In this document: one piece after another, positions 1 to 64,000 of the stretch
Position numbering within the stretch: position 1 is the first letter of the stretch
Layout of the letters: every line of letters starts with the position of its first letter
From: an uncultured Candidatus Saccharibacteria bacterium
GTDB lineage: Bacteria; Patescibacteriota; Saccharimonadia; Saccharimonadales; JACDBH01
Assembly (NCBI GenBank): GCA_964642275.1
Contig: CAZXOA010000005.1
Span: 2,410-66,409, forward strand
DNA: 64,000 nt
Direction: 5' to 3'
Program-made: the position numbers and the translations under genes
Notes under the pieces: generated by a model
The model's input: the letters and a program-made list of their open reading frames with translations, nothing else
The model's database searches: none
What the model was told of the DNA's origin: nothing

Positions 1-598
1 CGTCGCTTTTTTGATATCGAAACAAATTTGTTTTGGCTTGCTTATAATCTTCGTAATTGCTGTGCCAATTAAGATGTTCAGGTACCACCATGAGACACAC
101 TGCAATCCTGGGACTGTGTTTTACGTCATACAGCTGAAAGCTCGAAAGCTCCAGCACCACGTAGTCGGCTGTTTGTGCCTGGCTAAGCATATCGAGCGCC
201 GGGATGCCTATATTGCCAGCAAGTACTACTTTCTTGCCGGCTGCTTCGAGTATTTTAGAGATAAGCGTACTGGTGGTACCTTTGCCCTTGGTGCCCGTTA
301 CCCCGATAATGGGCGTCTTGCACTCCTCAAAAAAGATATTGATGGCAGTGGTAATTTTTGCTTCTATCTCAGGATTTTTGGCGAGAATAACGGATGGGTG
401 CATACCGCTGGTGCGGACAATCAAGTCAAAACTATCAAGGTTTTCGAGGTAATTCTCCCCTAATTGCCCCTGCATGCCTTCGGGAAGCTCTACCGAAGGG
501 TTTTGATCGCACACAGTGATTGACACGCCCTTGTCTGCAAAATACCGGTAGGCGGCCTGATTTTCGACCCCGTATCCTATCAGCGCAACTTTTGTCAT
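1..598 (-). CDS. murD: UDP-N-acetylmuramoylalanine--D-glutamate ligase, N-terminal part (gene runs off the window edge)
   Basis: Not in the ORF track because it is truncated. Reverse-strand translation from ATG (complement of 596-598) gives MTKVALIGYGVENQAAYRYF... The Mur-ligase P-loop GVTGTKGKGTTSTLISKILEA lies around 245-300. The plus-strand ORF 11..463 is its antisense shadow. Confidence 0.8.
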   Translation of the reverse strand, partial: MTKVALIGYGVENQAAYRYFADKGVSITVCDQNPSVELPEGMQGQLGENYLENLDSFDLIVRTSGMHPSVILAKNPEIEAKITTAINIFFEECKTPIIGVTGTKGKGTTSTLISKILEAAGKKVVLAGNIGIPALDMLSQAQTADYVVLELSSFQLYDVKHSPRIAVCLMVVPEHLNWHSNYEDYKQAKTNLFRYQKSD

Positions 599-969
599 GT
601 GTCTGATGATAGCTTTTCTTTGACGAGTTCGGCAACCTGGCGGGGGGTCATGTCAGCTTTGACGATAAAGGCGCTCACACCTAGGGCACGTAGGCGGTCA
701 GGGGCTTCGTTTTCGCCGATGTTGGTCAGTACAATCACCTTCATATCCTTGCCCCAATCTGTCTGACGCAGGTGCACGAGTAGTTCGTCACCGTTCATTT
801 CTGGCATCATAAGATCAAGCAGAACGATGTCAGGGCGGAATGATTCGAGCAGCTGGAGTCCAAGTTTGCCATTGTCGGCGGTTTCGACCTGGTAGCCTTC
901 GGCTTCGAATTTTATACGATACATCTGCCCAATGGCAGAATCATCCTCGATGATAGCTATTTTTGACAT
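595..969 (-). CDS. Single-domain response regulator (CheY-like receiver)
   Basis: 124 aa, MSKIAIIEDD...PDIVLLDLMMPEMNG...VIVLTN...KADMTP: the acidic pocket, phospho-accepting Asp and conserved Lys are all present and there is no output domain. It overlaps the murD start by 4 nt. Confidence 0.85.
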   Translation of the reverse strand: MSKIAIIEDDSAIGQMYRIKFEAEGYQVETADNGKLGLQLLESFRPDIVLLDLMMPEMNGDELLVHLRQTDWGKDMKVIVLTNIGENEAPDRLRALGVSAFIVKADMTPRQVAELVKEKLSSDT

Positions 970-1031
970 GCTTCAATAATAGCGTAAGCATGATACTATT
1001 ACACTAAGAAAAACGGTGGTTAGAGAAAACT

Positions 1032-2210
1032 GTGGCAAAATCAGATAAAGCACTTCAGGCGTTCATACTCCTTGTGGCGGAGCAAAAAAGCCGAAAGGCA
1101 GCTGCAGAATCAGCAGCCTCTTTTATGCGTCATGAGTTTGGTCTAGAGGATTGTCTTGTTGTTCTTGATGCAACTCCAGACGGCAGGGCGCGAAGTTATG
1201 GCGACCAACCGCACTATTTGTCAGCTCTTGTGCTGCCTGCGCCTGGCAGGGGCCTTATTTTGCCTGAACAGATGAGGGTACGAGGGTGGATACAGATTGA
1301 ACTTGCAAGCAACCGCCGCATTGGCTGGCTTCTGGTGAGAATAAAAAAGCCGAAAAAGTCGAGGGCTCTGCAAAAGGCGCTTGTTCCCTATGCGGGCGTG
1401 CTGGCGCTGGGGCTCGATGCTGCGTATGCAGATTTTGCGTTCAAAAGGGTCAAGAAGGAGTTTCGCGACCAGCTCGAGTCTTCAACCCGCCAGCTGACCA
1501 GGACAAACAACAAGCTTATTGCCCTGGACGAAACAAAAGATGAATTTATCACCATGGCCTCGCACCAGCTGCGCACGCCGCTGACGAGTATTAAGGGGTA
1601 CGTCAGCATGGTGCTGGACGGCGACGTGGGCGAGATTAACGACCAGCAGCGCAAGCTCCTGAACCAGGCATTTATCAGCTCGCAGCGTATGGTGTATCTC
1701 ATTGCCGACCTGTTGAACGTGTCGCGTCTGCGTACCGGCCGGTTTGTGATAGAAAAAACCGATACCTATCTGCCCGATATCGCCGCAGGCGAACTTGACC
1801 AATTGCGGACCACCGCTCGCGCCAAGGGGCTTAAGCTGGCCTTTGACAAGCCGGCAAGCTTCCCGACCTTGCAGTTGGACGAGACAAAAATCCGCCAGGT
1901 TATTATGAACTTTATTGATAATGCCATCCACTACACGCCAGAAGGCGGTACAATCCGGGTCGAACTAGAGGAGCGGCCTCGCTCTGTCGAACTTCGCGTT
2001 ATCGATACGGGCCTTGGCGTGCCGCGTGCCGATCAGCACAAACTGTTTACCAAGTTTTTCCGTGCCGACAATGCCCGTCGCGCCCGTCCGGATGGCACGG
2101 GCCTTGGACTGTTCATGGCCAAGAAGGTTATCATCGCCCAGGGCGGCGCACTTATTTTCCGTAGCAAAGAAGGGGTCGGCAGCACATTTGGCTTTGTATT
2201 TCCAAAGTAG
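1032..2210 (+). CDS. Sensor histidine kinase (HisKA + HATPase_c)
   Basis: H-box ASHQLRTPLTSIKGY, N-box DNAIHYTPEGG, G-boxes DTGLGV and GTGLGL. It is divergent from the response regulator and uses a GTG start. Confidence 0.85.
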   Translation: MAKSDKALQAFILLVAEQKSRKAAAESAASFMRHEFGLEDCLVVLDATPDGRARSYGDQPHYLSALVLPAPGRGLILPEQMRVRGWIQIELASNRRIGWLLVRIKKPKKSRALQKALVPYAGVLALGLDAAYADFAFKRVKKEFRDQLESSTRQLTRTNNKLIALDETKDEFITMASHQLRTPLTSIKGYVSMVLDGDVGEINDQQRKLLNQAFISSQRMVYLIADLLNVSRLRTGRFVIEKTDTYLPDIAAGELDQLRTTARAKGLKLAFDKPASFPTLQLDETKIRQVIMNFIDNAIHYTPEGGTIRVELEERPRSVELRVIDTGLGVPRADQHKLFTKFFRADNARRARPDGTGLGLFMAKKVIIAQGGALIFRSKEGVGSTFGFVFPK

Positions 2211-2284
2211 AGCGGGCCTTATAAGCTTGAGCTTGATGTTCATCGGTGTTATGCTTTTGATAATATCTAAAAAAGACGAAAAAT

Positions 2285-2587
2285 ATGCAGGAAGAAAGTG
2301 AGCTAAAGAAGTTCGTCAAGAGCATCATAGAGGAAAAGCGACTCGTTGGTGTTGAGCAACCTGTCATCGAACAGCTGATCGAAGATTTGACCGGACGTCT
2401 CGAAGACCAAATTAATGCCGCGTTACTTCTACGTCTAAAAGACGAAGATCTAGCTGAATTTGAAAAACTACTAGACGAGAATAGTATTGACAAAATTAAT
2501 GATTACTTCTATAATAAAAATATTAATATAACAGAGGTAACTACTCAAGCCATGAGCCGGTTCCGGGCGGCTTACTTATCTGCCTGA
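2285..2587 (+). CDS. Small acidic helical hypothetical protein
   Basis: 100-aa ORF directly upstream of the giant ORF on the same strand. No family recognised. Confidence 0.5.
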   Translation: MQEESELKKFVKSIIEEKRLVGVEQPVIEQLIEDLTGRLEDQINAALLLRLKDEDLAEFEKLLDENSIDKINDYFYNKNINITEVTTQAMSRFRAAYLSA

Positions 2588-2602
2588 GAGTAATCAAAAA
2601 AC

Positions 2603-5600
2603 ATGTCTACTCCTACGCCAACGATTGATGCCGATCCAGCGTTAGTAGCTGTGCCGCCAGAGCAGCTTACGATTGTCGTTCTTGACGCTTCAGAGGCACG
2701 GCGTGATCAAGCACGTGATGCTGCAGATGCCCGTTTGTCGGCCGAAACAGCTATTGGCCCGATAGATCAGAGTAAAATTACCGGTAGTAACAAGCTTGTA
2801 AGAACATTTCAGGCTGGCAAGGAAGCATACAGAGGCGGCGGGTTTCGGGGAATGGTGCGTCGTATCTGGAAGGGTAATGTTGCAAACGAATATTATCGTC
2901 AGAAATACACCCAGCAAGAGCTAGCACGTGTAGACAAGACAGGTAATATTTATGCAGCCGAAGAAGGCCTAAATAGCCGAGAAGCTATGGGCGCCACGGT
3001 TGAACGTTTTGCTAGTGAGTTTGCTGACCAGATGATGCACGAGGGTGAGAAGCGTTATGAGCTTGAGGACGGTAAAGATAATGCTACGCGCACCGTCCTG
3101 ACAAACCTCATCGGTGCCTATGCACGTGATGAACTTGACGATGCTAATTTTGAGGAAGAGAAGAATCGTGCAGTGAAGGAATTGGCACAGGGCAGTCCAG
3201 CGGCTTTCGGCGAGGGTGTTATGTTTGCTGATAACCTTCTCGAAATTGCTCAAAACGTCAAGGCGAAAGTGCGCCACGGTCTTGGTCTTGACGAAATTCT
3301 AGCTAATGCAAAGTTTGTGGTCGGCGAGGCGCGGATGGGCGTGCGGTCAGAGGCTCATTTTAACACGGTAGATAGAGTTATCGACCGATTGCATAAAAGC
3401 AAGGTAGGATCACTAGTCAATGAAACAACTATTGCGGCCGCTGCTGCAGTTGTAGCTGGAGTGACGAGACTAGGAGCCAGGCTCGGGACTGGTAAGGCGG
3501 CAGCCATTGCTACCGGTGGTGTAGCAGGTGTTGCTGGCGGTGCTATGGCAGTGGCTAGGGAATCAAAGAAGCAAAAGCAAGAGCGAGCACAGCATATGCG
3601 CGAGCGCGCCCAGGGCAAAGAGTTTGATGAAGGGTCTGAGCGCCGATCTAGGTTTGAAGAAACGCGCTATGAAACAAGGGCTGCAGTTGATCTGGCTACG
3701 AGCTTAGAGAGTCTGTTTGATGCTGATGGCAACCTCCTCCACATCGAAAATGGCGACGCCTATACTGATGCCCTGAGGAGACTAGCAGAGGTGCATGTCC
3801 GCACAAAAATGTCGGACAAGCAGCTTGCAGACCTTATTCACTACAGTGCCGTTGATAAGGTCGATAGCGAGCGACTACGGCTTGACCTGGCTCGGGCCCG
3901 CGTCAATGTGGTGCTAAAAGAAGCGCTGGATGGCCGTCAGGACGAGTTGCTACCAGCAGGACTCAAGACCTCTTCATTTGAAGACCTACTACGCATGCAC
4001 GAGATGTCATTTACATCGGCTCAAGAGCAGTCGATGCAGGAGCGCGATGCAATATTTGACAAAATGCGTCGCTCAGAAGCTCTGAAGGCCGGTATAAAAG
4101 GTGCTGCAACTGGTTTTATTTTAGGCTCTGCAGTGCAAGAAGGTATTGCAGCAGTGCATCCCGGCATAGTTGGCGTGTTAGAGGGTACGAACCACAGCCA
4201 ATCAGCAGGCCAAAGCGCGTCAATGCTCAGGAGTGTCTTCAAGGGAGACACGGTGCACAATTCGGGCGTTTTTGCGATTGGCGAGGGGCCGCATCAGATA
4301 GCTATGAGTGATCGAGCCAGCTTGGCGTTGCCAGATGGGTATACCGCAACTCATAGTCTGACAGACCCTTCGTTATGGCAGATTAGTGGTCCTGATGGCC
4401 ATATGACAGACATTGTTATAGGCACAGAAGGCACGCTAACCCAAGAAAGTGTTCAGGCGTTGTCTAATGCAGGTCTAAATCTTCATGAATCAGTTGTCGG
4501 TAGCCCTCTTTCTGGGCAGGTACATGAGCTTACGATTGGCCGAGATAAATACGTGTTTCCGTCAGAATATAATGCCCTAGAAACTACGCCCGGTCATTGG
4601 CAGGTTACTGATGCCAACGGTGTTGTTCAAGCAGAATTTTTGACTAACCCTGACGGCTCATTGACGCAAGAGGGTGCGGAGGCTCTCAGAGCAAGAGGGG
4701 TTGACTTGGTATCAGCTACAGATGTAAGTACCGTTGCAATTACCGAGCAAGTGCCAGTTGAGTCTGCACAAGACTTATTGATGGCCCATTCAGATCAGAC
4801 AGAGCAAGTTCGACGTGTACTGTGGTATGGCAATGACACGCCAGGTAGCTATGACCTCAACGAGCTTCGTACTCACGCCGGTGGCGTCAACGGCGATTGG
4901 TTTGATGGGCATGGCAATGTAGTGATAGATATAAGTCGTATGTCACCCGACGGCTCGTTTCAGGGTGGGCAAAGTGCTAATCCATTTGAACTCGTGGGTG
5001 AAAATCGCCTCACAGCTGCAATATCGGTATCCAAAGATACACAGTCAACAGTATTTAATTTTGATTTCGTTACTCAACCAGATGGCAGAACAGTTGCCGT
5101 CATCCCGCCCGACAGTCCGGCATTTCAATTATTCCAGGCTGGGAACGAATATAATGGACATGGTGCCTTCAACGGACGCTACATAGAAATTATGGAAATG
5201 ACGGGTCAAGTGGATGATCAGTCAGAGCAAGTCAGAATATTAAGTACCTATGTTGGACAGAGTAATACGTCAGGTCTTACTGCGAACGTGACAGATTACG
5301 TAGAACAAGCAAGGATGGTTAATAATCTTAGCTTTGCACCTGTAGAGACACTGCAAACCATTACAGTAGGCGAAAGCAAGCTGGGTAGCGTAGAGCCCAT
5401 CATACCTACCCCTATTCGTTCTCGTCGCGGTCTGGAGTCACCAGTACGTCGTCGTGGCCCATATGGCTATTACGGCAGAGGCATAACCTCACCCGAACAA
5501 GTGGATGAGATATTACAACAGACTATCCCTATGCTTCATCAGGATCCTCGTGCCCAAGTCCCTATGGGTGATGCGGTTGATTGGTATGACCAGCTGCTGA

Positions 5601-7090
5601 GAGAGCATAGAACCCCAGAGTATGTTAAGGATATTGAACAGCAGATAGTCGATTCTTCCGAATTATTATCAATAGACAATTCGGTCAAGACCATCGTAAC
5701 TATACCTGTTCGGGCTATCGCAGAAGCTGACAATATTCATGAGACGCTAAGCCTGTATGGCCAACAAAGCACGGAGTCACTTGAATCTACCCAGGTATTA
5801 CTCCACGTAAATTGGACTCAGGAAGATGCAGCAGATCCTGCAAGGGCTGATGAGATAAGCCGCCTTAGGCAAGAAATAGATCGTGCCAGGTCTAATTATC
5901 CTGGGCTAAGAGTTGCTATTCTGGAGAGTGAATGGACCTCAGATGAAGCTGCAGGCGGGGTTATTGGACATGTTGTAAGAAAAATGTATGACACTGCCGT
6001 ACTGTCTGTAAAGAGAGCTATTGATGAAGGGCGCATGGATGCAGATCATGAAGTCGTGCTTGTACGTAATGATGCTGATGCAAAGGGTATGTCGCGTGAT
6101 TATTTAGGTAGAATGACTGATGCTGTGACCCGTGATGGAGTAGATGCGGCTGCTGGTCGCTTTAAGTGGGGCATAGAACGATCTGCTGACCTGCCAGGAT
6201 TCACGATGTTTACACAGGTGCTAGAGGGTGTAATGGGGTCATCAGTACGTGCACGTACTCAGGGCATCCCGGCCGGCGTCGGTACCTCAGGAGCAAATTC
6301 AGCTGTGAGGATTTCTACGCTGGCGGCGGTTGGAAGCATAGGGTTTTCTGATGATACCGGTGCTGGCAGTGACGACATTATTCTTGGTGAGCGTATTAAT
6401 GCAATTCGGCGCAACGGTTCACCTGTGCGTCAAGAATTGTATCGCAGACAACACAAGCAAAGCCTGAGAGGGTGGTGGTATAATCGCAGGAAGCCGTCAA
6501 GCACGTATTCTCTTGGTTCAATTGCTACCTCTGATAATGACTCGAGCACCATCACGATAGCCAATGGGGCTACTATCGACACTGATCCGTCGCGTCTTGA
6601 AGCAATGTACCGCAACGGCGAGGCAATTGTAGACGCATGGAATGATTTTGACAAAGGTCCTGGAGGGGCATCTGATAGGTCTGCCAAAATGCCTGCGATA
6701 CTAGCTCCAGAGTCTGCCAGAAGCGACATTGGCACAATTGCTACAAGAATAGAGTTTCAGATTGATGCGCTCTTGACAAAGTGGGGACTTGATCCACGTC
6801 ATGCAGAGATGGCTCTTTGGCGTTCATTTCCGACAGCTCGTGATTGGGAAGATCCGAAATATCACGGTCCTATGTACACATTCGAACCCGACAGTTCAGG
6901 AAGGCGGGTATTCAAGTTTACAGATAGCGGAAAGTTATTACTACAGAAGAGACTTCAGCGAAACAACAAGAGCCAGTTTGACCCAATAGGCAGCAGACGA
7001 ATGCGCGTAAATTACGGAGTTGAGTCAGACAAGGGCAGGCAAAAGATAAAAGCACCTAGAGTCCCTAGACTTTTACGTGCAGTAGGATAG
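2603..7090 (+). CDS. Giant (1495 aa) hypothetical protein with an Ala/Gly-rich hydrophobic segment and a possible GT-A-like segment near residues ~1030-1180
   Basis: Uninterrupted 4.5-kb ORF. It has a hydrophobic stretch (AAAAAVVAGVTRLG...GGVAGVAGGAMAVA). A C-terminal segment (TIVTIPVRAIAEADNIHETL ... VVLVRNDADAKGMSRDYL) has a pattern like glycosyltransferase family 2 (inference only). Confidence 0.8.
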   Translation: MSTPTPTIDADPALVAVPPEQLTIVVLDASEARRDQARDAADARLSAETAIGPIDQSKITGSNKLVRTFQAGKEAYRGGGFRGMVRRIWKGNVANEYYRQKYTQQELARVDKTGNIYAAEEGLNSREAMGATVERFASEFADQMMHEGEKRYELEDGKDNATRTVLTNLIGAYARDELDDANFEEEKNRAVKELAQGSPAAFGEGVMFADNLLEIAQNVKAKVRHGLGLDEILANAKFVVGEARMGVRSEAHFNTVDRVIDRLHKSKVGSLVNETTIAAAAAVVAGVTRLGARLGTGKAAAIATGGVAGVAGGAMAVARESKKQKQERAQHMRERAQGKEFDEGSERRSRFEETRYETRAAVDLATSLESLFDADGNLLHIENGDAYTDALRRLAEVHVRTKMSDKQLADLIHYSAVDKVDSERLRLDLARARVNVVLKEALDGRQDELLPAGLKTSSFEDLLRMHEMSFTSAQEQSMQERDAIFDKMRRSEALKAGIKGAATGFILGSAVQEGIAAVHPGIVGVLEGTNHSQSAGQSASMLRSVFKGDTVHNSGVFAIGEGPHQIAMSDRASLALPDGYTATHSLTDPSLWQISGPDGHMTDIVIGTEGTLTQESVQALSNAGLNLHESVVGSPLSGQVHELTIGRDKYVFPSEYNALETTPGHWQVTDANGVVQAEFLTNPDGSLTQEGAEALRARGVDLVSATDVSTVAITEQVPVESAQDLLMAHSDQTEQVRRVLWYGNDTPGSYDLNELRTHAGGVNGDWFDGHGNVVIDISRMSPDGSFQGGQSANPFELVGENRLTAAISVSKDTQSTVFNFDFVTQPDGRTVAVIPPDSPAFQLFQAGNEYNGHGAFNGRYIEIMEMTGQVDDQSEQVRILSTYVGQSNTSGLTANVTDYVEQARMVNNLSFAPVETLQTITVGESKLGSVEPIIPTPIRSRRGLESPVRRRGPYGYYGRGITSPEQVDEILQQTIPMLHQDPRAQVPMGDAVDWYDQLLREHRTPEYVKDIEQQIVDSSELLSIDNSVKTIVTIPVRAIAEADNIHETLSLYGQQSTESLESTQVLLHVNWTQEDAADPARADEISRLRQEIDRARSNYPGLRVAILESEWTSDEAAGGVIGHVVRKMYDTAVLSVKRAIDEGRMDADHEVVLVRNDADAKGMSRDYLGRMTDAVTRDGVDAAAGRFKWGIERSADLPGFTMFTQVLEGVMGSSVRARTQGIPAGVGTSGANSAVRISTLAAVGSIGFSDDTGAGSDDIILGERINAIRRNGSPVRQELYRRQHKQSLRGWWYNRRKPSSTYSLGSIATSDNDSSTITIANGATIDTDPSRLEAMYRNGEAIVDAWNDFDKGPGGASDRSAKMPAILAPESARSDIGTIATRIEFQIDALLTKWGLDPRHAEMALWRSFPTARDWEDPKYHGPMYTFEPDSSGRRVFKFTDSGKLLLQKRLQRNNKSQFDPIGSRRMRVNYGVESDKGRQKIKAPRVPRLLRAVG

Positions 7091-7119
7091 AATTAGTATA
7101 AGCAAAAAGGGGAGTGGGT

Positions 7120-7479
7120 ATGAACGATGAGTTGGCGGACTTAAAAAGTAGAATTCTGGATGGTCTGATCACCTTGGAGGATGAGTCTGCCATAAATGCT
7201 AGTGAACGATTTTCAATCATTATGGCAAGATACATAGAGAATGGCGATTTAGGCTTGCTCAATAGGGCTTACGAGGTAGCTAGTAAACTGGATGATCCAT
7301 CACTAAAGTCGAACGCCCTATTGCAGCTTCTTGATGAAGTAAATATAGCTCAGAATGAACAAGCTGATGCTGGGGATGCAGGCACGGTGGTGACACCAAA
7401 AGAGATAAGAGACACAGAGGCTGACCTGCGGGCTGAGGATAATTCAAACGAAGCACAGGTTCATATTACACAGCAGTAG
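7120..7479 (+). CDS. Hypothetical acidic protein
   Basis: The ORF track starts at GTG 7114. The ATG at 7120 is better placed behind GGGGAG. No family recognised. Confidence 0.5.
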   Translation: MNDELADLKSRILDGLITLEDESAINASERFSIIMARYIENGDLGLLNRAYEVASKLDDPSLKSNALLQLLDEVNIAQNEQADAGDAGTVVTPKEIRDTEADLRAEDNSNEAQVHITQQ

Positions 7480-7969
7480 GCTGTCGGCGTGCTTGGTCAA
7501 TCGATTGGTAGAGGTCTGGGTTATATGATTCGCGTATCAGAGCATCGCCCGGAAGAAGTGCGGCTACACCAAATGCACCAGAGACAATCCGCTCTCCTGC
7601 GGTATCGAGTGGCCCTCCAGGAAAAACGGCGTTAGCAAGTAGGCTCGCTCCGATAAAGTTCAGTGCCATGCCGGCAGAGTATATTAATCCACGCCCAAGT
7701 CGCCGCACACGGCTTTCTTGAATTGTCTGCTGTTCGCGGGTTTCGCCTGATTCATATAGTGGGCGCATTACCTTTCTCGAAGCATACATAAGCCCAGCTC
7801 CGGCTGCCAGCCCGACAGCTCCGCTTATGGGTGAAGTTATGATACCGCTGGCTGCGACGCCTACACCTGCGAAGCCAAGAACGTAACCACCCAGCCCTCG
7901 TCCAAGGCGACGAAGGCGGTTATATTTCCTAGTGTTCTCTTGCTGGGCTTCATGCGTTGTAGCTGTCAT
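7466..7969 (-). CDS. Membrane protein with an internal two-fold repeat
   Basis: 167 aa. The motif RLRRLGRGLGGYVLGFAG recurs as RVRRLGRGLIYSAGMALNFIG, each followed by Gly/Ala-rich hydrophobic helices. Confidence 0.6.
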   Translation of the reverse strand: MTATTHEAQQENTRKYNRLRRLGRGLGGYVLGFAGVGVAASGIITSPISGAVGLAAGAGLMYASRKVMRPLYESGETREQQTIQESRVRRLGRGLIYSAGMALNFIGASLLANAVFPGGPLDTAGERIVSGAFGVAALLPGDALIRESYNPDLYQSIDQARRQPTAV

Positions 7970-8053
7970 TAGTGTAAGACTATAGCACTTTTCTGTATAA
8001 AATACTACTTATGACACAGTAGACAAACATAAGCAAAAAAGTGGCATAAGGTA

Positions 8054-8082
8054 TTGACTTTTTTGCACTCTCGTGATAGTAT
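8054..8082 (+). promoter_or_regulatory. Sigma-70-like promoter (TTGACT - 17 nt - TAGTAT)
   Basis: -35 TTGACT at 8054-8059, a 17-nt spacer, then -10 TAGTAT at 8077-8082 preceded by TGA (extended -10-like). It points into the ORF-free structured region. Confidence 0.5.
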
Positions 8083-8089
8083 ATATACA

Positions 8090-8730
8090 TCTTTCCTGGT
8101 GAGGTGGGAAATCCTTAGCCAAGGGAGTGAACAGGAGGAAGAGTAAAATAGTCTAATAGTGCCAGAAATGGTACTTTTTGTGCTGTTTAACCCCTTGAAT
8201 CCTGTTTCATAAGTTACAGATTTGAGTGCAGGTTGGAGTCGAAACCGAGCACCGGAGCGGAGGCGTACTACTGTACGGTGAGCACCGGAGACACAGGTTT
8301 TGGCCCAAGATGTGCCAAAGGTGTAATTTATGATTTTTACAAGTCGGATCATTACAGTTCATTATCTGTTTTGGACTGCAAAAGTGCAGATTATTACTCC
8401 CGTTAAACACCCGCTAGCATTAGATGGCTAGCGGGTGCAAATAAGCTAGCGCCTCACGCTAGCTTACAGAGGTAGTAATCTGCACTTGATGCAGTGTTGA
8501 GCCAGTAGGGTTGATGTCGCAAGACATCCCCGTTTGCTCCACTTTCCAAGAGCAGAGAGTGACTACATTTCACACTATAGACTAATCGTCTTAAAGTTCT
8601 AGACAGAAGTATGGCTACGGAATTCTGGTTTGCTGGTGCGTTTACCCGATTGGAGACTGTTGCGGACAAAATTTGCCCGCTAGCGGTCTCCAATCGGAGA
8701 CAACAACCCAAAACAAGAAAGGAGCCGGCC
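8090..8730 (+). ncRNA. Long structured leader or unclassified ncRNA
   Basis: There is no credible ORF. A multi-helix junction is formed by 8384-8397 pairing with 8472-8485, enclosing perfect hairpins at 8408-8437 and 8443-8465. There is also a GCAA-capped stem at 8513-8528 and a perfect 12-bp stem at 8646-8657/8686-8697 just upstream of the RBS at ~8720. Confidence 0.35.
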
Positions 8731-9309
8731 ATGCCGACTCTCGCCCATATCCGCCCCCACATCGACAGTTCCCACCGCTCCGGCTGGACGCTGGCAGGCT
8801 GGTTCCTCGGGATCATCGCCTCCCTCGTCGCTACCGCCTTTTTGTCCGTAGAGGTCGTCGTCGACCGTGTGCCCCTGTGGCATGCTGACGGCACTCCTGC
8901 CTTGGATGCAGACGGCTACCAGCTGGCTGACGTCTACCGGCAGACCGCATGGTCGGGTGACGGTGCTCTCGGGCTCGTCGTACCCATCATTGCGGTTCTG
9001 GTCGTTTGGGCTCTGTATGCGTTTGCCCGCGGCCGCGGCCGTCCATGGCAGCGTCTCACAGCGCTTGTGGCGGCATTCGTTGCCGGCTACCTCCTGCGGG
9101 ACCCGATCAGGGAAGCGCTGGAGGGCGGTGTCGAGTGGAGGCTCGTCTTCCTCGGCCTTGCCGCTGCCATGGTCATCCTGGCCTCAGCTTGGATTGCCCA
9201 CGAGTTCTACGCAAGGCGCGTGGACGAAGCACGGCAGCTGCGGGTATGGATCGGTCGCACCGAGGCCGCCCTCACCGCAGCGGGTATCGACCCTGCGTCG
9301 ATCCCGTGA
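8731..9309 (+). CDS. High-GC integral membrane protein (about 4 TM helices)
   Basis: The ATG at 8731 is preceded by AAAGGAG. The protein reads MPTLAHIRPH...GWFLGIIASLVATAFL...LGLVVPIIAVLVVWALYAF...LTALVAAFVAGYLL...VFLGLAAAMVILASAWIA. The ORF-track start at 8611 would include the upstream stem-loop. Codon usage is GC3-rich, unlike its neighbours. Confidence 0.6.
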   Translation: MPTLAHIRPHIDSSHRSGWTLAGWFLGIIASLVATAFLSVEVVVDRVPLWHADGTPALDADGYQLADVYRQTAWSGDGALGLVVPIIAVLVVWALYAFARGRGRPWQRLTALVAAFVAGYLLRDPIREALEGGVEWRLVFLGLAAAMVILASAWIAHEFYARRVDEARQLRVWIGRTEAALTAAGIDPASIP

Positions 9310-9517
9310 GATGACTGTCCGGAACGGACGGCTTGTACCACCACCGCGAATGCGGCAGGAGTACGGGTCATCCCCAAGCAAGGTCTATGCGACCTTCCTG
9401 GAGCCTCGGCTACCAGGTAGCTAGCATCCCCGTCGTGGACCGGGTGCAAGGGTTGTTGTCTTTACGGCGCACCCAGTCCACTTCCACATCCACCCGAGCA
9501 GACCCTTAGGAGGTATC

Positions 9518-10625
9518 ATGCGTAAGATCGCACTGCTCATCGGCCTTGTTGTCGCCTTGACGCTCACCGCTTGCGGCGGTGAGCGGAGGGGTGACTCGCG
9601 AGGTCATCAGTGGGCCTGGCGTCACAGCCGCGCCCAGCATGGGTGGCAATCCTGCCCCCGTGCCCAGTCCGGCGGATCCGGCGCCCACTCAGGTGGAGTA
9701 CGTCGGCTACGCCCCGAACATCAATGGTATTGCCTACGGTCCGGATGTTCGGCCGCAGATCGCCAACTTTGATGCGCTGAGCGCAGAAGAGCGGGCAGCT
9801 GCGGTCGCCGCGTTCCAGCGTGACGAAGGGGTTCGCTACTCCGCGAATCTCCTCGCCTATGCGATGGCGCGTGGCATTCGGCCCTGGGCGTCTGGACAGG
9901 AGTGGCTTGGTCAGCTGAACGCGTTGCACAACGACGCGCATCAGCGGGTGGCCCTCCAGGGACAGGTTGCCAACTGGGAGGCCCACTGCGTGACGAGCGT
10001 CGAGGTGAAGTATGTCGACAAGGCGTACAACTCCACGTGGTTCGAGCGCAGCTCGGGCGTACCAATGTTGGTACAGGGTCCGGGGCACGCCGACGTCGCC
10101 GGATGGGTGATCGAACGGGCTGTGTTGCAGGTGCCTGAGTGCATCGGCTTCTGGTCCGAGCTCGGTGGCATCGAGGTGCTCCAGGAGCGGCTGGTGTGCG
10201 ATTTCCAAATCGTGCTCCCGAGGCCGATCCCGGGCATTCCCGAGATCCCACCACCGGGCCCGACGCCGACCACGGTCCCGCCGACGGCGCCTCCAACGAC
10301 CCCACCGACAACCGTGCCGCCGACCACGGTCCCCCCGACGGTTCCGCCCACGACGAAGCCGCCGTACACCACGACGGAGCCGTCGCAGGTCACGATCGCT
10401 CCGCCGATGACGGCCCCGCCGATGACGACTCCGCCCACGGCCCCGCCGGACACGGCACCGCCAGGCCAGCCGGTGAATCAGATCGACCAACCGTCGACAA
10501 CGATCACCACCGGCAACGGCAACACAGGGGTTACCCAACCCTCAGTGCCGGGGCCTGCTGGCAACCCGACCAACGGCAATGATGGGATCGCCCCCACGGG
10601 TGAACCTGCTCCGCCGAGTCGGTGA
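9518..10625 (+). pseudogene. High-GC lipoprotein with a Pro/Thr-rich tail, split by a +1 frame change just after the lipobox
   Basis: An AGGAGG RBS is followed by ATG 9518, encoding MRKIALLIGLVVALTLTAC-GG (signal peptide plus lipobox). That frame then degenerates into an Arg/Trp-rich sequence ending at 9772. The plausible mature protein (SGGVTREVISGPGVTAAP...PPTTVPPTTVPPT...) is in the next frame from 9579 to 10625. Deleting a single G near 9581 would join the two parts. Confidence 0.55.
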
Positions 10626-11075
10626 GGTGCTCCTTGAGCAAAGTATGTCTCGTGAGGCTACCCTTGACTTGCCTATGCAAGTTTGAGCTCTCAAAGGGTA
10701 AATCGAGATTGGGTCGTAACAGATCCAGGGGTTTGAACCAGAAATGGTTTGATCTAGTCAGTAATGACACCCAAAGACGAGCGGTTGTGTGAGAACAGGG
10801 TTTTGAATGAGCGCGATGATACGCACTCTCCTGTTCATGTAGTCACATGTATATACGTCCGAGCCCATGGCTCCGTATGTATGCGGTACATTTGATGTCC
10901 GAGCTTAACTGCTCCATCCTCTGTACCACCCGCGCGGGCTGATTTTTGATTGATCTTTACGATCGACCAATTTTCAGCCCCGCAACACTATGACTTGTAA
11001 TGATCCGATTTGTTGCGAACCGTGTTCGTATCCGGCTCCTTAACAATCAGTGTAATGATAAACGTAACCATATTA

Positions 11076-11104
11076 TTGACAAATTAAAACCGTTGTGCTA
11101 TAAT
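11076..11104 (+). promoter_or_regulatory. Consensus sigma-70 promoter (TTGACA - 17 nt - TGcTATAAT)
   Basis: TTGACA at 11076-11081, a 17-nt spacer, then TATAAT at 11099-11104 with TGC immediately upstream. It lies about 120 nt upstream of the LPXTG gene start. Confidence 0.6.
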
Positions 11105-11224
11105 GAGAGTATAGAGTGATTTTCCAGAGGTGGAGTATCGCCACTATGGCTACATTAACAATGAGCGTAACGATTACTTTTGATTATTTTTAGTCTTAAA
11201 TTCACTTATTTTAAGGAGGTGGAT

Positions 11225-12805
11225 ATGAAGAATTTGCTTAAGCGGATTCCAAAGAAGGCTTTCGTCGCTGTTGCAACTATCGCTCTAGTAGCGGGTGTTG
11301 CTTCTCAGGCAATTGCCGGTTTTGGCCCAAACCGCGAAATCCGTGATTTCGCAAACAACCAAGGTGGTTTTAATCACGTCACCTTTAACTCATTCACCAA
11401 TGTACCAAATGGTATCGGTGATGAGCGTGATTTCTTCCGTGGTTCAAAGGTAGGCCCTAGCGCTGCCTGGACCGACCCAGTTACCGGCATCGCTGGTGGT
11501 ACTGAGGTGGAGATGAAGATTCTTGTGCACAACAACGCAAACCCTGCTCTTAATGACAGTGGCGAAGGTGTTGCCAAGAATGTAAATGTTCGTGCTGTGT
11601 TGCCAACTGGCATTGCACAGTCGCAACAGGCAACAGCCTATATTAGTGCAAGCAATGCACAGCCTCAGCAGATCTGGGATACCCTGGATATGACTGGTGC
11701 AGGTGGTGGTTTCTTCCAGATTGAATATATCCCTGGTTCAGCTAAGGTATACAACCATGAAAACGGCCAGACAAGCGCTATTAGCGATAGCCTGGTTACT
11801 ACCGGTGTAAATCTAGGTGACCAAAAGGGATGTGTGAATTATATCCGTGAAGTTACTTTCCGTGTTCGTGTTCGTATGACCGAGTACAAGACCCAGAAGA
11901 CTGCTCGTCTCAAGGGTGAAGATAGTACTAAGTGGCGCAAGACCGTCAACGCAAAAGTCGGTGATCAGGTCGAGTGGCGTATTTGGTTTGCTAACTCCGG
12001 TACGACTCGTTTGAACGAGGTAAGTCTTGTTGACAAGCTTCCTTCACACACAACCGTTGTTGGCAACATTGAAATGGACAAGGGTAGCAACCCTACTGCA
12101 GTCTACGGTGCAGACTCAATCAAAGAAGGTGGTAAGTCCATACATATCAATATGGGCGACTTCCTTCCTGGTGGTGGAGCATATGTCTACTACACAACCA
12201 AGATCAACTCAGCCAAAGAGCTAGAGTGTGGCATCAACCAGATCATTAACACAGCTTATCCAGCACCTAAGGGTATGGGTTCGCTCGTGGATCAGGCAGC
12301 TGTAAATGTCTTTGGTAAAGAAGACTGTAAAGAGCCAGAGAAGCCAAAGTACATTTGTGAATCTCTGAAAGTTGAGAAGCTTGGCGGCCGCAAGGTCCGC
12401 GCAACTGTGTCGGCTCCTGCCAGCGGTGGTGCAACCTTCAAGAATGTAACCCTGAACTGGGGTGACGGTTCACAGGCTAAGGTTACCGACCAGCTTGTTA
12501 ACGAGTACACCTATGCAGCTGATGGTACTTACAAGGTCACCGCTAGCGTTACCTTTACGGTAAACGGCGTTGACAAGACGGTTACCAGCGATGCATGTGC
12601 AAAGATGGTTACTTTCGAAAAAGTAGTTGAGAAGTGCCCAATCCCTGGCAAGGAACACTTGCCAAAGGACAGCCCTGAATGTAAGGAAACTCCGGTTACT
12701 CCAGAGCTTCCAAGCACTGGTGCTGGCAGCATGATCGGCTTGTTCGCAATCGTTACGCTTCTTGGCGCAGTCGCACACAATGTGCTGTCTCGCCGTGTAG
12801 CCTAA
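11225..12805 (+). CDS. LPXTG-anchored cell-surface protein with a PKD-like domain
   Basis: AAGGAGG RBS plus ATG at 11225. Signal peptide MKNLLKRIPKKAFVAVATIALVAGVASQAIA. PKD-like segment VTLNWGDGS...YTYAADGTYKVTASVTF. C-terminal sortase signal LPSTG followed by a hydrophobic helix and RRVA. Confidence 0.85.
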   Translation: MKNLLKRIPKKAFVAVATIALVAGVASQAIAGFGPNREIRDFANNQGGFNHVTFNSFTNVPNGIGDERDFFRGSKVGPSAAWTDPVTGIAGGTEVEMKILVHNNANPALNDSGEGVAKNVNVRAVLPTGIAQSQQATAYISASNAQPQQIWDTLDMTGAGGGFFQIEYIPGSAKVYNHENGQTSAISDSLVTTGVNLGDQKGCVNYIREVTFRVRVRMTEYKTQKTARLKGEDSTKWRKTVNAKVGDQVEWRIWFANSGTTRLNEVSLVDKLPSHTTVVGNIEMDKGSNPTAVYGADSIKEGGKSIHINMGDFLPGGGAYVYYTTKINSAKELECGINQIINTAYPAPKGMGSLVDQAAVNVFGKEDCKEPEKPKYICESLKVEKLGGRKVRATVSAPASGGATFKNVTLNWGDGSQAKVTDQLVNEYTYAADGTYKVTASVTFTVNGVDKTVTSDACAKMVTFEKVVEKCPIPGKEHLPKDSPECKETPVTPELPSTGAGSMIGLFAIVTLLGAVAHNVLSRRVA

Positions 12806-12873
12806 GGCTTTCGCACCGCACCCCAGGCCTGCTCTCTGGCATAGCCAGAAACCTGACTGGGGTGCTTGCGTTG

Positions 12874-12959
12874 CCCGGCACAATTTTTCCCACGCAAATG
12901 CTCCCGCACCGTATTGCATATACGGCTTGGTCCGCTTTGCGAGGAAGAAATTGCACCGG
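12874..12959. repeat. Palindromic intergenic repeat, family 1, copy A
   Basis: Imperfect long hairpin centred on CGTATTGCATATACG (12910-12924). By eye about three quarters identical to copy B at 29656-29742. Confidence 0.6.
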
Positions 12960-13232
12960 ACATTCGCATGCGTAAACCCTTAGGACTAGCGGAACGTGAC
13001 TGACCGCTCAGAGTCTTGCAAGAAATCCTCCGTTGTTATGACGGGGGATTTCTTTATGCTCAAAGAGGATTTGCAAGGGCGGTTCTTGCAATAAGCAATG
13101 CTGTGGTGTGTTTCTGACCAGAGGGTGTGGATAAGCACTGGCATTTTAACAGTAATTGTGCTACGGTAAAAGAGTTCCTGAGTAATCGTGACTGACCGCT
13201 CGAAACAAAAACAATTTTAATAAAGACCGCCC

Positions 13233-13256
13233 CACCTCTGGACGAGAGGTGTTTTG
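13233..13256 (+). terminator. Rho-independent terminator-like hairpin
   Basis: CACCTCT-GGACG-AGAGGTG (7-bp stem) followed by TTTTGTGTG. It lies 430 nt downstream of the nearest plus-strand CDS. Confidence 0.5.
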
Positions 13257-13302
13257 TGTGGTAGAATTTGTGTTGTCCGAGCATAAGTAGTGCTTGTTTG
13301 TT

Positions 13303-13377
13303 GGCCCCATCTTCTAACGGTTAGGAAATCGGGTTTTCATCCCGGCAATCGGAGTTCGATTCTCCGTGGGGTCACCA
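13303..13377 (+). tRNA. tRNA-Glu (anticodon UUC), CCA encoded
   Basis: Manual cloverleaf: acceptor GGCCCCA/TGGGGTC, D arm TTCT..AGGA, anticodon stem TCGGG/CCCGG with loop TTTTCAT (UUC), T arm CGGAG-TTCGATT-CTCCG, then ACCA. Confidence 0.9.
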
Positions 13378-13453
13378 AGTGGGCACTATCTTGCCGTCTG
13401 GACTATAAACACGTTTCAAAACAAAGCATAAGCGTTTAAAATAAAGGGAAATT

Positions 13454-14896
13454 ATGAATACAACACGCAAAGTGCCGGTTGTGCCACTGGAGCGATACAA
13501 GCGGACAAAGATCATTGCCACAGTTGGTCCGGCAACCGACAGCTACGAAGCTGTTCTCGAGCTTATCAAGGCTGGAGCTAACGGTATCCGCCTCAATTTC
13601 AGCCACGGTGATCACGAGGAACACGGCCGTCGTATCAAGTGGGTGCGCAAAGCATCACGCGAATACGGTAAGCCGGTTGCAATTATCCAGGATCTGCAGG
13701 GTCCAAAGATTCGCCTGGGTGATTTCGAGGGCATTATCAACGTCCAAGAAGGTCAGGAAATCCGCCTGGGCTACAAAGCCAATTATGAAAAAACAGGCAT
13801 TATTCCTATTCAGTATGACCTGAGCAAAAAGGTCAAGCGCGGCGAGCGTATGTATATCTATGACGGCAAAGTTCGTACGACGGTGACATCGGTACGTGGC
13901 GACATCTTGCATGCGCGCGTTGAGAACGATGGCATCCTCATCAAGCGCAAAGGGCTTAATCTGCCTGATACTGATTTTGGCGGCGATATCATTACTAAAA
14001 AGGATAAAGAGGATCTTGCTTTTGGCTCAACCCAAGATATCGACTATGTTGCGCAGAGTTTTGTGCAGACGGCAGACGATATCCGCAACATGCGCAAACT
14101 CATAAAGAATCTTGGTATGAACGCCAAGATTATTGTCAAGTTTGAGACGCGCTCCGCCGTGCAGAACCTTGAGGATATTGTGCGCGAGGCCGACGCGATT
14201 ATGATTGCCCGCGGCGACCTGGCCGTTGAGACGCCGCCGGAGAGCGTGCCTATTATCCAGCGGCAGCTGATTGGTCTGGGCGTCAAGTATGCCAAACCGA
14301 CTATTGTGGCAACCCAGATGCTGTTTAGTATGACCGAGATGCCCGAACCAACCCGTGCAGAAGTGTCTGACGTGGCAACCGCAGTACTGGTGGGTGCCGA
14401 CTGCGTGATGCTCAGCGACGAAACTGCCAGTGGACGCTATCCAGTCAAATCTGTCGAAGTCATGAAGCGGGTTGTATTGTATACCGAGCAGAATGCACCC
14501 GTGAAGCCTGTGTTTATTGACGAGAGTGCGGCACGTGTCCAAAATCGCCAAGAGGCGATATCGACAGCAGTCGTGCGGCTTGCCAAGAATGTGCGTGCCC
14601 ACGCTATTGTTGCCGAGACAAAGTCTGGTGCAACAGCCATGCAGATTGCAGCGCTGCGTTCAGAGATACCTCTGATTGCCGTAACGTCTGACAGTCGTGT
14701 GGCAAATCAGCTGGCAATTGTCTTCGGGGCAAAAAGCTACGTTCGCCCGGATGACAAGCATGCCGCGACCAAGCTTACTAACTGGCTGCGTTCGAACAAT
14801 GTTCTGGCTGCCGGTGATATTATTGTGAGTTGCTCCGGCCAGTATCCAGGAGTTGTAGGAACGACCGACACAATTAAGGTTAGAGTTCTCGAATAA
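13454..14896 (+). CDS. pyk: Pyruvate kinase
   Basis: 480 aa. RTKIIATVGPAT...GANGIRLNFSHGDHEEH...IQDLQGPKIRLG...MIARGDLAVE are classic pyruvate kinase motifs. Confidence 0.95.
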   Translation: MNTTRKVPVVPLERYKRTKIIATVGPATDSYEAVLELIKAGANGIRLNFSHGDHEEHGRRIKWVRKASREYGKPVAIIQDLQGPKIRLGDFEGIINVQEGQEIRLGYKANYEKTGIIPIQYDLSKKVKRGERMYIYDGKVRTTVTSVRGDILHARVENDGILIKRKGLNLPDTDFGGDIITKKDKEDLAFGSTQDIDYVAQSFVQTADDIRNMRKLIKNLGMNAKIIVKFETRSAVQNLEDIVREADAIMIARGDLAVETPPESVPIIQRQLIGLGVKYAKPTIVATQMLFSMTEMPEPTRAEVSDVATAVLVGADCVMLSDETASGRYPVKSVEVMKRVVLYTEQNAPVKPVFIDESAARVQNRQEAISTAVVRLAKNVRAHAIVAETKSGATAMQIAALRSEIPLIAVTSDSRVANQLAIVFGAKSYVRPDDKHAATKLTNWLRSNNVLAAGDIIVSCSGQYPGVVGTTDTIKVRVLE

Positions 14897-14904
14897 GGGA
14901 TGAG

Positions 14905-14995
14905 TCTGTAGCGTGTGACCTGTCACCTAACATTAACCTGCGATGAATGGCTACATGGTAATTGTTACAGCTGCGTCACATGTGACAGGCTAATT
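14905..14995. repeat. Palindromic intergenic repeat, family 2, copy 1
   Basis: Contains CGTGTGACCTGTCAC, ATGGCTACATGGTAATTGTTACAG and GTCACATGTGACAGGCTAAT. These motifs recur at 22411-22556. Confidence 0.45.
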
Positions 14996-15046
14996 GCTAA
15001 TTAATCTCAAGATGCTTATACTAAAGTTCAAAGTGGGTGGGGCTAC

Positions 15047-16336
15047 ATGAGTTTCAATAAAAAAACTGTGCGCGATATAGACCTACGAGGCAAACGTGTC
15101 CTGATGCGGGTGGATTACAACGTTCCAATCGCAGACGGCAAAGTTGCCAGCGATTACCGGCTGAATATGAGTTTGCCAACCATCAAATACATCTTGGAGC
15201 AGGACTGCAGCCTGGTGCTGATGTCGCATCTTGGCCGCCCGGAAGGTAAGCCGGATAAGAAGTATTCTCTAAAGCCGGTTGCGGAGAGGCTGTCGAAGCT
15301 TCTTGATAGACCGGTGGCATTTGCCGATGACTGTATAGGTGCTAAGACGCTCGAGCAAGTAGATGGATTGAAGCCAGGCGAAATTATGCTGCTCGAAAAC
15401 GTGCGGTTCCATCCCGAAGAAGAGGCGAATGACGAGGCTTTTGCCAAGCAACTCGCAGCGTATGGCGATGTATTCGTGCAGGATGCCTTTGGCGTGGCGC
15501 ATCACGGGGCAGTGTCGGTGTCGGAGATACCAAAGTTTCTGCCCAGCGTCGCCGGACTGCTGCTGGAGCGCGAGGTCGACACTATTACCCGCGTCATGGA
15601 AAACCCGGAACGGCCCCTGATGGCAATTGTCGGCGGCGCCAAGATATCCGACAAAATCAAGGTGCTTAACAGACTCATAGAGATTGCCGACGTGATTGCG
15701 ATTGGCGGGGCTATGGCCAATACCTTTCTGCTGGCCGAAGGCATACAGACCGGCAAGAGCCTAACAGAGCCCGATGACGTGCCAACCGCGCGCGAGATAC
15801 TGGCGAAGGCACGCGAAAAGTCCAAAAAGCAGCATTTTATTTTCTACTTACCGCAAGACGGCGTGGTGGCAACCGAACTTGAGGATCCAAAGAGCACGCG
15901 TATCGTTGATTGGGATGCGCACGTCATTGCTGATATCGAGGCATTTCCGAAACGTCCGGCACATGAAGCAAGCCGGGTTAAGGCAGATGAGCGGATCTTG
16001 GATATTGGTCCGTTTTCTGGATCTTTTATTGCAGGCAGTTCACAGCTTGCCAAGACGGTTATCTGGAACGGTACCATGGGTGTGACCGAGACAAGAGGCC
16101 GGAATAATGATCCGGTTGGCCCGTTTGCACACGGTACGGATCTGGTTGTTGAGGCGCTGCTTGGCCATCATGGACACAAGCCATTCACGGTGGTTGGCGG
16201 CGGCGACACGGTATCATTTGTTGAGAGCCGTGGGCTGACAAAAGCTTTTGGACATGTGTCTACCGGCGGCGGGGCAAGCCTGGAGCTTATGGAGGGCAAG
16301 AAACTCCCCGGAGTCGAAGCGCTCTTAGATAGATAG
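15047..16336 (+). CDS. pgk: Phosphoglycerate kinase
   Basis: 429 aa. LRGKRVLMRVDYNVPI...MSHLGRP...VGGGDT...STGGGASLE. Confidence 0.95.
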   Translation: MSFNKKTVRDIDLRGKRVLMRVDYNVPIADGKVASDYRLNMSLPTIKYILEQDCSLVLMSHLGRPEGKPDKKYSLKPVAERLSKLLDRPVAFADDCIGAKTLEQVDGLKPGEIMLLENVRFHPEEEANDEAFAKQLAAYGDVFVQDAFGVAHHGAVSVSEIPKFLPSVAGLLLEREVDTITRVMENPERPLMAIVGGAKISDKIKVLNRLIEIADVIAIGGAMANTFLLAEGIQTGKSLTEPDDVPTAREILAKAREKSKKQHFIFYLPQDGVVATELEDPKSTRIVDWDAHVIADIEAFPKRPAHEASRVKADERILDIGPFSGSFIAGSSQLAKTVIWNGTMGVTETRGRNNDPVGPFAHGTDLVVEALLGHHGHKPFTVVGGGDTVSFVESRGLTKAFGHVSTGGGASLELMEGKKLPGVEALLDR

Positions 16337-16461
16337 CACACTCATTTTGAGAGTGGTCATCCGGCTGATTTGTAGGACATTCTTCCATCGTATCCCCCTA
16401 TACGCTTCCAGAATGGAGGCCTCCAAATCAGCTCAAATGACCCTTGGCTCAAAATGTGTGC
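16336..16461. repeat. Palindromic intergenic repeat, family 1, copy C
   Basis: A ~125-nt imperfect palindrome (GCACACTCATTTTGAGAGTGGTCAT ... ATGACCCTTGGCTCAAAATGTGTGC) with core CGTATCCCCCTATACG (16389-16404). It shares TTTTGAGAGTGGT (16345-16357) with copy D. Confidence 0.6.
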
Positions 16462-16560
16462 TTAACGGTGGCCTGATGAAGGCACTGAGCCACTCAGGAT
16501 TGAATGAAATTGTAAAATTGTAAATTGAAAATTCCCCTGATACACTTAAGCATAAGAAGT

Positions 16561-17358
16561 ATGAACATAGATAAACGCACTCTCATCATAGGTAACTGGA
16601 AAATGCATCTTAATACCATGCAGGCTAGCGTTCTTCTGCATCGGTTGCAGGAGCGCATTCGTATATATCGTGATGTAGAAGTGGTACTGGCGCCAAACAC
16701 ACTCGTTCTGCAGCCGCTCAGTCTGCAAATCGACAGGCGTAAATTCAGGCTGGCTATCCAGAACGCTCACCAGAAGCAGCAAGGTGCCTATATGGGCGAC
16801 GTGAGTATGACTATGGTAAGGGACCTTGTGCACTATGCAATAGTCGGCCACTCTGAGAGAAGAGTTTATTTTGGCGAGACCAACAAGGATACGGGAGAAA
16901 AGGTGGCGGCAGCCTTTCAGAACGGTATCGTCCCTGTTTTATGTATAGGAGAAAACAAAACAGAGCGTCTTGAGCGGCAGTCTAAGAGGGTTGTGTACAA
17001 TCAGTTAGTAGCTGGCCTCAAAAACGTGACTGCAGAAGAGGTTGCACAGATGGCCATTGCCTATGAGCCTGTATGGGCAATCAGCACCTTCGGGGGCGAA
17101 CTGGCAACACCAGAGCAGGCAAAAGAGATGATGGATTACGTGCGGTTTCAGGTGCGCGAGATGTTCGGCCGCAAGGCGGCTGAGGCCGTCAGGGTTTTGT
17201 ACGGCGGCAGCGTGGATAATGAAAATGCACGGGGCTATCTTGGCATAGAGGGCTGCGATGGTGCAATTATAGGCAATGCCAGCATGAATTATTTTAAGTT
17301 TTCCGAGATAGTCACAGCCGCCTATCAGATCCGTCAAGAAATCGGTGAGGGTGCATAA
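16561..17358 (+). CDS. tpiA: Triosephosphate isomerase
   Basis: IIGNWKMH, HSERR, AYEPVWAIS and YGGSV motifs. The ATG at 16561 is preferred over the TTG at 16525 given in the ORF track. Confidence 0.9.
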   Translation: MNIDKRTLIIGNWKMHLNTMQASVLLHRLQERIRIYRDVEVVLAPNTLVLQPLSLQIDRRKFRLAIQNAHQKQQGAYMGDVSMTMVRDLVHYAIVGHSERRVYFGETNKDTGEKVAAAFQNGIVPVLCIGENKTERLERQSKRVVYNQLVAGLKNVTAEEVAQMAIAYEPVWAISTFGGELATPEQAKEMMDYVRFQVREMFGRKAAEAVRVLYGGSVDNENARGYLGIEGCDGAIIGNASMNYFKFSEIVTAAYQIRQEIGEGA

Positions 17359-18353
17359 TGCCAGCGCTTGACGAAGACGACTCGAAAGTTATGGATGTGA
17401 GCAAACCCGGCAAGGGCAAACCTGTCGGCACTTCGCGGCCAGTTGTTGCACCAGTTGTATCCGAGCCTGCAGAAGACAACAGCGTCAGCGTATCCGTACC
17501 AGTGAGCGAACCAGTTGAAGCACTTCGGACTTCACCCGGTTCACACAAGACAATAGAGCCGCTGAGCGCAGATCTGCAGCCAGAGGACAAGAAGAAGGAC
17601 GATACCGCCAACACCGAATCAGTACCGGAGGATGGGGATGTGTCTGATTCCAGTGACGGAGCAGATGACGCTGCGGGCGTTGATGCTCTGGCATCAACCA
17701 CCGAAACCAAGAGAGAAGCTGCCAAGAAGGCCGAAGAGCAGGCTAAAAGGGACGCTGAACTACAGGCGCTCATTGCCAGCAGGAAATATGTAGTACCTAT
17801 CAGCGGGACCTCTGGCGGTGGCAGTAAGGCACGTGTATGGGGTATACCGCTGGTCTTGATAGCCATAGTCGCGGGCGGCTACTTTCTGGCAGACGCAGGC
17901 GTATTCGGCGACAGCGTGAAAGTGCCGTTTGAAATAATCAAGAATTCTAAAGCGCAGACAGTCGCAGATACCTCTACAGCCGCAAGTGTCGAAGAAGAGC
18001 AGGATAAGCCTGCCGGGCAGGAAGAGCAGAAGACCGAACAGGAATCATCAGAGCCGGCAGGCAATGCTTCTGTTGCTCCTGAGGTGCGTGCACGGGATGG
18101 TGACAGGAAGAATGAGCTGAAAAATTTGCAGCAGAAGCTAGAGACGTACTTCAATGACAATGGCGAATACCCATTATCATTGAGCGGGCTAATCCCTCGG
18201 CCCACTACGGCCGAGCTTACAGACGACAGGGGCGCAAACTATAGCTATACGAGCAATGGTCAATCGTACACGCTGGCTGCTCAGCTCGAAAACACAAACG
18301 ACCCGGACGCGGAAAGCGACGGCAGTTACCTCCTTCGCTCTATAAACGAATAA
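17358..18353 (+). CDS. Membrane-anchored protein with an acidic disordered N-terminus and a pilin-like C-terminal domain
   Basis: 331 aa. One TM helix (VWGIPLVLIAIVAGGYFLADAGVF). The C-terminal segment RARDGDRKNELKNLQQKLETYFNDNGEYP resembles the start of the globular domain of type IV pilin/pseudopilin-like proteins (pattern recognition only). Confidence 0.65.
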   Translation: MPALDEDDSKVMDVSKPGKGKPVGTSRPVVAPVVSEPAEDNSVSVSVPVSEPVEALRTSPGSHKTIEPLSADLQPEDKKKDDTANTESVPEDGDVSDSSDGADDAAGVDALASTTETKREAAKKAEEQAKRDAELQALIASRKYVVPISGTSGGGSKARVWGIPLVLIAIVAGGYFLADAGVFGDSVKVPFEIIKNSKAQTVADTSTAASVEEEQDKPAGQEEQKTEQESSEPAGNASVAPEVRARDGDRKNELKNLQQKLETYFNDNGEYPLSLSGLIPRPTTAELTDDRGANYSYTSNGQSYTLAAQLENTNDPDAESDGSYLLRSINE

Positions 18354-18374
18354 GTGCCTGCTCTGTTAGAATAA

Positions 18375-20564
18375 GTGAGCATGCAGAATAATCCTATCAT
18401 CGATCCATGGGCAGATGAGGTATCAGCTATCGACCCGAAGCGTCTGTTGACCGGTTTGAACACCGAGCAGGCGCGGGCCGTCGAAACAACGGAAGGCCCG
18501 CTGCTTATTCAGGCGGGGGCTGGCAGCGGCAAGACAAAAACGCTGACGCACAGGATCGCCTACATTATCGCGACAAATCGTGCGACGCCGTATAACATTT
18601 TGGCCGTGACGTTTACCAATAAAGCTGCCAAAGAAATGCGGCTCCGAATTGCGCACCTGCTTGGCGAGGATGCGGAAAACCGCAGTTTCATGCCCTACAT
18701 GGGCACATTCCACAGTATCTGCGTGCGGCTGCTGCGCCAAGATGGCGAGCACATCGGTATACCGAGAAACTTTGTGATTTTTGATGAATCAGACAGGGTA
18801 ACCGCGGTCAAACAGGCTGCCCGTCAGCTGATGGTTGATGAGAAGGCGTTTCCCCCGAAGCAAGTGGCAGGACTTATAAGCAGTGCCAAGAACGATATGG
18901 TCGGGCCCAGCGAGTATGCAGGCTTTGCTGATTCACCGGCACAGGAAGTGGCTGCCAAGATATATCCGCTCTATGAGAAAACACTCCATACAGCTGGAGC
19001 CCTTGATTTTGATGATTTAATTGCAAAAACTGCGACACTTTTGCAAAAAAACACAGCAATCCGCGACAAATGGCGTCAGCAGTTCAAGTACGTATTGATT
19101 GACGAATACCAAGACACCAACCTTGCACAGTACAAACTGGTGAAACTTTTGATTGGCGACCATAAAAACATCGCGGTCGTTGGCGACGATTGGCAATCGA
19201 TTTACTCGTGGAGAGGGGCAGACTTCAAGAATATTCTGAATTTTGAACGTGATTACAAAGATACGACAGTTATCAAGCTGGAGCAAAACTACCGCAGTAC
19301 CAAGGCTATCCTAGAGGCAGCCCATGCGGTCATTACCAAAAATGAGCAAAGGTCTGACAAAAAACTTTGGACCGATGCAGGCAACGGCTTGCCGGTACAG
19401 ATCCTGCAAACTGCGCATCAGAGCGCCGAAGGCGAAGCGGTCATTCGCCGTATCGAGACGATGGTCAAGGCCGGACGGCGAAAATACCAGGACTATGCAG
19501 TGCTGTATAGAACAAACGCGCAGAGCCGTGCGGTTGAAGAAATGTTTGTGCGCTACGGTGTACCTTACAAAATGGTTGGCGGACAGAGATTCTATGACCG
19601 TAAGGAGATAAAAGACATTGTTGCCTACCTGAGGCTTATTTTTCAGCCCGAGGATATGGTGAGTTTTGAGCGCATCGTCAATGTGCCGACCCGCGGGATA
19701 GGTGCGAAGTCGCTTGAATATTTCCGTGCGTGGGTTTCTGCTTCGGGCGGGATTTTGAGAGCGCTTGAGACAGTTGCTGACTGCCCCGGCCTGCCTGTCA
19801 AAGCGAAAGCCGGGCTGACAGAGCTGGCAGACGTTATCTTGACGTATCGGGAGCTCATGTCTGACACGGCGGTATCGGGAGTGATTGACAGCTTGCTCAG
19901 ACGGCTTGATTACAATGCGTATCTGGATGACGGCACCATGCAGGGTGAATCGCGCCAGGAGAACGTGCGCGAGCTGATATCGGTTGCCAAGGCGTACCAG
20001 GATGTTGGCCTGGAGGGGTTTTTGGAAGAGGTCAGTTTGATTAGCGATCTTGATAATACCGATACATCTGCTAACTCTGTGACGCTTATGACGCTGCACG
20101 CCGCTAAGGGTCTCGAATTTCCGGTGGTGTTCATTATTGGGCTTGAAGAAACAGTCCTGCCGCATAGCCGGGCACTCTACGATCAACGTGAGATGGAAGA
20201 GGAGCGCCGGCTGATGTATGTCGGTATGACACGTGCGCGTGAGGAACTGTACTTGCTGTATGCAACCTCTCGGGCACTGTACGGCGGGGTGCAGTATAAT
20301 CCGCCATCGCGGTTCCTGAGCGAAATTGACGGGCACACCACAGCAGCGCCAATTGCCAGCCAGCCGTTTGTAGCGCCTTCGGCTCAGAACCTTTCGAGTG
20401 AACCGCGTTATGTGATAGAGCTTTCAGAAGGCGACGGCGTGCGGCACCAGGCTTTTGGCGAGGGCGTTGTACTGGAAGTAGACGGGGACAATGTGGCTGT
20501 ACATTTCAAAAGCAAAGGCGTCAAGAAGTTAAATACGGCTTTTGCGCCGTTAGAGAAGGTGTAA
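18375..20564 (+). CDS. pcrA: ATP-dependent DNA helicase, UvrD/PcrA family
   Basis: 729 aa. LNTEQARAVE...LIQAGAGSGKTKTLTHRIAYII, DEYQDTN, TLHAAKGLEF and VGMTRARE motifs. Confidence 0.9.
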   Translation: MSMQNNPIIDPWADEVSAIDPKRLLTGLNTEQARAVETTEGPLLIQAGAGSGKTKTLTHRIAYIIATNRATPYNILAVTFTNKAAKEMRLRIAHLLGEDAENRSFMPYMGTFHSICVRLLRQDGEHIGIPRNFVIFDESDRVTAVKQAARQLMVDEKAFPPKQVAGLISSAKNDMVGPSEYAGFADSPAQEVAAKIYPLYEKTLHTAGALDFDDLIAKTATLLQKNTAIRDKWRQQFKYVLIDEYQDTNLAQYKLVKLLIGDHKNIAVVGDDWQSIYSWRGADFKNILNFERDYKDTTVIKLEQNYRSTKAILEAAHAVITKNEQRSDKKLWTDAGNGLPVQILQTAHQSAEGEAVIRRIETMVKAGRRKYQDYAVLYRTNAQSRAVEEMFVRYGVPYKMVGGQRFYDRKEIKDIVAYLRLIFQPEDMVSFERIVNVPTRGIGAKSLEYFRAWVSASGGILRALETVADCPGLPVKAKAGLTELADVILTYRELMSDTAVSGVIDSLLRRLDYNAYLDDGTMQGESRQENVRELISVAKAYQDVGLEGFLEEVSLISDLDNTDTSANSVTLMTLHAAKGLEFPVVFIIGLEETVLPHSRALYDQREMEEERRLMYVGMTRAREELYLLYATSRALYGGVQYNPPSRFLSEIDGHTTAAPIASQPFVAPSAQNLSSEPRYVIELSEGDGVRHQAFGEGVVLEVDGDNVAVHFKSKGVKKLNTAFAPLEKV

Positions 20565-21035
20565 GTGCAGAGACTCAAAGAATCCGCAGGCACGCTTGTG
20601 TTTTTTGCCGGCTGGCCATTTTTTTGGGCATACTTCCGGATCTGGTCGCGGCGCACACGGGTGATTGTGATACATGACAAGAGACTCCTCCTTGTTAAAG
20701 GGTGGCTCAGCGACGGCTCTTGGGGACTGCCCGGCGGCGGTGCACATAAGAGAGAGCTGGCGGTAGAGTCAGCAGTGCGGGAGCTCCAGGAGGAAACAGG
20801 TGTGGCTGCACTGCCATCGCATATCCAGCACATTGCAGATATAAAGCATCAGGAGCGGCGGCTCAAATACACAGCCATGTATTTTTTGTACAAACCACAG
20901 GCAGAGCCGAAGCTCATCCGCCAAAAAAAAGAAATAGCCGACATCGGATGGTTCAACAAGGAACAACTAAAAGACATAAAACTCAATGTTGACGCGCGCT
21001 ATAGTGTCGAGAGTCTTGTGCGGGATTTGCTATAA
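20565..21035 (+). CDS. Nudix hydrolase
   Basis: Nudix box GLPGGGAHKRELAVESAVRELQEETG. GTG start immediately after the pcrA stop codon. Confidence 0.8.
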   Translation: MQRLKESAGTLVFFAGWPFFWAYFRIWSRRTRVIVIHDKRLLLVKGWLSDGSWGLPGGGAHKRELAVESAVRELQEETGVAALPSHIQHIADIKHQERRLKYTAMYFLYKPQAEPKLIRQKKEIADIGWFNKEQLKDIKLNVDARYSVESLVRDLL

Positions 21036-21059
21036 TGAGCCAGGTAGACAGAGGAAAAA

Positions 21060-22400
21060 GTGCATTACAGACTAAAGCATTATAGATTGCAAACACGCCG
21101 CGCATTCCGCCGGTTTGAACGGCGCTACAGGAATCATAAAAACACCCTGCCAGCTGTTGTTGGTGTATCTGTGATGTGTCTTTCGCTTGTCCTTGTGCTG
21201 ACCCTCCGTGACAGTAACATCGTCACGCAAAGCCGTCTTGATGGAACAAACATTGTTCTGCTTCACGCAGATAAAGAAACGCGGGTCTTGCCTACCCGCG
21301 AGAAAACCGTGGCGGGGTTGCTGCAGAACGCTGGGATCACCGTCAACGAAGGCGACGTTGTCGAACCTGCCATGGATGCATCAATCGAAGAAGATGACTT
21401 CCGTATCAATGTATACCGCGCAGCCCCCGTTGTTATTCAGGACGACGACACAAGAATTCTGACTATGAGTGCTGCCCAAACTTCCAGGAGCATCGCAGAC
21501 CAAGCGGGGATTTCGGTACATCCTGAGGATAAAATCACCACTGAGCCAAGTCGTGACTTTTTGCGTGATGGTATAGGCAGCAAGGTTGTTATCCAGCGCT
21601 CGACGCCCGTTGTTATGAACCTGTACGGGGCGTCTTTGCCCTTGCGTACACATGCTCAGACTGTGGGCGATTTGCTCGACGAAAAACAGATTCATATCGA
21701 AGAAGGGGATACCGTACAGCCCTCGCGTGAGACGGTGCTAGCAGAAAATATGCAGATATTTGTGACGCGATTCGGGGTGCAGGTGGTAATGGTCGAAGAA
21801 TCTATCCCCATGCCAGTCGAGACCATAGAAGATAATAGTCTGTCATATGGCTCGATTGCTGTCAGGCAGAATGGCGCGGAGGGTAAGAAATCAGTGACCT
21901 ATCAGCTGCAGCTGGAGAATGGCGTTGAAGTCGGCCGTGAAATTATTCAAGAGATTATTGTACAAGAACCAATCAAACAGATTGTCGCGCGTGGCACCAG
22001 CGGCAAATTCGAGAACTTTACTGCAGAAGGTATCCCGGCACGCGTTTTTTGCGCGAGCCCGCGGCAAGGCAACTGGAAAAACATTAACACGCATAATGCA
22101 GCCCTCGGCCGGGCTATGGCAGAGGCCAAGGGTTGGACAGGCGCGCAGTTCAATGCTTTGCTCGAGCTATGGGCCTGCGAGTCCAGCTGGAACGAACGGG
22201 CAGGCAACCCGATATCCGGTGCATACGGTATACCGCAGTCCTGGCCCGCCGAAAAGATGGCCGATAATGGTTCATGCGGCGGCGCAGGCTACCTGACTGA
22301 TCCGCAGATTCAGATGTCATGGGGACTCTGCTACATTCAGCGGCGCCACGGTTCGCCGATAGAGGCGCTCAACTTTCACCATCGGAACAATTGGTACTAA
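21060..22400 (+). CDS. Membrane-anchored peptidoglycan hydrolase of RpfB/YabE-like architecture (DUF348 repeats, G5, C-terminal lysozyme-like domain)
   Basis: 446 aa. N-terminal TM helix and repeated DUF348-type segments. G5-like stretch SIAVRQNGAEGKKSVTYQL. C-terminal LWACESSWNERAGNPISGAYGIPQSWP, typical of transglycosylase-like domains. Confidence 0.75.
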   Translation: MHYRLKHYRLQTRRAFRRFERRYRNHKNTLPAVVGVSVMCLSLVLVLTLRDSNIVTQSRLDGTNIVLLHADKETRVLPTREKTVAGLLQNAGITVNEGDVVEPAMDASIEEDDFRINVYRAAPVVIQDDDTRILTMSAAQTSRSIADQAGISVHPEDKITTEPSRDFLRDGIGSKVVIQRSTPVVMNLYGASLPLRTHAQTVGDLLDEKQIHIEEGDTVQPSRETVLAENMQIFVTRFGVQVVMVEESIPMPVETIEDNSLSYGSIAVRQNGAEGKKSVTYQLQLENGVEVGREIIQEIIVQEPIKQIVARGTSGKFENFTAEGIPARVFCASPRQGNWKNINTHNAALGRAMAEAKGWTGAQFNALLELWACESSWNERAGNPISGAYGIPQSWPAEKMADNGSCGGAGYLTDPQIQMSWGLCYIQRRHGSPIEALNFHHRNNWY

Positions 22401-22410
22401 ATAAAGAATG

Positions 22411-22556
22411 ATTAGCCTGTCACTTGTAACATGTCACGATAATGTGACGTGTGACCTGTAATAGTGAAGGACCTCAAAGTGGCAATTTATTGTTACAAGT
22501 TACACGTTAACTCATGGCTACAGGCAACATGTTACAGGGTAATTTGCCTGTAACGT
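22411..22556. repeat. Palindromic intergenic repeat, family 2, copy 2
   Basis: ATTAGCCTGTCACTTGTAAC..GACGTGTGACCTGTAAT..ATGGCTACAGGCAACATGTTACAGG..CCTGTAACG. It shares CGTGTGACCTGT (12 nt exact) and other motifs with 14905-14995. Confidence 0.45.
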
Positions 22557-22583
22557 ACGTTGGGCGTCTGTTAGAATACCAGC

Positions 22584-23009
22584 ATGACGTATGTTCATGA
22601 TGGTTTTAATTACACGCTCCGGATTGAGAAGGGTGAGCTGGTTGTTGAGACATTGCTTGAATTTATTCGCGAAAAAGATATCAAAGGCGCGTGGGTGCTG
22701 GGCCTTGGCGGCCTCATGTGGGCCGAACTCGGGTTCTATGATCTGAATACGCAAGAATACGCCTGGCAGAAGTTTGACGAGCTGCTTGAACTGACCAACC
22801 TAACGGGCAATATTGCCTGGCAAGACGGCAAGCCTGTACTGCATGCACATGCAACGGTATCAGACGTAAGCTTCCACGCCCACGGCGGCCACCTGCGCGA
22901 GGCCGAAGCCGCTGGCACGGTAGAACTCTTAATCCACGTGTGGAATAACGAAGAAGGCTTGGCCCGCCAAAAAGACAAACAAACTGGGTTAAACCTGCTT
23001 AGTTTATGA
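22584..23009 (+). CDS. PPC (DUF296) domain protein
   Basis: 141 aa. The pattern ...LRIEKGELVVETLLEFIREKDIKGAWVLGLGGL...LTGNIAW.DGKPVLHAHATVS...GGHL is typical of the PPC/DUF296 fold. Confidence 0.75.
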   Translation: MTYVHDGFNYTLRIEKGELVVETLLEFIREKDIKGAWVLGLGGLMWAELGFYDLNTQEYAWQKFDELLELTNLTGNIAWQDGKPVLHAHATVSDVSFHAHGGHLREAEAAGTVELLIHVWNNEEGLARQKDKQTGLNLLSL

Positions 23010-23797
23010 ATCCCAAGAAAAAGCTCGGGCAGCACTGGCTGCATGATGAAATGGCGCTCGAGGCTATGGTAGGTGCAGCCGAGGTGCAACCGGGCGATAC
23101 GGTGCTCGAGATCGGCCCGGGCCTGGGTACACTGACCGAGAAGCTACTAGCCGCTGGCGCTAAGGTGCATGCGGTCGAATTTGACCAGGATCTACTAGTG
23201 GGGCTCCGGCAAAGATTTGCGACTAATTCGCAATTTTCACTCGAACATATCGATATTCTCAAGTTCGATTTCGGTAAACTGCCAACGGGTTATAAGGTCG
23301 TGGCAAATATTCCCTACTATCTGACAAGCAACTTGCTGCGTGTCATGTGCGAACACCCAAACCACTTCTCAGATGCGGCATTGCTCATGCAAAAAGAAGT
23401 TGCAGAGCGTATCTGTGCTGGCCCGGGAGATATGAGTATCTTGAGCGTCAGTGTGCAATTCTACTGCGAGGCATCGCTCGGTGCCTTTGTACCGGCGCAT
23501 TTCTTCACGCCGCCGCCGAAGGTTGATTCGCAAATCCTGCGGCTCAGATACCGTACGGCGCCATTGTTTGCAGATGTTGAACCGGCCAGATTTTTCCAGC
23601 TCGTCAAAGCCGGTTTTTCAGAGAAGCGCAAAATGCTGCGCAGCTCTCTCAGCGGAGGTCTGGGGATTACCAAGGCTGAAGCGGAAGAGCTGCTGGCCAA
23701 GGCTGGCATTGATTCGGGCTTGCGCGCACAAGCACTCAGTCTAGACGATTGGCATAAGCTTTATCTGGCACACGCGGCTAGTGTACAATGGGCCTAA
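23006..23797 (+). CDS. rsmA: 16S rRNA (adenine1518/1519-N6) dimethyltransferase
   Basis: KKKLGQHWLHD...VLEIGPGLGTLTEKL...VVANIPYYLTS are KsgA/RsmA motifs. Confidence 0.9.
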   Translation: MNPKKKLGQHWLHDEMALEAMVGAAEVQPGDTVLEIGPGLGTLTEKLLAAGAKVHAVEFDQDLLVGLRQRFATNSQFSLEHIDILKFDFGKLPTGYKVVANIPYYLTSNLLRVMCEHPNHFSDAALLMQKEVAERICAGPGDMSILSVSVQFYCEASLGAFVPAHFFTPPPKVDSQILRLRYRTAPLFADVEPARFFQLVKAGFSEKRKMLRSSLSGGLGITKAEAEELLAKAGIDSGLRAQALSLDDWHKLYLAHAASVQWA

Positions 23798-23812
23798 AGT
23801 AAGGAGAATCTT

Positions 23813-24706
23813 ATGCCCCCGCAAGAGCAAGAGCCAAATCAGGCGCCCCAGTTTACGCCGCCAGAACAAACAACACCGCCCGAGCAACCAGTGGAAACAA
23901 TTCCGCAGTCGGTTGCACCAGCCTCGTTAGGCAGGGGTAAGAAACCGCCGATTATTGTACTCGCAATCCTCGCTGTCATCCTTCTGGCGGCAGGCAGTTA
24001 CTTTGTATTCTTCCGCAAAGATGATACGACAAGCCAAAATCAGACTCCTGAAGCTGTCACTGCAGAAAACACCGAAGAACAGGCGGCAGCGCCAGAGGGC
24101 TGCCCGGAAGGTTTTACGCAGTTTGAGGGCAACAACATCGGCCTGCACTTTTGCTATCCCGCCTCATGGGGGAATGCCAGTCTCGAGGAAACAGGCGAAC
24201 AAGCCCATGCAGCCAGAGGCAATCAGTATAAGATTATCTTCAGCAGGAATAGCAGCGTGTATGGCGGGATAATGTCCACTGATTGGGAGCATAATAATGA
24301 TATGGGCCATGACGGCGGAGACTGGGCGGGCAGTATGAGCTTTGCGCAACTGCAGGAGGCAAAGAATTATGTTAAGGCTGCGTATGTCTACACTGATACA
24401 GATGAACAGTTTGCATTTATAGATATCTGTAGTGAATTTTGCCAGCGTGGCGACGATCCGTATCTTCAGTTGACTTATGGAGCAAAGATCCCGGGCAACG
24501 ACCGGTTTGAAGTAATGGTGTTCTATCAGAAGGTCGAGTTCGGCGATGAGTTCAGAGAAGTCGACACAGTGAAGGATCCAGGCAATCCAATCGAATATGT
24601 ATCAATCGACAAGGTTGAGGCGGCTGACCTGACAAAATTATTGCCCAAATCCGATGGTCTGTTCACTGCGCTACAGCAAGTTTCTGACACAGTTCGTGGC
24701 AACTAG
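23813..24706 (+). CDS. Membrane-anchored hypothetical protein (Pro-rich N-terminus, one TM helix, extracytoplasmic domain)
   Basis: 297 aa, with a GGAG RBS upstream and TM helix PPIIVLAILAVILLAAGSYFVFF. Confidence 0.6.
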   Translation: MPPQEQEPNQAPQFTPPEQTTPPEQPVETIPQSVAPASLGRGKKPPIIVLAILAVILLAAGSYFVFFRKDDTTSQNQTPEAVTAENTEEQAAAPEGCPEGFTQFEGNNIGLHFCYPASWGNASLEETGEQAHAARGNQYKIIFSRNSSVYGGIMSTDWEHNNDMGHDGGDWAGSMSFAQLQEAKNYVKAAYVYTDTDEQFAFIDICSEFCQRGDDPYLQLTYGAKIPGNDRFEVMVFYQKVEFGDEFREVDTVKDPGNPIEYVSIDKVEAADLTKLLPKSDGLFTALQQVSDTVRGN

Positions 24707-24793
24707 TACCTAAAAAGTCCTTGCACATTCCCAGAAGAGGCGTATAACGGTATATAGATTTTATAAAACGCTCTCTAAAACGAGGAAAACAAC

Positions 24794-25033
24794 ATGACAG
24801 ATTTCGAGGCCGCACAGGGCTATGTAAGCTGTGGTGATACGATTTTGGCGCTTGATCTAGAGGCATGCCCTGGCCTTTATGGTAGGGCAGTACAGAGGCT
24901 GCATGAGATGAATGCACGAGAAGCGGAAAAGGCACGGGCCAGTGGCGAAAAGCCCAGTATTTTTACAATCCAAGATGTTACTCAAATGATTCTGGCCGAA
25001 ACATTCACATTACCCGAACAAAGAGTTGCATAA
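24794..25033 (+). CDS. Small hypothetical protein
   Basis: 79-aa ORF with normal composition. No family recognised. Confidence 0.45.
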   Translation: MTDFEAAQGYVSCGDTILALDLEACPGLYGRAVQRLHEMNAREAEKARASGEKPSIFTIQDVTQMILAETFTLPEQRVA

Positions 25034-25054
25034 TTATTACGTTTATGCTATACT
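25026..25054 (+). promoter_or_regulatory. Putative promoter (TTGCAT - 17 nt - TGcTATACT) upstream of ssrA
   Basis: TTGCAT at 25026-25031, a 17-nt spacer, then TATACT at 25049-25054 preceded by TGC. It lies ~170 nt upstream of the mature tmRNA 5' end. Confidence 0.45.
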
Positions 25055-25222
25055 GATAACATCCCCTTGAATGGGGAGGGTTAGGATTTGTGTTTACGCA
25101 AATCCCCAAATCCGCGAGAGGATTCGCGGATTTGAGAGGAAAAGGCTTGGTTGAGCCACTAAGATTGCTGAGCAAATTTATTTTGTCAGCAATCTGGTGA
25201 CACAACCATTACACTTTGACGA

Positions 25223-25632
25223 GGGGCTGAATAGCTCGACATTTGGACATTTACAAGTTGGTGCCAGCAGGCCGGTTGTCTGAACGTTATCCGGACAAAC
25301 CAAATAGATGCAAAAACATCTGATCGTGTAGCTGGTCTTAGCAACGAGCTCGTAGCTTCGCTACGTAGCATGTTCGCTACCCCAGTACGCGTAGCTGCCT
25401 AATTTAGACAGCGACTGCAAGTGAGACATCAGATATCACGAAGTGGTCTTATATTTTTCTGATTGCTCAAGCCCTATGACTCATAGTGTTTGTTAAGATT
25501 TAGAGTTGCAGTGATTCATGTTCTTGTCAGTTCCAATCATGAATAGCTAAAGAAACCAAGTGATCTGAATAAGCCTGTAGAAAGCCAGCAAGTAACCGAA
25601 TGGACGCGGGATCATACCCGCCAGCTCCACCA
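25223..25632 (+). ncRNA. ssrA: tmRNA (transfer-messenger RNA)
   Basis: The 5' end GGGGCTGAATAGCTCGAC and the 3' end GGACGCGGGATCATACCCGCCAGCTCCACCA closely match the conserved tRNA-like ends of bacterial tmRNA. An internal tag reading frame ends ...SMFATPVRVAA-TAA (stop at 25400-25402). Confidence 0.85.
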
Positions 25633-25757
25633 TTCTTCGCCCTCCGGGCTACGAATGGCAAGCCATAAAGCTTGAGTATTTTTTGTACATTAGTAATCTC
25701 ACAGCGAAGAATGTCCTCCATAGCCCTTTAGGGCGAAGTAGGACGTATACTTTTATC

Positions 25758-26000
25758 ATGCACTATACCTATATCCTGAGAAGTGAAGTCGCGGACGAAT
25801 TTTATTACGGATCAACCTCTGACTTAAAAACCAGGCTACAAGGTCATAATTCCGGCCAAGTACCGTACACCAAGAAATACAAACCTTGGAAGATTGTTTG
25901 GTACGCTTCTTTTAACTCTAAGCAAAAAGCCTTGGATTTTGAGAGGTATCTTAAAACAGCCTCTGGCAAAGCTTTCCTAAGAAAGCGGTTGCTCCCATGA
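25758..26000 (+). CDS. GIY-YIG domain protein
   Basis: MHYTYILRSEVADEFYYGSTSDLKTRLQGHNSG...: GIY-YIG-type YTYIL...YYGST motifs with R and H/N downstream. The ATG at 25758 is preferred over the longer ORF-track start at 25683. Confidence 0.75.
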   Translation: MHYTYILRSEVADEFYYGSTSDLKTRLQGHNSGQVPYTKKYKPWKIVWYASFNSKQKALDFERYLKTASGKAFLRKRLLP

Positions 26001-26173
26001 GCGAGTCGGAATTTGAAGACGTTTTACCCTGTGGCGATAAACTGGCGTTTGATACCAGGCGCGAAGCGCAAGCCACGGCTACCACCGCTCAGTTTCAGAG
26101 GGGTGCCCAAGTCAAGCCATACAAATGCCAGTACTGCAGCCTCTGGCACCTATCATCTGATTACGGTGACTAG
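25997..26173 (+). CDS. Small Cys-containing hypothetical protein (58 aa)
   Basis: Below the ORF-track size cutoff. It has an ATGA overlap with the GIY-YIG stop codon. MSESEFEDVLPCGDK...KPYKCQYCSLWHLSSDYGD has a CxxC plus an upstream Cys, zinc-ribbon-like. Confidence 0.35.
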   Translation: MSESEFEDVLPCGDKLAFDTRREAQATATTAQFQRGAQVKPYKCQYCSLWHLSSDYGD

Positions 26174-26355
26174 CGGCGTTTCTTGAGTACAAACACAATC
26201 AGGCCTATGACAATAACAGCCGCAATGCCAAGGCCAACTAGAGGCCACATGCCCTCATCCGTCGTGGCCGCCGCCGGAGGGGCGGTATTGGGGTCGTAGG
26301 GCCGCACAATCTGAGCAAACCGATTGATTGGCAGTGTAAGCGGGGTATAGTACAT
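26170..26355 (-). CDS. Small membrane protein (61 aa)
   Basis: C-terminal TM helix WPLVGLGIAAVIVIGLIVFVL followed by KKRR. Confidence 0.4.
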   Translation of the reverse strand: MYYTPLTLPINRFAQIVRPYDPNTAPPAAATTDEGMWPLVGLGIAAVIVIGLIVFVLKKRR

Positions 26356-26425
26356 GGTCTTTGTTCCTGCTTAGACTAGTAGTTTCATTATCATAAGCAG
26401 TTCATGTTTTGTCAAGTACGCGTCA

Positions 26426-27748
26426 ATGACCCAAGTCACAGCTTTCCGCCCCTTTCTCCCTGCCTTGCATCATGGTAACGTAGTGGTAATGGTTATCCAA
26501 AGACTCCGGCAGACGCTCAAAAAAGACGGTAGCGGCATCAGTCAAAAATCCCTTCGGCGTGCGCTCGAGTATATAGACGAGTACTGGCGCACACTCGAAC
26601 GCGAACATCACGATGATGACGGGACGCTGGTGGGTTTACCGTACCCTTACATCGTGCCAGCCAGTGACCCGAAGGCGGCCTTTCGGTTTGAGGAGCAGTA
26701 TTACTGGGACAGTTACTTTACCGCTCTTGGCCTGCACGGCAAAAAGCATCAGGCGCTGATAGAGGGCATGCTCGAAAACCTGATAGACCAGTTCAGCCGT
26801 TTTGGGCTGATACCCAACGCCAGCCGCATGTATTTTACCGGCCGGTCGCAGCCGCCGCTGCTGACCAGCTTTATTTTTCATGTCTACGAGCGGTATCAAA
26901 AGGACGATGCATGGCTGAAGCAAAAAATGCAGATAGCCCAGGCCGAGTACGAGCAGGTGTGGATGCACAAAAGCCACCCCAAGTGGCATAACGTACACAA
27001 AAACCTGAGCCGCTATTACGATATCAACGTCCTGCATGACCTTGCCGAAGCCGAAAGCGGCTGGGATATGACGCCACGTTTCGAGCGCAAATGCCTGGAC
27101 TTTTTGCCGGTTGATCTCAATGCGCTGCTGTACAAGTACGAAACGGATTTTGCCCACGCCGAGACGATTTTTGGCAACGAAAAAGCCGCCAACGAATGGA
27201 TGAAAAGGGCCGAGCGCCGCAAACGCACCATGAACGATCTCATGTGGGGCAGACTGCGCGGGTTTTATTTTGATTACAACTATCAGCGCGATGTACTTGG
27301 CGACATTTGGTCGCTGGCCGGTTTTTATACTATGTGGGCTGGCATGGCCAGCGAAGCGCAGGCGCGCCGCATGGTAGATAATCTCAGCAGATTTGAGAAG
27401 AAAGGCGGGCTGAGCACCACTATGCGTCCATTGATTGATACATCTGCGCTGTTCGGATCGCTCAAGGCCCAGTGGGCACACCCCAACGGCTGGGCGCCGC
27501 TGCATTATTTTGTGGTCGAGGGACTCAAAAAATACGGGTATCACGCCGAGGCGCGCCGTATCGCCACTGCGTGGGTCAAGACCAATCTTGACTGGTTCAA
27601 TCGCCACGGCGTTTTCTTGGAAAAGTACAATGTGGTAAATCCCAAAAAGAAGCCGGTAGAAGGCGTATATCCATCGCAAACCGGGTTTGGCTGGACAAAC
27701 GCAGTATTTGTAAAGTTCGTTGAAGATTTTAATCTGCTTGAAGAGTAA
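26426..27748 (+). CDS. treA: Trehalase (glycoside hydrolase family 37)
   Basis: GH37 signature-like segments FEEQYYWDSYF, GRSQPPLL and QWAHPNGWAPLH. The N-terminal start choice is uncertain. Confidence 0.85.
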   Translation: MTQVTAFRPFLPALHHGNVVVMVIQRLRQTLKKDGSGISQKSLRRALEYIDEYWRTLEREHHDDDGTLVGLPYPYIVPASDPKAAFRFEEQYYWDSYFTALGLHGKKHQALIEGMLENLIDQFSRFGLIPNASRMYFTGRSQPPLLTSFIFHVYERYQKDDAWLKQKMQIAQAEYEQVWMHKSHPKWHNVHKNLSRYYDINVLHDLAEAESGWDMTPRFERKCLDFLPVDLNALLYKYETDFAHAETIFGNEKAANEWMKRAERRKRTMNDLMWGRLRGFYFDYNYQRDVLGDIWSLAGFYTMWAGMASEAQARRMVDNLSRFEKKGGLSTTMRPLIDTSALFGSLKAQWAHPNGWAPLHYFVVEGLKKYGYHAEARRIATAWVKTNLDWFNRHGVFLEKYNVVNPKKKPVEGVYPSQTGFGWTNAVFVKFVEDFNLLEE

Positions 27749-27892
27749 CGGCTAGTCATCAGGGGTATTTACTGATACACTGCGGGGTATGAGCATGATG
27801 AGCTACACAGTCATGATAATGCCCTAGCGGGCACATATCTCTTTTTTTACGTGAGTTTTTAACATTTTTCTAAACAGGTACACTTATACACA

Positions 27893-29350
27893 ATGGCAAA
27901 CAGATTTTATGTGACGACTTCAATCCCGTATATTAATGGCGAGCCGCATCTTGGTCATGCTATGGAGTTTTTGGCGGCGGATGTGCTGGCCCGTTATGCA
28001 CGTGCCCAGGGTATGGAATCACTGTTCTGTACTGGTACTGACGAGCACGGCAGCAAGGTAGCTGAAACCGCTGAAAAACTTGGGATTACGCCAAAGGAGC
28101 TGGCCGACCGCAACTCGGACAAGTTCCGCGAACTTCTGACAGGGCTCAATATCAGCAACGACCGTTTTATCCGCACAACTGATAAGGGCCATGAGCAGCG
28201 GGCGCAAGTTATCTGGAAAAACCTCCAAAAAGACATCTACAAAGGCAAATACGTTGGCTGGTATGATGTGCGCCAGGAAGAATTTGTGCCGGAGGGGCAG
28301 GTTGATCCGGAGCGTACCGATCCCAACCACCCGAAGGCGTACCAGAAGGTAGAAGAAGAGAATTACTTTTTCAAACTCAGTACCTACACCGATAAAATCC
28401 GCGCAGCAATAGAGAGCAACGAGCTGAATATTATGCCGAGTTCGCGCCGCAACGAAATCTTATCGCTGCTGCGCGAGGGACTCGAGGATATTAGTATTTC
28501 GCGGCCAAAGGACAAGATCTCGTGGGGAATTCCGGTGCCGGGCGATCCTCACCAGGTTATGTATGTGTGGTTTGAGGCGCTCATGAACTACATCACGGTT
28601 CTCGGGTATCCGGAACACGAGGATTTCAAGCACTTCTGGCCGGCAAATTATCAGATTATCGGCAAAGACATCCTGCGCTTTCATGCGGCAATTTGGCCCG
28701 GCATTTTACTGAGTCTTGGCCTGCCGCTGCAAAAAAACCTCTACGTGCACGGTTTTGTAAACATAGGCGGCGCCAAAATGAGCAAGAGCGACGGCAACGT
28801 CGTGGCTCCAGCGGAGATTATGAGCAGGTACGGTGTTGATGCCTTCCGCTACTATTTCCTGCGTAAGATTCCAAGCTATAATGACGGAGATTTCTCCTGG
28901 GAACTATTCGACAAAGCCTATCATACTGAACTTGCCAACGAGCTGGGCAATGCCGTACAGCGCACGATAGTAATGATTGAAAAGTATCAAAGCGGCCTGA
29001 TCGGCGACATGCCGCCAGCGTCGCACGACGCAGCTCCGTATCACGAAGCTATCAAGCTGTGCCGGTTCGACAAGGCAATGGATGAAGTGTGGGACCAGGT
29101 ACGGGGTCTCAATCAATACATCGAGGAGCAAAAGCCGTGGCAGATTGCAAAAGGCGACGACAAGGAGCACCTTGGCCACGTCCTTGCCTATATGGCCGGC
29201 AGCCTGCTCGAGATTGCAGATCTGCTGGCGCCGTTTTTGCCTGATACTGCCCAGGCTATCAAGAATATTTTTGGTGACGGGGTGCTTCGCAAGCCGGCAA
29301 CAGTTCTGTTTCCGCGCGTAGAGAACGAACTCGCGGCTGCGGCTGCATAA
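27893..29350 (+). CDS. metG: Methionyl-tRNA synthetase (short form)
   Basis: YVTTSIPYINGEPHLGHAMEF (HIGH-type motif) and GAKMSKSDGN (KMSKS motif). Confidence 0.95.
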   Translation: MANRFYVTTSIPYINGEPHLGHAMEFLAADVLARYARAQGMESLFCTGTDEHGSKVAETAEKLGITPKELADRNSDKFRELLTGLNISNDRFIRTTDKGHEQRAQVIWKNLQKDIYKGKYVGWYDVRQEEFVPEGQVDPERTDPNHPKAYQKVEEENYFFKLSTYTDKIRAAIESNELNIMPSSRRNEILSLLREGLEDISISRPKDKISWGIPVPGDPHQVMYVWFEALMNYITVLGYPEHEDFKHFWPANYQIIGKDILRFHAAIWPGILLSLGLPLQKNLYVHGFVNIGGAKMSKSDGNVVAPAEIMSRYGVDAFRYYFLRKIPSYNDGDFSWELFDKAYHTELANELGNAVQRTIVMIEKYQSGLIGDMPPASHDAAPYHEAIKLCRFDKAMDEVWDQVRGLNQYIEEQKPWQIAKGDDKEHLGHVLAYMAGSLLEIADLLAPFLPDTAQAIKNIFGDGVLRKPATVLFPRVENELAAAAA

Positions 29351-29655
29351 GAAATTCTCTCAGCGGCTTTGCAGCTTGTTGCAATGAGCCAAATCCTGTC
29401 GCCAGCTTGACAAGCCGCGGATCTGCCCACGGATTCTGCTGACCTACCTCCTGACCTGTTGCAATGTCTATAACAGGAGCGATTTTTGCCTCATTGTCAG
29501 AGGAAAAAGAGAGATCATGTGCGGGAGCAAATTCTGACATATGTGTTTAATTATACTCTGAAATGATAGTACATCAGAAAGGAGCTGCAGGTGTGACATT
29601 TATCACACCTGACCCGCACACCTCATCGGCCAGCCGTCCGCCGATGGTTTCGGCG

Positions 29656-29742
29656 CCCTGCACGATTTTTCCCAAGCAAATGCTCCTTCACCGTATTGCC
29701 CATACGCCCTAGTCCGTTTTGCAGTGAAGAAATCGCATAGGG
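29656..29742. repeat. Palindromic intergenic repeat, family 1, copy B
   Basis: CACGATTTTTCCCAAGCAAATGCTCCTTCACCGTATTGCCCATACG...GTGAAGAAATCGCA. Core at 29692-29706. Homologous to copy A. Confidence 0.6.
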
Positions 29743-29790
29743 CATCCAAATGTGCGAGTCAGGCCCGGGATAACACGGTACAATGGAGCC

Positions 29791-30570
29791 ATGAGCGGTG
29801 GAATACAGTTTCTTGATACGCATTGTCATATTCAGTTTGCCGACTATCCGCTTGATCCGGATGAGGTTGTGGTTGATGCGGCCAAAGACGGCGTAACAGG
29901 GATGATTATGGTAGGCTGCACCCTGCCGGACAGCCAGGCGGCGCCCGAATTTGCTGCCCGGTATGAGGGTGTATGGGCGAGTATTGGCCTGCATCCGCAC
30001 GAAGGCGCGCGCTACGTGCACGATCATAAGGCGTTGCAGCAGTTCCGGGACTTGGCTGTGAAGCCCAAGGTTGTGGCTATTGGCGAGACGGGGCTTGATT
30101 ATTACTACGAAAATTCGCCAAAAGATACCCAGAAAAAACTGCTCCGCTTTCAACTAGAGCTTGCGCAGGAACATGATTTGCCGCTTATTTTCCATATTCG
30201 GGATGCGTTTGATGATTTTTGGCCCATCTTCGACGAATATAAGGGGCTGCAGGGGGTGGTACACAGCTTTACGTCAGATATGCGTGATCTGGAGCAAATC
30301 TTGTCCCGTGGTCTCTACGTGGGTCTGAACGGTATTATGACGTTTACAAAACGTTCTCCTCAGCTGGAAGCTGCCAAGGCCGTGCCATTGCAAAAATTAC
30401 TACTGGAAACAGATGCGCCTTTCTTGACTCCAGTACCTTTTCGTGGTAAAATCTGTGAGCCAAAGCATGTGAGGACGGTTGGGGAGTTTTTGGCTGAACT
30501 TCGAGGCGAAAAACTCGAAGATTTGGCCAGCGCCACCACGTCCAATGCAAGGAAACTATTTAGATTATGA
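29791..30570 (+). CDS. tatD: TatD-family metal-dependent hydrolase/DNase
   Basis: MSGGIQFLDTHCH..., GLHPHE, IGETGLDYYY, IFHIRDA, HSF and ETDAPFL motifs. The ATG at 29791 follows a GGAG RBS. Confidence 0.85.
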   Translation: MSGGIQFLDTHCHIQFADYPLDPDEVVVDAAKDGVTGMIMVGCTLPDSQAAPEFAARYEGVWASIGLHPHEGARYVHDHKALQQFRDLAVKPKVVAIGETGLDYYYENSPKDTQKKLLRFQLELAQEHDLPLIFHIRDAFDDFWPIFDEYKGLQGVVHSFTSDMRDLEQILSRGLYVGLNGIMTFTKRSPQLEAAKAVPLQKLLLETDAPFLTPVPFRGKICEPKHVRTVGEFLAELRGEKLEDLASATTSNARKLFRL

Positions 30571-30872
30571 ACTACCAAGAACCAAATCACGACCGAAGAG
30601 AATCTCCTACGCATCAGCGGCTAGAGGCAGCCTCTGGTCGTGATGCTCTTGTTGAGCGGGCGATGAGGTTTGTACTCTCGGTTATCCCTGAGAATACTCC
30701 TGTGACTTCTAACACCATTCCTTTCTCGACCCAACCGGAGGTGCGGGTTGACGGTAGAACAGCAGCAAGCACAGGCGCCCTTATCATGAATCGTCCCCCA
30801 GAGGCTGTCAGCCCGGCCGCAAACCAAGAGGATATGGCCGCAGAAGCGAGGAGGGCCATAGATGCTATTTAA
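30567..30872 (+). CDS. Hypothetical protein
   Basis: 101-aa ORF overlapping the tatD stop by 4 nt. No family recognised. Confidence 0.4.
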   Translation: MNYQEPNHDRRESPTHQRLEAASGRDALVERAMRFVLSVIPENTPVTSNTIPFSTQPEVRVDGRTAASTGALIMNRPPEAVSPAANQEDMAAEARRAIDAI

Positions 30873-31236
30873 GAAAGCTGTCGACGCAAAGGCCGCGCAA
30901 AGACGCGAGGCCCGAGAAGCAGAATTATACCGGGCGCTTATCCGGCGTGAAGCAAAAATTGGCGGCGAACTGTTCGGCCCAATTCCCGAGGGTGTACGGC
31001 GCGAGTTCTTCTGCCTGGATGAACATACCTGGATTTGGCATGAGGAGTGGGTGGATGCAGATAATAGGCGACAGATTCGTACTACTCGTTACGACGTACG
31101 TCCCGACGGCGTCTTGAAAGCTCAGGGTAACTCGGGTTACCAGCAGATCAGCGCTGGCGAAGCACAGCGGCTCAGGGAGGCAGTTGTCGTATACCAAAAA
31201 CGGGTTCGCAGCGAGCTCTACGCAGCCTATCTTTAA
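30862..31236 (+). CDS. Hypothetical protein
   Basis: 124-aa ORF with normal composition. No family recognised. Confidence 0.5.
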   Translation: MLFKKAVDAKAAQRREAREAELYRALIRREAKIGGELFGPIPEGVRREFFCLDEHTWIWHEEWVDADNRRQIRTTRYDVRPDGVLKAQGNSGYQQISAGEAQRLREAVVVYQKRVRSELYAAYL

Positions 31237-31257
31237 ATCTCCGTTACAATAAAACGT

Positions 31258-32406
31258 ATGAGCAGTCTGTATTTTGATTATGCCGCGGCGACACCGATGA
31301 GCGGATCGGTACTGGCGGCTATGCAGCCGTATTTTGCAGAGCAGTTTTATAATCCGTCAGCACTCTACATGGCTGCACAGGCGGTCCAACAGGATATTGT
31401 GCGGGCGCGCACAGTAGTTGCCAAGGTCTTGGAATGCAAGCAGTCAGAAATTATCTTTACTGCCGGCGGAACCGAATCGGATAATCTCGCTATACGGGGC
31501 GTTATGGAAGCATTTCCAGACGCAAACTGCGTGGTCAGTGCTGTTGAGCATGATGCAGTGCTGAAGCCAGCTGGGCAGTATGACCGTAGGGTCGCGCCCG
31601 TTATGCCTGACGGACGGATAGACGCCGGCGCCCTCGAAAAACTTATCGATGATAAAACCGTGCTGGTCAGCGTAATGTACGCCAACAACGAAATCGGCAC
31701 GGTACAGCCCCTCCGCGAAATTGCCCAGATAGTGCAAAAAAAGCGGGCGCAGCGAACCTCCTTACCTTCCATTTCCCCTGCTTTACCCTTGTACTTTCAC
31801 ACCGATGCGTGCCAGGCGGCCAATTATTTACCGCTCAAAGTACATAGCTTGGGGGTTGATTTGATGACACTGGGTGGGGGCAAAATCTACGGTCCAAAAC
31901 AGTCCGGCGTATTATTCGTAAAAACTGGTACGCGACTGTCTCCTCAGATACTGGGCGGCGGCCAAGAGAGGGGTTTACGCAGCGGCACAGAGAATGTATC
32001 GGGAATTATCGGTTTTGCGACGGCACTGGCAGAGGCTCAGGGCATGCTCGGTACCGAAGCTACCCGGCTGGGGGAACTGCAGGACCTATGCAGGCAGCTG
32101 CTGGCGCAAAAGCTGCCAACGGCCGTATTGAACGGTTCTGTAAAATACCGGCTGCCTAATAATATCCACATCACTATTCCCGGCGCTGATAATGAGCGGC
32201 TTCTCATGGAGCTTGACGAAAAAGGTATCCAGGTTGCCACGGGTTCAGCCTGCAGCGCTAGCTCTGGCGAACCGTCGCACGTCCTGGCAGTGCTGGGCCT
32301 ATCCGATGCAGACGCACGCAGCTCGCTTCGTATCAGTTTTGGCCGCCAGACGGCCAGTGCGGATATCCATGCACTTGTGGATACCCTGGTTTCATTGGTT
32401 GCATAG
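31258..32406 (+). CDS. Cysteine desulfurase (class V aminotransferase, NifS/IscS-like)
   Basis: FTAGGTESDNLAI, HTDACQA, GGKIYGPKQSG (PLP-lysine region) and SGSACSA (active-site Cys loop). Confidence 0.85.
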   Translation: MSSLYFDYAAATPMSGSVLAAMQPYFAEQFYNPSALYMAAQAVQQDIVRARTVVAKVLECKQSEIIFTAGGTESDNLAIRGVMEAFPDANCVVSAVEHDAVLKPAGQYDRRVAPVMPDGRIDAGALEKLIDDKTVLVSVMYANNEIGTVQPLREIAQIVQKKRAQRTSLPSISPALPLYFHTDACQAANYLPLKVHSLGVDLMTLGGGKIYGPKQSGVLFVKTGTRLSPQILGGGQERGLRSGTENVSGIIGFATALAEAQGMLGTEATRLGELQDLCRQLLAQKLPTAVLNGSVKYRLPNNIHITIPGADNERLLMELDEKGIQVATGSACSASSGEPSHVLAVLGLSDADARSSLRISFGRQTASADIHALVDTLVSLVA

Positions 32407-32438
32407 GAGGCGGACAAGGGGTATGCTGTAGCATAAGC

Positions 32439-33284
32439 ATGTTCGCCGCAAAAATAAAACCACTAGTAACATTTAGACGCTGTATCTCGATTCTAGCCTT
32501 GACGGGTTTGATTGTCATGAATATGACTGGCTTTATGATGGCTCAGAGTGTCACGCAGGGTTATGGCTCTGATGAGGTGCTGCAGCGCGGTATGATTGTC
32601 GGCCTGAGCGAAGACGATCCTAATAAGGTTGAACTTATCAATGTTGATCAGCTCGACAGAATTCTAGGAGTTGTTGTAGATGCAAATGACTCGCCCATCA
32701 CTATTTCTGGCGAGCAAGAGAAGGTCTTTGTTGCCACCGTAGGGCGCTACAACGTGCTGGTCAGCGACCAAAATGGAGCGATCAATCCGAATGATTACGT
32801 CACCGTGTCATCTGTGAATGGTATCGGTATGCTGGCAACATACGAAGAGAGCGAGATTATCGGGCGGGCTATCGAGGGTTTCAACGGCAAGGACAACATC
32901 ATCAGCACTGCGGAGCTTGTCGATACGGACGGCAATAGGCGGCCGGTGAATATCAGCCGTATTCTGGTTGATGTGGGTATCAGCAAAAACCCTATCGCCA
33001 AAAGCGCAGCTGTGACGCCTCAATGGCTTGGTAAGATCGGCCAGGCAATTGCTGGCAAGAGTTTGAGTCCGGCCCGAATATACCTGAGTGCCGGGCTGTT
33101 CTTGGTCGGGGCTTTTATTGCTGGTGCAATCCTGTACGCGGGTATCCGCAGCAGTATCATTGCCATCGGCCGTAACCCGCTCAGCAAGAAAAGCATATTG
33201 CGGGGCTTGCTCCAGGTGATATTTACGAGCTTAATAGTTTTCATTATTAGCGTCGGTGGGGTATATTTATTACTAAAGGTATAA
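32439..33284 (+). CDS. Secreted-domain protein with a C-terminal two-helix hairpin resembling an ATP synthase c subunit
   Basis: 281 aa. It has an N-terminal signal/anchor and a beta-rich middle. The C-terminus LFLVGAFIAGAILYAGIRSSIIAIGRNPLSKKSILRGLLQVIFTSLIVFIISVGGVYLLL has the helix - R.NP loop - helix layout of c subunits, but no Asp/Glu in helix 2. Confidence 0.6.
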   Translation: MFAAKIKPLVTFRRCISILALTGLIVMNMTGFMMAQSVTQGYGSDEVLQRGMIVGLSEDDPNKVELINVDQLDRILGVVVDANDSPITISGEQEKVFVATVGRYNVLVSDQNGAINPNDYVTVSSVNGIGMLATYEESEIIGRAIEGFNGKDNIISTAELVDTDGNRRPVNISRILVDVGISKNPIAKSAAVTPQWLGKIGQAIAGKSLSPARIYLSAGLFLVGAFIAGAILYAGIRSSIIAIGRNPLSKKSILRGLLQVIFTSLIVFIISVGGVYLLLKV

Positions 33285-33296
33285 GCATTTTGACGA

Positions 33297-33956
33297 TTGG
33301 GGTGGTGGAAGAGAATGAATACATGGGGGTTGGGACTGGTTATAGGGGCGCTGAGTATGACTGCATTCGCATTCATATGGGTAGCAGTGCGGCTTGGGGC
33401 GCATCCTCCTAGCGGGGGTGTAAAGAAGGCGGCAGCCAAAAACGGCCAGCAGGAGATAGGCCAGGCAGTCGAAGAAGACGTCGAAAGTATTTTTAATGAT
33501 GAATTCCGCGAGGAGCTCCGCAACCGCGGACGGCTTCACTTCGAGAAGATTATCGGCGAAAATGCCATGTTCCTCCAACAGGATCTACGCCTCACGACTT
33601 CACAGATCAACGAATACATGAAGCAGGAGATCACCAAGACGCTTCAAGAAGAGTTTATAAAATACGAACAATCTATCGAGGACGCCAAGAAGCTCGCAAT
33701 CGAATCTATGCAGAAGACGCAGATAGCACTGGAAGAAGAGCGGCAGATTCTACGCGAAAAACTCGAAACAGAAGTCAATGCCCAGCGCGAGCGCCTTATC
33801 AAGCGGTTTGAAGAGAACATGGCCGAGATTGTGAACCATTACGTACTGGATGCTATCGGTAACGAGATTGATTTGAGTGACCAGCTCGAATACATTTTGG
33901 GTGAACTGCAGACAAACAAGGACATAATATTGGAGGACATCAGGAGTGGGGCCTAA
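33297..33956 (+). CDS. ATP synthase b-subunit-like protein (one TM helix plus long coiled coil)
   Basis: TM helix WGLGLVIGALSMTAFAFIWVAV followed by a long charged helical region. Its position is immediately upstream of the delta-like gene and alpha. Confidence 0.55.
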   Translation: MGWWKRMNTWGLGLVIGALSMTAFAFIWVAVRLGAHPPSGGVKKAAAKNGQQEIGQAVEEDVESIFNDEFREELRNRGRLHFEKIIGENAMFLQQDLRLTTSQINEYMKQEITKTLQEEFIKYEQSIEDAKKLAIESMQKTQIALEEERQILREKLETEVNAQRERLIKRFEENMAEIVNHYVLDAIGNEIDLSDQLEYILGELQTNKDIILEDIRSGA

Positions 33957-34629
33957 ACAGACCGCTTCTGATGCAGCACAGAACCCTCAGCATGCTGCGG
34001 GCGTTCATGCGCAGCGCCCTGTTCCGGCGCCGCAGCCAGCAGCTCCGGTTGCAGCCACCGGGGTTCAGCCTGCACCATCGCAATCGCCGCAGCAGGGATT
34101 ATATCTGCCGCCGCAGGTTGTCTCCAGGAGCGATGTATCACGTTGTCTGCGCGAGCTTCAGGCGCTTGAGGAGTACCTGCACCAAGCTGCCATTCGGGGT
34201 AGCAAGGTAGAGCAGCTTCCCAGAGTGAGTATGGTGCTCGAGGCGTTGGCACGCGCAAACGGCATAAATCTCCTGCATGCCGAGGGTAGGGATCGGCTCA
34301 AGCCGTTTCTTGCACAGGTCAAGTCAAAGGGTCCGGTTGTTCACATGTCATTTCCTTCGACCGCCAGCAGCCAGTTTACTGCTCGGTTGCTCGATTGGTT
34401 CCGCAAAGAAACGCATCCTCATGTCATGCTCCATATCGGCTTGCAGCCCGAGCTTGCGGCTGGTTTTACCGTGCGTACAACAAACAAGGCTTTTGATTTT
34501 AGTTTCCGCAAGCGGTTTGAGCAGAGCAAGCAAAAACTCATCGGCGTACTCGAAGATATGGACAAGCTGCCCGAAAAGGTAGTTGTCGCCGGCTCGACCG
34601 ACACTGTTGCACCGGAGAATCAGCTATGA
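33946..34629 (+). CDS. ATP synthase delta (OSCP)-like subunit with a Pro/Ala/Gln-rich N-terminal extension
   Basis: The C-terminal HIGLQPELAAGFTVRTTNKAFDFSFRKRFEQ resembles the conserved delta C-terminus (..liGG..v..g...iD.S....L). It overlaps atpA by 4 nt. Confidence 0.55.
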   Translation: MGPKQTASDAAQNPQHAAGVHAQRPVPAPQPAAPVAATGVQPAPSQSPQQGLYLPPQVVSRSDVSRCLRELQALEEYLHQAAIRGSKVEQLPRVSMVLEALARANGINLLHAEGRDRLKPFLAQVKSKGPVVHMSFPSTASSQFTARLLDWFRKETHPHVMLHIGLQPELAAGFTVRTTNKAFDFSFRKRFEQSKQKLIGVLEDMDKLPEKVVVAGSTDTVAPENQL

Positions 34630-36256
34630 GTCCAAGCAAAGAAGGAAACTCGCTGCACTTTAAAAAACTCGTCGATACAGGGAAGCCCGTTGGCGAAGTG
34701 GTCGGGGTGAATCAGTTCATCATTATGGTGAAAGGCCTGAATCCGGCCAATGCTCATGCATTGGTTATGTTTGAAGACGGGTCAAAGGGTTTTATCAACC
34801 ACGTACTGGAAGACCATGTATTGATTCTGCATCTTGGGACCGAAAAACTCCGCGTCGGTATGGTTGCCGTCTTGCAGCACGATAGGCTCGTGACAAAAGT
34901 CGGTAAGGATTTTGTCGGGCGTGTCGTCAACGTCATGGGCGAGCCAATTGACGGCAAAGGGCCGATTGCGCCTGATGCGACCTGGCCGGTGTTCAACCCT
35001 GCTCCGCCCATATTCGAACGTGAACTTCTGGATCTTCAGCTGGAAACAGGTGTCACCTCAGTTGACGGCCTGTTTCCGATTGTCCGCGGGCAACGCTTGG
35101 CGATACTGGGCGATAACAAAACCGGCAAAACAGCTCTTACGACGCAGATCACTATCAACCAAAAAAACACGGACATCATTACCGTATATGTCCTGATAGG
35201 CAAGCGCCGCAGCGATATCGATGAACTGCTGACGCGGCTCAATGAGACCGACTCTCTCAAGAATACAATCGTGATTGTCTCGACCCTGTTCGAGTCGCTC
35301 ATTATGACCTATCTTGCACCCTACATCGGTTGTGCTATGGCCGAATATCTCTGGCAAGCCTGCGACCAAGAGGCCATGATTGTGTACGACGATCTGACGT
35401 CGCACGCCCAGGCTTACCGCGAAGTCGCTCTATTATCTAATGTCAGCCCCGGCCGCGATTCTTATCCGGGCGACATGTTCTTTGCACACAGCAGTCTTCT
35501 CGAGCGGGCCGGCAAACTGAAGCGTAATGGCAAGACGCTCACCAGTTTACCGATTGTGCTGACGCCGAATAACGACATCACTGCCTATCTGCCAACAAAC
35601 ATTATGTCGATTACTGACGGGCAGTGGATTATGGATCTGCAGGTGTTCTTATCAGGCAACCGGCCGGCGTTGTCTACTGGATTATCGGTGACGCGTGTTG
35701 GTGGCGTGGGACAAAACAAGCGCCAAAAGGGCCACACCGTTGCCGCTATGAAAGCACTGGCAACCTATCGCCAGGCCGAAGAATATGCTCACTTTGGCTC
35801 TGAGCTTGCCCTGAGTGCGCACAAGGATTTGGCGCGCGGCAAAAGCATACTCGAGCTGTTCAGCCAGCCGCCGACAGTCACGTATAACTTTGTCGAGCAG
35901 CAGCTCATGTTTGACATCGTCCTTAATATGGATGACACGGCCATGCTTGATGTCAAAAAGATGAAAGAACACGTACGCGAACTTGCCAAGCAAGTGACAG
36001 ACGACAACGATGAGACGTTCACACGGCTACGCGACCAGCTGCAGCAGATGAGCATGCTCGACAGTTCGGCTATAGCTCCAAAGATGCCCGAAGGTCCAGC
36101 CGAACTCTCCAAAGAGGCGGCGGGAGCCACAACCGTTTCTGAAGCGCCGGCGGACGAAGGCGAGGGAGCAAAGCCCATAACTGTTGCGAGCGACGGTACC
36201 GTTACCGAAGTAAAGCCCGATCAAGATGCTAAAGAAAAAGTAGAGGACAACACATA

Positions 36257-36257
<1 letters not shown>
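34626..36257 (+). CDS. atpA: F1 ATP synthase alpha subunit
   Basis: P-loop ILGDNKTGKTALT, then DDLTSHAQAYREVALL... and PGRDSYPGDMFFAHSSLLERA. Confidence 0.95.
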
Positions 36258-38490
<2,233 letters not shown>

Positions 38491-38495
38491 TGCAC

Positions 38496-38550
38496 AGTAC
38501 CAAGTGCCAAGTACCAAGTGCCAAGAATTGCATCCTGCATCCTGCATCCC
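38496..38550. repeat. Short tandem repeats in the atpD-atpC spacer
   Basis: AGTACCAAGTGCCA occurs twice (38496-38523), followed by TGCATCC three times (about 38530-38550). Confidence 0.6.
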
Positions 38551-38580
38551 GTGCCTCCATAAAAGTCTCCGGAGGTTTCC

Positions 38581-38916
38581 ATGGCCGTTAGGCAGGACGC
38601 CTCGACCGGCAAGCTGGTTGATGACGGCAAGAAAGCCGAAAAGCCCAAAGAACTGGTCGATGACACAGGCAAGCCGCTGATGCTGGTCAAGGTTTACAGT
38701 CCGTTTCAGAGCTATTTTGATGAGCCGGCGTACAGTATCAGTGCCGAGAACCACACCGGCCCGTTTGATATTTTGCCCCGCCACCACAACTTTATGACGC
38801 TTGTAAGTGCTTGCGAGATGAAAATTAAAGCGCCCACAGGCGACAAAACGATACGTATCAACCGGGCGGTCATGCACGTCAAGGCTGATGAGATAGTTGT
38901 CTTCCTTGATGTGTAA
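38581..38916 (+). CDS. atpC: F1 ATP synthase epsilon subunit
   Basis: 111 aa, last gene of the block with a GGAGG RBS. LMLVKVYSPFQSYFDEPAYSISAENHTGPFDILPRHHNFMTL matches the epsilon beta-sandwich pattern (..G.fGILP.H.p..t.L). Confidence 0.75.
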   Translation: MAVRQDASTGKLVDDGKKAEKPKELVDDTGKPLMLVKVYSPFQSYFDEPAYSISAENHTGPFDILPRHHNFMTLVSACEMKIKAPTGDKTIRINRAVMHVKADEIVVFLDV

Positions 38917-39530
38917 GAGGTAATTCTTCTTATTTTACATTATATCACACCTTGTCAAGTGTGTCAACCCCCGCAATGAGCCAAAGTCAATAATAACTCT
39001 GTTAAAATGGCATTTCTTTGTATAAGGAACCAAATCGCAGATGTTCTTCCGGTGAAGAACCAAACCCCTTCTTTTCTGTGTCGACAGAAAAGAAGGCAAA
39101 AGAACTCGCCCGCACCCCTGCCATGACTTGTCTGTTGTCAGAAGGCACAATACGCAAGGCGGACTCCCTTCGGTCGGGGTATGAAGTTTCATATTTGAGT
39201 TCATACCCTAGCGCCTTGCTCTCTATTGTGCTTTTGACTAACGTCCAAATCCTATGGCAGGAGTGCATGGGCATAGAAAACAGAAGCCGCCCTATGGCGG
39301 CGTTATTGGTAGCACCACTGGCAAGCCAGCGGTTTCTGCTTTTGTCCCGGCTTTCTAAAAACCGATGAAACAGGGCTGAAAAATAGCCGAGTCAAGCCGA
39401 AGCCTGCCCCGCTGTTCCGAAATAGAAGCGGGGATGCTTGTCATTCTTCGGCGCGGCTATTTTTCAGGTCTGGTTCAATCGTGTTTTTAGAACTGCCGAG
39501 TCGTTTTTTGGGTTCCCGTTTTTGTCGATA

Positions 39531-39553
39531 CAAAAATGGAACGATTCGGTTCC
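39531..39553 (-). terminator. Possible rho-independent terminator for the minus-strand gene 39600..40724
   Basis: On the minus strand this reads GGAAC-CGAATC-GTTCC followed by ATTTTTG. It overlaps an alternative 8-bp hairpin at 39549-39566. Confidence 0.35.
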
Positions 39554-39599
39554 TTATCTAAGGAACATTAATGATTTGTTTCTTTACAAAAGAAAACCC

Positions 39600-40724
39600 C
39601 TAATTGATAACAATATAATTGAACCGGCAGGTGGCGCCAGCAGGCGGATTGGTTGCAGTGGCGATAGAGAATTGAGTGGCGCTGACGTTGGTAATGTAAT
39701 AGCCGATGTTTGCGCAGCCGGGGCCGTTTGGTGTAATGATTGGGTGCGGGTTGTTGCTATTGAATGCGCCGGTAAAGAAAACAGTTGCCAGCACACCGGT
39801 ACCTGTGCCCCCGCCCGTGTTAATGGTAACGGTAGCGGCTGTATCCGTGCCGTTGACGCTAGCCGTTGCTCCGCTGCCGGCCGCTCCGCCTGTATTAACA
39901 CTGGGGTTGTTGCCGGAGATATTGATGCGGGTAATAGAAATCTGGTCAAAGTTGATGCCTTGGGCCGAAATAACACCGTTCACATTGAGATTGCCGCCGA
40001 TGGTGGCTTGCCCGCCGATATCCAGCCGCCCGCCGGCGTTGATACTGCCGGCCACTGTTAAGTTCTCGCCCATGCTTACCGTGCCAACAACATCCAATAT
40101 GCCCCCAATGGCCGTATTTCCAGCAGCTTGCAGGTCGTTTGTCGATAGCGACCCAAACGTACCAGACCCGGCAGCCTGGATACTGGGAATACTGAGTGCC
40201 CCGCCAATACGCAGCGCACCGGCCACATCAAGCGTGTCGCGCATAACAACCTTGCCGCTGATAACGGCGTTGGATTCGATAGTCAGGATTTGCTGCGGAT
40301 CGCCCACAATAGCGTCGGATGTTTTGAGCTGCTCCAGAGTCTCTTCAGTGATACGGGTGGTTTCTAGGCGGATTTCCGTCTCGCGTTTATTCATAAAATA
40401 CAGGACCACATAGGCAGCAACAGCTATCACCACTACCAGTATGAATAAGAGCAGATAGATATTAACTTTGCCAAGCAGCGCTTTAAAGCCTTTCGGCTTT
40501 GGTTTGGGTGCGGCGGCCGGATCTTTGTCTTGGTTTGATTCGTCAGCCATCGAATCGACGGCGGATTTTTTGGGGCCGGACTCAAGCGTGCCGTCGGCTT
40601 GCGACAGCTGTCCCATCAGCTCCTCGGGTGACTTGTCGGACTTTTGATTATCGGCAGAATCTGCCGGAGCACTGTTCTCAGGTGTGCCGACTGCCTGCTG
40701 CGGTGCTTTGTCTTTTTCTTCCAT
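39600..40724 (-). CDS. Membrane-anchored protein with a disordered N-terminus and a Gly-rich repetitive (beta-helix-like) ectodomain
   Basis: 374 aa. TM helix IYLLLFILVVVIAVAAYVVLYF. Repeats of the type VAGALRIGGALSI / AIGGILDVVGTVSMGENLTVAGSINAGGRLDIGGQATIGGNLNVNG. Confidence 0.7.
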   Translation of the reverse strand: MEEKDKAPQQAVGTPENSAPADSADNQKSDKSPEELMGQLSQADGTLESGPKKSAVDSMADESNQDKDPAAAPKPKPKGFKALLGKVNIYLLLFILVVVIAVAAYVVLYFMNKRETEIRLETTRITEETLEQLKTSDAIVGDPQQILTIESNAVISGKVVMRDTLDVAGALRIGGALSIPSIQAAGSGTFGSLSTNDLQAAGNTAIGGILDVVGTVSMGENLTVAGSINAGGRLDIGGQATIGGNLNVNGVISAQGINFDQISITRINISGNNPSVNTGGAAGSGATASVNGTDTAATVTINTGGGTGTGVLATVFFTGAFNSNNPHPIITPNGPGCANIGYYITNVSATQFSIATATNPPAGATCRFNYIVIN

Positions 40725-40806
40725 AATACTTTCCTACACTATACTACATAGTCGGCATTTACATAAGCAGGTTGAGTGCGGGGGCAAATCATGACAAAAT
40801 ACAGGC

Positions 40807-41541
40807 ATGTATTCTCGCATGATACGAGCGGGTGTGGTGGTAGCGGTAGCGGTTTTGGCGTTGCCGGCGGTGGCATTGGCGCAGCATACGTCCCCCAACT
40901 TTGAAATAGACGAGATCTTCATTGGCAGCGGCGGCGAGCTCGAGGCCTGCTCGGCTGGCTATTGCTCGCAGCAGTCTGCCGGCGGCACCGGCGGTCAGGC
41001 TTCCGGGAACAACTACGGCATTATGGCTGGGTTTGGCGCGCCAGACGAACCAACGCTGTCAGTCGCAATTACCGGTAGTACATTGATTGATTTAGGTGTC
41101 TTGAATGTGTCGGGTACGGCGGCAGCAAGTACCGGTTTTACGGTAGCGAGTTATTTATCAGATGGGTATGTAGTCAGGGTGCTTGGCACTCCGCCGCGCA
41201 ATGTATCGGGTACTACGCACACCCTGACGGCGCTCAACGCGCCGAACGAATCAACACCGGGTACTGAGCAGTTTGGTATCAATCTTGTTGCCAATAGTAA
41301 TCCGGGCATCGGTGCCAGTCCGGTGCAGCAGCCAGACAGTTCGTTTTCGTACGGTATTCCATCTATCGGATACGATCAGGCAGACTACTTCAAGTATGTC
41401 GACGGCGATATTATTGCCGAGAGCACCGAAGAATCCGGTCAGACAGATTACACCATGTCTATTATTGCTAATATTGCCACCAGCACCCGTGGCGGCCGCT
41501 ACCAAACCGTCCTTGTCATTCAGGCTATCGCCACGTTTTAA
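40807..41541 (+). CDS. Secreted surface-protein paralog 1 (244 aa)
   Basis: Signal peptide ...ALPAVALA-QH. It shares the EQFGINL motif and a C-terminal GRYQTVLVIQAIATF with the next two genes. Confidence 0.7.
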   Translation: MYSRMIRAGVVVAVAVLALPAVALAQHTSPNFEIDEIFIGSGGELEACSAGYCSQQSAGGTGGQASGNNYGIMAGFGAPDEPTLSVAITGSTLIDLGVLNVSGTAAASTGFTVASYLSDGYVVRVLGTPPRNVSGTTHTLTALNAPNESTPGTEQFGINLVANSNPGIGASPVQQPDSSFSYGIPSIGYDQADYFKYVDGDIIAESTEESGQTDYTMSIIANIATSTRGGRYQTVLVIQAIATF

Positions 41542-41687
41542 GCGCAAGCAATTTACTACTCGACATCTCCTGCTTCGTGCTTGTGGATAACCGGAGTAGA
41601 ATCTTCTTGCGCAAGGATAAGGGGTTTGATAGTATTCTCACTAGGTAACACCTAAAATAAACAATAAAACAAAGGAGAAAATGCAAT

Positions 41688-42902
41688 ATGAGTAATACTC
41701 ATGCAATTTCGCTGAAGAGATCGACGGCACTGCTTGCAGCACTGACATTTATGACACTGCTGACAGTGGTGAATTTTGCGGCCTTCTTCGGCACGGCGGG
41801 GGCTGCGCAGCTGACAAGCCGCCAGCTGACGCTTAGCAGCTCACTGCCTGGCAACCAAGTAGGTGACAGCGTGGCGGGTAGTGCAACAAACGGATCAGAT
41901 GCAGAACATGTATTTGCATTTAACATCGTAACTGCTGGCGCGACAGCTATGAGATTCGATTACTGTACGACGCCAATCGGCGGCTGTACTATGCCTACAG
42001 GGCTGGATCTTACCAGTGTAGACGTGGGTACTGTGTCTGGTGTTGGATCCTTGGGCACTCCGGTCGTTGGTAATGCGGCCCCAGGTACCGGCAACAGGGT
42101 TACACTGACCGGCGGTACATTAAGCGTAGGTGCAGCAGTAGTGACACTGGATACCATCGTGAACCCAACTGATCTGGGTACATTCTTTGTTCGTATGAGT
42201 ACAAGTAGTGATTCATTTGCCACGGTTACCGATGAAGGTACTGTAGCAAGTGCTATCACTGAAGGAATTACCATTACCACTCGTGTTGTTGAAACGCTTG
42301 GCTTCTCAACAACGGCTACTGGCATTGGTACTCTGCCTGCTGGTAGTGCAAGCAACTGTCCAGCATTGTCGGGCAGTGGTGCGATTAACCTCGGTCTCTC
42401 ACCAGATTTCACGCTTGACATTAACAATACGTACGGTGCCTATTCCGCTTTCCGTATTTACACTAACGCGGCCAATGGTGCGGCTGTGACCTACGAGGGC
42501 GACACTCTACGTAGGGGTTCTAATCCGCTGACAGATCCAGACATTAACGAAATTGGCGGTACTGCAACAGCTCCTGCAACTAGTACTGAACAATTCGGTC
42601 TGGCAGTACATCTTACTGATGCTGATACAGAGGTTGATAGTAGTGCAAATACCACGCATGGTGGCACTGGGCAGCTTGCTATCGGTGCACAGTATCAGGG
42701 TGGTGCGCTCACAGGCGCAGTCCCAAGCGGAACATATGCATTCGTTGCTAACACCCCAACAGAGATTGCATCATCTGCAAGTACTGGCGGGTATGTAGAT
42801 TGTGATACTTACGCAGTGCAATACATGGCTAACGTGTCACCAGTCACACCATCTGGTACCTACACAACAACCATCGTGTACGTAGCAGTACCACAATACT
42901 AA
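41688..42902 (+). CDS. Secreted surface-protein paralog 2 (404 aa)
   Basis: GGAGAA RBS and a signal peptide. Motifs RQLTLSSSLPG, IVNPTDLGTFFVRM, EQFGLAVHL and C-terminal GTYTTTIVYVAVPQY. Confidence 0.75.
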   Translation: MSNTHAISLKRSTALLAALTFMTLLTVVNFAAFFGTAGAAQLTSRQLTLSSSLPGNQVGDSVAGSATNGSDAEHVFAFNIVTAGATAMRFDYCTTPIGGCTMPTGLDLTSVDVGTVSGVGSLGTPVVGNAAPGTGNRVTLTGGTLSVGAAVVTLDTIVNPTDLGTFFVRMSTSSDSFATVTDEGTVASAITEGITITTRVVETLGFSTTATGIGTLPAGSASNCPALSGSGAINLGLSPDFTLDINNTYGAYSAFRIYTNAANGAAVTYEGDTLRRGSNPLTDPDINEIGGTATAPATSTEQFGLAVHLTDADTEVDSSANTTHGGTGQLAIGAQYQGGALTGAVPSGTYAFVANTPTEIASSASTGGYVDCDTYAVQYMANVSPVTPSGTYTTTIVYVAVPQY

Positions 42903-43028
42903 GCACATAGCTGCAGTGAATATCAGGACATAGCTCCTAGAAATTACAGAACATAGATTCTTGCATAGAACCGATCCCATGGCCACAGTGCCTTCAAGGG
43001 GTCGGTTTTTATATTGGTTTGAGGTAGA

Positions 43029-44099
43029 ATGGAAAGCATGAGTACAATGCGTAAGCATCGTGTGATATTCTTTGTTGCACTTATTATATTAGTGGCTAGT
43101 TATATTGGAGTATTGGTGGCACAAGCACATGCGCAAGCTTTTGATTACCCAAAACTTCTTAATCGCAGCCTTACTCTCGGGTCAACTATTCCTGGTGAGA
43201 CCACGGATTATACATTTAGTTGGCGGTATCCAAGCAATACCAATGTACGGTCAATACGTATGCTTCTGTGCGCGGATGGCTTTGTGCAGGAACCTTGCAG
43301 CGGTACGCCTGCGGGTGATTTCTCTGCCGCCATGCTCTCATCTCAGTCAGGGGCGGTAACAGGGTTCAATATTGTATCGCAAACCACAGACGAAATACTT
43401 CTGACTCGCTTAACAAGCGCAGCCGGTACGGGTCAGTCTACTTATATACTTGATAACGTTGTAAATCCGACAGGACTGCATAGCAAGTTCTTTGTGCAGA
43501 TTTTTACCTATCCGACACCAGATGCAACTGGTCAGCCAAATCATATATCAAGCGTTGCTAGTGCTACGGCTGAGCCGATTCTTATTAATACCGTAGTGCC
43601 GCCTATCCTATACTTCTGTGCTGCTTTGTCAATTGATGAGTGGTGCGAGAACGTGAATGGTAATTTCATTGATTACGGAGACTTTGCGCCTTACGTAACA
43701 GTTTATGCAACCTCACAATTTGGGGTAGCAACCAACGCACTTGGCGGCTATGTTGTAACAATCAACGGCGATACCATGACCTCTGGTAATAAGCTTATTA
43801 CACCTCTTGACACCCATGCCCCAAACAGCCCGGGTGTTGGCCAGTTTGGCCTGAACCTGCGGGCAAATACTGATCCTCCTGCGGGTGCCGACGCCTTTGG
43901 TGCCGGTATTGGTACGGTGCATCCGGATTATGATATCCCAGATCAATACCTCTACCATGATGGCGACGTAGTGGCAAGTGCTGTGACGGGCAGCACGTTT
44001 AATACTTACACAGTGACTTACATAGTAAACATTGATCCGGATCAGCCGTCTGGCGTGTATAACACAACGATTGCCTATGTCTGTACGGCTGCTTTTTAG
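43029..44099 (+). CDS. Secreted surface-protein paralog 3 (356 aa)
   Basis: Signal peptide/anchor. Motifs RSLTLGSTIPG, VVNPTGLHSKFFVQI, GQFGLNLRAN and C-terminal GVYNTTIAYVCTAAF. Clearly related to paralog 2. Confidence 0.75.
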   Translation: MESMSTMRKHRVIFFVALIILVASYIGVLVAQAHAQAFDYPKLLNRSLTLGSTIPGETTDYTFSWRYPSNTNVRSIRMLLCADGFVQEPCSGTPAGDFSAAMLSSQSGAVTGFNIVSQTTDEILLTRLTSAAGTGQSTYILDNVVNPTGLHSKFFVQIFTYPTPDATGQPNHISSVASATAEPILINTVVPPILYFCAALSIDEWCENVNGNFIDYGDFAPYVTVYATSQFGVATNALGGYVVTINGDTMTSGNKLITPLDTHAPNSPGVGQFGLNLRANTDPPAGADAFGAGIGTVHPDYDIPDQYLYHDGDVVASAVTGSTFNTYTVTYIVNIDPDQPSGVYNTTIAYVCTAAF

Positions 44100-44215
44100 A
44101 ATGCAGTGTCTTTTGGCTGTAAATTCTACATATATGTTCTAGTAGGCAGAGCAAAGGCGGTTATGGTAGACTAAGCGTAATCGTTAAAATTGTTGTATTC
44201 AAAAGAGGGGAGAGT

Positions 44216-45253
44216 ATGAAGAAATTTGTAAGGGTATTTGCGGTGCTTGCAGTGCTTGGCGGGTTTGTGTTTGCGCAGCTTGCTCAGGTCAGTGGGCAAT
44301 CGAATGCACTGGCCATCCAGCCGCGCAAAGATTACAACTTGCGCCCAGGTGAATCAGTAGAAGATACACTCACGGTGACTAATCGTAATATGGATGAGCC
44401 ATTGAATCTTGATCTCAAGGTTGTTGATTTTCAGGCTCAGGACGAAACCGGTACGCCACTTTTGATGCGTCAATCTACCGAGCGAACAGCTTGGTCGCTC
44501 AAAAACTTCATTGATATGCCGCAACAAGTAACTATCAATCCGGGCGAAACGGTGCGCATACCCATTACCATCAGTATACCGAACGACATCGGGGCGGGTA
44601 GCTATTATAGTGCAATTGAGTATGCTGCCACAGGTGGTAGCGGCGAGGGGCGAGTGAATATTGCAGCATCAGGTGTCAGCTTGATTTTTGTGAAGGTTCC
44701 CGGCCAGGCCAAACAGCAGCTAACCTTCCTGCAATTCGGTACTTTTGTGCCTGAGGCTTCAGGCGGTGCATTCAAAGGCATTTTCTTTAGTGAGAAGCCA
44801 AAAATGCTGGCATATAGGTTAAGGAACGATGGAAACATCGCCGAACAACCGAATGCCAGCATCGTAGTCAAGAATTCTGGTGGAAAAGTACTTTACACAA
44901 TTACTGATGCCAATCCTAGAGATCAGCTGGCGCTTCGAGGTCAAACACGAAGATTTGATGCATGTATAAATCCAGAAGACACTATTCAGACTACTGCAAC
45001 GGGTAATGACATTAATACGATTGTTTGTGGCGACACCAGTTTCGGCCCGGGCCGCTATACTGCAGAGCTGACTATTCTGTATGGTGAAAATGGCAACGAG
45101 ACCCGTGAGATCACTGCCAAAGCAACATTCTGGGTGCTGCCATGGTGGTTTATCGGCCTGATTGTCGTCGGCTTGGCAATACTTGTTGGAGTGATTCTGT
45201 ATATCAAGCGTCGTGTCAGCGAAGTTCGCAGCCGCAAGACTCGCCGCCGCTAG
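44216..45253 (+). CDS. Surface protein with a C-terminal membrane anchor, DUF916/DUF3324 (WxL-interacting)-like by pattern
   Basis: 345 aa. It has a signal peptide and two Ig-like-looking halves (..IQPRKDYNLRPGESVEDTLTVTNRN..; ..LAYRLRNDGNIAEQPNASIVVKN..). The C-terminal TM helix WWFIGLIVVGLAILVGVILYI is followed by KRRVSEVRSRKTRRR. Confidence 0.75.
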   Translation: MKKFVRVFAVLAVLGGFVFAQLAQVSGQSNALAIQPRKDYNLRPGESVEDTLTVTNRNMDEPLNLDLKVVDFQAQDETGTPLLMRQSTERTAWSLKNFIDMPQQVTINPGETVRIPITISIPNDIGAGSYYSAIEYAATGGSGEGRVNIAASGVSLIFVKVPGQAKQQLTFLQFGTFVPEASGGAFKGIFFSEKPKMLAYRLRNDGNIAEQPNASIVVKNSGGKVLYTITDANPRDQLALRGQTRRFDACINPEDTIQTTATGNDINTIVCGDTSFGPGRYTAELTILYGENGNETREITAKATFWVLPWWFIGLIVVGLAILVGVILYIKRRVSEVRSRKTRRR

Positions 45254-45429
45254 CCGCTTGGTTACCTTTGGCTTGGCTGCTTGCGATTCGCAATCACTGT
45301 ACCTCACTCAGCATAGCTCCTTTACGAGTCGTGCAGCCGCACCAAAACCAGCTCAAGCCTGAATTGTTTCGCTGCCGGTGGTTTGAACTGGAAAAGCACA
45401 AGCAATCAAGGTACTATGTAGGCAAAGAG

Positions 45430-46329
45430 ATGAAGAAGCTACGAGCATTTAGTATCGCCCTTGTCCTGGCAGTCGCAGTACTACCAGGCTTTGTATCTGC
45501 GCAGCCGTCACGTCCTACTCAGAACCCCGGCAATGACGGTATCGGCATGGAGGGTCGTATTATACAGCCGCCGCCTACCGATGCGCCGACAATCTCTCTA
45601 CCAAGCAATGGGCAGGTTTTTGAAGAAATCCCCATCACTGTGACTGGTCTGTGTACTGACGGACTGCTTGTGCGTATTTTCAAAAACAATGTCTTTGGTG
45701 GTTCTGACATCTGTGACGGTGGCAGCTATAGCATACAAATCGATCTGTTTCCTGGGCCAAACGAGCTGGTGGCACGCCAATACGATGATCTGGATCAAGC
45801 TAGTCCAGAGTCGAACCGCGTTACTGTGACTTATGCTATCGAGGTACCGTTCGTGCCGGGGTCTCCTGACGGCGTGGCGCAGCGCATCACCCTGACAACC
45901 AACTTTGCCCGCCGGGGTATTGATCCCGGGCAAGAGCTGTCTTGGCCGTTTACCATTAGCGGCGGCCGTGGGCCATATGCGGTCAGTATTGACTGGGGTG
46001 ACGGCAAAAATGAACTGCTTACGAGAGATACAGCCGGAACATGGGATGCAAAGCATATCTATGATCGCCCGGGTGTGTACCGGGTGCTTGTGAAGGCTAC
46101 CGATGCCGATGGCCAGTCGGCATTTATTCAGGTTGTGGCGATAGTCAACGGCGTATCTACGGCTGCTGCTGATAGCGGCGGCCCGGTAGTGACCCGTACG
46201 CGGGTGCTCTGGCAGCCGGCGCTTATTATCTTCCCGCTGCTGCTTTCATCATTCTGGCTCGGCAAAAAATATCAGCTCAAGCGCGTGCGCTACCGCATGA
46301 AGCACCGCATCATCCCCATCGACAAATAA
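45430..46329 (+). CDS. Secreted PKD-domain protein with a C-terminal membrane anchor
   Basis: The ATG at 45430 (MKKLRAFSIALVLAVAVLPGFVSA) is preferred over the ORF-track start at 45142. PKD-like segment ISGGRGPYAVSIDWGDGK...HIYDRPGVYRVLVKATDADG. C-terminal TM helix plus a basic tail. Confidence 0.75.
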   Translation: MKKLRAFSIALVLAVAVLPGFVSAQPSRPTQNPGNDGIGMEGRIIQPPPTDAPTISLPSNGQVFEEIPITVTGLCTDGLLVRIFKNNVFGGSDICDGGSYSIQIDLFPGPNELVARQYDDLDQASPESNRVTVTYAIEVPFVPGSPDGVAQRITLTTNFARRGIDPGQELSWPFTISGGRGPYAVSIDWGDGKNELLTRDTAGTWDAKHIYDRPGVYRVLVKATDADGQSAFIQVVAIVNGVSTAAADSGGPVVTRTRVLWQPALIIFPLLLSSFWLGKKYQLKRVRYRMKHRIIPIDK

Positions 46330-46334
46330 CCCAC

Positions 46335-47055
46335 ATGAGGGTCGGACCCTCATATTCACAAAAATATTGTATAGTATGCAGATCTCTCAGAGATCGTTCG
46401 CAAGGCTGTATTTAAGTTCGTCGAGTATCTTCTTCTGGTCTTCGTAGTCAGAAATAAAATCCCTATAAATCCGCTTGTCATTATTAAAAAGACCAAGAAT
46501 ATGCGCAGTTTTTATCCATGCAGGTGTTGCGTCAGACATATAAAAGTGCAAGCTAGAATATGGCCATTCTTCGTAGTCCGATGGGTTGAGATGAATGTAC
46601 CGGCTGATGTGGTGCAGATAAGCATCCTTATAGATAGGGCTGGCCTTAAATTTACCTTGGAAGAGTGGCCCGATACGTTCGTACTTTTCGTTGAAGTACA
46701 TGCTGTATGACGTCGCCACTGCCCGCATTAAGTTGGTGACGCCGCCATTCTGCTTCTGGAATAGCAATAGATGGAAATGATTCGGCATAAGACAGTAGGC
46801 ATGTAGCTCAACATCGTTGATGAAGGTAGGGTAGGGCGACCCGACCTTGCGCGGTTCGCGATCAGCAGATAGGTATCTTTTTATCAATCTGATAAAAACT
46901 TTATAGTCACTGTCTTCAAGAAATATCTCTTGTTTGTTCTGTCCGCGGTTATATACATGATAGAAAGTATCATCTATATACACCTTCACAGTATTTTTTG
47001 CCGGCATAAAACATACTATATCACATAAATACAAAAATGAGGGTCCGACCCTCAT
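46335..47055 (-). mobile_element. Minimal IS200/RAYT-like unit: a Y1 transposase gene bracketed by perfect 19-nt palindromes
   Basis: ATGAGGGTCGGACCCTCAT (46335-46353) and its exact reverse complement ATGAGGGTCCGACCCTCAT (47037-47055) flank the gene. Each is itself a hairpin (ATGAGGG/CCCTCAT). Confidence 0.6.
46387..47007 (-). CDS. HUH/Y1 transposase, IS200-like / REP-associated tyrosine transposase (RAYT)-like
   Basis: YHVYNRGQNKQEIF, HUH motif AYCLMPNHFHLLL, and the catalytic Tyr region HISRYIHLNP. The start at Met-17 of the ORF-track product (47007) avoids the flanking hairpin. Confidence 0.8.
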   Translation of the reverse strand: MPAKNTVKVYIDDTFYHVYNRGQNKQEIFLEDSDYKVFIRLIKRYLSADREPRKVGSPYPTFINDVELHAYCLMPNHFHLLLFQKQNGGVTNLMRAVATSYSMYFNEKYERIGPLFQGKFKASPIYKDAYLHHISRYIHLNPSDYEEWPYSSLHFYMSDATPAWIKTAHILGLFNNDKRIYRDFISDYEDQKKILDELKYSLANDL

Positions 47056-47084
47056 GATCCTGGGGTGATGTTATAATATGTTGC

Positions 47085-48182
47085 ATGGCGAAGAAAGTTT
47101 ATGTTGGCCTTAGTGGAGGCGTTGATTCGAGTGTGACTGCGGCGCTGCTCAAGGAGCAGGGGTATGACGTTACGGGCGTGTATATGAAGAACTGGAGCCA
47201 GGATCTGCCGGGTTTTGAGTGCCCGTGGAAACAGGATTTTAATGATGCCAAGCGGGTGGCCGTGCAGCTTGGTATTCCGTTCAAAATGTATGATTTTGAG
47301 AAAGAGTACCGCCAAAAGGTGGTTGACTACATGATCGATGGCTACAAAGCCGGCCGCACGCCAAACCCCGATATCATGTGCAACCAGGAGATCAAGTTCA
47401 AGCTATTTTTGGAAACAGCTTTGGAGGATGGGGCTGATTTTGTTGCAACGGGGCATTACGCGCGGGTAGTGCATCGAGCTGAAGATCCCTCAAGTCAAAA
47501 AGCAAGGCTGCAAAAGGCTAAGGATGAAAACAAGGATCAGACGTATTTTTTGTACCGCGTGACTGAAGATGCGCTCGCAAAGACTATGTTTCCTCTTGGT
47601 GATTACACGAAGCCTGAAGTACGTGAGCTGGCCAAGAAATTCGGACTGGTCACAGCTGCCAAAAAAGAAAGCATGGGCATTTGCTTTGTCGGCAAGGTCG
47701 GCATCAAAGAGTTCCTACTGCACGAACTAGGCGAGCAACACCTGGGCGATATTATCGACCAAGACGGCGAGGTGCTTGGCCAGCATGACGGCGCCATTTT
47801 CTACACAATTGGCCAGCGCCACGGCTTGGGCGTGGGTGCCGGGCTGCCGTATTACGTAGTGGGTAAAGATATGGCCAAGAACAAAGTTTATGTCACCACG
47901 CAGCTCGATGACAAGCGGCTATGGAGCAAAGAGCTCAGGCTCACGGATGTGCATTGGATAAATCCAGACCAGATGCAAAAACCAAGATTCAAGATTCAAG
48001 TAAGGACAAGGCACCGTGCGCCACTAATTGACGGTACGCTACATATAGCGTCTAAAGACACCATATCTGGTGTACCTACGCTACATGTAGCGTTATCGGA
48101 TGAAATCCGCGCCCTCACTCCTGGTCAATCAGCCGTAATTTACGACGGTCAAACAGTCCTTGGCGGCGGCATTATTGTTTAA
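47085..48182 (+). CDS. mnmA: tRNA-specific 2-thiouridylase
   Basis: PP-loop VGLSGGVDSSV, NPDIMCN and GHYAR motifs. Confidence 0.9.
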   Translation: MAKKVYVGLSGGVDSSVTAALLKEQGYDVTGVYMKNWSQDLPGFECPWKQDFNDAKRVAVQLGIPFKMYDFEKEYRQKVVDYMIDGYKAGRTPNPDIMCNQEIKFKLFLETALEDGADFVATGHYARVVHRAEDPSSQKARLQKAKDENKDQTYFLYRVTEDALAKTMFPLGDYTKPEVRELAKKFGLVTAAKKESMGICFVGKVGIKEFLLHELGEQHLGDIIDQDGEVLGQHDGAIFYTIGQRHGLGVGAGLPYYVVGKDMAKNKVYVTTQLDDKRLWSKELRLTDVHWINPDQMQKPRFKIQVRTRHRAPLIDGTLHIASKDTISGVPTLHVALSDEIRALTPGQSAVIYDGQTVLGGGIIV

Positions 48183-48205
48183 AATTAGCGTGTTACAATG
48201 CATCT

Positions 48206-48682
48206 GTGAAGAGCACGCGAACACAAAAACAAATCATTTATTATGTGGCTGCGGTATTTGTGCTTACTTTAGTTTGGAATCTCGTTTTGCGTCTATATGT
48301 ATTTCCAACTCAGTTCGTGAAAACTGAAGTAAGGGTTGTGGATTTAAATAGTAGCGCACCGACAATAAAAGGAGGTGGCAGACAAGTCAACAGCTTTCCT
48401 ACTTATGAGTACACTGCTATAGACGGCACAACTAAAACTCTAGTTTCAAATGACGGGTTTAACAGATTTAATGGCTTTTTATTTGAGAAGCATAAAGGTC
48501 AACTAGTGACAGCTTATCTTGAAAAAAGTAATGCTGATTCTGAGCCTTTTATAACCAAAACGGGCGATTGGTTTATCTTCCTAGCAGCACCACTTATATT
48601 TGCTATTTTGCCGTTTGGTCCGATATACGCAATAATTTTGTACTTTGTTAACAAAAGACATAAAACTAGAATAAGTCACTGA
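48206..48682 (+). CDS. Hypothetical membrane protein
   Basis: 158 aa with an N-terminal TM helix (IIYYVAAVFVLTLVWNLVL) and two C-terminal TM helices. GTG start. Confidence 0.5.
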   Translation: MKSTRTQKQIIYYVAAVFVLTLVWNLVLRLYVFPTQFVKTEVRVVDLNSSAPTIKGGGRQVNSFPTYEYTAIDGTTKTLVSNDGFNRFNGFLFEKHKGQLVTAYLEKSNADSEPFITKTGDWFIFLAAPLIFAILPFGPIYAIILYFVNKRHKTRISH

Positions 48683-48703
48683 CCTCTGTTAGAATAAGCA
48701 AAT

Positions 48704-50668
48704 ATGACAGCACAAGAAATCCGAAGCGCTTATCTCAAGTTCTTTGAAGACCGTGGCCATGCGGTAATCCAGCGTGCGCCGCTGGTACTCAAAGGCGATC
48801 CGACCACATTGTTTACTGGCAGCGGTATGCAGCCGATGATCCCCTATCTGCTTGGTGAACCACATCCGAAGGGCCAGCGAATTGTCGATAGTCAAACCTG
48901 CTTGCGTGCCCAGGATATAGAAGATATTGGTGACAACCGCCATACCACGTTCTTCGAGATGCTCGGCAACTGGAGCATGGGTGACTACTTTAAAGAGCAG
49001 CAGATCGAGTGGATGTTTGAGTTCCTGTCTGAGGTTGTGGGGCTGGACATGAACAAGGTCTACGTTACTTGTTACATCGGTGATGAGCGTTATAGCATAC
49101 CAAAAGACACCGAGGCAGCGTCTGTCTGGAAACGTCTGTACGAATCCAAAGGTATGAGTAGCGGCGAGGCCGAGATCGGCTCGGAAGAAGCCGGCTACCA
49201 GCGCGGTATCAAAGACGGTGAGCGCATATTTTATTATGATGGCAGCAAGAACTGGTGGAGCCGCAATGGTGCGCCTGAGAACACACCCATTGGCGACCCA
49301 TGCGGCCCAGACTCTGAAATGTTTTATGACTTTGGCACGCCGCACAACCCCGAATTTGGTGAGCACTGCCACCCCAACTGCGACTGCGGCCGGTTTATGG
49401 AAATTGGCAACAATGTCTTTATGGCCTACAAAAAAGTCGATGAAGGAACATTTGAACCGCTTGAGAAGCCGAACATTGACCACGGATCTGGCCTAGAGCG
49501 TATTGCTGCGGCTGCAATTGATAGTCCCGATGTCTTTAGGATTAGCCTGTTGTGGCCGATTATCAGGCAGCTCGAGATTTTAAGTGGCAAGACATATGAT
49601 AGCCATACCACCAGCATGCGCGTGATTGCCGACCATTTGCGGGCCGCAACCTTCCTAGCTGTGGACGGCTGCGTACCGAGCAATAAAGAACAAGGGTATG
49701 TGATGCGCCGGCTGATTCGCCGTGCGATACGCTACAGCTTCGAACTCGGCATTGAACAGAACTTTATGGAGCAGGTCGTACCAATCATTGCCGGACTCTA
49801 CATCGATGACTTTCCGGAAGTAGCTGAGAAGCGCGAAGAAATCATCGCAGTGCTCGTAAAAGAGGAAAAAGCTTTCCGCCAGACCCTACGCAAGGGTTTA
49901 CAACGGCTGAAATTGATCGCTGGAACTCGTGAAACTAAGCTCAGTGGCAAAAAATATGAAGGCGAGATACCGGAAGAAGATTTATATCCAATCAAATTGG
50001 AAGGACGTCATATTTTTGATCTCTATGATACTTTTGGTTTCCCGGTGGAACTTTCAACCGAAGAAGCTTACAAATTAGGTATTGGGCTGGATGATAATTG
50101 GCGGGAACAGTTTGATGCCAAGATGCAGGAACAGCGTGAACGCTCACAAACCGCAGCTAAAGGCACGTTCAAGGGCGGTTTGGGCGGGCAGACATTGCAG
50201 CACAAAAAGTATCACACTGCGACCCACCTTATGTATCAGGCGCTACGCGTTGTGCTGGGCGATCACGTGATTCAGCGCGGCAGCAATATTACCGAGGAAC
50301 GACTGCGTTTTGACTTTAGCCACCCAGAAAAAGTCACCCGCGAGCAGCTGGATCAGGTTGAAGAGATTGTGAACCAAGAAATTGCGAAGGACCTGCAAGT
50401 AAGTTTTGCCGAATACCCGACCGAAGAAGCCACCGGCCCACTGGGCGCCCTTGGCCAGTTTGGCGACCGTTATGGCGACACGGTTAAGGTTTACAGTATG
50501 AAAGATTCACACTCACCCGAAGATGAGCGGCCATTTAGCTTTGAAATCTGCGGCGGCCCGCATGTCGACCACACCCTGCAGCTGTTTGAAGACGGCAAAA
50601 AGTTCAAAATTCTCAAAGAAGAAGCCTCAAGCGCTGGTATCAGGAGAATCAAAGCCGTCCTTCAATAG
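48704..50668 (+). CDS. alaS: Alanyl-tRNA synthetase, short form (654 aa, no C-Ala domain)
   Basis: MTAQEIRSAYLKFFEDRGH..., FEMLGNWS, editing-domain HTATHLMYQALRVVLG and CGGPHV. The protein ends shortly after the editing domain. Confidence 0.9.
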   Translation: MTAQEIRSAYLKFFEDRGHAVIQRAPLVLKGDPTTLFTGSGMQPMIPYLLGEPHPKGQRIVDSQTCLRAQDIEDIGDNRHTTFFEMLGNWSMGDYFKEQQIEWMFEFLSEVVGLDMNKVYVTCYIGDERYSIPKDTEAASVWKRLYESKGMSSGEAEIGSEEAGYQRGIKDGERIFYYDGSKNWWSRNGAPENTPIGDPCGPDSEMFYDFGTPHNPEFGEHCHPNCDCGRFMEIGNNVFMAYKKVDEGTFEPLEKPNIDHGSGLERIAAAAIDSPDVFRISLLWPIIRQLEILSGKTYDSHTTSMRVIADHLRAATFLAVDGCVPSNKEQGYVMRRLIRRAIRYSFELGIEQNFMEQVVPIIAGLYIDDFPEVAEKREEIIAVLVKEEKAFRQTLRKGLQRLKLIAGTRETKLSGKKYEGEIPEEDLYPIKLEGRHIFDLYDTFGFPVELSTEEAYKLGIGLDDNWREQFDAKMQEQRERSQTAAKGTFKGGLGGQTLQHKKYHTATHLMYQALRVVLGDHVIQRGSNITEERLRFDFSHPEKVTREQLDQVEEIVNQEIAKDLQVSFAEYPTEEATGPLGALGQFGDRYGDTVKVYSMKDSHSPEDERPFSFEICGGPHVDHTLQLFEDGKKFKILKEEASSAGIRRIKAVLQ

Positions 50669-51106
50669 TCCCAAGGCTACAGACTGCTTTTTCAGCGCCA
50701 TGATCCCATTGGCTATTTGCTGTTCCATACTGGTGGTTCCACTTTGTTTCGATTCGACATCATAAGCCCATACATTGTGGCTTGGCGGGGTAAATTCCTG
50801 CTGGTCAAACTGGACGGTTAGCTCGCCAGTTTTGGGTCTAAGGTTCAATGCGGTTATAGGCTGAGTACTTCGCTTACTCTCGAGCTCTTGCGGCTGCCAG
50901 CCAAAACAACCGTACAGGTAGATACCCACAGGCCTAGGAGTAATAATAGAAACGGCTATGAGTCCGTCTTTTTCCTCGAGCCGAACTGGTATCCTGGGAT
51001 AATTTTCTGGCCTTCCCCTTAGGATATCTTTGGGAACACCAACAATCAAATACTTTTCACCAAAGTAAGTTGGCACCTGCAAGTGAGAGACAGCAGTAGG
51101 AGACAT
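50627..51106 (-). CDS. Hypothetical protein
   Basis: 159-aa ORF convergent with alaS, overlapping its 3' end by ~40 nt. No family recognised. Confidence 0.4.
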   Translation of the reverse strand: MSPTAVSHLQVPTYFGEKYLIVGVPKDILRGRPENYPRIPVRLEEKDGLIAVSIITPRPVGIYLYGCFGWQPQELESKRSTQPITALNLRPKTGELTVQFDQQEFTPPSHNVWAYDVESKQSGTTSMEQQIANGIMALKKQSVALGLLKDGFDSPDTSA

Positions 51107-51195
51107 CTGTATATTATAACATAACAGTATAAAATATCAAACATAGCGGGTGCTTCTGTATAAAAGACGAGGTATCATGATACAATAAGGCGTAT

Positions 51196-52488
51196 ATGCT
51201 TAAGAAGTTAAAGAGCGTTATTCCCAAGCGTTCCCAGGGTAGCAGTGACAAAAGCTCACCGGATCACATAATTGCTCTAGACATTGGTACTCAGAACGTT
51301 AAGGCTCTGATTGGCCGTATTAAAGGTGATGATATAGAGATTGTCGGCGTGGGCCGTGCGCATCAAGACTTGGCAGATATGCAGGCTGGTGCAATAGCTG
51401 ATATCGCCGGAGTTGTTGCAAACTGCGACGAAGCGCTGAGCCAGGCCGAGAAGATGGCTGGCGTGAACGCACGCGGCGCAGTGATAGGCATAGCTGGCGA
51501 GCTGGTCAAGGGGACAACAACCACGGTACGTTTTACGCGCAAGGAACCAAGCAAGCCGCTTGATATACCAGAGGTAGAGAAGATCATAGGGCTTGTTCAG
51601 GCAAAGGCTCTTGAGAAGGCGAAGGCTCAGCTTGCTTGGGAGCTTGGCGGCAAAGATGTCGAGATTCGTCTGGTCAATAGTGCGCTCGTGAGCCTGACAA
51701 TCGATGGCTATACGGTGAGCAGCCCGGTTGGTTTTCAGGGCAGGGACGTGCTCATACAGCTCTACACTGCCTTTGCGCCGCTGGTGCACATTGGTGCGCT
51801 AGAACGGACCGCTGCCGAGCTTGACCTTGATCTGCTTGCTGTAGCTGCTGAGCCGTTTGCAGTATCCCGTAGCGTTATCGGGAACGACCCAAATGCCAAT
51901 ATGAGTGCTATCCTCATGGATATCGGCGGCGGCACAACAGATATCGCCGTCCTGAACGAGGGCGGCGTCGAGGGTACTAAGATGTTTGGTATTGGCGGCC
52001 GGGCCTTTACCCGCAGTATCGAGCGCGATTTGTCGACGGATTTTGAACAGGCAGAAACGCTCAAGCTGGCAATTGATTCCAGCAAAGTTCCTACCCACAA
52101 AAAGGCCCAAATCCAAGAATCTCTGCAGAAAACCCTTGATGTGTGGATGAGCGGTATCGATTTGGCACTAGGTGAATTCACCAAGCTTGATCATCTGCCG
52201 CATCGTATTTTACTCTGCGGCGGCGGTTCGAGCTTGTCGCTGCTTATGGATGAGCTGGCAGAAAAAAATTGGTACACCAGCCTGCCGTTCACTCGCAAAC
52301 CAGTCGTGCAGCATATCAATCCGAGTCAGGTTGCTGGTATTATTGATAAGACTGACGCTGTCAGTGATCATACTTACATCACGGCGATGGGGCTGCTCAG
52401 GGTTGGTCTCGACACCATGCACCAGCAAGATCCCAGCCGCAAATCAGGCTCGATAAAGGAACGAATCAACAGATTATTAAGCGTATAA
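51196..52488 (+). CDS. ftsA: Cell division protein FtsA
   Basis: Actin-like ATPase motifs IIALDIGTQNVKALIG, DIGGGTTDIAV and LCGGGSSL. Confidence 0.85.
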   Translation: MLKKLKSVIPKRSQGSSDKSSPDHIIALDIGTQNVKALIGRIKGDDIEIVGVGRAHQDLADMQAGAIADIAGVVANCDEALSQAEKMAGVNARGAVIGIAGELVKGTTTTVRFTRKEPSKPLDIPEVEKIIGLVQAKALEKAKAQLAWELGGKDVEIRLVNSALVSLTIDGYTVSSPVGFQGRDVLIQLYTAFAPLVHIGALERTAAELDLDLLAVAAEPFAVSRSVIGNDPNANMSAILMDIGGGTTDIAVLNEGGVEGTKMFGIGGRAFTRSIERDLSTDFEQAETLKLAIDSSKVPTHKKAQIQESLQKTLDVWMSGIDLALGEFTKLDHLPHRILLCGGGSSLSLLMDELAEKNWYTSLPFTRKPVVQHINPSQVAGIIDKTDAVSDHTYITAMGLLRVGLDTMHQQDPSRKSGSIKERINRLLSV

Positions 52489-52496
52489 GGCATACC

Positions 52497-54209
52497 ATGG
52501 CAGCGGCACCGAAAAAAACAACCAGCAGTAATAAAGCGACCGTCTATATTGATGTAGACGATGAAATCACGCATATTATCGATAAGGTAAATGCATCTGA
52601 TAAGAAAATTGTTGCCCTCGTTCTGCCAAAGCGCGCCAGTGTTCTGCAGAGTATTGTTAACATGAAACTCCTCAAGAAAGCTGCCCAAAACGCCAAGAAA
52701 AACCTGGTGTTAATCACATCCGAAACCGGTCTTCTGCCCCTCGCAGGAGCAGCTGGCCTGCATGTTGCAAAGAGCCTTCAGAGCAAACCAGAGATTCCGC
52801 CGACGCCGCACAGAACTCTTGACGAATCCGACACAGAAGAAATAACCGAAGAGGGAGCTGATCCTGCCATCGATACATCTGCAAGTGTCGGTGCGCTTGC
52901 GGCTTTGCACGGGCAAGACGACGAAACCGAGACAATCGAGCTCGATACTGTAAAGCTGGATGACCCGGACAGTACAAAAAAAACTGCCAAAGGAAAAAAA
53001 CAGCGCCATCTGAAAGTCCCAAATTTTGAGCGTTTTCGCTTGGGTATTGTACTGGCAGTACTGGGCGTACTACTGTTGATTGGCGGCTGGGTCTTGGCCG
53101 CCGTGGTCCTGCCCCGGGCCACTATTACTATCCAGACAGACACCACAACCGTGGTGAGTTCATTTGACTTTACTGCCAGCGTCAACCAGTCGGAACTTGA
53201 CGAAGATGCCCGCAGAATACCCGCAACTCTCAAGGAGGTAAGAAAGACCGACAGCGAAAAAGTGCCAGCCACGGGCGAGCGCGATGATGGCACCAAGGCA
53301 AGTGGCGAGGTGACATTGTCGATTCCGTGCGGTTCAGTGTCAGGCGGCCCGGCAGTTGTTCCTGCTGGTACCGCAGTAAGCACGGCCGGACTTAATTACA
53401 TTACCCAGACATCTGCCACCCTGAATGAGTCATCGTTTAGCCCATGCCGCTTTTCAAAAACAGTAGATGTGCGTGCAGCTCAGAACGGGGAGGGCCACAA
53501 TATTAGTAGCGGAAAGACTTTTAGCGTGGCAGGCAACAGCAGCATTAGCGGCCGAAACGCTGATGACATAGACGGCGGTACCAGCAAGATAGTTAAGATT
53601 GTTGCCCAAAAAGACATCGATGACGCGCTTGCAAAGATCACCGAACGGCAGAGTTCTGGTGCAACCGACGAAATCGAGGCGCTATTGGTTGCAGACGGTC
53701 TTTTCCCGCTCAGAGAAACACTTAAGGCTGGCGATCCAGCCGTCACTGCGGCGCCAGAAGTTGATAAAGAAGCCACGGAAGTGACCGTGAGTTCAGAGAT
53801 CCTCTACAGTATGCTTGGCATAAACCGGGATGACTTGAGTGCTGTGATTGCCCGTGATGTTCAGGATGATATTGATAGCGAGCGGCAGGCAATTACCGAT
53901 GATGGTATTCAGACGGCAATTATTCGTATCAACAACAATCCGAATCCTGGCGAGGCCTTTATTAACTTCCGTACGTCAGTTACTGCTGGCCCGGAAATCA
54001 ATACAGAAGCGCTCAAAGAAGCTGTAAGAGGCAAAAAACGGGGCGAAGTAGAACAATATATCAACGCACTTCCGGGCGTGAAAGACGTTCTTGTCGAGTA
54101 CAGCCCGTTCTGGGTGTACCAGACGCCGAACGCTGCCAGCAAGATCACCGTTCTGATAGAGGATCCTGCCGCCAATCAAACAAATAGTACAGGCAGCAAT
54201 GGACAATAA
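52497..54209 (+). CDS. Membrane protein encoded downstream of ftsA (570 aa, one TM helix, large extracytoplasmic domain)
   Basis: TM helix LGIVLAVLGVLLLIGGWVLAAVVL. No family confidently recognised. Tightly packed with ftsA and ruvX. Confidence 0.65.
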   Translation: MAAAPKKTTSSNKATVYIDVDDEITHIIDKVNASDKKIVALVLPKRASVLQSIVNMKLLKKAAQNAKKNLVLITSETGLLPLAGAAGLHVAKSLQSKPEIPPTPHRTLDESDTEEITEEGADPAIDTSASVGALAALHGQDDETETIELDTVKLDDPDSTKKTAKGKKQRHLKVPNFERFRLGIVLAVLGVLLLIGGWVLAAVVLPRATITIQTDTTTVVSSFDFTASVNQSELDEDARRIPATLKEVRKTDSEKVPATGERDDGTKASGEVTLSIPCGSVSGGPAVVPAGTAVSTAGLNYITQTSATLNESSFSPCRFSKTVDVRAAQNGEGHNISSGKTFSVAGNSSISGRNADDIDGGTSKIVKIVAQKDIDDALAKITERQSSGATDEIEALLVADGLFPLRETLKAGDPAVTAAPEVDKEATEVTVSSEILYSMLGINRDDLSAVIARDVQDDIDSERQAITDDGIQTAIIRINNNPNPGEAFINFRTSVTAGPEINTEALKEAVRGKKRGEVEQYINALPGVKDVLVEYSPFWVYQTPNAASKITVLIEDPAANQTNSTGSNGQ

Positions 54210-54624
54210 GTTGGTGATCGGGCTGGATGTGGGCGAGCGCCGTATCGGCGTGGCGGTTGCATCGACAATTGCCAGAATACCAAACGCCCATTCGTATATA
54301 GACAGGCAAAAAACGCCGGATTACCTGCCGGTACTGACAAAGATTATGCAGGGGCAAGACGTCGAGGCAATTGTTGTCGGGCTGCCGCGCGGTATGGCCG
54401 GCCAGGATACAAAGCAAACAGAACAATCGCGCAATTTTGCCAGCGAGCTCACGGCCCGTGTCGAGGTACCGGTTGTGCTGCAGGACGAAGCTATGACATC
54501 GGTCATTGCGCAGGAGCGACTGCAATCCCGGGGCAAGCCCTACGAAAAGGGTGATATTGATGCCGAGGCAGCCGCGCTCATCTTGCAAGACTACTTAAGC
54601 AGCCGAGTAGGGCGTACAGCATGA
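54199..54624 (+). CDS. ruvX: YqgF/RuvX-family pre-16S rRNA nuclease (putative Holliday junction resolvase)
   Basis: VIGLDVGERRIGVAVAS...VVGLP......DE..TS pattern. Confidence 0.85.
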   Translation: MDNKLVIGLDVGERRIGVAVASTIARIPNAHSYIDRQKTPDYLPVLTKIMQGQDVEAIVVGLPRGMAGQDTKQTEQSRNFASELTARVEVPVVLQDEAMTSVIAQERLQSRGKPYEKGDIDAEAAALILQDYLSSRVGRTA

Positions 54625-55685
54625 AGCCATACAAACTAGGGAAAAACGGCGGCCGAAGATGGAAAAAGATTCTATTGGCTTTTGGTATTCTCGCGCTTGT
54701 CCTAGGCACCGTTGCTTACTTGGGTGTGCGGGCAGTGTACGAACGTAATTTACAGCCCGTCAATGCGGCCGACGCCAGCCAGGTTGCTTTCACGATCAGC
54801 AGCGGCGAGACGCCCGCAATCATAGCCGAGTCGTTGCAGACAAAGGACCTCATCAGATCTACTGCCGCTTTCTTGCAGTATGTTCGCAGCGAGCAGCTCG
54901 CCGAGAAGTTTATTGCTGGCACTTACAAACTGCAGCGGTCAATGACAGTACAGCAGATTGTGGAGATTCTTACTACCGGTCAGGTCGCAACGGATTTGTT
55001 TACTATTTTTCCGGGGCAGAGGATAGAATCGATCAGGCAGACGCTCATAGAGGTTGGCGAGTTCGCTCCGAGTGCGGTAGACCGGGCGCTTGATCCGCAG
55101 CAATATGCTGGTCATCCGGCACTTGTTGACAAGCCGGAGGGGGCAAGCCTGGAGGGTTATTTGTACCCTGATTCATACGAGCGCATAGCCGAGACCCAGC
55201 CGGAGACAATTATCAGGCAGGCGCTGGATGAAATGGCAGAAGCTCTGACACCGGATATACGCGCGGCTATTGCCGGCCACGGACTGAGCGTATTCGAGGG
55301 CATTATTCTAGCATCAATCGTCGAGAAAGAAGTAGGCGCGGTCGACATGAGCGGTAACGAGAACGACAACCGTGCAAAAGCTGCGCAGGTGTTCTTAAAG
55401 CGCCTTGATATTGGTATGATGCTGCAGTCGAACGCAACTGATCTGGCGGCTCTGGAGCGGGGCGACGAGTACGACACTTACAGTATTCCTGCACTTCCGC
55501 CGGGACCAGTCAGTAACGTCTCTGCAAGCTCGCTCAAGGCAGTCGCCTTTCCTGCGCCGACAAACTTTCTGTACTTTGTTTCGGGAACGGACTGCGTGAC
55601 TCGTTTCGGTGAGACACTGGACCAGCACGAGGCGCTCAAAGCGCAGTACGGTATTGCAACGCCAGACGACGAATGTCGGGGTTAA
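54621..55685 (+). CDS. mltG: Endolytic murein transglycosylase (YceG/MltG)
   Basis: N-terminal TM helix. The EGYLYPDSY and LASIVEKE motifs are typical of YceG. Confidence 0.85.
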   Translation: MKPYKLGKNGGRRWKKILLAFGILALVLGTVAYLGVRAVYERNLQPVNAADASQVAFTISSGETPAIIAESLQTKDLIRSTAAFLQYVRSEQLAEKFIAGTYKLQRSMTVQQIVEILTTGQVATDLFTIFPGQRIESIRQTLIEVGEFAPSAVDRALDPQQYAGHPALVDKPEGASLEGYLYPDSYERIAETQPETIIRQALDEMAEALTPDIRAAIAGHGLSVFEGIILASIVEKEVGAVDMSGNENDNRAKAAQVFLKRLDIGMMLQSNATDLAALERGDEYDTYSIPALPPGPVSNVSASSLKAVAFPAPTNFLYFVSGTDCVTRFGETLDQHEALKAQYGIATPDDECRG

Positions 55686-55709
55686 TGAACACGCAGGAAA
55701 AGGCTTCTT

Positions 55710-56816
55710 TTGGATATTCGAACGCAATCACAAATACGAAAACACGCAGCACGCCAAAAAGCTTTGGCTCCTGTAGGGCCTGCCGAGAGACAGCCGCCGC
55801 GCCGCAGACGCCGCAAGATGTCTCGCAAGGCGATTGTCCGCTACAGTATCATTGCCGGCAATTTGTGCATCGTGGGCTTCTTTATGTTTATGATCATCCG
55901 GTATTCCGGTTCCAACGCAGCAACGTATGGCCTCAGATCTTCCGACGAAGCAGCGGTGGCGAATCCGCTCGACCAGCTGTCGGCTGCGGACATAGCGGTC
56001 AATATTGCCCGTATGACAAATATCGCCGAAATGAACGCGGTGACCAACTACGCCGATACTATCAATGCCGAGCTTCTGACGTTCGGCGACAGCGCAGGCT
56101 TCACCCGCATGCCGCAGATTATGACCTCGAACCTCAAAACGCTGGCTGATATCATCGAATACGAGGTCAAACCGGGCGACACAGTACCCCTGCTTGCTGA
56201 GCGTTTTGCCGTCACTTCAGACAGCATTAAATGGTCGAATGATTTGGTGCACGATACGCTGCAGCCGGGACTTATTATTCTCATACCGCCTATGAATGGC
56301 ATGCTCTACACGCTCAGAGACGGTGACACGCCGCAGCGTATATCGCAGCTCTACAAGGTGTCTGTAGAAAGTATCATTGCCTTCAATGACATGGAGTTGA
56401 CCGGCTTTGTGCCCGGTACCCGCATATTCATTCCTAACGCACAGAAACCGACGCCGGTATTTAATTTCTTTGTGCGCTACGGTAATAACGGCTATGATCC
56501 CGGCTGGTGTACGTATTATGCCGCCGCCAAGGGCGGGGCACCGGGCGGATGGGGCCATGCGCGAACATGGGCTGTTGGTGCGGCGCGAACGCCTGGTTGG
56601 ATAGTAAGTAAGATTCCTGTCAAAGGCGCCATAGCCCAGACAACAAGTTTCCACTATTTTGGACACGTGGCAATAGTAGAGGACGTCAGGCAACAAAACG
56701 GCGAGCTGTATATCAAGTATTCAGACATGAACGGCATAGCTGGATTCAATGCGGTTGGCTATAGCGGCTGGGTCAAATCAGACTATTACCAAAATTACAT
56801 CTACCGCGTACAATAA
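55710..56816 (+). CDS. LysM-LysM-CHAP peptidoglycan hydrolase, paralog 1
   Basis: TM helix. LysM repeats (YEVKPGDTVPLLAERFAVTSDSIKWSN; YTLRDGDTPQRISQLYKVSVESIIAFN). CHAP Cys (GWCTYYAA) and His (GHVAIVEDV). TTG start; the alternative ATG is at 55818. Confidence 0.8.
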   Translation: MDIRTQSQIRKHAARQKALAPVGPAERQPPRRRRRKMSRKAIVRYSIIAGNLCIVGFFMFMIIRYSGSNAATYGLRSSDEAAVANPLDQLSAADIAVNIARMTNIAEMNAVTNYADTINAELLTFGDSAGFTRMPQIMTSNLKTLADIIEYEVKPGDTVPLLAERFAVTSDSIKWSNDLVHDTLQPGLIILIPPMNGMLYTLRDGDTPQRISQLYKVSVESIIAFNDMELTGFVPGTRIFIPNAQKPTPVFNFFVRYGNNGYDPGWCTYYAAAKGGAPGGWGHARTWAVGAARTPGWIVSKIPVKGAIAQTTSFHYFGHVAIVEDVRQQNGELYIKYSDMNGIAGFNAVGYSGWVKSDYYQNYIYRVQ

Positions 56817-56944
56817 CATGCCGCAAGGCCCACGCTCCTCACGCTACTTCTTTAGAGGTTAAACCTCTAACAGAGAGGGAATTTGCTAGTTTTGCCTGTT
56901 TACAGGGGTGGGCACAATGTCCTTTTTGTTTTCAAGTAATATTG

Positions 56945-56973
56945 TTGACTTTTTATGAAGCTTATGCTAATAT
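56945..56973 (+). promoter_or_regulatory. Sigma-70-like promoter (TTGACT - 17 nt - TGcTAATAT)
   Basis: TTGACT at 56945-56950, a 17-nt spacer, then TAATAT at 56968-56973 preceded by TGC. It lies ~140 nt upstream of the second LysM-CHAP gene. Confidence 0.5.
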
Positions 56974-57115
56974 GATACCATCCCGGATTGTAGGTTCGGG
57001 CGGGCGAATTTGACCATTGGAGTGATTATTGCTAGTATGAAGATTGCAAAATGACGATTTTGTTCATAAAAAGTTCGTCTTTTGCCACCAGGAGTAAACT
57101 ATTCGTAAGCTACCA

Positions 57116-58273
57116 ATGCTCGTGAAACGGAATGCTGCCCCGACCAATATTTCCAAGCAGCTCCCCCTTTTGTCAATCAAAAATCCAGCCGTTTATTTCC
57201 GCCGCCACCGCAAGCGTGTTATTCGGTACGGCCTGGTGTTCGGAAACCTGGCAATTGTGCTAGTGGCTATTTTTGCTGTGGTCCGGAGTTCCGGAGGCAA
57301 TGCTGCCAATTACAGTGCGCTCAATACGGCAGTAGAGGCGCGCGTGTCTAACCCTCTTGATACCTTGTCGGCTTCAGAAATTGCCGCAAATATTGCTCTC
57401 ATGACCAAAGCTCCCGAGACGGAGGCTATCATAAGCCACTCGAATCTGGTGTGGGCAGAGCTGAGCGCCGCCACTCGACATCAAAGCAGCGGGACGGTGC
57501 TGTTGTCGCAGATCTTGAGCGGGGAAATCAAGACAAAGGAAGATATTGTAGAGTACACGACAGTCGATGGTGACACACTTGAGGCGCTTGCTACACGGTT
57601 TGGTGTGACCTCGGACAGTATCCGGTGGAGCAACGGCCTGAGTACTGCACGCCTTAGGGCCGGAACGGTCCTGCAAATCCCCCCGGTTAACGGCATTGTG
57701 TACAAGGTCAAGGCAGGTGACACTGCCGCCAGCCTGGCTAGCAGATACCACACCAGCGAAGTTCTTATCACTCGTTTTAACGACGCAGAAGTTGCCGGTC
57801 TGCAGGTAGACGAGTTTATAGTCATCCCGGACGGTGAAATCCGTGTGCAGGCTGCGCCCCGGCCGACCAGCAGCTTGAGCTATCGTTCGGTTTTCAGCCG
57901 CAATGCTACTTTCATGGCCCGCTACACCAGCTATAGACCGTATCCCATAGGCGGTTATGGACGTGGTTGGTGTACCGACTGGGCGTCGTATCGGGCTGCC
58001 CAGCTTGGCAATCATGTCGGAAATTGGGGCAATGCCATCAGCTGGTTGCGCAATGCCAGGAACGAAGGGTATTATGGCGGCCCGGTACCAAGGGTTGGAG
58101 CGGTCGTGTACTTCCATATGGGCGGTCTTGGCCATGTCGGTGTCGTCGAGGAAGTTTCGGATGACGGCACTATGATCAAATTCTCTGATATGAACGGTTT
58201 GGCGGGTTGGGGCAACGCTGCCAAGACGAATGATTGGATGCCCGCATCTGGCTACAGCTACATTTATCGGTAA
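57116..58273 (+). CDS. LysM-LysM-CHAP peptidoglycan hydrolase, paralog 2
   Basis: Same architecture as 55710..56816: YTTVDGDTLEALATRFGVTSDSIRWSN; YKVKAGDTAASLASRYHTSEVLITRFN; GWCTDWAS; GHVGVVEEV. Confidence 0.8.
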   Translation: MLVKRNAAPTNISKQLPLLSIKNPAVYFRRHRKRVIRYGLVFGNLAIVLVAIFAVVRSSGGNAANYSALNTAVEARVSNPLDTLSASEIAANIALMTKAPETEAIISHSNLVWAELSAATRHQSSGTVLLSQILSGEIKTKEDIVEYTTVDGDTLEALATRFGVTSDSIRWSNGLSTARLRAGTVLQIPPVNGIVYKVKAGDTAASLASRYHTSEVLITRFNDAEVAGLQVDEFIVIPDGEIRVQAAPRPTSSLSYRSVFSRNATFMARYTSYRPYPIGGYGRGWCTDWASYRAAQLGNHVGNWGNAISWLRNARNEGYYGGPVPRVGAVVYFHMGGLGHVGVVEEVSDDGTMIKFSDMNGLAGWGNAAKTNDWMPASGYSYIYR

Positions 58274-58318
58274 TAACCTCTTCTCGTATCAGAAGAATTG
58301 TTGTATAATTAGCACCAT

Positions 58319-59584
58319 ATGTTTGTCGATAAGGTAAAAGTGAATGTGGCTGCCGGTAACGGCGGTAATGGCATCGTGAGTTTCCGCCACGAGATTTATG
58401 TTGATCGCGGCGGTCCGGACGGCGGCGACGGCGGCGACGGCGGCGACGTAGTGCTGGTGGCCAGCCGCAATCAAAATACACTGGCGAACTTCCGGTTTCA
58501 GAAGCTTGTGAAGGCAGATGACGGCAAAAACGGCGGCAGCCAAAAAAAGCACGGCAAGAGCGGCAAGGACCTCGAAGTTGCAGTGCCGGTCGGTACGGTT
58601 GTCATTGATAACCAGGGCGGAGAATTAGCCGACCTGCGTGAAGACGGGCAGAAGACAGTTATCGCTTACGGCGGCAAGGGCGGTTTTGGCAATGCACACT
58701 TTGTCAGCTCGGTACGCCAGGCACCAAAGGTTGCCGAACGCGGCGAACCAGGCGAATCATTTGAGGTGACGTTCGAGCTGCGCATGATTGCTGATGTCGG
58801 CTTGGTAGGGCTGCCGAATGCTGGCAAATCTACGCTCCTCAGCATTATCAGCAATGCTCGCCCAGAGATAGCAAATTATCCGTTTACAACGCTTGTGCCT
58901 AATCTTGGAGTGGTTGATGTGGATGAAGGAGTATCGTATCTGTTTGCGGATATCCCCGGTCTTATCGAAGGCGCCTCAGAGGGCAAGGGTCTGGGCGATG
59001 AATTTCTCCGCCACATCGAACGTACCAAGGTGCTTGTGCACCTCATCGATGCCTATCAGGACGACGTCACCAGTGCTTATCAGACAATCCAGAATGAGCT
59101 TCGTCAGTACCGGACCGATCTGACTGATAGGCCGCAGGTTGTCGTACTGACTAAAGTAGAGGGACTCGACGACGAAATCGTCGCCGGCCAGCTGGAGGCC
59201 TTGCAGGCGGTTGTACCCGCCAATACACCGGCTATGGCAATCTCGGCTCAGAGCAGGCAGGGAGTCAAAGAGCTACTGTACGTCATCAAGGAGCAAGTGC
59301 AGGCAGCCGCTGCCGCTGAGGCTCCAGAGCAGGAAGACGTGCCGGTATACCGCATAAAGCCAGAGCAGCAGCCATGGAAACTCATCAAGCGCGACAACGG
59401 GTATTTGCTACGAGGCAAAAAGATTGAGCGCTTTGCACAGCGGACTGATTTTGACAACGAAGAGGGAGTGCGCCGCTTGCGCGACATCATGAAGAAGATG
59501 GGTATTATGCGCGAGATCGAGAAGCAAGGTATCGAAACGGGCCAGCGTATTGATATCAGCACCATAGGCTCTATAGAGTATTAG
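58319..59584 (+). CDS. obg: GTPase Obg
   Basis: MFVDKVKVNVAAGNGGNGIVSFR...GGPDGGDGGDGGDV, then GLPNAGKSTLL, DIPGLIEGA and a C-terminal OCT-like domain. Confidence 0.95.
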   Translation: MFVDKVKVNVAAGNGGNGIVSFRHEIYVDRGGPDGGDGGDGGDVVLVASRNQNTLANFRFQKLVKADDGKNGGSQKKHGKSGKDLEVAVPVGTVVIDNQGGELADLREDGQKTVIAYGGKGGFGNAHFVSSVRQAPKVAERGEPGESFEVTFELRMIADVGLVGLPNAGKSTLLSIISNARPEIANYPFTTLVPNLGVVDVDEGVSYLFADIPGLIEGASEGKGLGDEFLRHIERTKVLVHLIDAYQDDVTSAYQTIQNELRQYRTDLTDRPQVVVLTKVEGLDDEIVAGQLEALQAVVPANTPAMAISAQSRQGVKELLYVIKEQVQAAAAAEAPEQEDVPVYRIKPEQQPWKLIKRDNGYLLRGKKIERFAQRTDFDNEEGVRRLRDIMKKMGIMREIEKQGIETGQRIDISTIGSIEY

Positions 59585-59589
59585 TGCGT

Positions 59590-59705
59590 GAGTGTTTTGA
59601 GAGTGGTAATTTGTGCAAAGCTAGAGCACTATTTCGGAGGCGTATATGCAATACGACGAAGAAATATCTCTAGCTTTGCACAAATTACCCTTAGCCGAAA
59701 AGACT
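59590..59705. repeat. Palindromic intergenic repeat, family 1, copy D
   Basis: Perfect 22-bp stem GGTAATTTGTGCAAAGCTAGAG (59605-59626) / CTCTAGCTTTGCACAAATTACC (59668-59689). The loop carries CGTATATGCAATACG (59641-59655), the exact reverse complement of the copy A core. Confidence 0.65.
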
Positions 59706-59788
59706 TGCTTGACAGTGGTAACCTAGGATTTCCAAGGACGGTTCTTGGAAACGACTTGATAGTGGTAGAGAAGCAAATGGGAAAACGC

Positions 59789-59818
59789 TTGACAATATAG
59801 CCATAAGCGTGTTATAAT
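59789..59818 (+). promoter_or_regulatory. Putative promoter (TTGACA - 18 nt - TATAAT) for sbcB
   Basis: TTGACA at 59789-59794 and TATAAT at 59813-59818. It overlaps the ORF-track start at 59817, which argues for the downstream ATG at 59871. Confidence 0.45.
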
Positions 59819-59870
59819 GATATTATGGGGTAGTATTAACCCTTGGAGAGCTGTTACACTGGGAGTTATT

Positions 59871-61316
59871 ATGGCTGCCAGTTTTTACTTTTATGACCTC
59901 GAGACCAGCGGTATAAACCCGCGCAGCAGCAGAATTATGCAGTTTGCCGGGCAGCGTACCGATATGAACCTGAAGCCAATTGGCGAACCCGACAATCTTT
60001 TGATTACACTGACAGATGACATTCTGCCGGAGCCCGATGCAATTTTGATTACTGGCATTACGCCGCAGAAGACCCGGGCTGACGGTATCACTGAGGCCGA
60101 GTTTTTGCACCACTTTACCGAACATATTGCTATTCCTGACACGATTTTTGTTGGCTTTAACAGTATCCGGTTCGATGATGAATTTATGCGGTTTACACAT
60201 TACCGCAATTTTTACGATGCCTATGAATGGTCATGGAAAGACGGGCGGAGCCGCTGGGATTTGCTGGATGTGATTCGTATGACGCGGGCGCTCCGGCCGG
60301 ATGGTATCGAGTGGCCGTTTGATCCGGAAGGCAAGCCGTCTAACCGCTTGGAGCTTATGACGGCGGTCAATAAGCTCGAGCATACTGCCGCGCATGATGC
60401 ACTGAGCGATGTGAACGCGACTATCGCCGTGGCGCGTTTGCTGCGGAACAAGCAGCCGAAGCTGTTTGGGTTCCTTCTGGGCCTGCGCGATAAGCGCAAA
60501 GTACAGGACCTTGTGGGCAGTCATGAAACGTTCGTCTACACAAGCGGACGCTACCCGGGCGCATACGAAAAAACGACACTTGTTGCGCCGCTGGGGGCGC
60601 ACCCGGCCAAGCAGGCGGTGCTGGTTTACGATTTGCGCCGCAATCCGGAAGAGTACGCCAAGCTTTCGTCAGCCGAGCTGGCAGCAGCGTGGCAGACAAG
60701 AGTTGAGGACGAGACTAAGCGGTTTCCAGTAAAGGTGCTGCAGTTCAACCGCTGCCCGGCAGTCGCGCCGGCCAGCGTACTCGATGCAAAGAGCCTAGGT
60801 AGGATTAAGCTGGATCCAGCGATGACGGCCAAACACCTTGCGCTTCTGAGGAAATATCCGGACTTTATGAAAAACCTGGCAGCTGCTGTCAAGCTTATGG
60901 ACAAGCAGCGGCAATCATCTCTCATCGAGAATGTGCAGGATGTTGATGCAGCACTGTACGATGATTTTTTTGGCGACAGTGACCGGACAAAAATGTCCGT
61001 GGTGCGGGCAGCATCCGGGGATGAGGTTGGTTCTCTGCAGCTCGACTTTGAGGACAATCGGCTGCGCGAGCTCTTGCCGCTGTACAAGGCCAGAAACTTT
61101 AGAAAGCATTTGTCTGCTGAGGACCAAGAGGCATGGGAGAGTTTTCGCTATCATCGTCTTATGAGCGGCGGAGCGCAGAGTCTGGCCAGCAAGTTCTTTA
61201 CTCGTCTTGGACAAATTGCAGAACGTCCGAACTTGAGTTCTGAGGATCAGTTTTTGATTCAGGAGTTACAGCTGTACGGCGAGAGTATTCTGCCCGAGCC
61301 AACTGACGGACTATAG
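59871..61316 (+). CDS. sbcB: Exodeoxyribonuclease I
   Basis: MAASFYFYDLETSGINPRSSRIMQFAG..., GFNSIRFDDEF and AHDALSDV (DEDDh exonuclease motifs), plus the SbcB C-terminal region. GGGAG RBS upstream. Confidence 0.85.
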   Translation: MAASFYFYDLETSGINPRSSRIMQFAGQRTDMNLKPIGEPDNLLITLTDDILPEPDAILITGITPQKTRADGITEAEFLHHFTEHIAIPDTIFVGFNSIRFDDEFMRFTHYRNFYDAYEWSWKDGRSRWDLLDVIRMTRALRPDGIEWPFDPEGKPSNRLELMTAVNKLEHTAAHDALSDVNATIAVARLLRNKQPKLFGFLLGLRDKRKVQDLVGSHETFVYTSGRYPGAYEKTTLVAPLGAHPAKQAVLVYDLRRNPEEYAKLSSAELAAAWQTRVEDETKRFPVKVLQFNRCPAVAPASVLDAKSLGRIKLDPAMTAKHLALLRKYPDFMKNLAAAVKLMDKQRQSSLIENVQDVDAALYDDFFGDSDRTKMSVVRAASGDEVGSLQLDFEDNRLRELLPLYKARNFRKHLSAEDQEAWESFRYHRLMSGGAQSLASKFFTRLGQIAERPNLSSEDQFLIQELQLYGESILPEPTDGL

Positions 61317-61496
61317 AGATATAAGTTGGATGGTAGCAATGTGCTGTGCTTGCTTGCGCGTGCGATGTTCGAGAGAATAGAACCACAACGCGGGAATGGC
61401 AACAACAATAAGCCCGCACAGAAGAATATCTGTGAAGGTAAGCTGAATTGAAGTCCCCGGGACGATACCCAGAACGATAAACTGTAGCATAACCAC
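61311..61496 (-). CDS. Small membrane protein (61 aa)
   Basis: Two hydrophobic helices: MVMLQFIVLGIVPGTSIQLTFTDILLCGLIVVAIPALWFY. Confidence 0.4.
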   Translation of the reverse strand: MVMLQFIVLGIVPGTSIQLTFTDILLCGLIVVAIPALWFYSLEHRTRKQAQHIATIQLISL

Positions 61497-61684
61497 CTCT
61501 TAACCTGACGAAATGTTAAGTAGATTATATCAAAACATAGTGCTTGTGTCAATAAGGTTTTATTGTCAGCATCAGATTCTCTATACACATGACTGGAGGC
61601 GCAAGCCGGTGAAATCGGGCTCGTTGAATCTCAGCTTAAATCAGCACGAATGTTGAAGATATCCTGAGCCGAAACCCGGGGATT

Positions 61685-62155
61685 TTATCTAACCTTTCGC
61701 TTGAGCTTTTTGACCAAGCTGGCGACCGAGCCAAATCGGTCGCGGTTGACCAAAAATATAAACATACTAGAGAAGAACAGAATGACCGCAATACCTTCGA
61801 TCAACCGCTCTTCATACTGGAATATAAGAATTGCAGCAATACCCATCACGCCCAGCGAAAGGCCGTCGTAGATACTCTGTATCCAGGGGTTGTTTGGAAA
61901 CAGCCACTTCTTGAAACTCACTCCTTGGACCTTGGCTGTCTCGAGCCAGCGCTCGGCCCAGTCGTGATTGACGGCGAGCAGGCTGAGGCCGAGCAGAAAC
62001 AGCGGGATGCCGCCCGGGCCAGGCAGCCAGCCGAATAAAATAACGCCTATAAAACAAAACACGGCCAATATATCAAAGCCAACAATCTTCCAAAACCCGT
62101 TATCATTCTTCTTTGCCATTGGCCCCAGTATACCAGTTGCGTTATCAAAAAACAT
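61685..62155 (-). CDS. PGPGW-motif transmembrane protein
   Basis: WLPGPGGIPLFLLGLSLLAVNHDWAERW is typical of the PGPGW membrane protein family. The alternative start is at 62119. Confidence 0.65.
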   Translation of the reverse strand: MFFDNATGILGPMAKKNDNGFWKIVGFDILAVFCFIGVILFGWLPGPGGIPLFLLGLSLLAVNHDWAERWLETAKVQGVSFKKWLFPNNPWIQSIYDGLSLGVMGIAAILIFQYEERLIEGIAVILFFSSMFIFLVNRDRFGSVASLVKKLKRKVR

Positions 62156-62224
62156 ATTCTACAACATAACCGGTTTGTAGTGACGGCTGTATTTTGCTAA
62201 GCTCATCACTAATGGAGGGCCGCG

Positions 62225-63028
62225 ATGGTTCATACAGGTAGAGAAGAACGAGTTCGTCCTGCGATAGGTGCAAGATTACCCCTTCAGGATACGGACAGGT
62301 TCGAAGAGTTTGCATGTAATTATGATGTCCTTGGGAGGCAGGCAGCTGGCTTAGTGGCCTTTTGGGAACGCAATGATGACCATTCTGTGCTGCCGGATAC
62401 TGCCCCCGAAAGTGAAGGAGTTGACGGAACAGGCAGTTTTACCATATTCCCCGAAGCCGTACTTGAGCCGGGTGAATCAGTTGCGACACGCGAACCAGGG
62501 CGCTTGTATCGTACACGTGATTTTAATTTGTATCCTGCTGAAGATATCTCGCTAACACTGGCAGAGCGTCGTTGGGGCGCAAAGCAACCAAGCACGAGGG
62601 CGAGGTACTGGAGCCCAAGTGATAAAGGTCGAATAGTAGGTGAGATTCAAAATGAAATCGAGCGTTTGCCGCTACACGAAGTAATGGATAGTAGTGGTGA
62701 TATCAATATTAGATTTGACACAGTGAGGCGCGTTGGTGGTGAGAAGAAGAGGGGCAGGAAGCTGGCCCTGATTCCGGAAGAGGGTCCGGGCTACGAACTT
62801 CTTTGCAAGATGCACGAGGTGACAGTTGCTATCCTGGGCAGACATCAAAAAGGATACCAGTATCCAGATGATTATATTCCTCATCTCACCGTGGGGAGTG
62901 TCAACCTCGGGGAGATAACCGAGCAAAAAATTGGGAAGATCATTAAAGCTAGCGAATCGCTGCTTCCCCTAGTGCTACGGTTTGACAAGATAGAATTCTA
63001 TGACTCCCAGCCGTTGCGACTGATTTGA
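62225..63028 (+). CDS. Hypothetical protein, possibly a 2H-phosphoesterase-like fold with only one intact HxT motif
   Basis: 267 aa. The C-terminal half contains YIPHLTVGSV (HxT-type motif). The position where a first motif might lie reads ISLTLAE, with no His. Weak call. Confidence 0.5.
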   Translation: MVHTGREERVRPAIGARLPLQDTDRFEEFACNYDVLGRQAAGLVAFWERNDDHSVLPDTAPESEGVDGTGSFTIFPEAVLEPGESVATREPGRLYRTRDFNLYPAEDISLTLAERRWGAKQPSTRARYWSPSDKGRIVGEIQNEIERLPLHEVMDSSGDINIRFDTVRRVGGEKKRGRKLALIPEEGPGYELLCKMHEVTVAILGRHQKGYQYPDDYIPHLTVGSVNLGEITEQKIGKIIKASESLLPLVLRFDKIEFYDSQPLRLI

Positions 63029-63090
63029 CATTGGGACACTAGAAAAATTCGATATTTTCAGGTATAATCTACACGTTTAAGGAGTAGGTT

Positions 63091-64000
63091 TTGGCTGATT
63101 TTATTCGTATTCAAGGTGCCCGCGAGCACAACCTCAAAAATGTTGACCTGACGATTCCGCGTGAGAAACTGGTGGTAATTACTGGACTCAGCGGGTCGGG
63201 CAAGTCGAGTCTGGCGTTTGATACTATTTACGCCGAAGGCCAGCGCCGCTATGTTGAATCACTGAGTAGCTACGCCCGCCAGTTCCTGGGCGTGATGGAG
63301 AAGCCCGATGTCGATCAGATTGACGGCCTGAGTCCAGCGATTTCTATCGATCAGAAATCTACCAGCCGCAACCCGCGCAGTACAGTGGCGACTGTCACTG
63401 AAATTTATGACTATTTGCGTCTGTTGTTTGCTCGCATTGGGACGCCGCACTGCTCTCTATGCGGTAAGGCAGTGACGCGCCAGACGACGCAGAATATCAT
63501 CGAACAGATATCCAGACTGCCAGACGGTGCCAAGCTTATCGTGCTGGCGCCGGTGGTGATAGACAAAAAAGGCGCCTTCGAGCATATTCCCGAGCAGTTC
63601 ATGCGACTTGGGTTCGCCCGTGCTCGAGTGGATGGTGTGATTTATGCGCTCGATGAATTTCCTGAACTGGACAAAAACTACAAACATACAATTGAGATTG
63701 TAGTGGACCGCCTTGTCAACAACGAAGAATCACGCAGCCGTCTGGCGCAAAGCGTCGAAGCTGCACTGGATCTCGCCGATGGCAAACTCAAAGTACATCA
63801 TGCTGACGGCAAGGAAGATGACAAGGATACGATCTATAGTTTGCGTTATGCCTGCGTGGATCATCCGGATGTTGTCATTCCGGAACTCGAGCCGCGGACG
63901 TTTAGCTTTAACAGTCCGTTTGGTGCATGTCCGGTATGCACCGGGCTTGGCAACAGGCTGGAGGTTGACCCGGAGCTGGTAATTCCAAACGGACGGCTGA
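63091..64000 (+). CDS. uvrA: Excinuclease ABC subunit A, N-terminal part (continues beyond the window)
   Basis: Not in the ORF track (no stop codon in the window). AAGGAG RBS plus TTG at 63091. [59 protein letters not shown]..., with zinc-finger Cys pairs later (CSLCG; CPVCTG). Confidence 0.9.

Follow-up and report, generated by a model that had tools for sequence, protein, structure and literature searches.

The four long palindromic repeats found in the window (the whole stretch of 64,000 nucleotides that was analysed) probably represent two related subfamilies of a non-coding palindromic bacterial MITE that is specific to Saccharibacteria and comparable in kind to ERIC, Correia and RUP elements, a reading to which we assign a probability of roughly 0.6. 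Both families are previously undescribed, as they are absent from Rfam and no description of the element was found in the searched literature. At the Rfam gathering threshold no match fell on the elements in the window and 16 loci, and lowering the stringency to E-values of up to 10 around copies A and D gave nothing meaningful, while the positive controls (L10_leader, tRNA and tmRNA) were found. Membership in a known Rfam family, be it a riboswitch, leader, sRNA or ribozyme, thus finds no support in the curated models.

Two subfamilies in the window and in other genomes

The sequence-only reading had located four hairpins, and its loci, cores, stems and sequence strings all proved correct, including the perfect 22-bp stem of copy D and the core at 59641, which is the exact reverse complement of that at 12910 (Table 1). 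Each copy folds into a single long hairpin of 108-126 nt with the core at its tip, with better-strand fold z-scores from -3.1 to -9.2 (-7.8 for D). The pattern CGTATN{4,8}ATACG has only these four matches in the window against 0.20 expected, a 20-fold enrichment, and 0 of 100 shuffles reach four. The same reading had treated the copies as one family; they do belong to a true repeat family, which reaches beyond this genome, but form two subfamilies, type 1 (C and D) and type 2 (A and B), sharing only an apex module. Copies A (12874) and B (29656), estimated by eye as about three quarters identical, have 77% identity over 108 ungapped nt (z = 33 against dinucleotide shuffles), and C (16336) and D (59590) have in common the outer-arm string already pointed out, TTTTGAGAGTGGT, together with the 3' arm ACCCTTnGCnnAAAA (z about 5.5), so that both pairs are similar beyond shuffled controls. 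Between A/B and C/D, common parts are limited to the apex and a short AATTT/AAATT stem segment, and the type-1 covariance model detects A at an E-value of about 0.01 and B at about 2. The word GAAGAAAT, put forward as a mark of kinship, turned out to be shared largely by coincidence: GAAGAA(A)T is common in the window (12 matches versus 2.2 expected) and lies at non-homologous positions in the two subfamilies, and is thus poor evidence of kinship.

Table 1. Coordinates of the repeat copies, their parts and two context features in the window.
Feature	Type	Position	Strand	Details
Copy A	type 2	12856..12978	+	hairpin 12863-12970; basis: fold and identity to B
Apex core of A		12910..12924		CGTAT-TGCAT-ATACG
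Copy C	type 1	16336..16472	+	hairpin 16336-16461; basis: covariance model and fold
Apex core of C		16389..16404		CGTAT-CCCCCT-ATACG
Copy B	type 2	29639..29761	+	hairpin 29645-29752; nhmmer E = 1e-33
Apex core of B		29692..29706		CGTAT-TGCCC-ATACG
Y1_Tnp gene		46387-47010	minus	Pfam PF01797, E = 2.4e-9
Copy D	type 1	59584..59718	+	hairpin 59590-59705; 5' block 59595-59607
Perfect 22-bp stem of D		59605..59689		59605-59626 pairs with 59668-59689
Apex core of D		59641-59655		CGTAT-ATGCA-ATACG, enclosed by the 22-bp stem
Tail of D		59708..59719	+	CTTGACAGTGGT
Promoter (context only)		59789..59818	+	sigma-70-type TTGACA-18-TATAAT with TG; 12/12 consensus matches

The mobile units reach a little past the hairpins, with an element length of 125-145 nt. 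Type 1 measures ~135-140 bp and runs from TA through G(Y)GCGC, a basal stem, TTTTGAGAGTGGTAAT, a variable stem and GGACATTCTTCC to CGTAT-loop-ATACG, and from this apex through the complementary arms to a conserved 3' tail, GCTTGACAGTGGT, and TA; the tail is seen in C and D and kept in nearly all type-1 copies. Type 2 consists of a hairpin of ~125 bp and a 5' extension of ~50 nt that is conserved between A and B. Indels in loops and stems disrupt any reading frame, and the elements are therefore non-coding. Inverted repetition is seen in the arms but does not extend to the extreme termini (GYGCGC... and ...CAGTGGT). Besides these unlike ends, two features count against the MITE reading, namely a GC content of 0.34-0.53, so that the elements are not AT-rich, and the asymmetry of the tail.

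Copy A (nhmmer E = 2e-35) lies ~50 nt past the stop codon of a DUF11/PKD surface-protein gene (11180-12805; Pfam), where the block inserted relative to the empty orthologous site extends from about 12815 to about 12977; its ortholog is found at L024:7006-7129 and the same site is empty in L022. Copy B occupies the spacer between the start of tatD, ~40 nt further on, and a short minus-strand ORF that lies downstream of metG (metG and tatD by Pfam). In copy C (covariance-model match 16330-16473, 121.7 bits, E = 2e-29), positions 16345-16357 hold the 5' block TTTTGAGAGTGGT and positions 16460-16471 the tail GCTTAACGGTGG. The pgk stop codon TA-G is closed by the first base of this copy, G 16336; what is left of the former pgk 3' end (GATGAAGGCAC) stands just past the element, and the PGK of the window has 429 aa versus 430-431 aa in relatives. 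Copy D (match 59580-59720, 101.9 bits, E = 3e-24) has obg and a downstream exonuclease gene as its neighbours by Pfam and stands between two TA dinucleotides, one at 59582-59583 that opens the obg stop codon TAG and one at 59719-59720. Its tail CTTGACAGTGGT nearly repeats the 5'-arm block TTTGAGAGTGGT in direct orientation, a solo tail-like copy (CTTGATAGTGGT) lies at 59755-59766, and the tail sequence has 6 matches in the window versus 0.94 expected. The promoter of Table 1, ~70 nt past the element, belongs to the exonuclease gene, so that D comes to lie where the obg transcription unit ends.

It had been suggested that such repeats act as terminators, and three of the four window copies do come after a gene's 3' end. 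Ordinary intrinsic terminators or unrelated chance palindromes are nevertheless refuted as an explanation, because no T-run stands behind any copy, the four of the window included, a terminator scan calls none of A-D, the core is strongly enriched and homologous copies with covariation occur in many genomes.

A pattern scan of 185,579 species genomes returned 17 matches, all 17 in Candidatus Saccharibacteria MAGs, which makes type 1 Saccharibacteria-specific. The covariance-model scan of relatives that had been proposed as a check yielded, with model R1, 25 non-redundant type-1 copies at 95-149 bits, the model telling the strands apart by about 80-100 bits; with the four type-2 copies collected, these are dispersed over many loci and genomes, at a density of ~7 type-1 copies in about 247 kb that had not been selected for the element. 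No viral copy of the type-1 element was found. Tandem half-copies occur at L006, L009 and L012, and the variable stems of copies within one genome differ so greatly that there was no recent burst, which speaks against the MITE reading.

The hairpin has been retained across these copies. In type 1, 92% of cells are paired, against 82% for shuffles and 30-48% for slid controls, and changes on both sides affect 20 of 41 pairs (86 such cells), values reached by 0 of 500 shuffles; in type 2, compensatory change affects 11 of 36 pairs among only four sequences. These compensatory changes show that selection maintains the hairpin and several blocks of sequence. Loop nucleotides are invariant across species, and the length of the apex loop ranges from 4 to 7 nt. 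Appositions of G:T and A:C number 14 versus 16 in copies behind a stop codon and 26 versus 39 in those ahead of a Shine-Dalgarno sequence, so that, with G:T about equal to A:C on both strands, there is no sign of selection on one transcribed strand, a point against the main reading.

Insertion sites, orientation and neighbouring genes

REP/MITE-type behaviour, anticipated by the sequence-only reading, is borne out by clean insertions relative to empty orthologous sites, by TA on both flanks and by patchy presence. Filled and empty orthologous sites, compared between species or genera rather than strains, differ by clean insertions of ~140 nt at TA, with flanks TA...TA. Two landing sites at gene edges are used: the stop codon, where TAA becomes TA plus the first element base G (TAG), and the TA of the TAAGGAG Shine-Dalgarno region, that is, between the promoter and the ribosome-binding site of highly expressed genes. 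For example, the pyk stop codon is TAA where the site is empty (window, L020) and TAG in four filled sites, while the rplJ-rplL spacer measures 21-26 nt in four genomes and holds a clean block of about 140 nt in L011 and L013, the rplL site reading ..TA-element-TA-AGGAG in these two and ..TA-AGGAG in the four. Of 25 copies, 21 have TA at the left junction and 15 have it at the right one, directly past GTGG(T). The pgk-tpiA site is filled only in the window and empty in L020, L021, L022 and L025; pyk-pgk is filled in L005, L021, L022 and L024, and L020 has no element at either site. Upstream of rplK and of ybaB, too, some genomes have the element and others an empty site, and presence and absence are also seen behind the surface-protein gene. 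Related genomes differ by gains and losses of copies, and presence among them is patchy. The TA flanks could also be part of the element, or the product of a Y1-type left-target/right-end mechanism, rather than a duplication. The same sites (rplL, rplK, rpsR, ybaB and pyk) recur in diverged genomes, and this recurrence, taken with the conservation of nucleotides in the loops, is as readily explained by a functional cis-element as by a target preference.

Position relative to gene ends, another check that had been called for, revealed copies at transcript ends in a strictly fixed orientation. The G-end faces the gene in all 25 type-1 copies: ten lie directly behind stop codons, and fifteen, in the opposite orientation, lie ahead of a Shine-Dalgarno sequence at a fixed position about 10 nt upstream of it. 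The tail always faces the promoter-bearing spacer, and all copies are inside or at the end of a transcription unit. Adjoining genes encode S18, L27, L11, L7/L12, EF-Tu, NusA, RecA, YbaB, YebC and an RRM protein, and further include pyk, pgk and obg. Empty ybaB sites present a TGnTACAAT -10 box followed by a leader of about 20 nt, and at L031 the element separates the ybaB -10 box from the Shine-Dalgarno sequence. Promoter-like matches accompany five reverse-oriented copies, each with a -10-like hexamer ending no more than 3 nt from the tail's outer end, and no properly spaced -10 box was found for the TTGACA of the tail, the promoters being outside the element. By eye, further -10-like hexamers are seen 0-20 nt upstream of the tail in the aligned sequences.

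Strong covariation, invariant loop nucleotides, the fixed spacing of fifteen copies to the Shine-Dalgarno sequence and the recurrent sites (rpsR in L003/L004, rplL in L011/L013, rplK in L015/L030 and ybaB in L008/L031) would suit a conserved cis-regulatory structured RNA that is not mobile, shared as a 5' leader or intercistronic element by a translation and housekeeping regulon and recognised by a protein or ligand through its apex and internal loops. This is unlikely, however, given that 10 of 25 copies have the opposite orientation directly behind stop codons, that four of six genomes lack an element upstream of rplL and others lack one at the rplK and ybaB sites, and that insertions are clean and TA-flanked, half-copies occur in tandem and wobble pairs have no strand bias. 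A T-box-like multi-copy leader does not fit either, in view of the two orientations (10 versus 15 copies) and of leaders that are empty in many genomes.

The element could also act as DNA beside highly transcribed genes, as a cruciform or as a binding site for a protein (for example gyrase, a nucleoid protein or a polar barrier), its pairing being kept because both strands must fold. Almost exclusively Watson-Crick pairs, similar numbers of G:T and A:C on both strands, use of the same element in both transcriptional orientations, helices of conserved sequence with an AT-rich centre that favours extrusion, and the constant direction of the tail all agree with this, but the variable loop length argues against a dimeric protein reading double-stranded DNA, no partner protein is known, and every copy is in or at the end of a transcription unit, as an RNA role predicts; we regard it as very unlikely.

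Candidate mobilising enzyme and known systems

The window encodes a Y1_Tnp protein in which we read an HUH motif (HFHLL) and RYIHLNP, and its gene is single-copy and syntenic beside mnmA in four other Saccharibacteria genomes, as would be expected of domesticated RAYTs; one homologue bears the JGI name RayT. Y1 enzymes use hairpins as substrates, and an apparent TA duplication would result from a left-target/right-end mechanism, so the repeats might be REPIN/REP-like elements moved by this enzyme as single-stranded DNA hairpins. Such a REP-RAYT variant did not hold up and is highly improbable: the gene is flanked in five of five genomes by a different short palindrome, (A/T)AGGGTCnGACCCT(A/T), for which 413 kb of sampled sequence gave no other occurrence; type-1 copies are absent up to a distance of 6 kb from the gene in L026-L029, the four other genomes, there is no type-2 copy near it in L026/L027, and the window copies nearest to it (B and D) are more than 12 kb away. 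Moreover, element orientation follows no single strand relative to the coding (presumably leading) strand, and neither a GTAG nor a CGTC tag is present in the elements. Against the MITE reading, a search for a transposase whose ends match the elements found none, and in roughly 250 kb of sampled Saccharibacteria DNA the Pfam-annotated genes include none of the IS630/Tc1 (DDE) type.

Bacterial MITEs are shorter than 200 bp, have TA termini and target-site duplications, and give rise to long stem-loop transcripts, and ERIC has an orientation-dependent effect on mRNA stability (PMC2229807, PMC3184786). Like ERIC/IRU (127 bp), the Saccharibacteria element is a non-coding, intergenic, imperfect palindrome (~130 bp) found in either orientation (PMC2229807, PMC3184786), with TA termini, an apparent target-site duplication and unusual conservation across species. 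It has no sequence relationship to ERIC, belongs to a different phylum and differs in its asymmetric 3' tail, its conserved blocks between freely covarying stems and its absolute orientation rule relative to the nearest gene edge; ERIC is co-transcribed with flanking genes, as the present element probably is. RUP of Streptococcus pneumoniae (107 bp, about 100 copies) is also intergenic and inserted at TA (PMC2229807), but its ends match a resident IS630 transposase gene, and no such gene or match was found here. Neisseria REP2, which supplies a promoter and a ribosome-binding site right before the start codon (PMC3184786), resembles the copies abutting Shine-Dalgarno sequences. The Correia/NEMIS/CREE elements of Neisseria are similar in size (100-155 bp), TA duplication and frequent location directly 5' of genes, and are transcribed into long hairpins, as may be the case here; they differ from the present element in their terminal inverted repeats of 24-26 bp, in their IHF site and in carrying promoters of their own. 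REP/BIME/REPIN systems with a RAYT are alike in their extragenic palindromes at gene 3' ends, single-copy Y1 transposase and long persistence, but REPs are 20-40 nt long, carry a GTAG/CGTC tag and flank the RAYT gene, whereas here single hairpins of 110-140 nt are found and the Y1 gene has an unrelated palindrome.

The integron attC site pairs R''/R' cores (RYYYAAC/GTTRRRY) at its base and forms arrays beside the integrase gene; by eye, GCTTAAC in some tails resembles RYYYAAC but lies outside the stem, and the copies are dispersed beside housekeeping genes. The intercistronic RNase III hairpins of phage T7 are paralogous and conserved in sequence, with internal loops, and their cleavage leaves protective stems at mRNA ends. 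Paralogous conserved hairpins with internal loops between genes are common to both, although the T7 hairpins are not known to be mobile and have one orientation.

Possible role at mRNA ends

If the repeats are MITEs of this kind, they would be co-transcribed and act as RNA hairpins at mRNA ends. In the window, copies C, D and A would give the pgk, obg and surface-protein transcripts a hairpin at the 3' end, directly past the gene, where they may block 3' exonucleases or read-through and so uncouple these genes from downstream genes with their own promoters. Elsewhere, reverse-oriented copies would place the hairpin at or near the mRNA 5' end of ribosomal-protein genes, tuf, recA and nusA, and the fixed orientation may reflect orientation-dependent effects on mRNA, as for ERIC in Yersinia.

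A more speculative extension, which we consider somewhat unlikely, is that a domesticated MITE has become a lineage-wide mRNA-end module: a portable hairpin whose invariant CGUAU/AUACG apex and internal loops would be read by a dedicated protein (an RNase, a stabiliser or a transcription factor), and which would define the 5' or 3' end and thereby the stability of the mRNAs with the highest expression, among them those for ribosomal proteins, EF-Tu, NusA, RecA and glycolysis. In the reduced, largely co-directional genomes of Saccharibacteria, this would amount to a post-transcriptional 'punctuation' system that replaces missing transcriptional regulators.

Two types of palindromic element in the window

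The core pattern CGTATN{4,8}ATACG occurs four times in 64 kb against an expectation of 0.20, a count that no shuffle attained, and each occurrence caps a long imperfect palindrome in an intergenic gap (elements A-D, see the table). The four stretches singled out by the sequence-only reading were confirmed on reading the sequence, as was the perfect 22-bp stem that it had described for D, and single-strand folding of A-D gave one hairpin each, of 108-126 nt, with z = -3.1 to -9.2 on the better strand. When pairwise alignments of A-D were scored against dinucleotide shuffles, A (12863-12970) and B (29645-29752) were found to be 77% identical over 108 ungapped nt (z = 33) and C (16336-16461) aligned with D (59590-59705) at z ~5.5, whereas between A/B and C/D only the apex is held in common; the score of A against the reverse complement of D (z = 8) is owed to an identical 15-mer. 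The proposal of one family with four copies thus stands in that a real repeat family is present, yet shuffle-controlled alignment separates it into two pairs, C/D with their relatives (type 1) and A/B with theirs (type 2). The word GAAGAAAT, put forward as a mark shared by all four copies, proved to be merely common in the window (12 matches versus 2.2 expected).

Positions of the elements and of other features in the window
Feature	Position	Strand	Remarks
Element A (type 2)	12856-12978		after DUF11/PKD surface-protein gene
Element B (type 2)	29639-29761		metG/tatD
Element C (type 1)	16336-16472		between pgk and tpiA
Element D (type 1)	59584-59718		after obg
TA flanks of D	59582-59583 and 59719-59720		
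Perfect promoter match	59789-59818		downstream of D
Y1 (IS200-like, RAYT-like) transposase gene	46387-47010	minus	PF01797; HFHLL and RYIHLNP motifs
Inverted 20-nt palindromes CATGAGGGTCGGACCCTCATG	46335-47056		within 45-nt inverted repeats, flanking Y1 gene
Motif-dense intergenic region	14905-14995		upstream of pgk
Motif-dense intergenic region	22405-22560		upstream of gene at 22584
20-nt inverted match	14975-14994 and 22411-22430		common to both motif-dense regions
Weak match to type-1 covariance model	22424-22504		E = 0.13
tRNA-Glu gene	13303-13377		downstream of element A
tmRNA gene	25223-25632		predicted tag peptide unusually long, AKTSDRVAGLSNELVASLRSMFATPVRVAA
Degenerate 12-27-nt tandem repeats	10244-10462		CCG/ACG-rich; looks like a Pro/Thr-rich coding repeat region
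33-nt inverted repeat	39357-39486		79% complementary, 64 nt between arms; at ORF gap 39018-39368 / 39438-40061

Type 2 was extended by synteny, which revealed two further relatives of A and B, both in the Saccharibacteria locus L024: one is orthologous to A and lies 3' of the DUF11/PKD surface-protein gene, and the other is inverted and located upstream of that same gene. L022, a second locus fetched for comparison, has no element at the site orthologous to A: CCTAAG is directly followed there by TAAGGAAACCC, while the window reads CCTAAG-(about 165 nt)-TAAACCC. Compensatory changes were observed in 11 of 36 type-2 pairs, among four sequences only, and a metagenome scan with the A/B pattern returned two chance matches, neither with a long hairpin. 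Types 1 and 2 have the apex (CACCGTAT-loop-ATACGGC) in common, together with a stem segment, AATTT/AAATT, and the covariance model of type 1 reaches A at E ~0.01 and B at E ~2. Long hairpins with the CGTAT-loop-ATACG apex and other arms are also present at L004:2822-2950, L026:3010-3170 (near 3083) and L024:13509-13592 (one after ssb, one in an alaS/GSDH gene gap and one in an intein-containing uvrD/pcrA), which suggests that this apex marks a wider superfamily of hairpins.

Distribution and structure of type 1

A scan of one genome per species across 185,579 species with the pattern TTTTGAGAGTGGT-N20-50-CGTAT-N4-7-ATACG returned 17 matches, all of them in Candidatus Saccharibacteria MAGs, a result that also assigns the organism of the window to this lineage. 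The complete set, which includes loci fetched through PGK and L7/L12 homologues, amounts to 25 non-redundant type-1 copies. The density of the family is approximately one copy per 35 kb. These copies are built from near-invariant blocks in a fixed order, namely TTTTGAGAGTGGTAAT, GGACATTCTTCC, CGTAT/ATACG, TCCAGAATGGAAGCC, AAATTACCCTTGGCTCAAAA and a 3' tail GCTTGACAGTGGT, while the stems between the blocks differ wholly from copy to copy and nonetheless keep their pairing. On the model-based alignment, 92% of cells are paired versus 82% in shuffles and 30-48% in slid controls, and 20 of 41 pairs have changed on both sides (86 such cells), values that none of 500 shuffles reached.

The covariance model recovers all type-1 copies at 95-149 bits, compared with 17-67 bits on the opposite strand, and the element is therefore asymmetric; the model found no further type-1 copy in the window. 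Neither folding nor stem composition singles out one strand for the functional fold: in 17 of 19 copies the reverse complement gives the better fold, but through the conserved blocks, and G:T and A:C counts in the stems do not differ significantly between strands, whether copies follow a stop codon or precede a Shine-Dalgarno sequence. Since both appositions are equally frequent on the two strands, selection may act on both strands, on the DNA or on mobilisability rather than on one transcript. At three loci (L006, L009 and L012) a full copy is followed by a truncated 3' half-copy, indicating that copies decay.

No Rfam family matched the elements, either at the gathering threshold or at permissive E-values, in searches that did find L10_leader, tRNA and tmRNA; IMG/VR viral contigs held no copies, and literature searches, including literal sequence strings, yielded nothing relevant. 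A small ORF within the element was rejected, as loop and stem indels shift the frame. K-turn, T-box, rRNA boxA, DnaA box, attC and N15-type telomere sites were weighed by eye and dropped as a poor fit, including the resemblance of AGnGUGGUA in the element to the T-box sequence, for which the comparison was by eye only. In conclusion, this is a real family of MITE-like palindromic elements with two subfamilies, specific to Saccharibacteria and new to Rfam and to the literature searched.

Insertion at gene edges and the question of mobility

Comparison of orthologous gaps with and without an element provides evidence of insertion. The rplJ-rplL gap measures 21-26 nt in four genomes; L011 and L013 have a clean insert of ~140 nt there. 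Empty gaps read TA-AGGAG and filled ones TA-element-TA-AGGAG. The pyk stop codon is TAA at empty sites (the window and L020) and TAG at filled ones (L005, L021, L022 and L024), the G of this TAG being the first base of the element; the TAG stop codons preceding C and D are likewise made of TA and the G of the element. Between pgk and tpiA the window alone is filled, four relatives with 80-85% identical PGK having a 22-57-nt gap or an unrelated insert; the window PGK is 1-2 residues shorter than theirs, and a leftover of the displaced pgk end is present after C. At the sites upstream of rplK and ybaB, too, an element is present in some genomes and missing from others. Overall, TA stands before the left end in 21 of the 25 copies, and in 15 it comes immediately after GTGG(T). 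Assemblies L024 (11297-11613) and L025 (3431-3602) have identical PGK but are set apart by a tandem duplication of 145 nt that takes in the first tpiA codons and a GC-rich palindromic insert (ATAAGCGCTATCGCTTATGAGCGGGGATATTCCCCGCTCAT...); this is either a further kind of small insertion or an artefact of assembly.

Position and orientation follow the nearest gene edge. Ten of the 25 copies come straight after the stop codon of a co-directional gene, with the TTTTGAGAGTGGT-reading strand as the coding strand. In the window these genes are pgk and obg; in four genomes the gene is pyk, and others belong to a paralogous family of ~350 aa. The remaining 15 copies have the opposite orientation, and the foot of the hairpin is placed ~10 nt ahead of the Shine-Dalgarno sequence in genes for S18, L27, L11, L7/L12, EF-Tu, NusA, RecA, YbaB, YebC or an RRM protein. 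In all 25 the gene-facing end is TA followed by G(Y)GCGC, and the tail points toward the longer spacer. A link between orientation and replication was rejected, as the nearest gene edge predicts orientation and a single DNA strand does not.

A REPIN-RAYT arrangement, in which the Y1 (RAYT-like) transposase encoded in the window would mobilise the elements, was tested. The palindrome flanking this gene is confined to it in 413 kb, type-1 elements are absent from the 6 kb around its homologues in four other Saccharibacteria genomes, and the type-2 profile has no match in L026 or L027. This explanation is therefore not supported, and it keeps a small probability because a Y1 mechanism would likewise leave TA on both sides. 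In those four genomes the Y1 homologue is single-copy and syntenic beside mnmA, with the same kind of flanking palindrome, and the gene looks like a domesticated transposase. No DDE transposase was detected among the Pfam-annotated loci.

The insertion, TA junctions and decay observed here are what defines bacterial MITEs, among them ERIC, Correia and RUP (PMC2229807, PMC3184786). The Saccharibacteria elements are of the same kind, and what is notable beside these families is TA insertion in stop codons and Shine-Dalgarno regions, an absolute gene-edge orientation rule, an asymmetric tail, strong structural covariation and an association with those genes that a reduced genome expresses most highly.

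Possible RNA-level role and significance

None of A-D carries a T-run or is called by a terminator scan, and an intrinsic terminator was rejected on these grounds. Beyond the promoter match downstream of D, C is followed by TTGTAA-17-TACACT, promoter-like in our reading, so that C and D would end the pgk and obg transcription units. The clearest case among reverse-oriented copies is ybaB, where empty sites show an extended -10 box (TGnTACAAT) and then a ~20-nt leader, and where in L031 the element is placed between that box and the Shine-Dalgarno sequence. In five reverse-oriented copies a promoter-like match has its -10-like hexamer ending within 3 nt of the outer end of the tail, and in several others such hexamers can be made out by eye at 0-20 nt on the upstream side of the tail. 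This would place the hairpin at the mRNA 5' end or close to it. The tail TTGACAGTGGT was rejected as a promoter in itself, as no copy has a -10 box at 16-18 nt, and in L021 and L022 it merely overlaps the -35 region of the pgk promoter. Upstream of ybaB in L008 (5230-5290), a second -10-like box (TGTATAAT) lies between the type-1 element and the gene, together with TAATTACTCCTTAGAAAAGGAGTAATTA, a small hairpin whose formation would sequester the ybaB Shine-Dalgarno sequence.

Judged by position relative to predicted promoters and genes, an RNA-level function is plausible: the element would act as an RNA hairpin at an mRNA end, with exonuclease protection, a processing site or attenuation of read-through as candidate roles. 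Its fixed orientation would then stem from effects that depend on orientation, as shown for ERIC in Yersinia (PMC2229807).

Long ORFs of the window are nearly all on the plus strand, and the cumulative GC skew shows a steady rise. The genome appears to be strongly co-directional, and signals at the boundaries between cistrons gain particular relevance from this. The two motif-dense intergenic regions listed in the table carry TGT(G/A/C)AC / GT(T/C)ACA motifs (for example TGTGACCTGTCAC, GGCTACATGGTAATTGTTACAG and CAGGGTAATTTGCCTGTAAC) and may be operators of one family or what is left of a decayed element.

CPR bacteria, Saccharibacteria (TM7) among them, have ~1-Mb genomes in which non-coding DNA is very scarce and few regulators or mobile elements are known. 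A conserved hairpin family placed precisely where the most highly expressed genes begin and end is new in this setting and offers a concrete candidate for the control of mRNA stability or processing. The elements also explain odd gene-end annotations, such as element-supplied stop codons and a PGK shortened by 1-2 residues, and provide a marker for strain typing and genome rearrangement in an uncultured lineage. Small mobile palindromes under structural selection persist even in strongly reduced genomes.

Follow-up and report, generated by a model that had tools for sequence, protein, structure and literature searches.

Sequence comparison indicates that the 683-nt spacer between the convergent genes atpC and surf of a Saccharibacteria genome (TM7, candidate phyla radiation) is made up of two diverged, inverted copies of one hairpin module of about 270 nt. 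In a sequence-only reading of this DNA the spacer had been proposed as a large non-coding RNA of about 680 nt or a decayed element. Instead of one large RNA, two mirror-image modules on opposite strands were found. A functional structured element in the spacer is nevertheless credible, as the DNA is non-coding, exceptionally structured and conserved with compensatory changes in relatives. There is about an even chance that the modules are back-to-back polar multi-hairpin intrinsic terminators or insulators, which would also serve as structured 3' ends.

The window, meaning the whole stretch of DNA that was analyzed, is 64,000 nt (64 kb) long and all coordinates refer to it. The spacer lies between the atpC stop (38916) and the minus-strand stop codon of surf (39600-39602). 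A Pfam scan of the neighbourhood took in the five genes around the spacer and gave no match for surf, in whose product one hydrophobic segment, likely membrane-spanning, was read from the sequence. The spacer has no transposase or recombinase gene next to it. A dozen metagenome-assembled genomes of Saccharibacteria/Saccharimonadales encode an ATP synthase beta subunit 88-93% identical to that of the window, and many more encode one that is 65-71% identical, and the convergent atpC/surf order was kept in most of the 80 genome loci fetched. When a spurious 116-aa ORF is discounted, the spacer is the largest gene-free gap of the window without a known RNA gene, the runner-up measuring 554 nt, and the earlier impression that its size is exceptional in the window was borne out.

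Folding of the whole spacer gave an MFE of -273 kcal/mol for the plus strand (z -10.0) and of -282 kcal/mol for the minus strand (z -15.2), and on either strand none of 20 shuffles was as good. Each half folded alone reached a z-score of -9.0 (200 dinucleotide-preserving shuffles). The helices noticed in the sequence-only reading were all present: 7 bp at 39043-39060, a perfect 13 bp at 39067-39079/39084-39096, 9 bp at 39177-39185/39200-39208, 6 bp at 39286-39301, a perfect 14 bp with inner 6-bp segments at 39376-39389/39454-39467, and overlapping hairpins at 39538-39566. The short helices nest inside two long rods, R1 (39108-39272) and R2 (39346-39500), and only part of the second rod had been seen before. 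Both rods are branched, 155-165 nt long with about 60-70 bp, and almost continuously paired, the biggest internal loops being a few nt in size. Other long hairpins exist in the intergenic DNA of the same genome.

An alignment of five sequences gave the order of parts in the module as h1, a short linker, h2, an A-rich tract, a long rod of about 160 nt, a second tract and a GC hairpin. The consensus of h1 is GTTCYT..ARGAAC (7 bp) and that of h2 is TTTTYTGT-NTCG-ACARAAAA (13 bp); the A-rich tract before the rod reads CAAAAGAAC and the tract after the rod AAGCAGAARCC. The left copy (39036-39312) runs from h1 to the GC hairpin on the plus strand and the right copy (39573-39303) runs in the same order on the minus strand, with the two GC hairpins (39286-39301 and 39315-39332) standing back to back mid-spacer. 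The features of the junction are:

38581-38916, plus strand: atpC (PF02823), last gene of the atp operon
38939-38967, minus strand: sigma-70-type promoter, perfect (12/12), TTGACA-17-TATAAT with TG extension, predicted to fire leftward, antisense into atpC
39013-39030: h1 relic and linker, a degenerate third h1, 20/25 identical to the reverse complement of right h1 plus linker
39043-39060: left h1, GTTCTTC CGGT GAAGAAC, 7 bp; three of seven pairs covary among eight copies
39067-39096: left h2, perfect 13 bp, core TTTTCTGT-GTCG-ACAGAAAA; 11 of 13 pairs with double changes in twelve copies
39097-39107, minus strand: conserved tract before R1, CAAAAGAACTC on the plus strand and GAGUUCUUUUG on the minus strand; U-tract directly after R1 for minus-strand transcripts
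39108-39272: rod R1, 165 nt, almost fully paired, with a side hairpin and apical loop GTTTCATATTTGAG; common to L003
39275-39285, minus strand: left tail motif, GAAAACAGAAG on the plus strand and CUUCUGUUUUC on the minus strand; in minus-strand transcripts a U-rich stretch behind the left GC hairpin
39286-39301: left GC hairpin, GCCGCC CTAT GGCGGC; terminator-like site on the minus strand at 39301-39286
39315-39332: right GC hairpin, minus strand CCGCTGG CTTG CCAGTGG with one G-U, where the plus strand has an A-C mismatch
39333-39345, plus strand: U-rich tract TTTCTGCTTTTGT, directly after the right GC hairpin; reverse complement of the conserved AAGCAGAAACC tail motif
39346-39500: rod R2, 155 nt, including the 92-nt hairpin of the sequence-only reading
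39501-39511, plus strand: U-tract after R2, TCGTTTTTTGG, with six U in a row directly after R2
39512-39542: right h2, core TTTTTGT-CGAT-ACAAAAA, with a 1x2 internal loop
39549-39566: right h1, GTTCCTT ATCT AAGGAAC; identical to the h1 beside atpC in L114
39600-40724, minus strand: surf, 374 aa; our own label for the membrane-protein gene

The inverted paralogy of the two halves was seen in comparisons with relatives. The single element downstream of atpC in locus L013 matches 39009-39441 of the window and, on the opposite strand, 39309-39583. Likewise, the single module of L008 matches both halves of the spacer in opposite orientations, and L003 matches 39010-39306 in reverse. Inverted copies were also evident in the five-sequence alignment and in the profile matches.

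The earlier view that the spacer contains no credible ORF was confirmed. Its ORFs (116, 90, 89 and 39 aa) gave no Pfam match at E<=1 beyond noise, tblastx similarity to relatives was equal in all six frames, and the indels between module copies are not multiples of three. Other lineages do hold small genes at this junction: a four-helix-bundle gene (PF05635) in L120 and relatives, in L010 an insert that looks like the gene of a small membrane protein and has a perfect promoter of its own, and, in L052, L059 and L060, ORFs 150-245 aa long. The spacer could for this reason be taken for the remnant of a protein gene or insertion sequence, but tblastx of the spacer against the inserted genes returned nothing and distant blastn found no match to plasmid or phage DNA. 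Together with the absent Pfam matches, the frame-independent similarity and the non-triplet indels, these results effectively exclude such a remnant. The idea of a decayed element thus failed as regards a protein gene or insertion sequence, and no second copy occurs in the 64 kb. In a limited sense the word is apt, the window copies having drifted from an apical signature described below and a degenerate h1 relic being left at 39013-39030. A type I toxin-antitoxin system was also rejected; the only in-module ORF (39007-39126, 39 aa) is unconserved and the copies differ by non-triplet indels.

The known RNA families searched in Rfam 15 included RNase P, SRP, 6S, tmRNA, OLE, GOLLD, HEARO, ROOL and raiA. 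With gathering cutoffs, only tmRNA (25223-25632) and one tRNA were found in the whole window. The Rfam scan that had been proposed as a check was empty at the junction even at E<=10 (38800-39750; noise only, 12-19 bits vs cutoffs of 70-88), in line with the earlier observation that hallmarks of RNase P, SRP and 6S were not seen, and five module-bearing relatives gave no match at E<=1. In size (180-300 nt), in its dominant long irregular hairpin, in conserved features near the apex and in poor conservation of primary sequence the module resembles the 6S, SRP and Ms1 RNAs. It differs from them in being without an Rfam match at E<=10, dispensable, patchy in distribution and arranged in inverted pairs. 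6S RNA was rejected because RF00013 gave no match and R1 and R2 lack its large central bubble. SRP RNA was rejected because in place of the GNRA-capped domain IV motif the rods end in GTTTCATATTTGAG and in a loop containing CGGAAC, no Rfam match was obtained, and many close relatives are without the element.

Comparative analysis, which had been suggested as a check for covariation, showed that h1 and h2 covary strongly and that the base helix of the rod covaries as well. In eight copies of h1 and h2, 95% of the cells are standard pairs and 10 of the 20 pairs have double changes, and none of 500 shuffles reached the observed values; pairing falls to 43-57% in slid registers. When h2 was compared in twelve copies of diverse lineages, the 156 cells comprised 141 Watson-Crick pairs, four G-U and no A-C, and double changes are found at 11 of the 13 pairs. 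Rod interiors turn over between relatives but remain paired. R1 is common only to the window and L003 (72% identity), which do not differ in the 14-nt apical loop or in the segments next to it, while the 8-bp apical stem is wholly replaced. In L114, whose atp genes are 92.8% identical to those of the window, the flanks of the rod match those of R2 at 78-80% identity; its interior cannot be aligned but has kept a rod fold.

Five rods, those of L013, L034, L114 and both copies of L025, have in common the apical signature GCGGAACTC-N13-45-A[GT]TCCTCG, or in RNA letters GCGGAACUC...A(G/U)UCCUCG, and that of L014 differs from it by one mismatch. Outside module rods the signature did not occur in 1.08 Mb. 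As read from the sequences, the helix directly below it covaries, with the variants AACC/GGTT, CAGGC/GCCTG, GTTTC/GAAAC, GAATC/GATTC and TCGC/GCGA. The two copies in the window carry drifted versions of the signature. A loop motif, CGCTTCGCT, is also present in another hairpin module of this junction, 'module C'. When the window was searched for a trans target of the apical loop, no sequence matching or complementing the motif was found beyond chance.

Could the spacer be functionless palindromic DNA, made and kept hairpin-like by replication template switching where two genes converge, and tolerated until deleted? Rod interiors that are replaced between close relatives and stay palindromic would fit such an origin, as would the scarcity of G-U pairs, the bimodal length of the spacer and the other long intergenic hairpins of the genome. 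This explanation is very unlikely, because loops, linkers and the apical signature are conserved over deep divergence while the stems covary, and because the order of parts is fixed. Genomes of this kind are usually thought to delete unused DNA, and 683 nt without function would be unexpected in one of them.

The module was found by profile and covariance-model searches in the window (two copies), in L003, L008 and L013, and in the contigs L137-L142. L114 has two copies, one of them cut by the contig end. More distant homologues are present in L034, L025 (two inverted copies) and L023, in which atpD is only 65-70% identical. L014 was counted as module-bearing on the apical signature alone, and decayed remnants were seen in L007 and L136. 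All module matches are located at the atpC/surf junction, in either orientation, with one or two per junction; junctions with two copies recur in the window, L114 and L025. With filters off, the R1 and R2 covariance models gave no match elsewhere in the 64-kb window, where BLAST likewise found no second copy, and there was none outside the junction in about 0.94 Mb of Saccharibacteria loci (loci, not whole genomes). Among the matches listed in a metagenome scan with the surf protein, two loci were obtained, neither with a module. The h2 pattern gave 30 matches in viral contigs; the two that were read (L088 and L091) consisted of the 18-mer alone in unrelated context, and the set was treated as chance.

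The length of the spacer is bimodal across loci, either -4 to 30 nt or 150-760 nt. In many lineages, including close relatives with 85% atpC identity, the stop codons overlap (-4 nt) or are less than 30 nt apart. Since many relatives manage without a spacer, the element is dispensable. Some of the junctions of 150-760 nt contain other ORF-free, strongly structured DNA, with z-scores of -5 to -11. Several public contigs end inside the spacer.

The junction is also a site of rearrangement. Compared with the window, the two-module block (39041-39539) is inverted in L114, and the h1-plus-linker sequences at 39013-39030 and 39537-39566 form inverted repeats at the block ends, 20/25 identical in the window; no direct repeat is visible in the printed flanks. 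The gene surf is itself inverted in L005, L007 and L144-148. A programmed invertible switch (inverton or shufflon) was rejected in view of the degenerate repeats, the non-coding interior and the lack of a promoter-like site within 39041-39539. These inversions, the use of the junction as an insertion hot spot for unrelated small genes and the decayed remnants in L007 and L136 might be explained by a DNA-level palindrome, either a small non-autonomous mobile or recombinogenic element or a protein-binding array, whose inverted copies drive local inversions. The stems, almost all Watson-Crick and equally good on both strands, would be in keeping with this. Several observations make it unlikely, however. 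The 64-kb window and the 0.94 Mb of related loci hold no copy outside the junction, no target-site duplication is visible in the flanks as printed and no transposase or recombinase gene adjoins, and the degeneracy of the flanking repeats argues against recent recombination. In addition, the conserved single-stranded tracts resemble the U-tracts of terminators, and residence at one locus across lineages with 65-70% atpD identity is not the behaviour of mobile elements. The module is similar to MITEs in its inverted block ends, its long-hairpin fold and its presence or absence between close relatives. Unlike a MITE it is confined to a single locus and long retained there, and its 'terminal repeats' are copies of the module. 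A MITE was rejected for the lack of dispersed copies in the 64-kb window and in about 0.94 Mb of related loci.

The strand on which the module might act was approached through its pairing, its unpaired tracts and nearby promoters. The stems are almost purely Watson-Crick, G-U making up about 4-5% of pairs (40 vs 55 by strand in eleven copies). By raw MFE, the h1-to-GC-hairpin strand folds less well than its complement, a difference that disappeared when base composition was controlled, and the composition-controlled z-scores are the same for both orientations. With G-U pairs so scarce and the controlled z-scores equal, the pairing does not favour either strand and could just as well be that of a DNA palindrome. 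A polarity is found in the two most conserved unpaired tracts, which are rich in A in the h1-to-GC-hairpin direction and form U-tracts on the other strand, the latter strand being richer in G+U. The U-tract directly after the GC hairpin is UUCUGCUUUU, and that after the GC-rich rod base is UUUUUUG or UUCUUUUG. In 11 of 12 copies, as seen in alignments and sequences, a U-tract comes after the rod when the strand running toward the abutting gene is read, and it is on this arrangement that the polar terminator reading is based.

Of five terminator-like sites, four belong to the minus strand, and three of these four fall within the left module. The sequence signature of an intrinsic terminator is present on the minus strand as GCCGCCATAGGGCGGC followed by TTCTGTTTTC. 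The rod bases also carry the signature, GCCGAG followed by TCGTTTTTT on the plus strand and GCGGGC followed by GAGTTCTTTTG on the minus strand, while the rods themselves are not short simple hairpins (stem of about 5-14 bp, small loop). No promoter of their own was found consistently upstream of the modules across copies, although consensus promoters exist in this DNA, and read-through from the flanking genes is therefore the likely source of transcription. Five 12/12 consensus promoters were counted in the window. One of them, at 38967-38939, is identical in L114 and L001; it is a neighbour of the element and was not assigned to it. The other four were regarded, by position alone, as probable promoters of genes.

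If the modules are polar terminators, transcription directed toward the abutted gene would end at the GC hairpin with its U-rich tract UUCUGCUUUU. The same strand would then offer the rod with its GC-rich base and second U-tract, and behind it h2 and h1. The right module would in this way halt transcripts of the atp operon ahead of an antisense run into surf, and the left module would halt surf transcripts ahead of atpC. Each mRNA would keep the module beside its own stop codon as a long and very stable structured 3' end. Transcription of the spacer, termination and a role for the apical motif are all predictions drawn from the features above. The recurrence of two-module junctions in distant lineages fits one module per facing gene, and inversion of the block would be harmless since the two copies are equivalent.

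Several observations speak against terminators. Rods of 60-70 bp far exceed, by about ten times, what a terminator needs, and the apical signature is conserved in five relatives and the R1 loop unchanged in L003. Many relatives do without a spacer, their stop codons overlapping. Of the two strands, the one not proposed gives the better pairing of the right GC hairpin. Against a role in protecting atpC from antisense transcription stands the perfect promoter just beyond the left module, which would fire into atpC. The shared apical motif, the unchanged R1 loop and the CGCTTCGCT loop are unexplained by termination and suggest a partner molecule.

Such a partner would be accommodated if each module yielded a structured non-coding RNA of about 250-300 nt, stand-alone or processed, acting in trans or as a protein scaffold via the apical motif, the junction merely supplying transcription from whichever side the module faces. 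The fixed order of h1, h2, rod, tail motif and GC hairpin would be natural for an RNA of this type, as would its persistence across deep divergence. The same can be said of an apical signature confined to module rods in 1.08 Mb with a covarying helix beneath, of an R1 apical loop that is 100% conserved while its stem is replaced, of the CGCTTCGCT motif shared with 'module C', and of G-U vs A-C counts in h2 of four vs zero on the module strand. The explanation is possible but doubtful. The module is patchy and wholly lost in many close relatives, its copies come in inverted pairs without a conserved upstream promoter, the pairing has no overall strand signal, and the window copies have drifted from the apical signature.

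In its working the module, read as a polar terminator, would be nearest to intrinsic or bidirectional terminators and to REP/BIME mosaics. As in intrinsic and bidirectional terminators, GC-rich stems followed by U-tracts are placed between convergent genes; on both strands A-rich and U-rich tracts border the central GC hairpins, and the sequence evolves fast with its pairing maintained. The module departs from intrinsic terminators in consisting of four hairpins, among them a branched rod of 155-165 nt that is about ten times the usual stem, and in having conserved loops and an apical motif and forming a recognisable homologous family across genera. The REP/BIME elements of enterobacteria are likewise mosaics of palindromic units in alternating orientation, located after stop codons and between convergent genes, and roles in mRNA 3'-end protection and termination have been proposed for them. 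REP units are about 35-40 nt long and present in hundreds of copies genome-wide, in contrast to a module of about 270 nt at a single junction. Excludons and overlapping convergent 3' UTRs are similar in geometry only: leaky hairpins would let the atp and surf transcripts overlap over several hundred nt.

Saccharibacteria and other bacteria of the candidate phyla radiation have tiny genomes, and to our knowledge almost no non-coding RNAs or gene-boundary signals have been characterized in them. A search of the full-text literature gave no report of elements of the present kind in Saccharibacteria or Patescibacteria. The module is real, conserved and unusual, and its function is what we infer from the arrangement described here. 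Its palindromes may break short-read assemblies, and modules accompany local inversions, which bears on the reading of metagenome-assembled genomes of Saccharibacteria. A further and rather speculative possibility is that the modules represent a new Saccharimonadales-specific rod-RNA family with a role beyond termination, as a protein scaffold or as long 3' ends through which the atp and surf mRNAs would be complementary to each other; h2 is conserved in the modules, and the apical motif is common to the rods of five relatives. Long perfect helices are substrates of RNase III, and overlapping atp and surf transcripts, if the central hairpins leak, contain near-perfect duplex-forming sequence. 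If this possibility were true, 3'-end duplexes cut by RNase III would link ATP synthase expression to the expression of a cell-envelope protein in an episymbiont that has very few classical regulators. A conserved, covarying module of about 270 nt at one junction is in any case a testable case of how convergent transcription is ended or insulated, and it may represent a new class of structured RNA.

At the junction of atpC and the convergent gene surf (the 374-aa minus-strand gene), other lineages carry unrelated small genes. The related loci compared with the window are given here by L-number.

L120, 2917-3264: gene of the PF05635 family (23S rRNA intervening-sequence proteins)
L010, 2196-2605, minus strand: gene that looks to encode a small membrane protein and has a perfect promoter of its own
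L052, L059 and L060 spacers: inserted ORFs of 150-245 aa

This junction is a hot spot for insertions. The region has also been rearranged repeatedly. In several lineages (L005, L007 and L144-L148) surf is inverted, either by itself or along with the neighbouring next gene, and has the same orientation as atpC.

In relatives without the main module, the ~270-nt hairpin element present as two inverted copies in the atpC-surf spacer of the window, a further conserved hairpin module (module C) was observed 3' of atpC or surf. The loop motif CGCTTCGCT, located at the apex of the rod in the main module, was present again in the spacers of L009, L013 and L115, which are also among those listed for module C.

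L009, 3644-3713: module C
L115, 2840-2905: module C
L007, 7835-7898 and 9680-9742: module C, two sites
L013, 2815-2748: module C

Several public short-read contigs terminate within the spacer, and their ends lie on or close to rod apices or perfect palindromes. This suggests that the spacer hairpins cause assembly breaks.

L001: contig end at window position 39188
L137-L142: contig ends 142-176 nt past atpC

A perfect promoter, TTGACA-17-TATAAT with a TG extension, is found on the minus strand at 38939-38967 and is aimed antisense at the 3' end of atpC. The copies in L114 and L001 were identical to that of the window, and a hairpin in the minus-strand sense lies close downstream (38870-38918). 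The promoter may drive a cis-antisense RNA against atpC. On the other side of the gene, the 90-nt atpD-atpC spacer consists mostly of two short tandem repeats at 38496-38549, AGTACCAAGTGCCA x2.1 and TGCATCC x3.

Structured intergenic DNA was also observed elsewhere in the window.

24707-25222: very strong structure directly upstream of the tmRNA gene (25223-25632); several perfect hairpins of 10-17 bp, one 150-nt window at z ~-14 (folding energy relative to shuffled sequence)
7970-9560: ~1.6 kb with few ORFs, notably 8340-8500; branched 125-nt hairpin at z ~-13; nothing above noise in an Rfam scan at a permissive cut-off
59604-59690: long intergenic hairpin with perfect 22-bp arms, close upstream of a perfect promoter at 59789
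10626-11179: long hairpin region, a 554-nt structured leader preceding the gene at 11180

Neither of the last two regions showed homology to the main module. The intergenic DNA of this genome seems to carry long hairpins as a rule.
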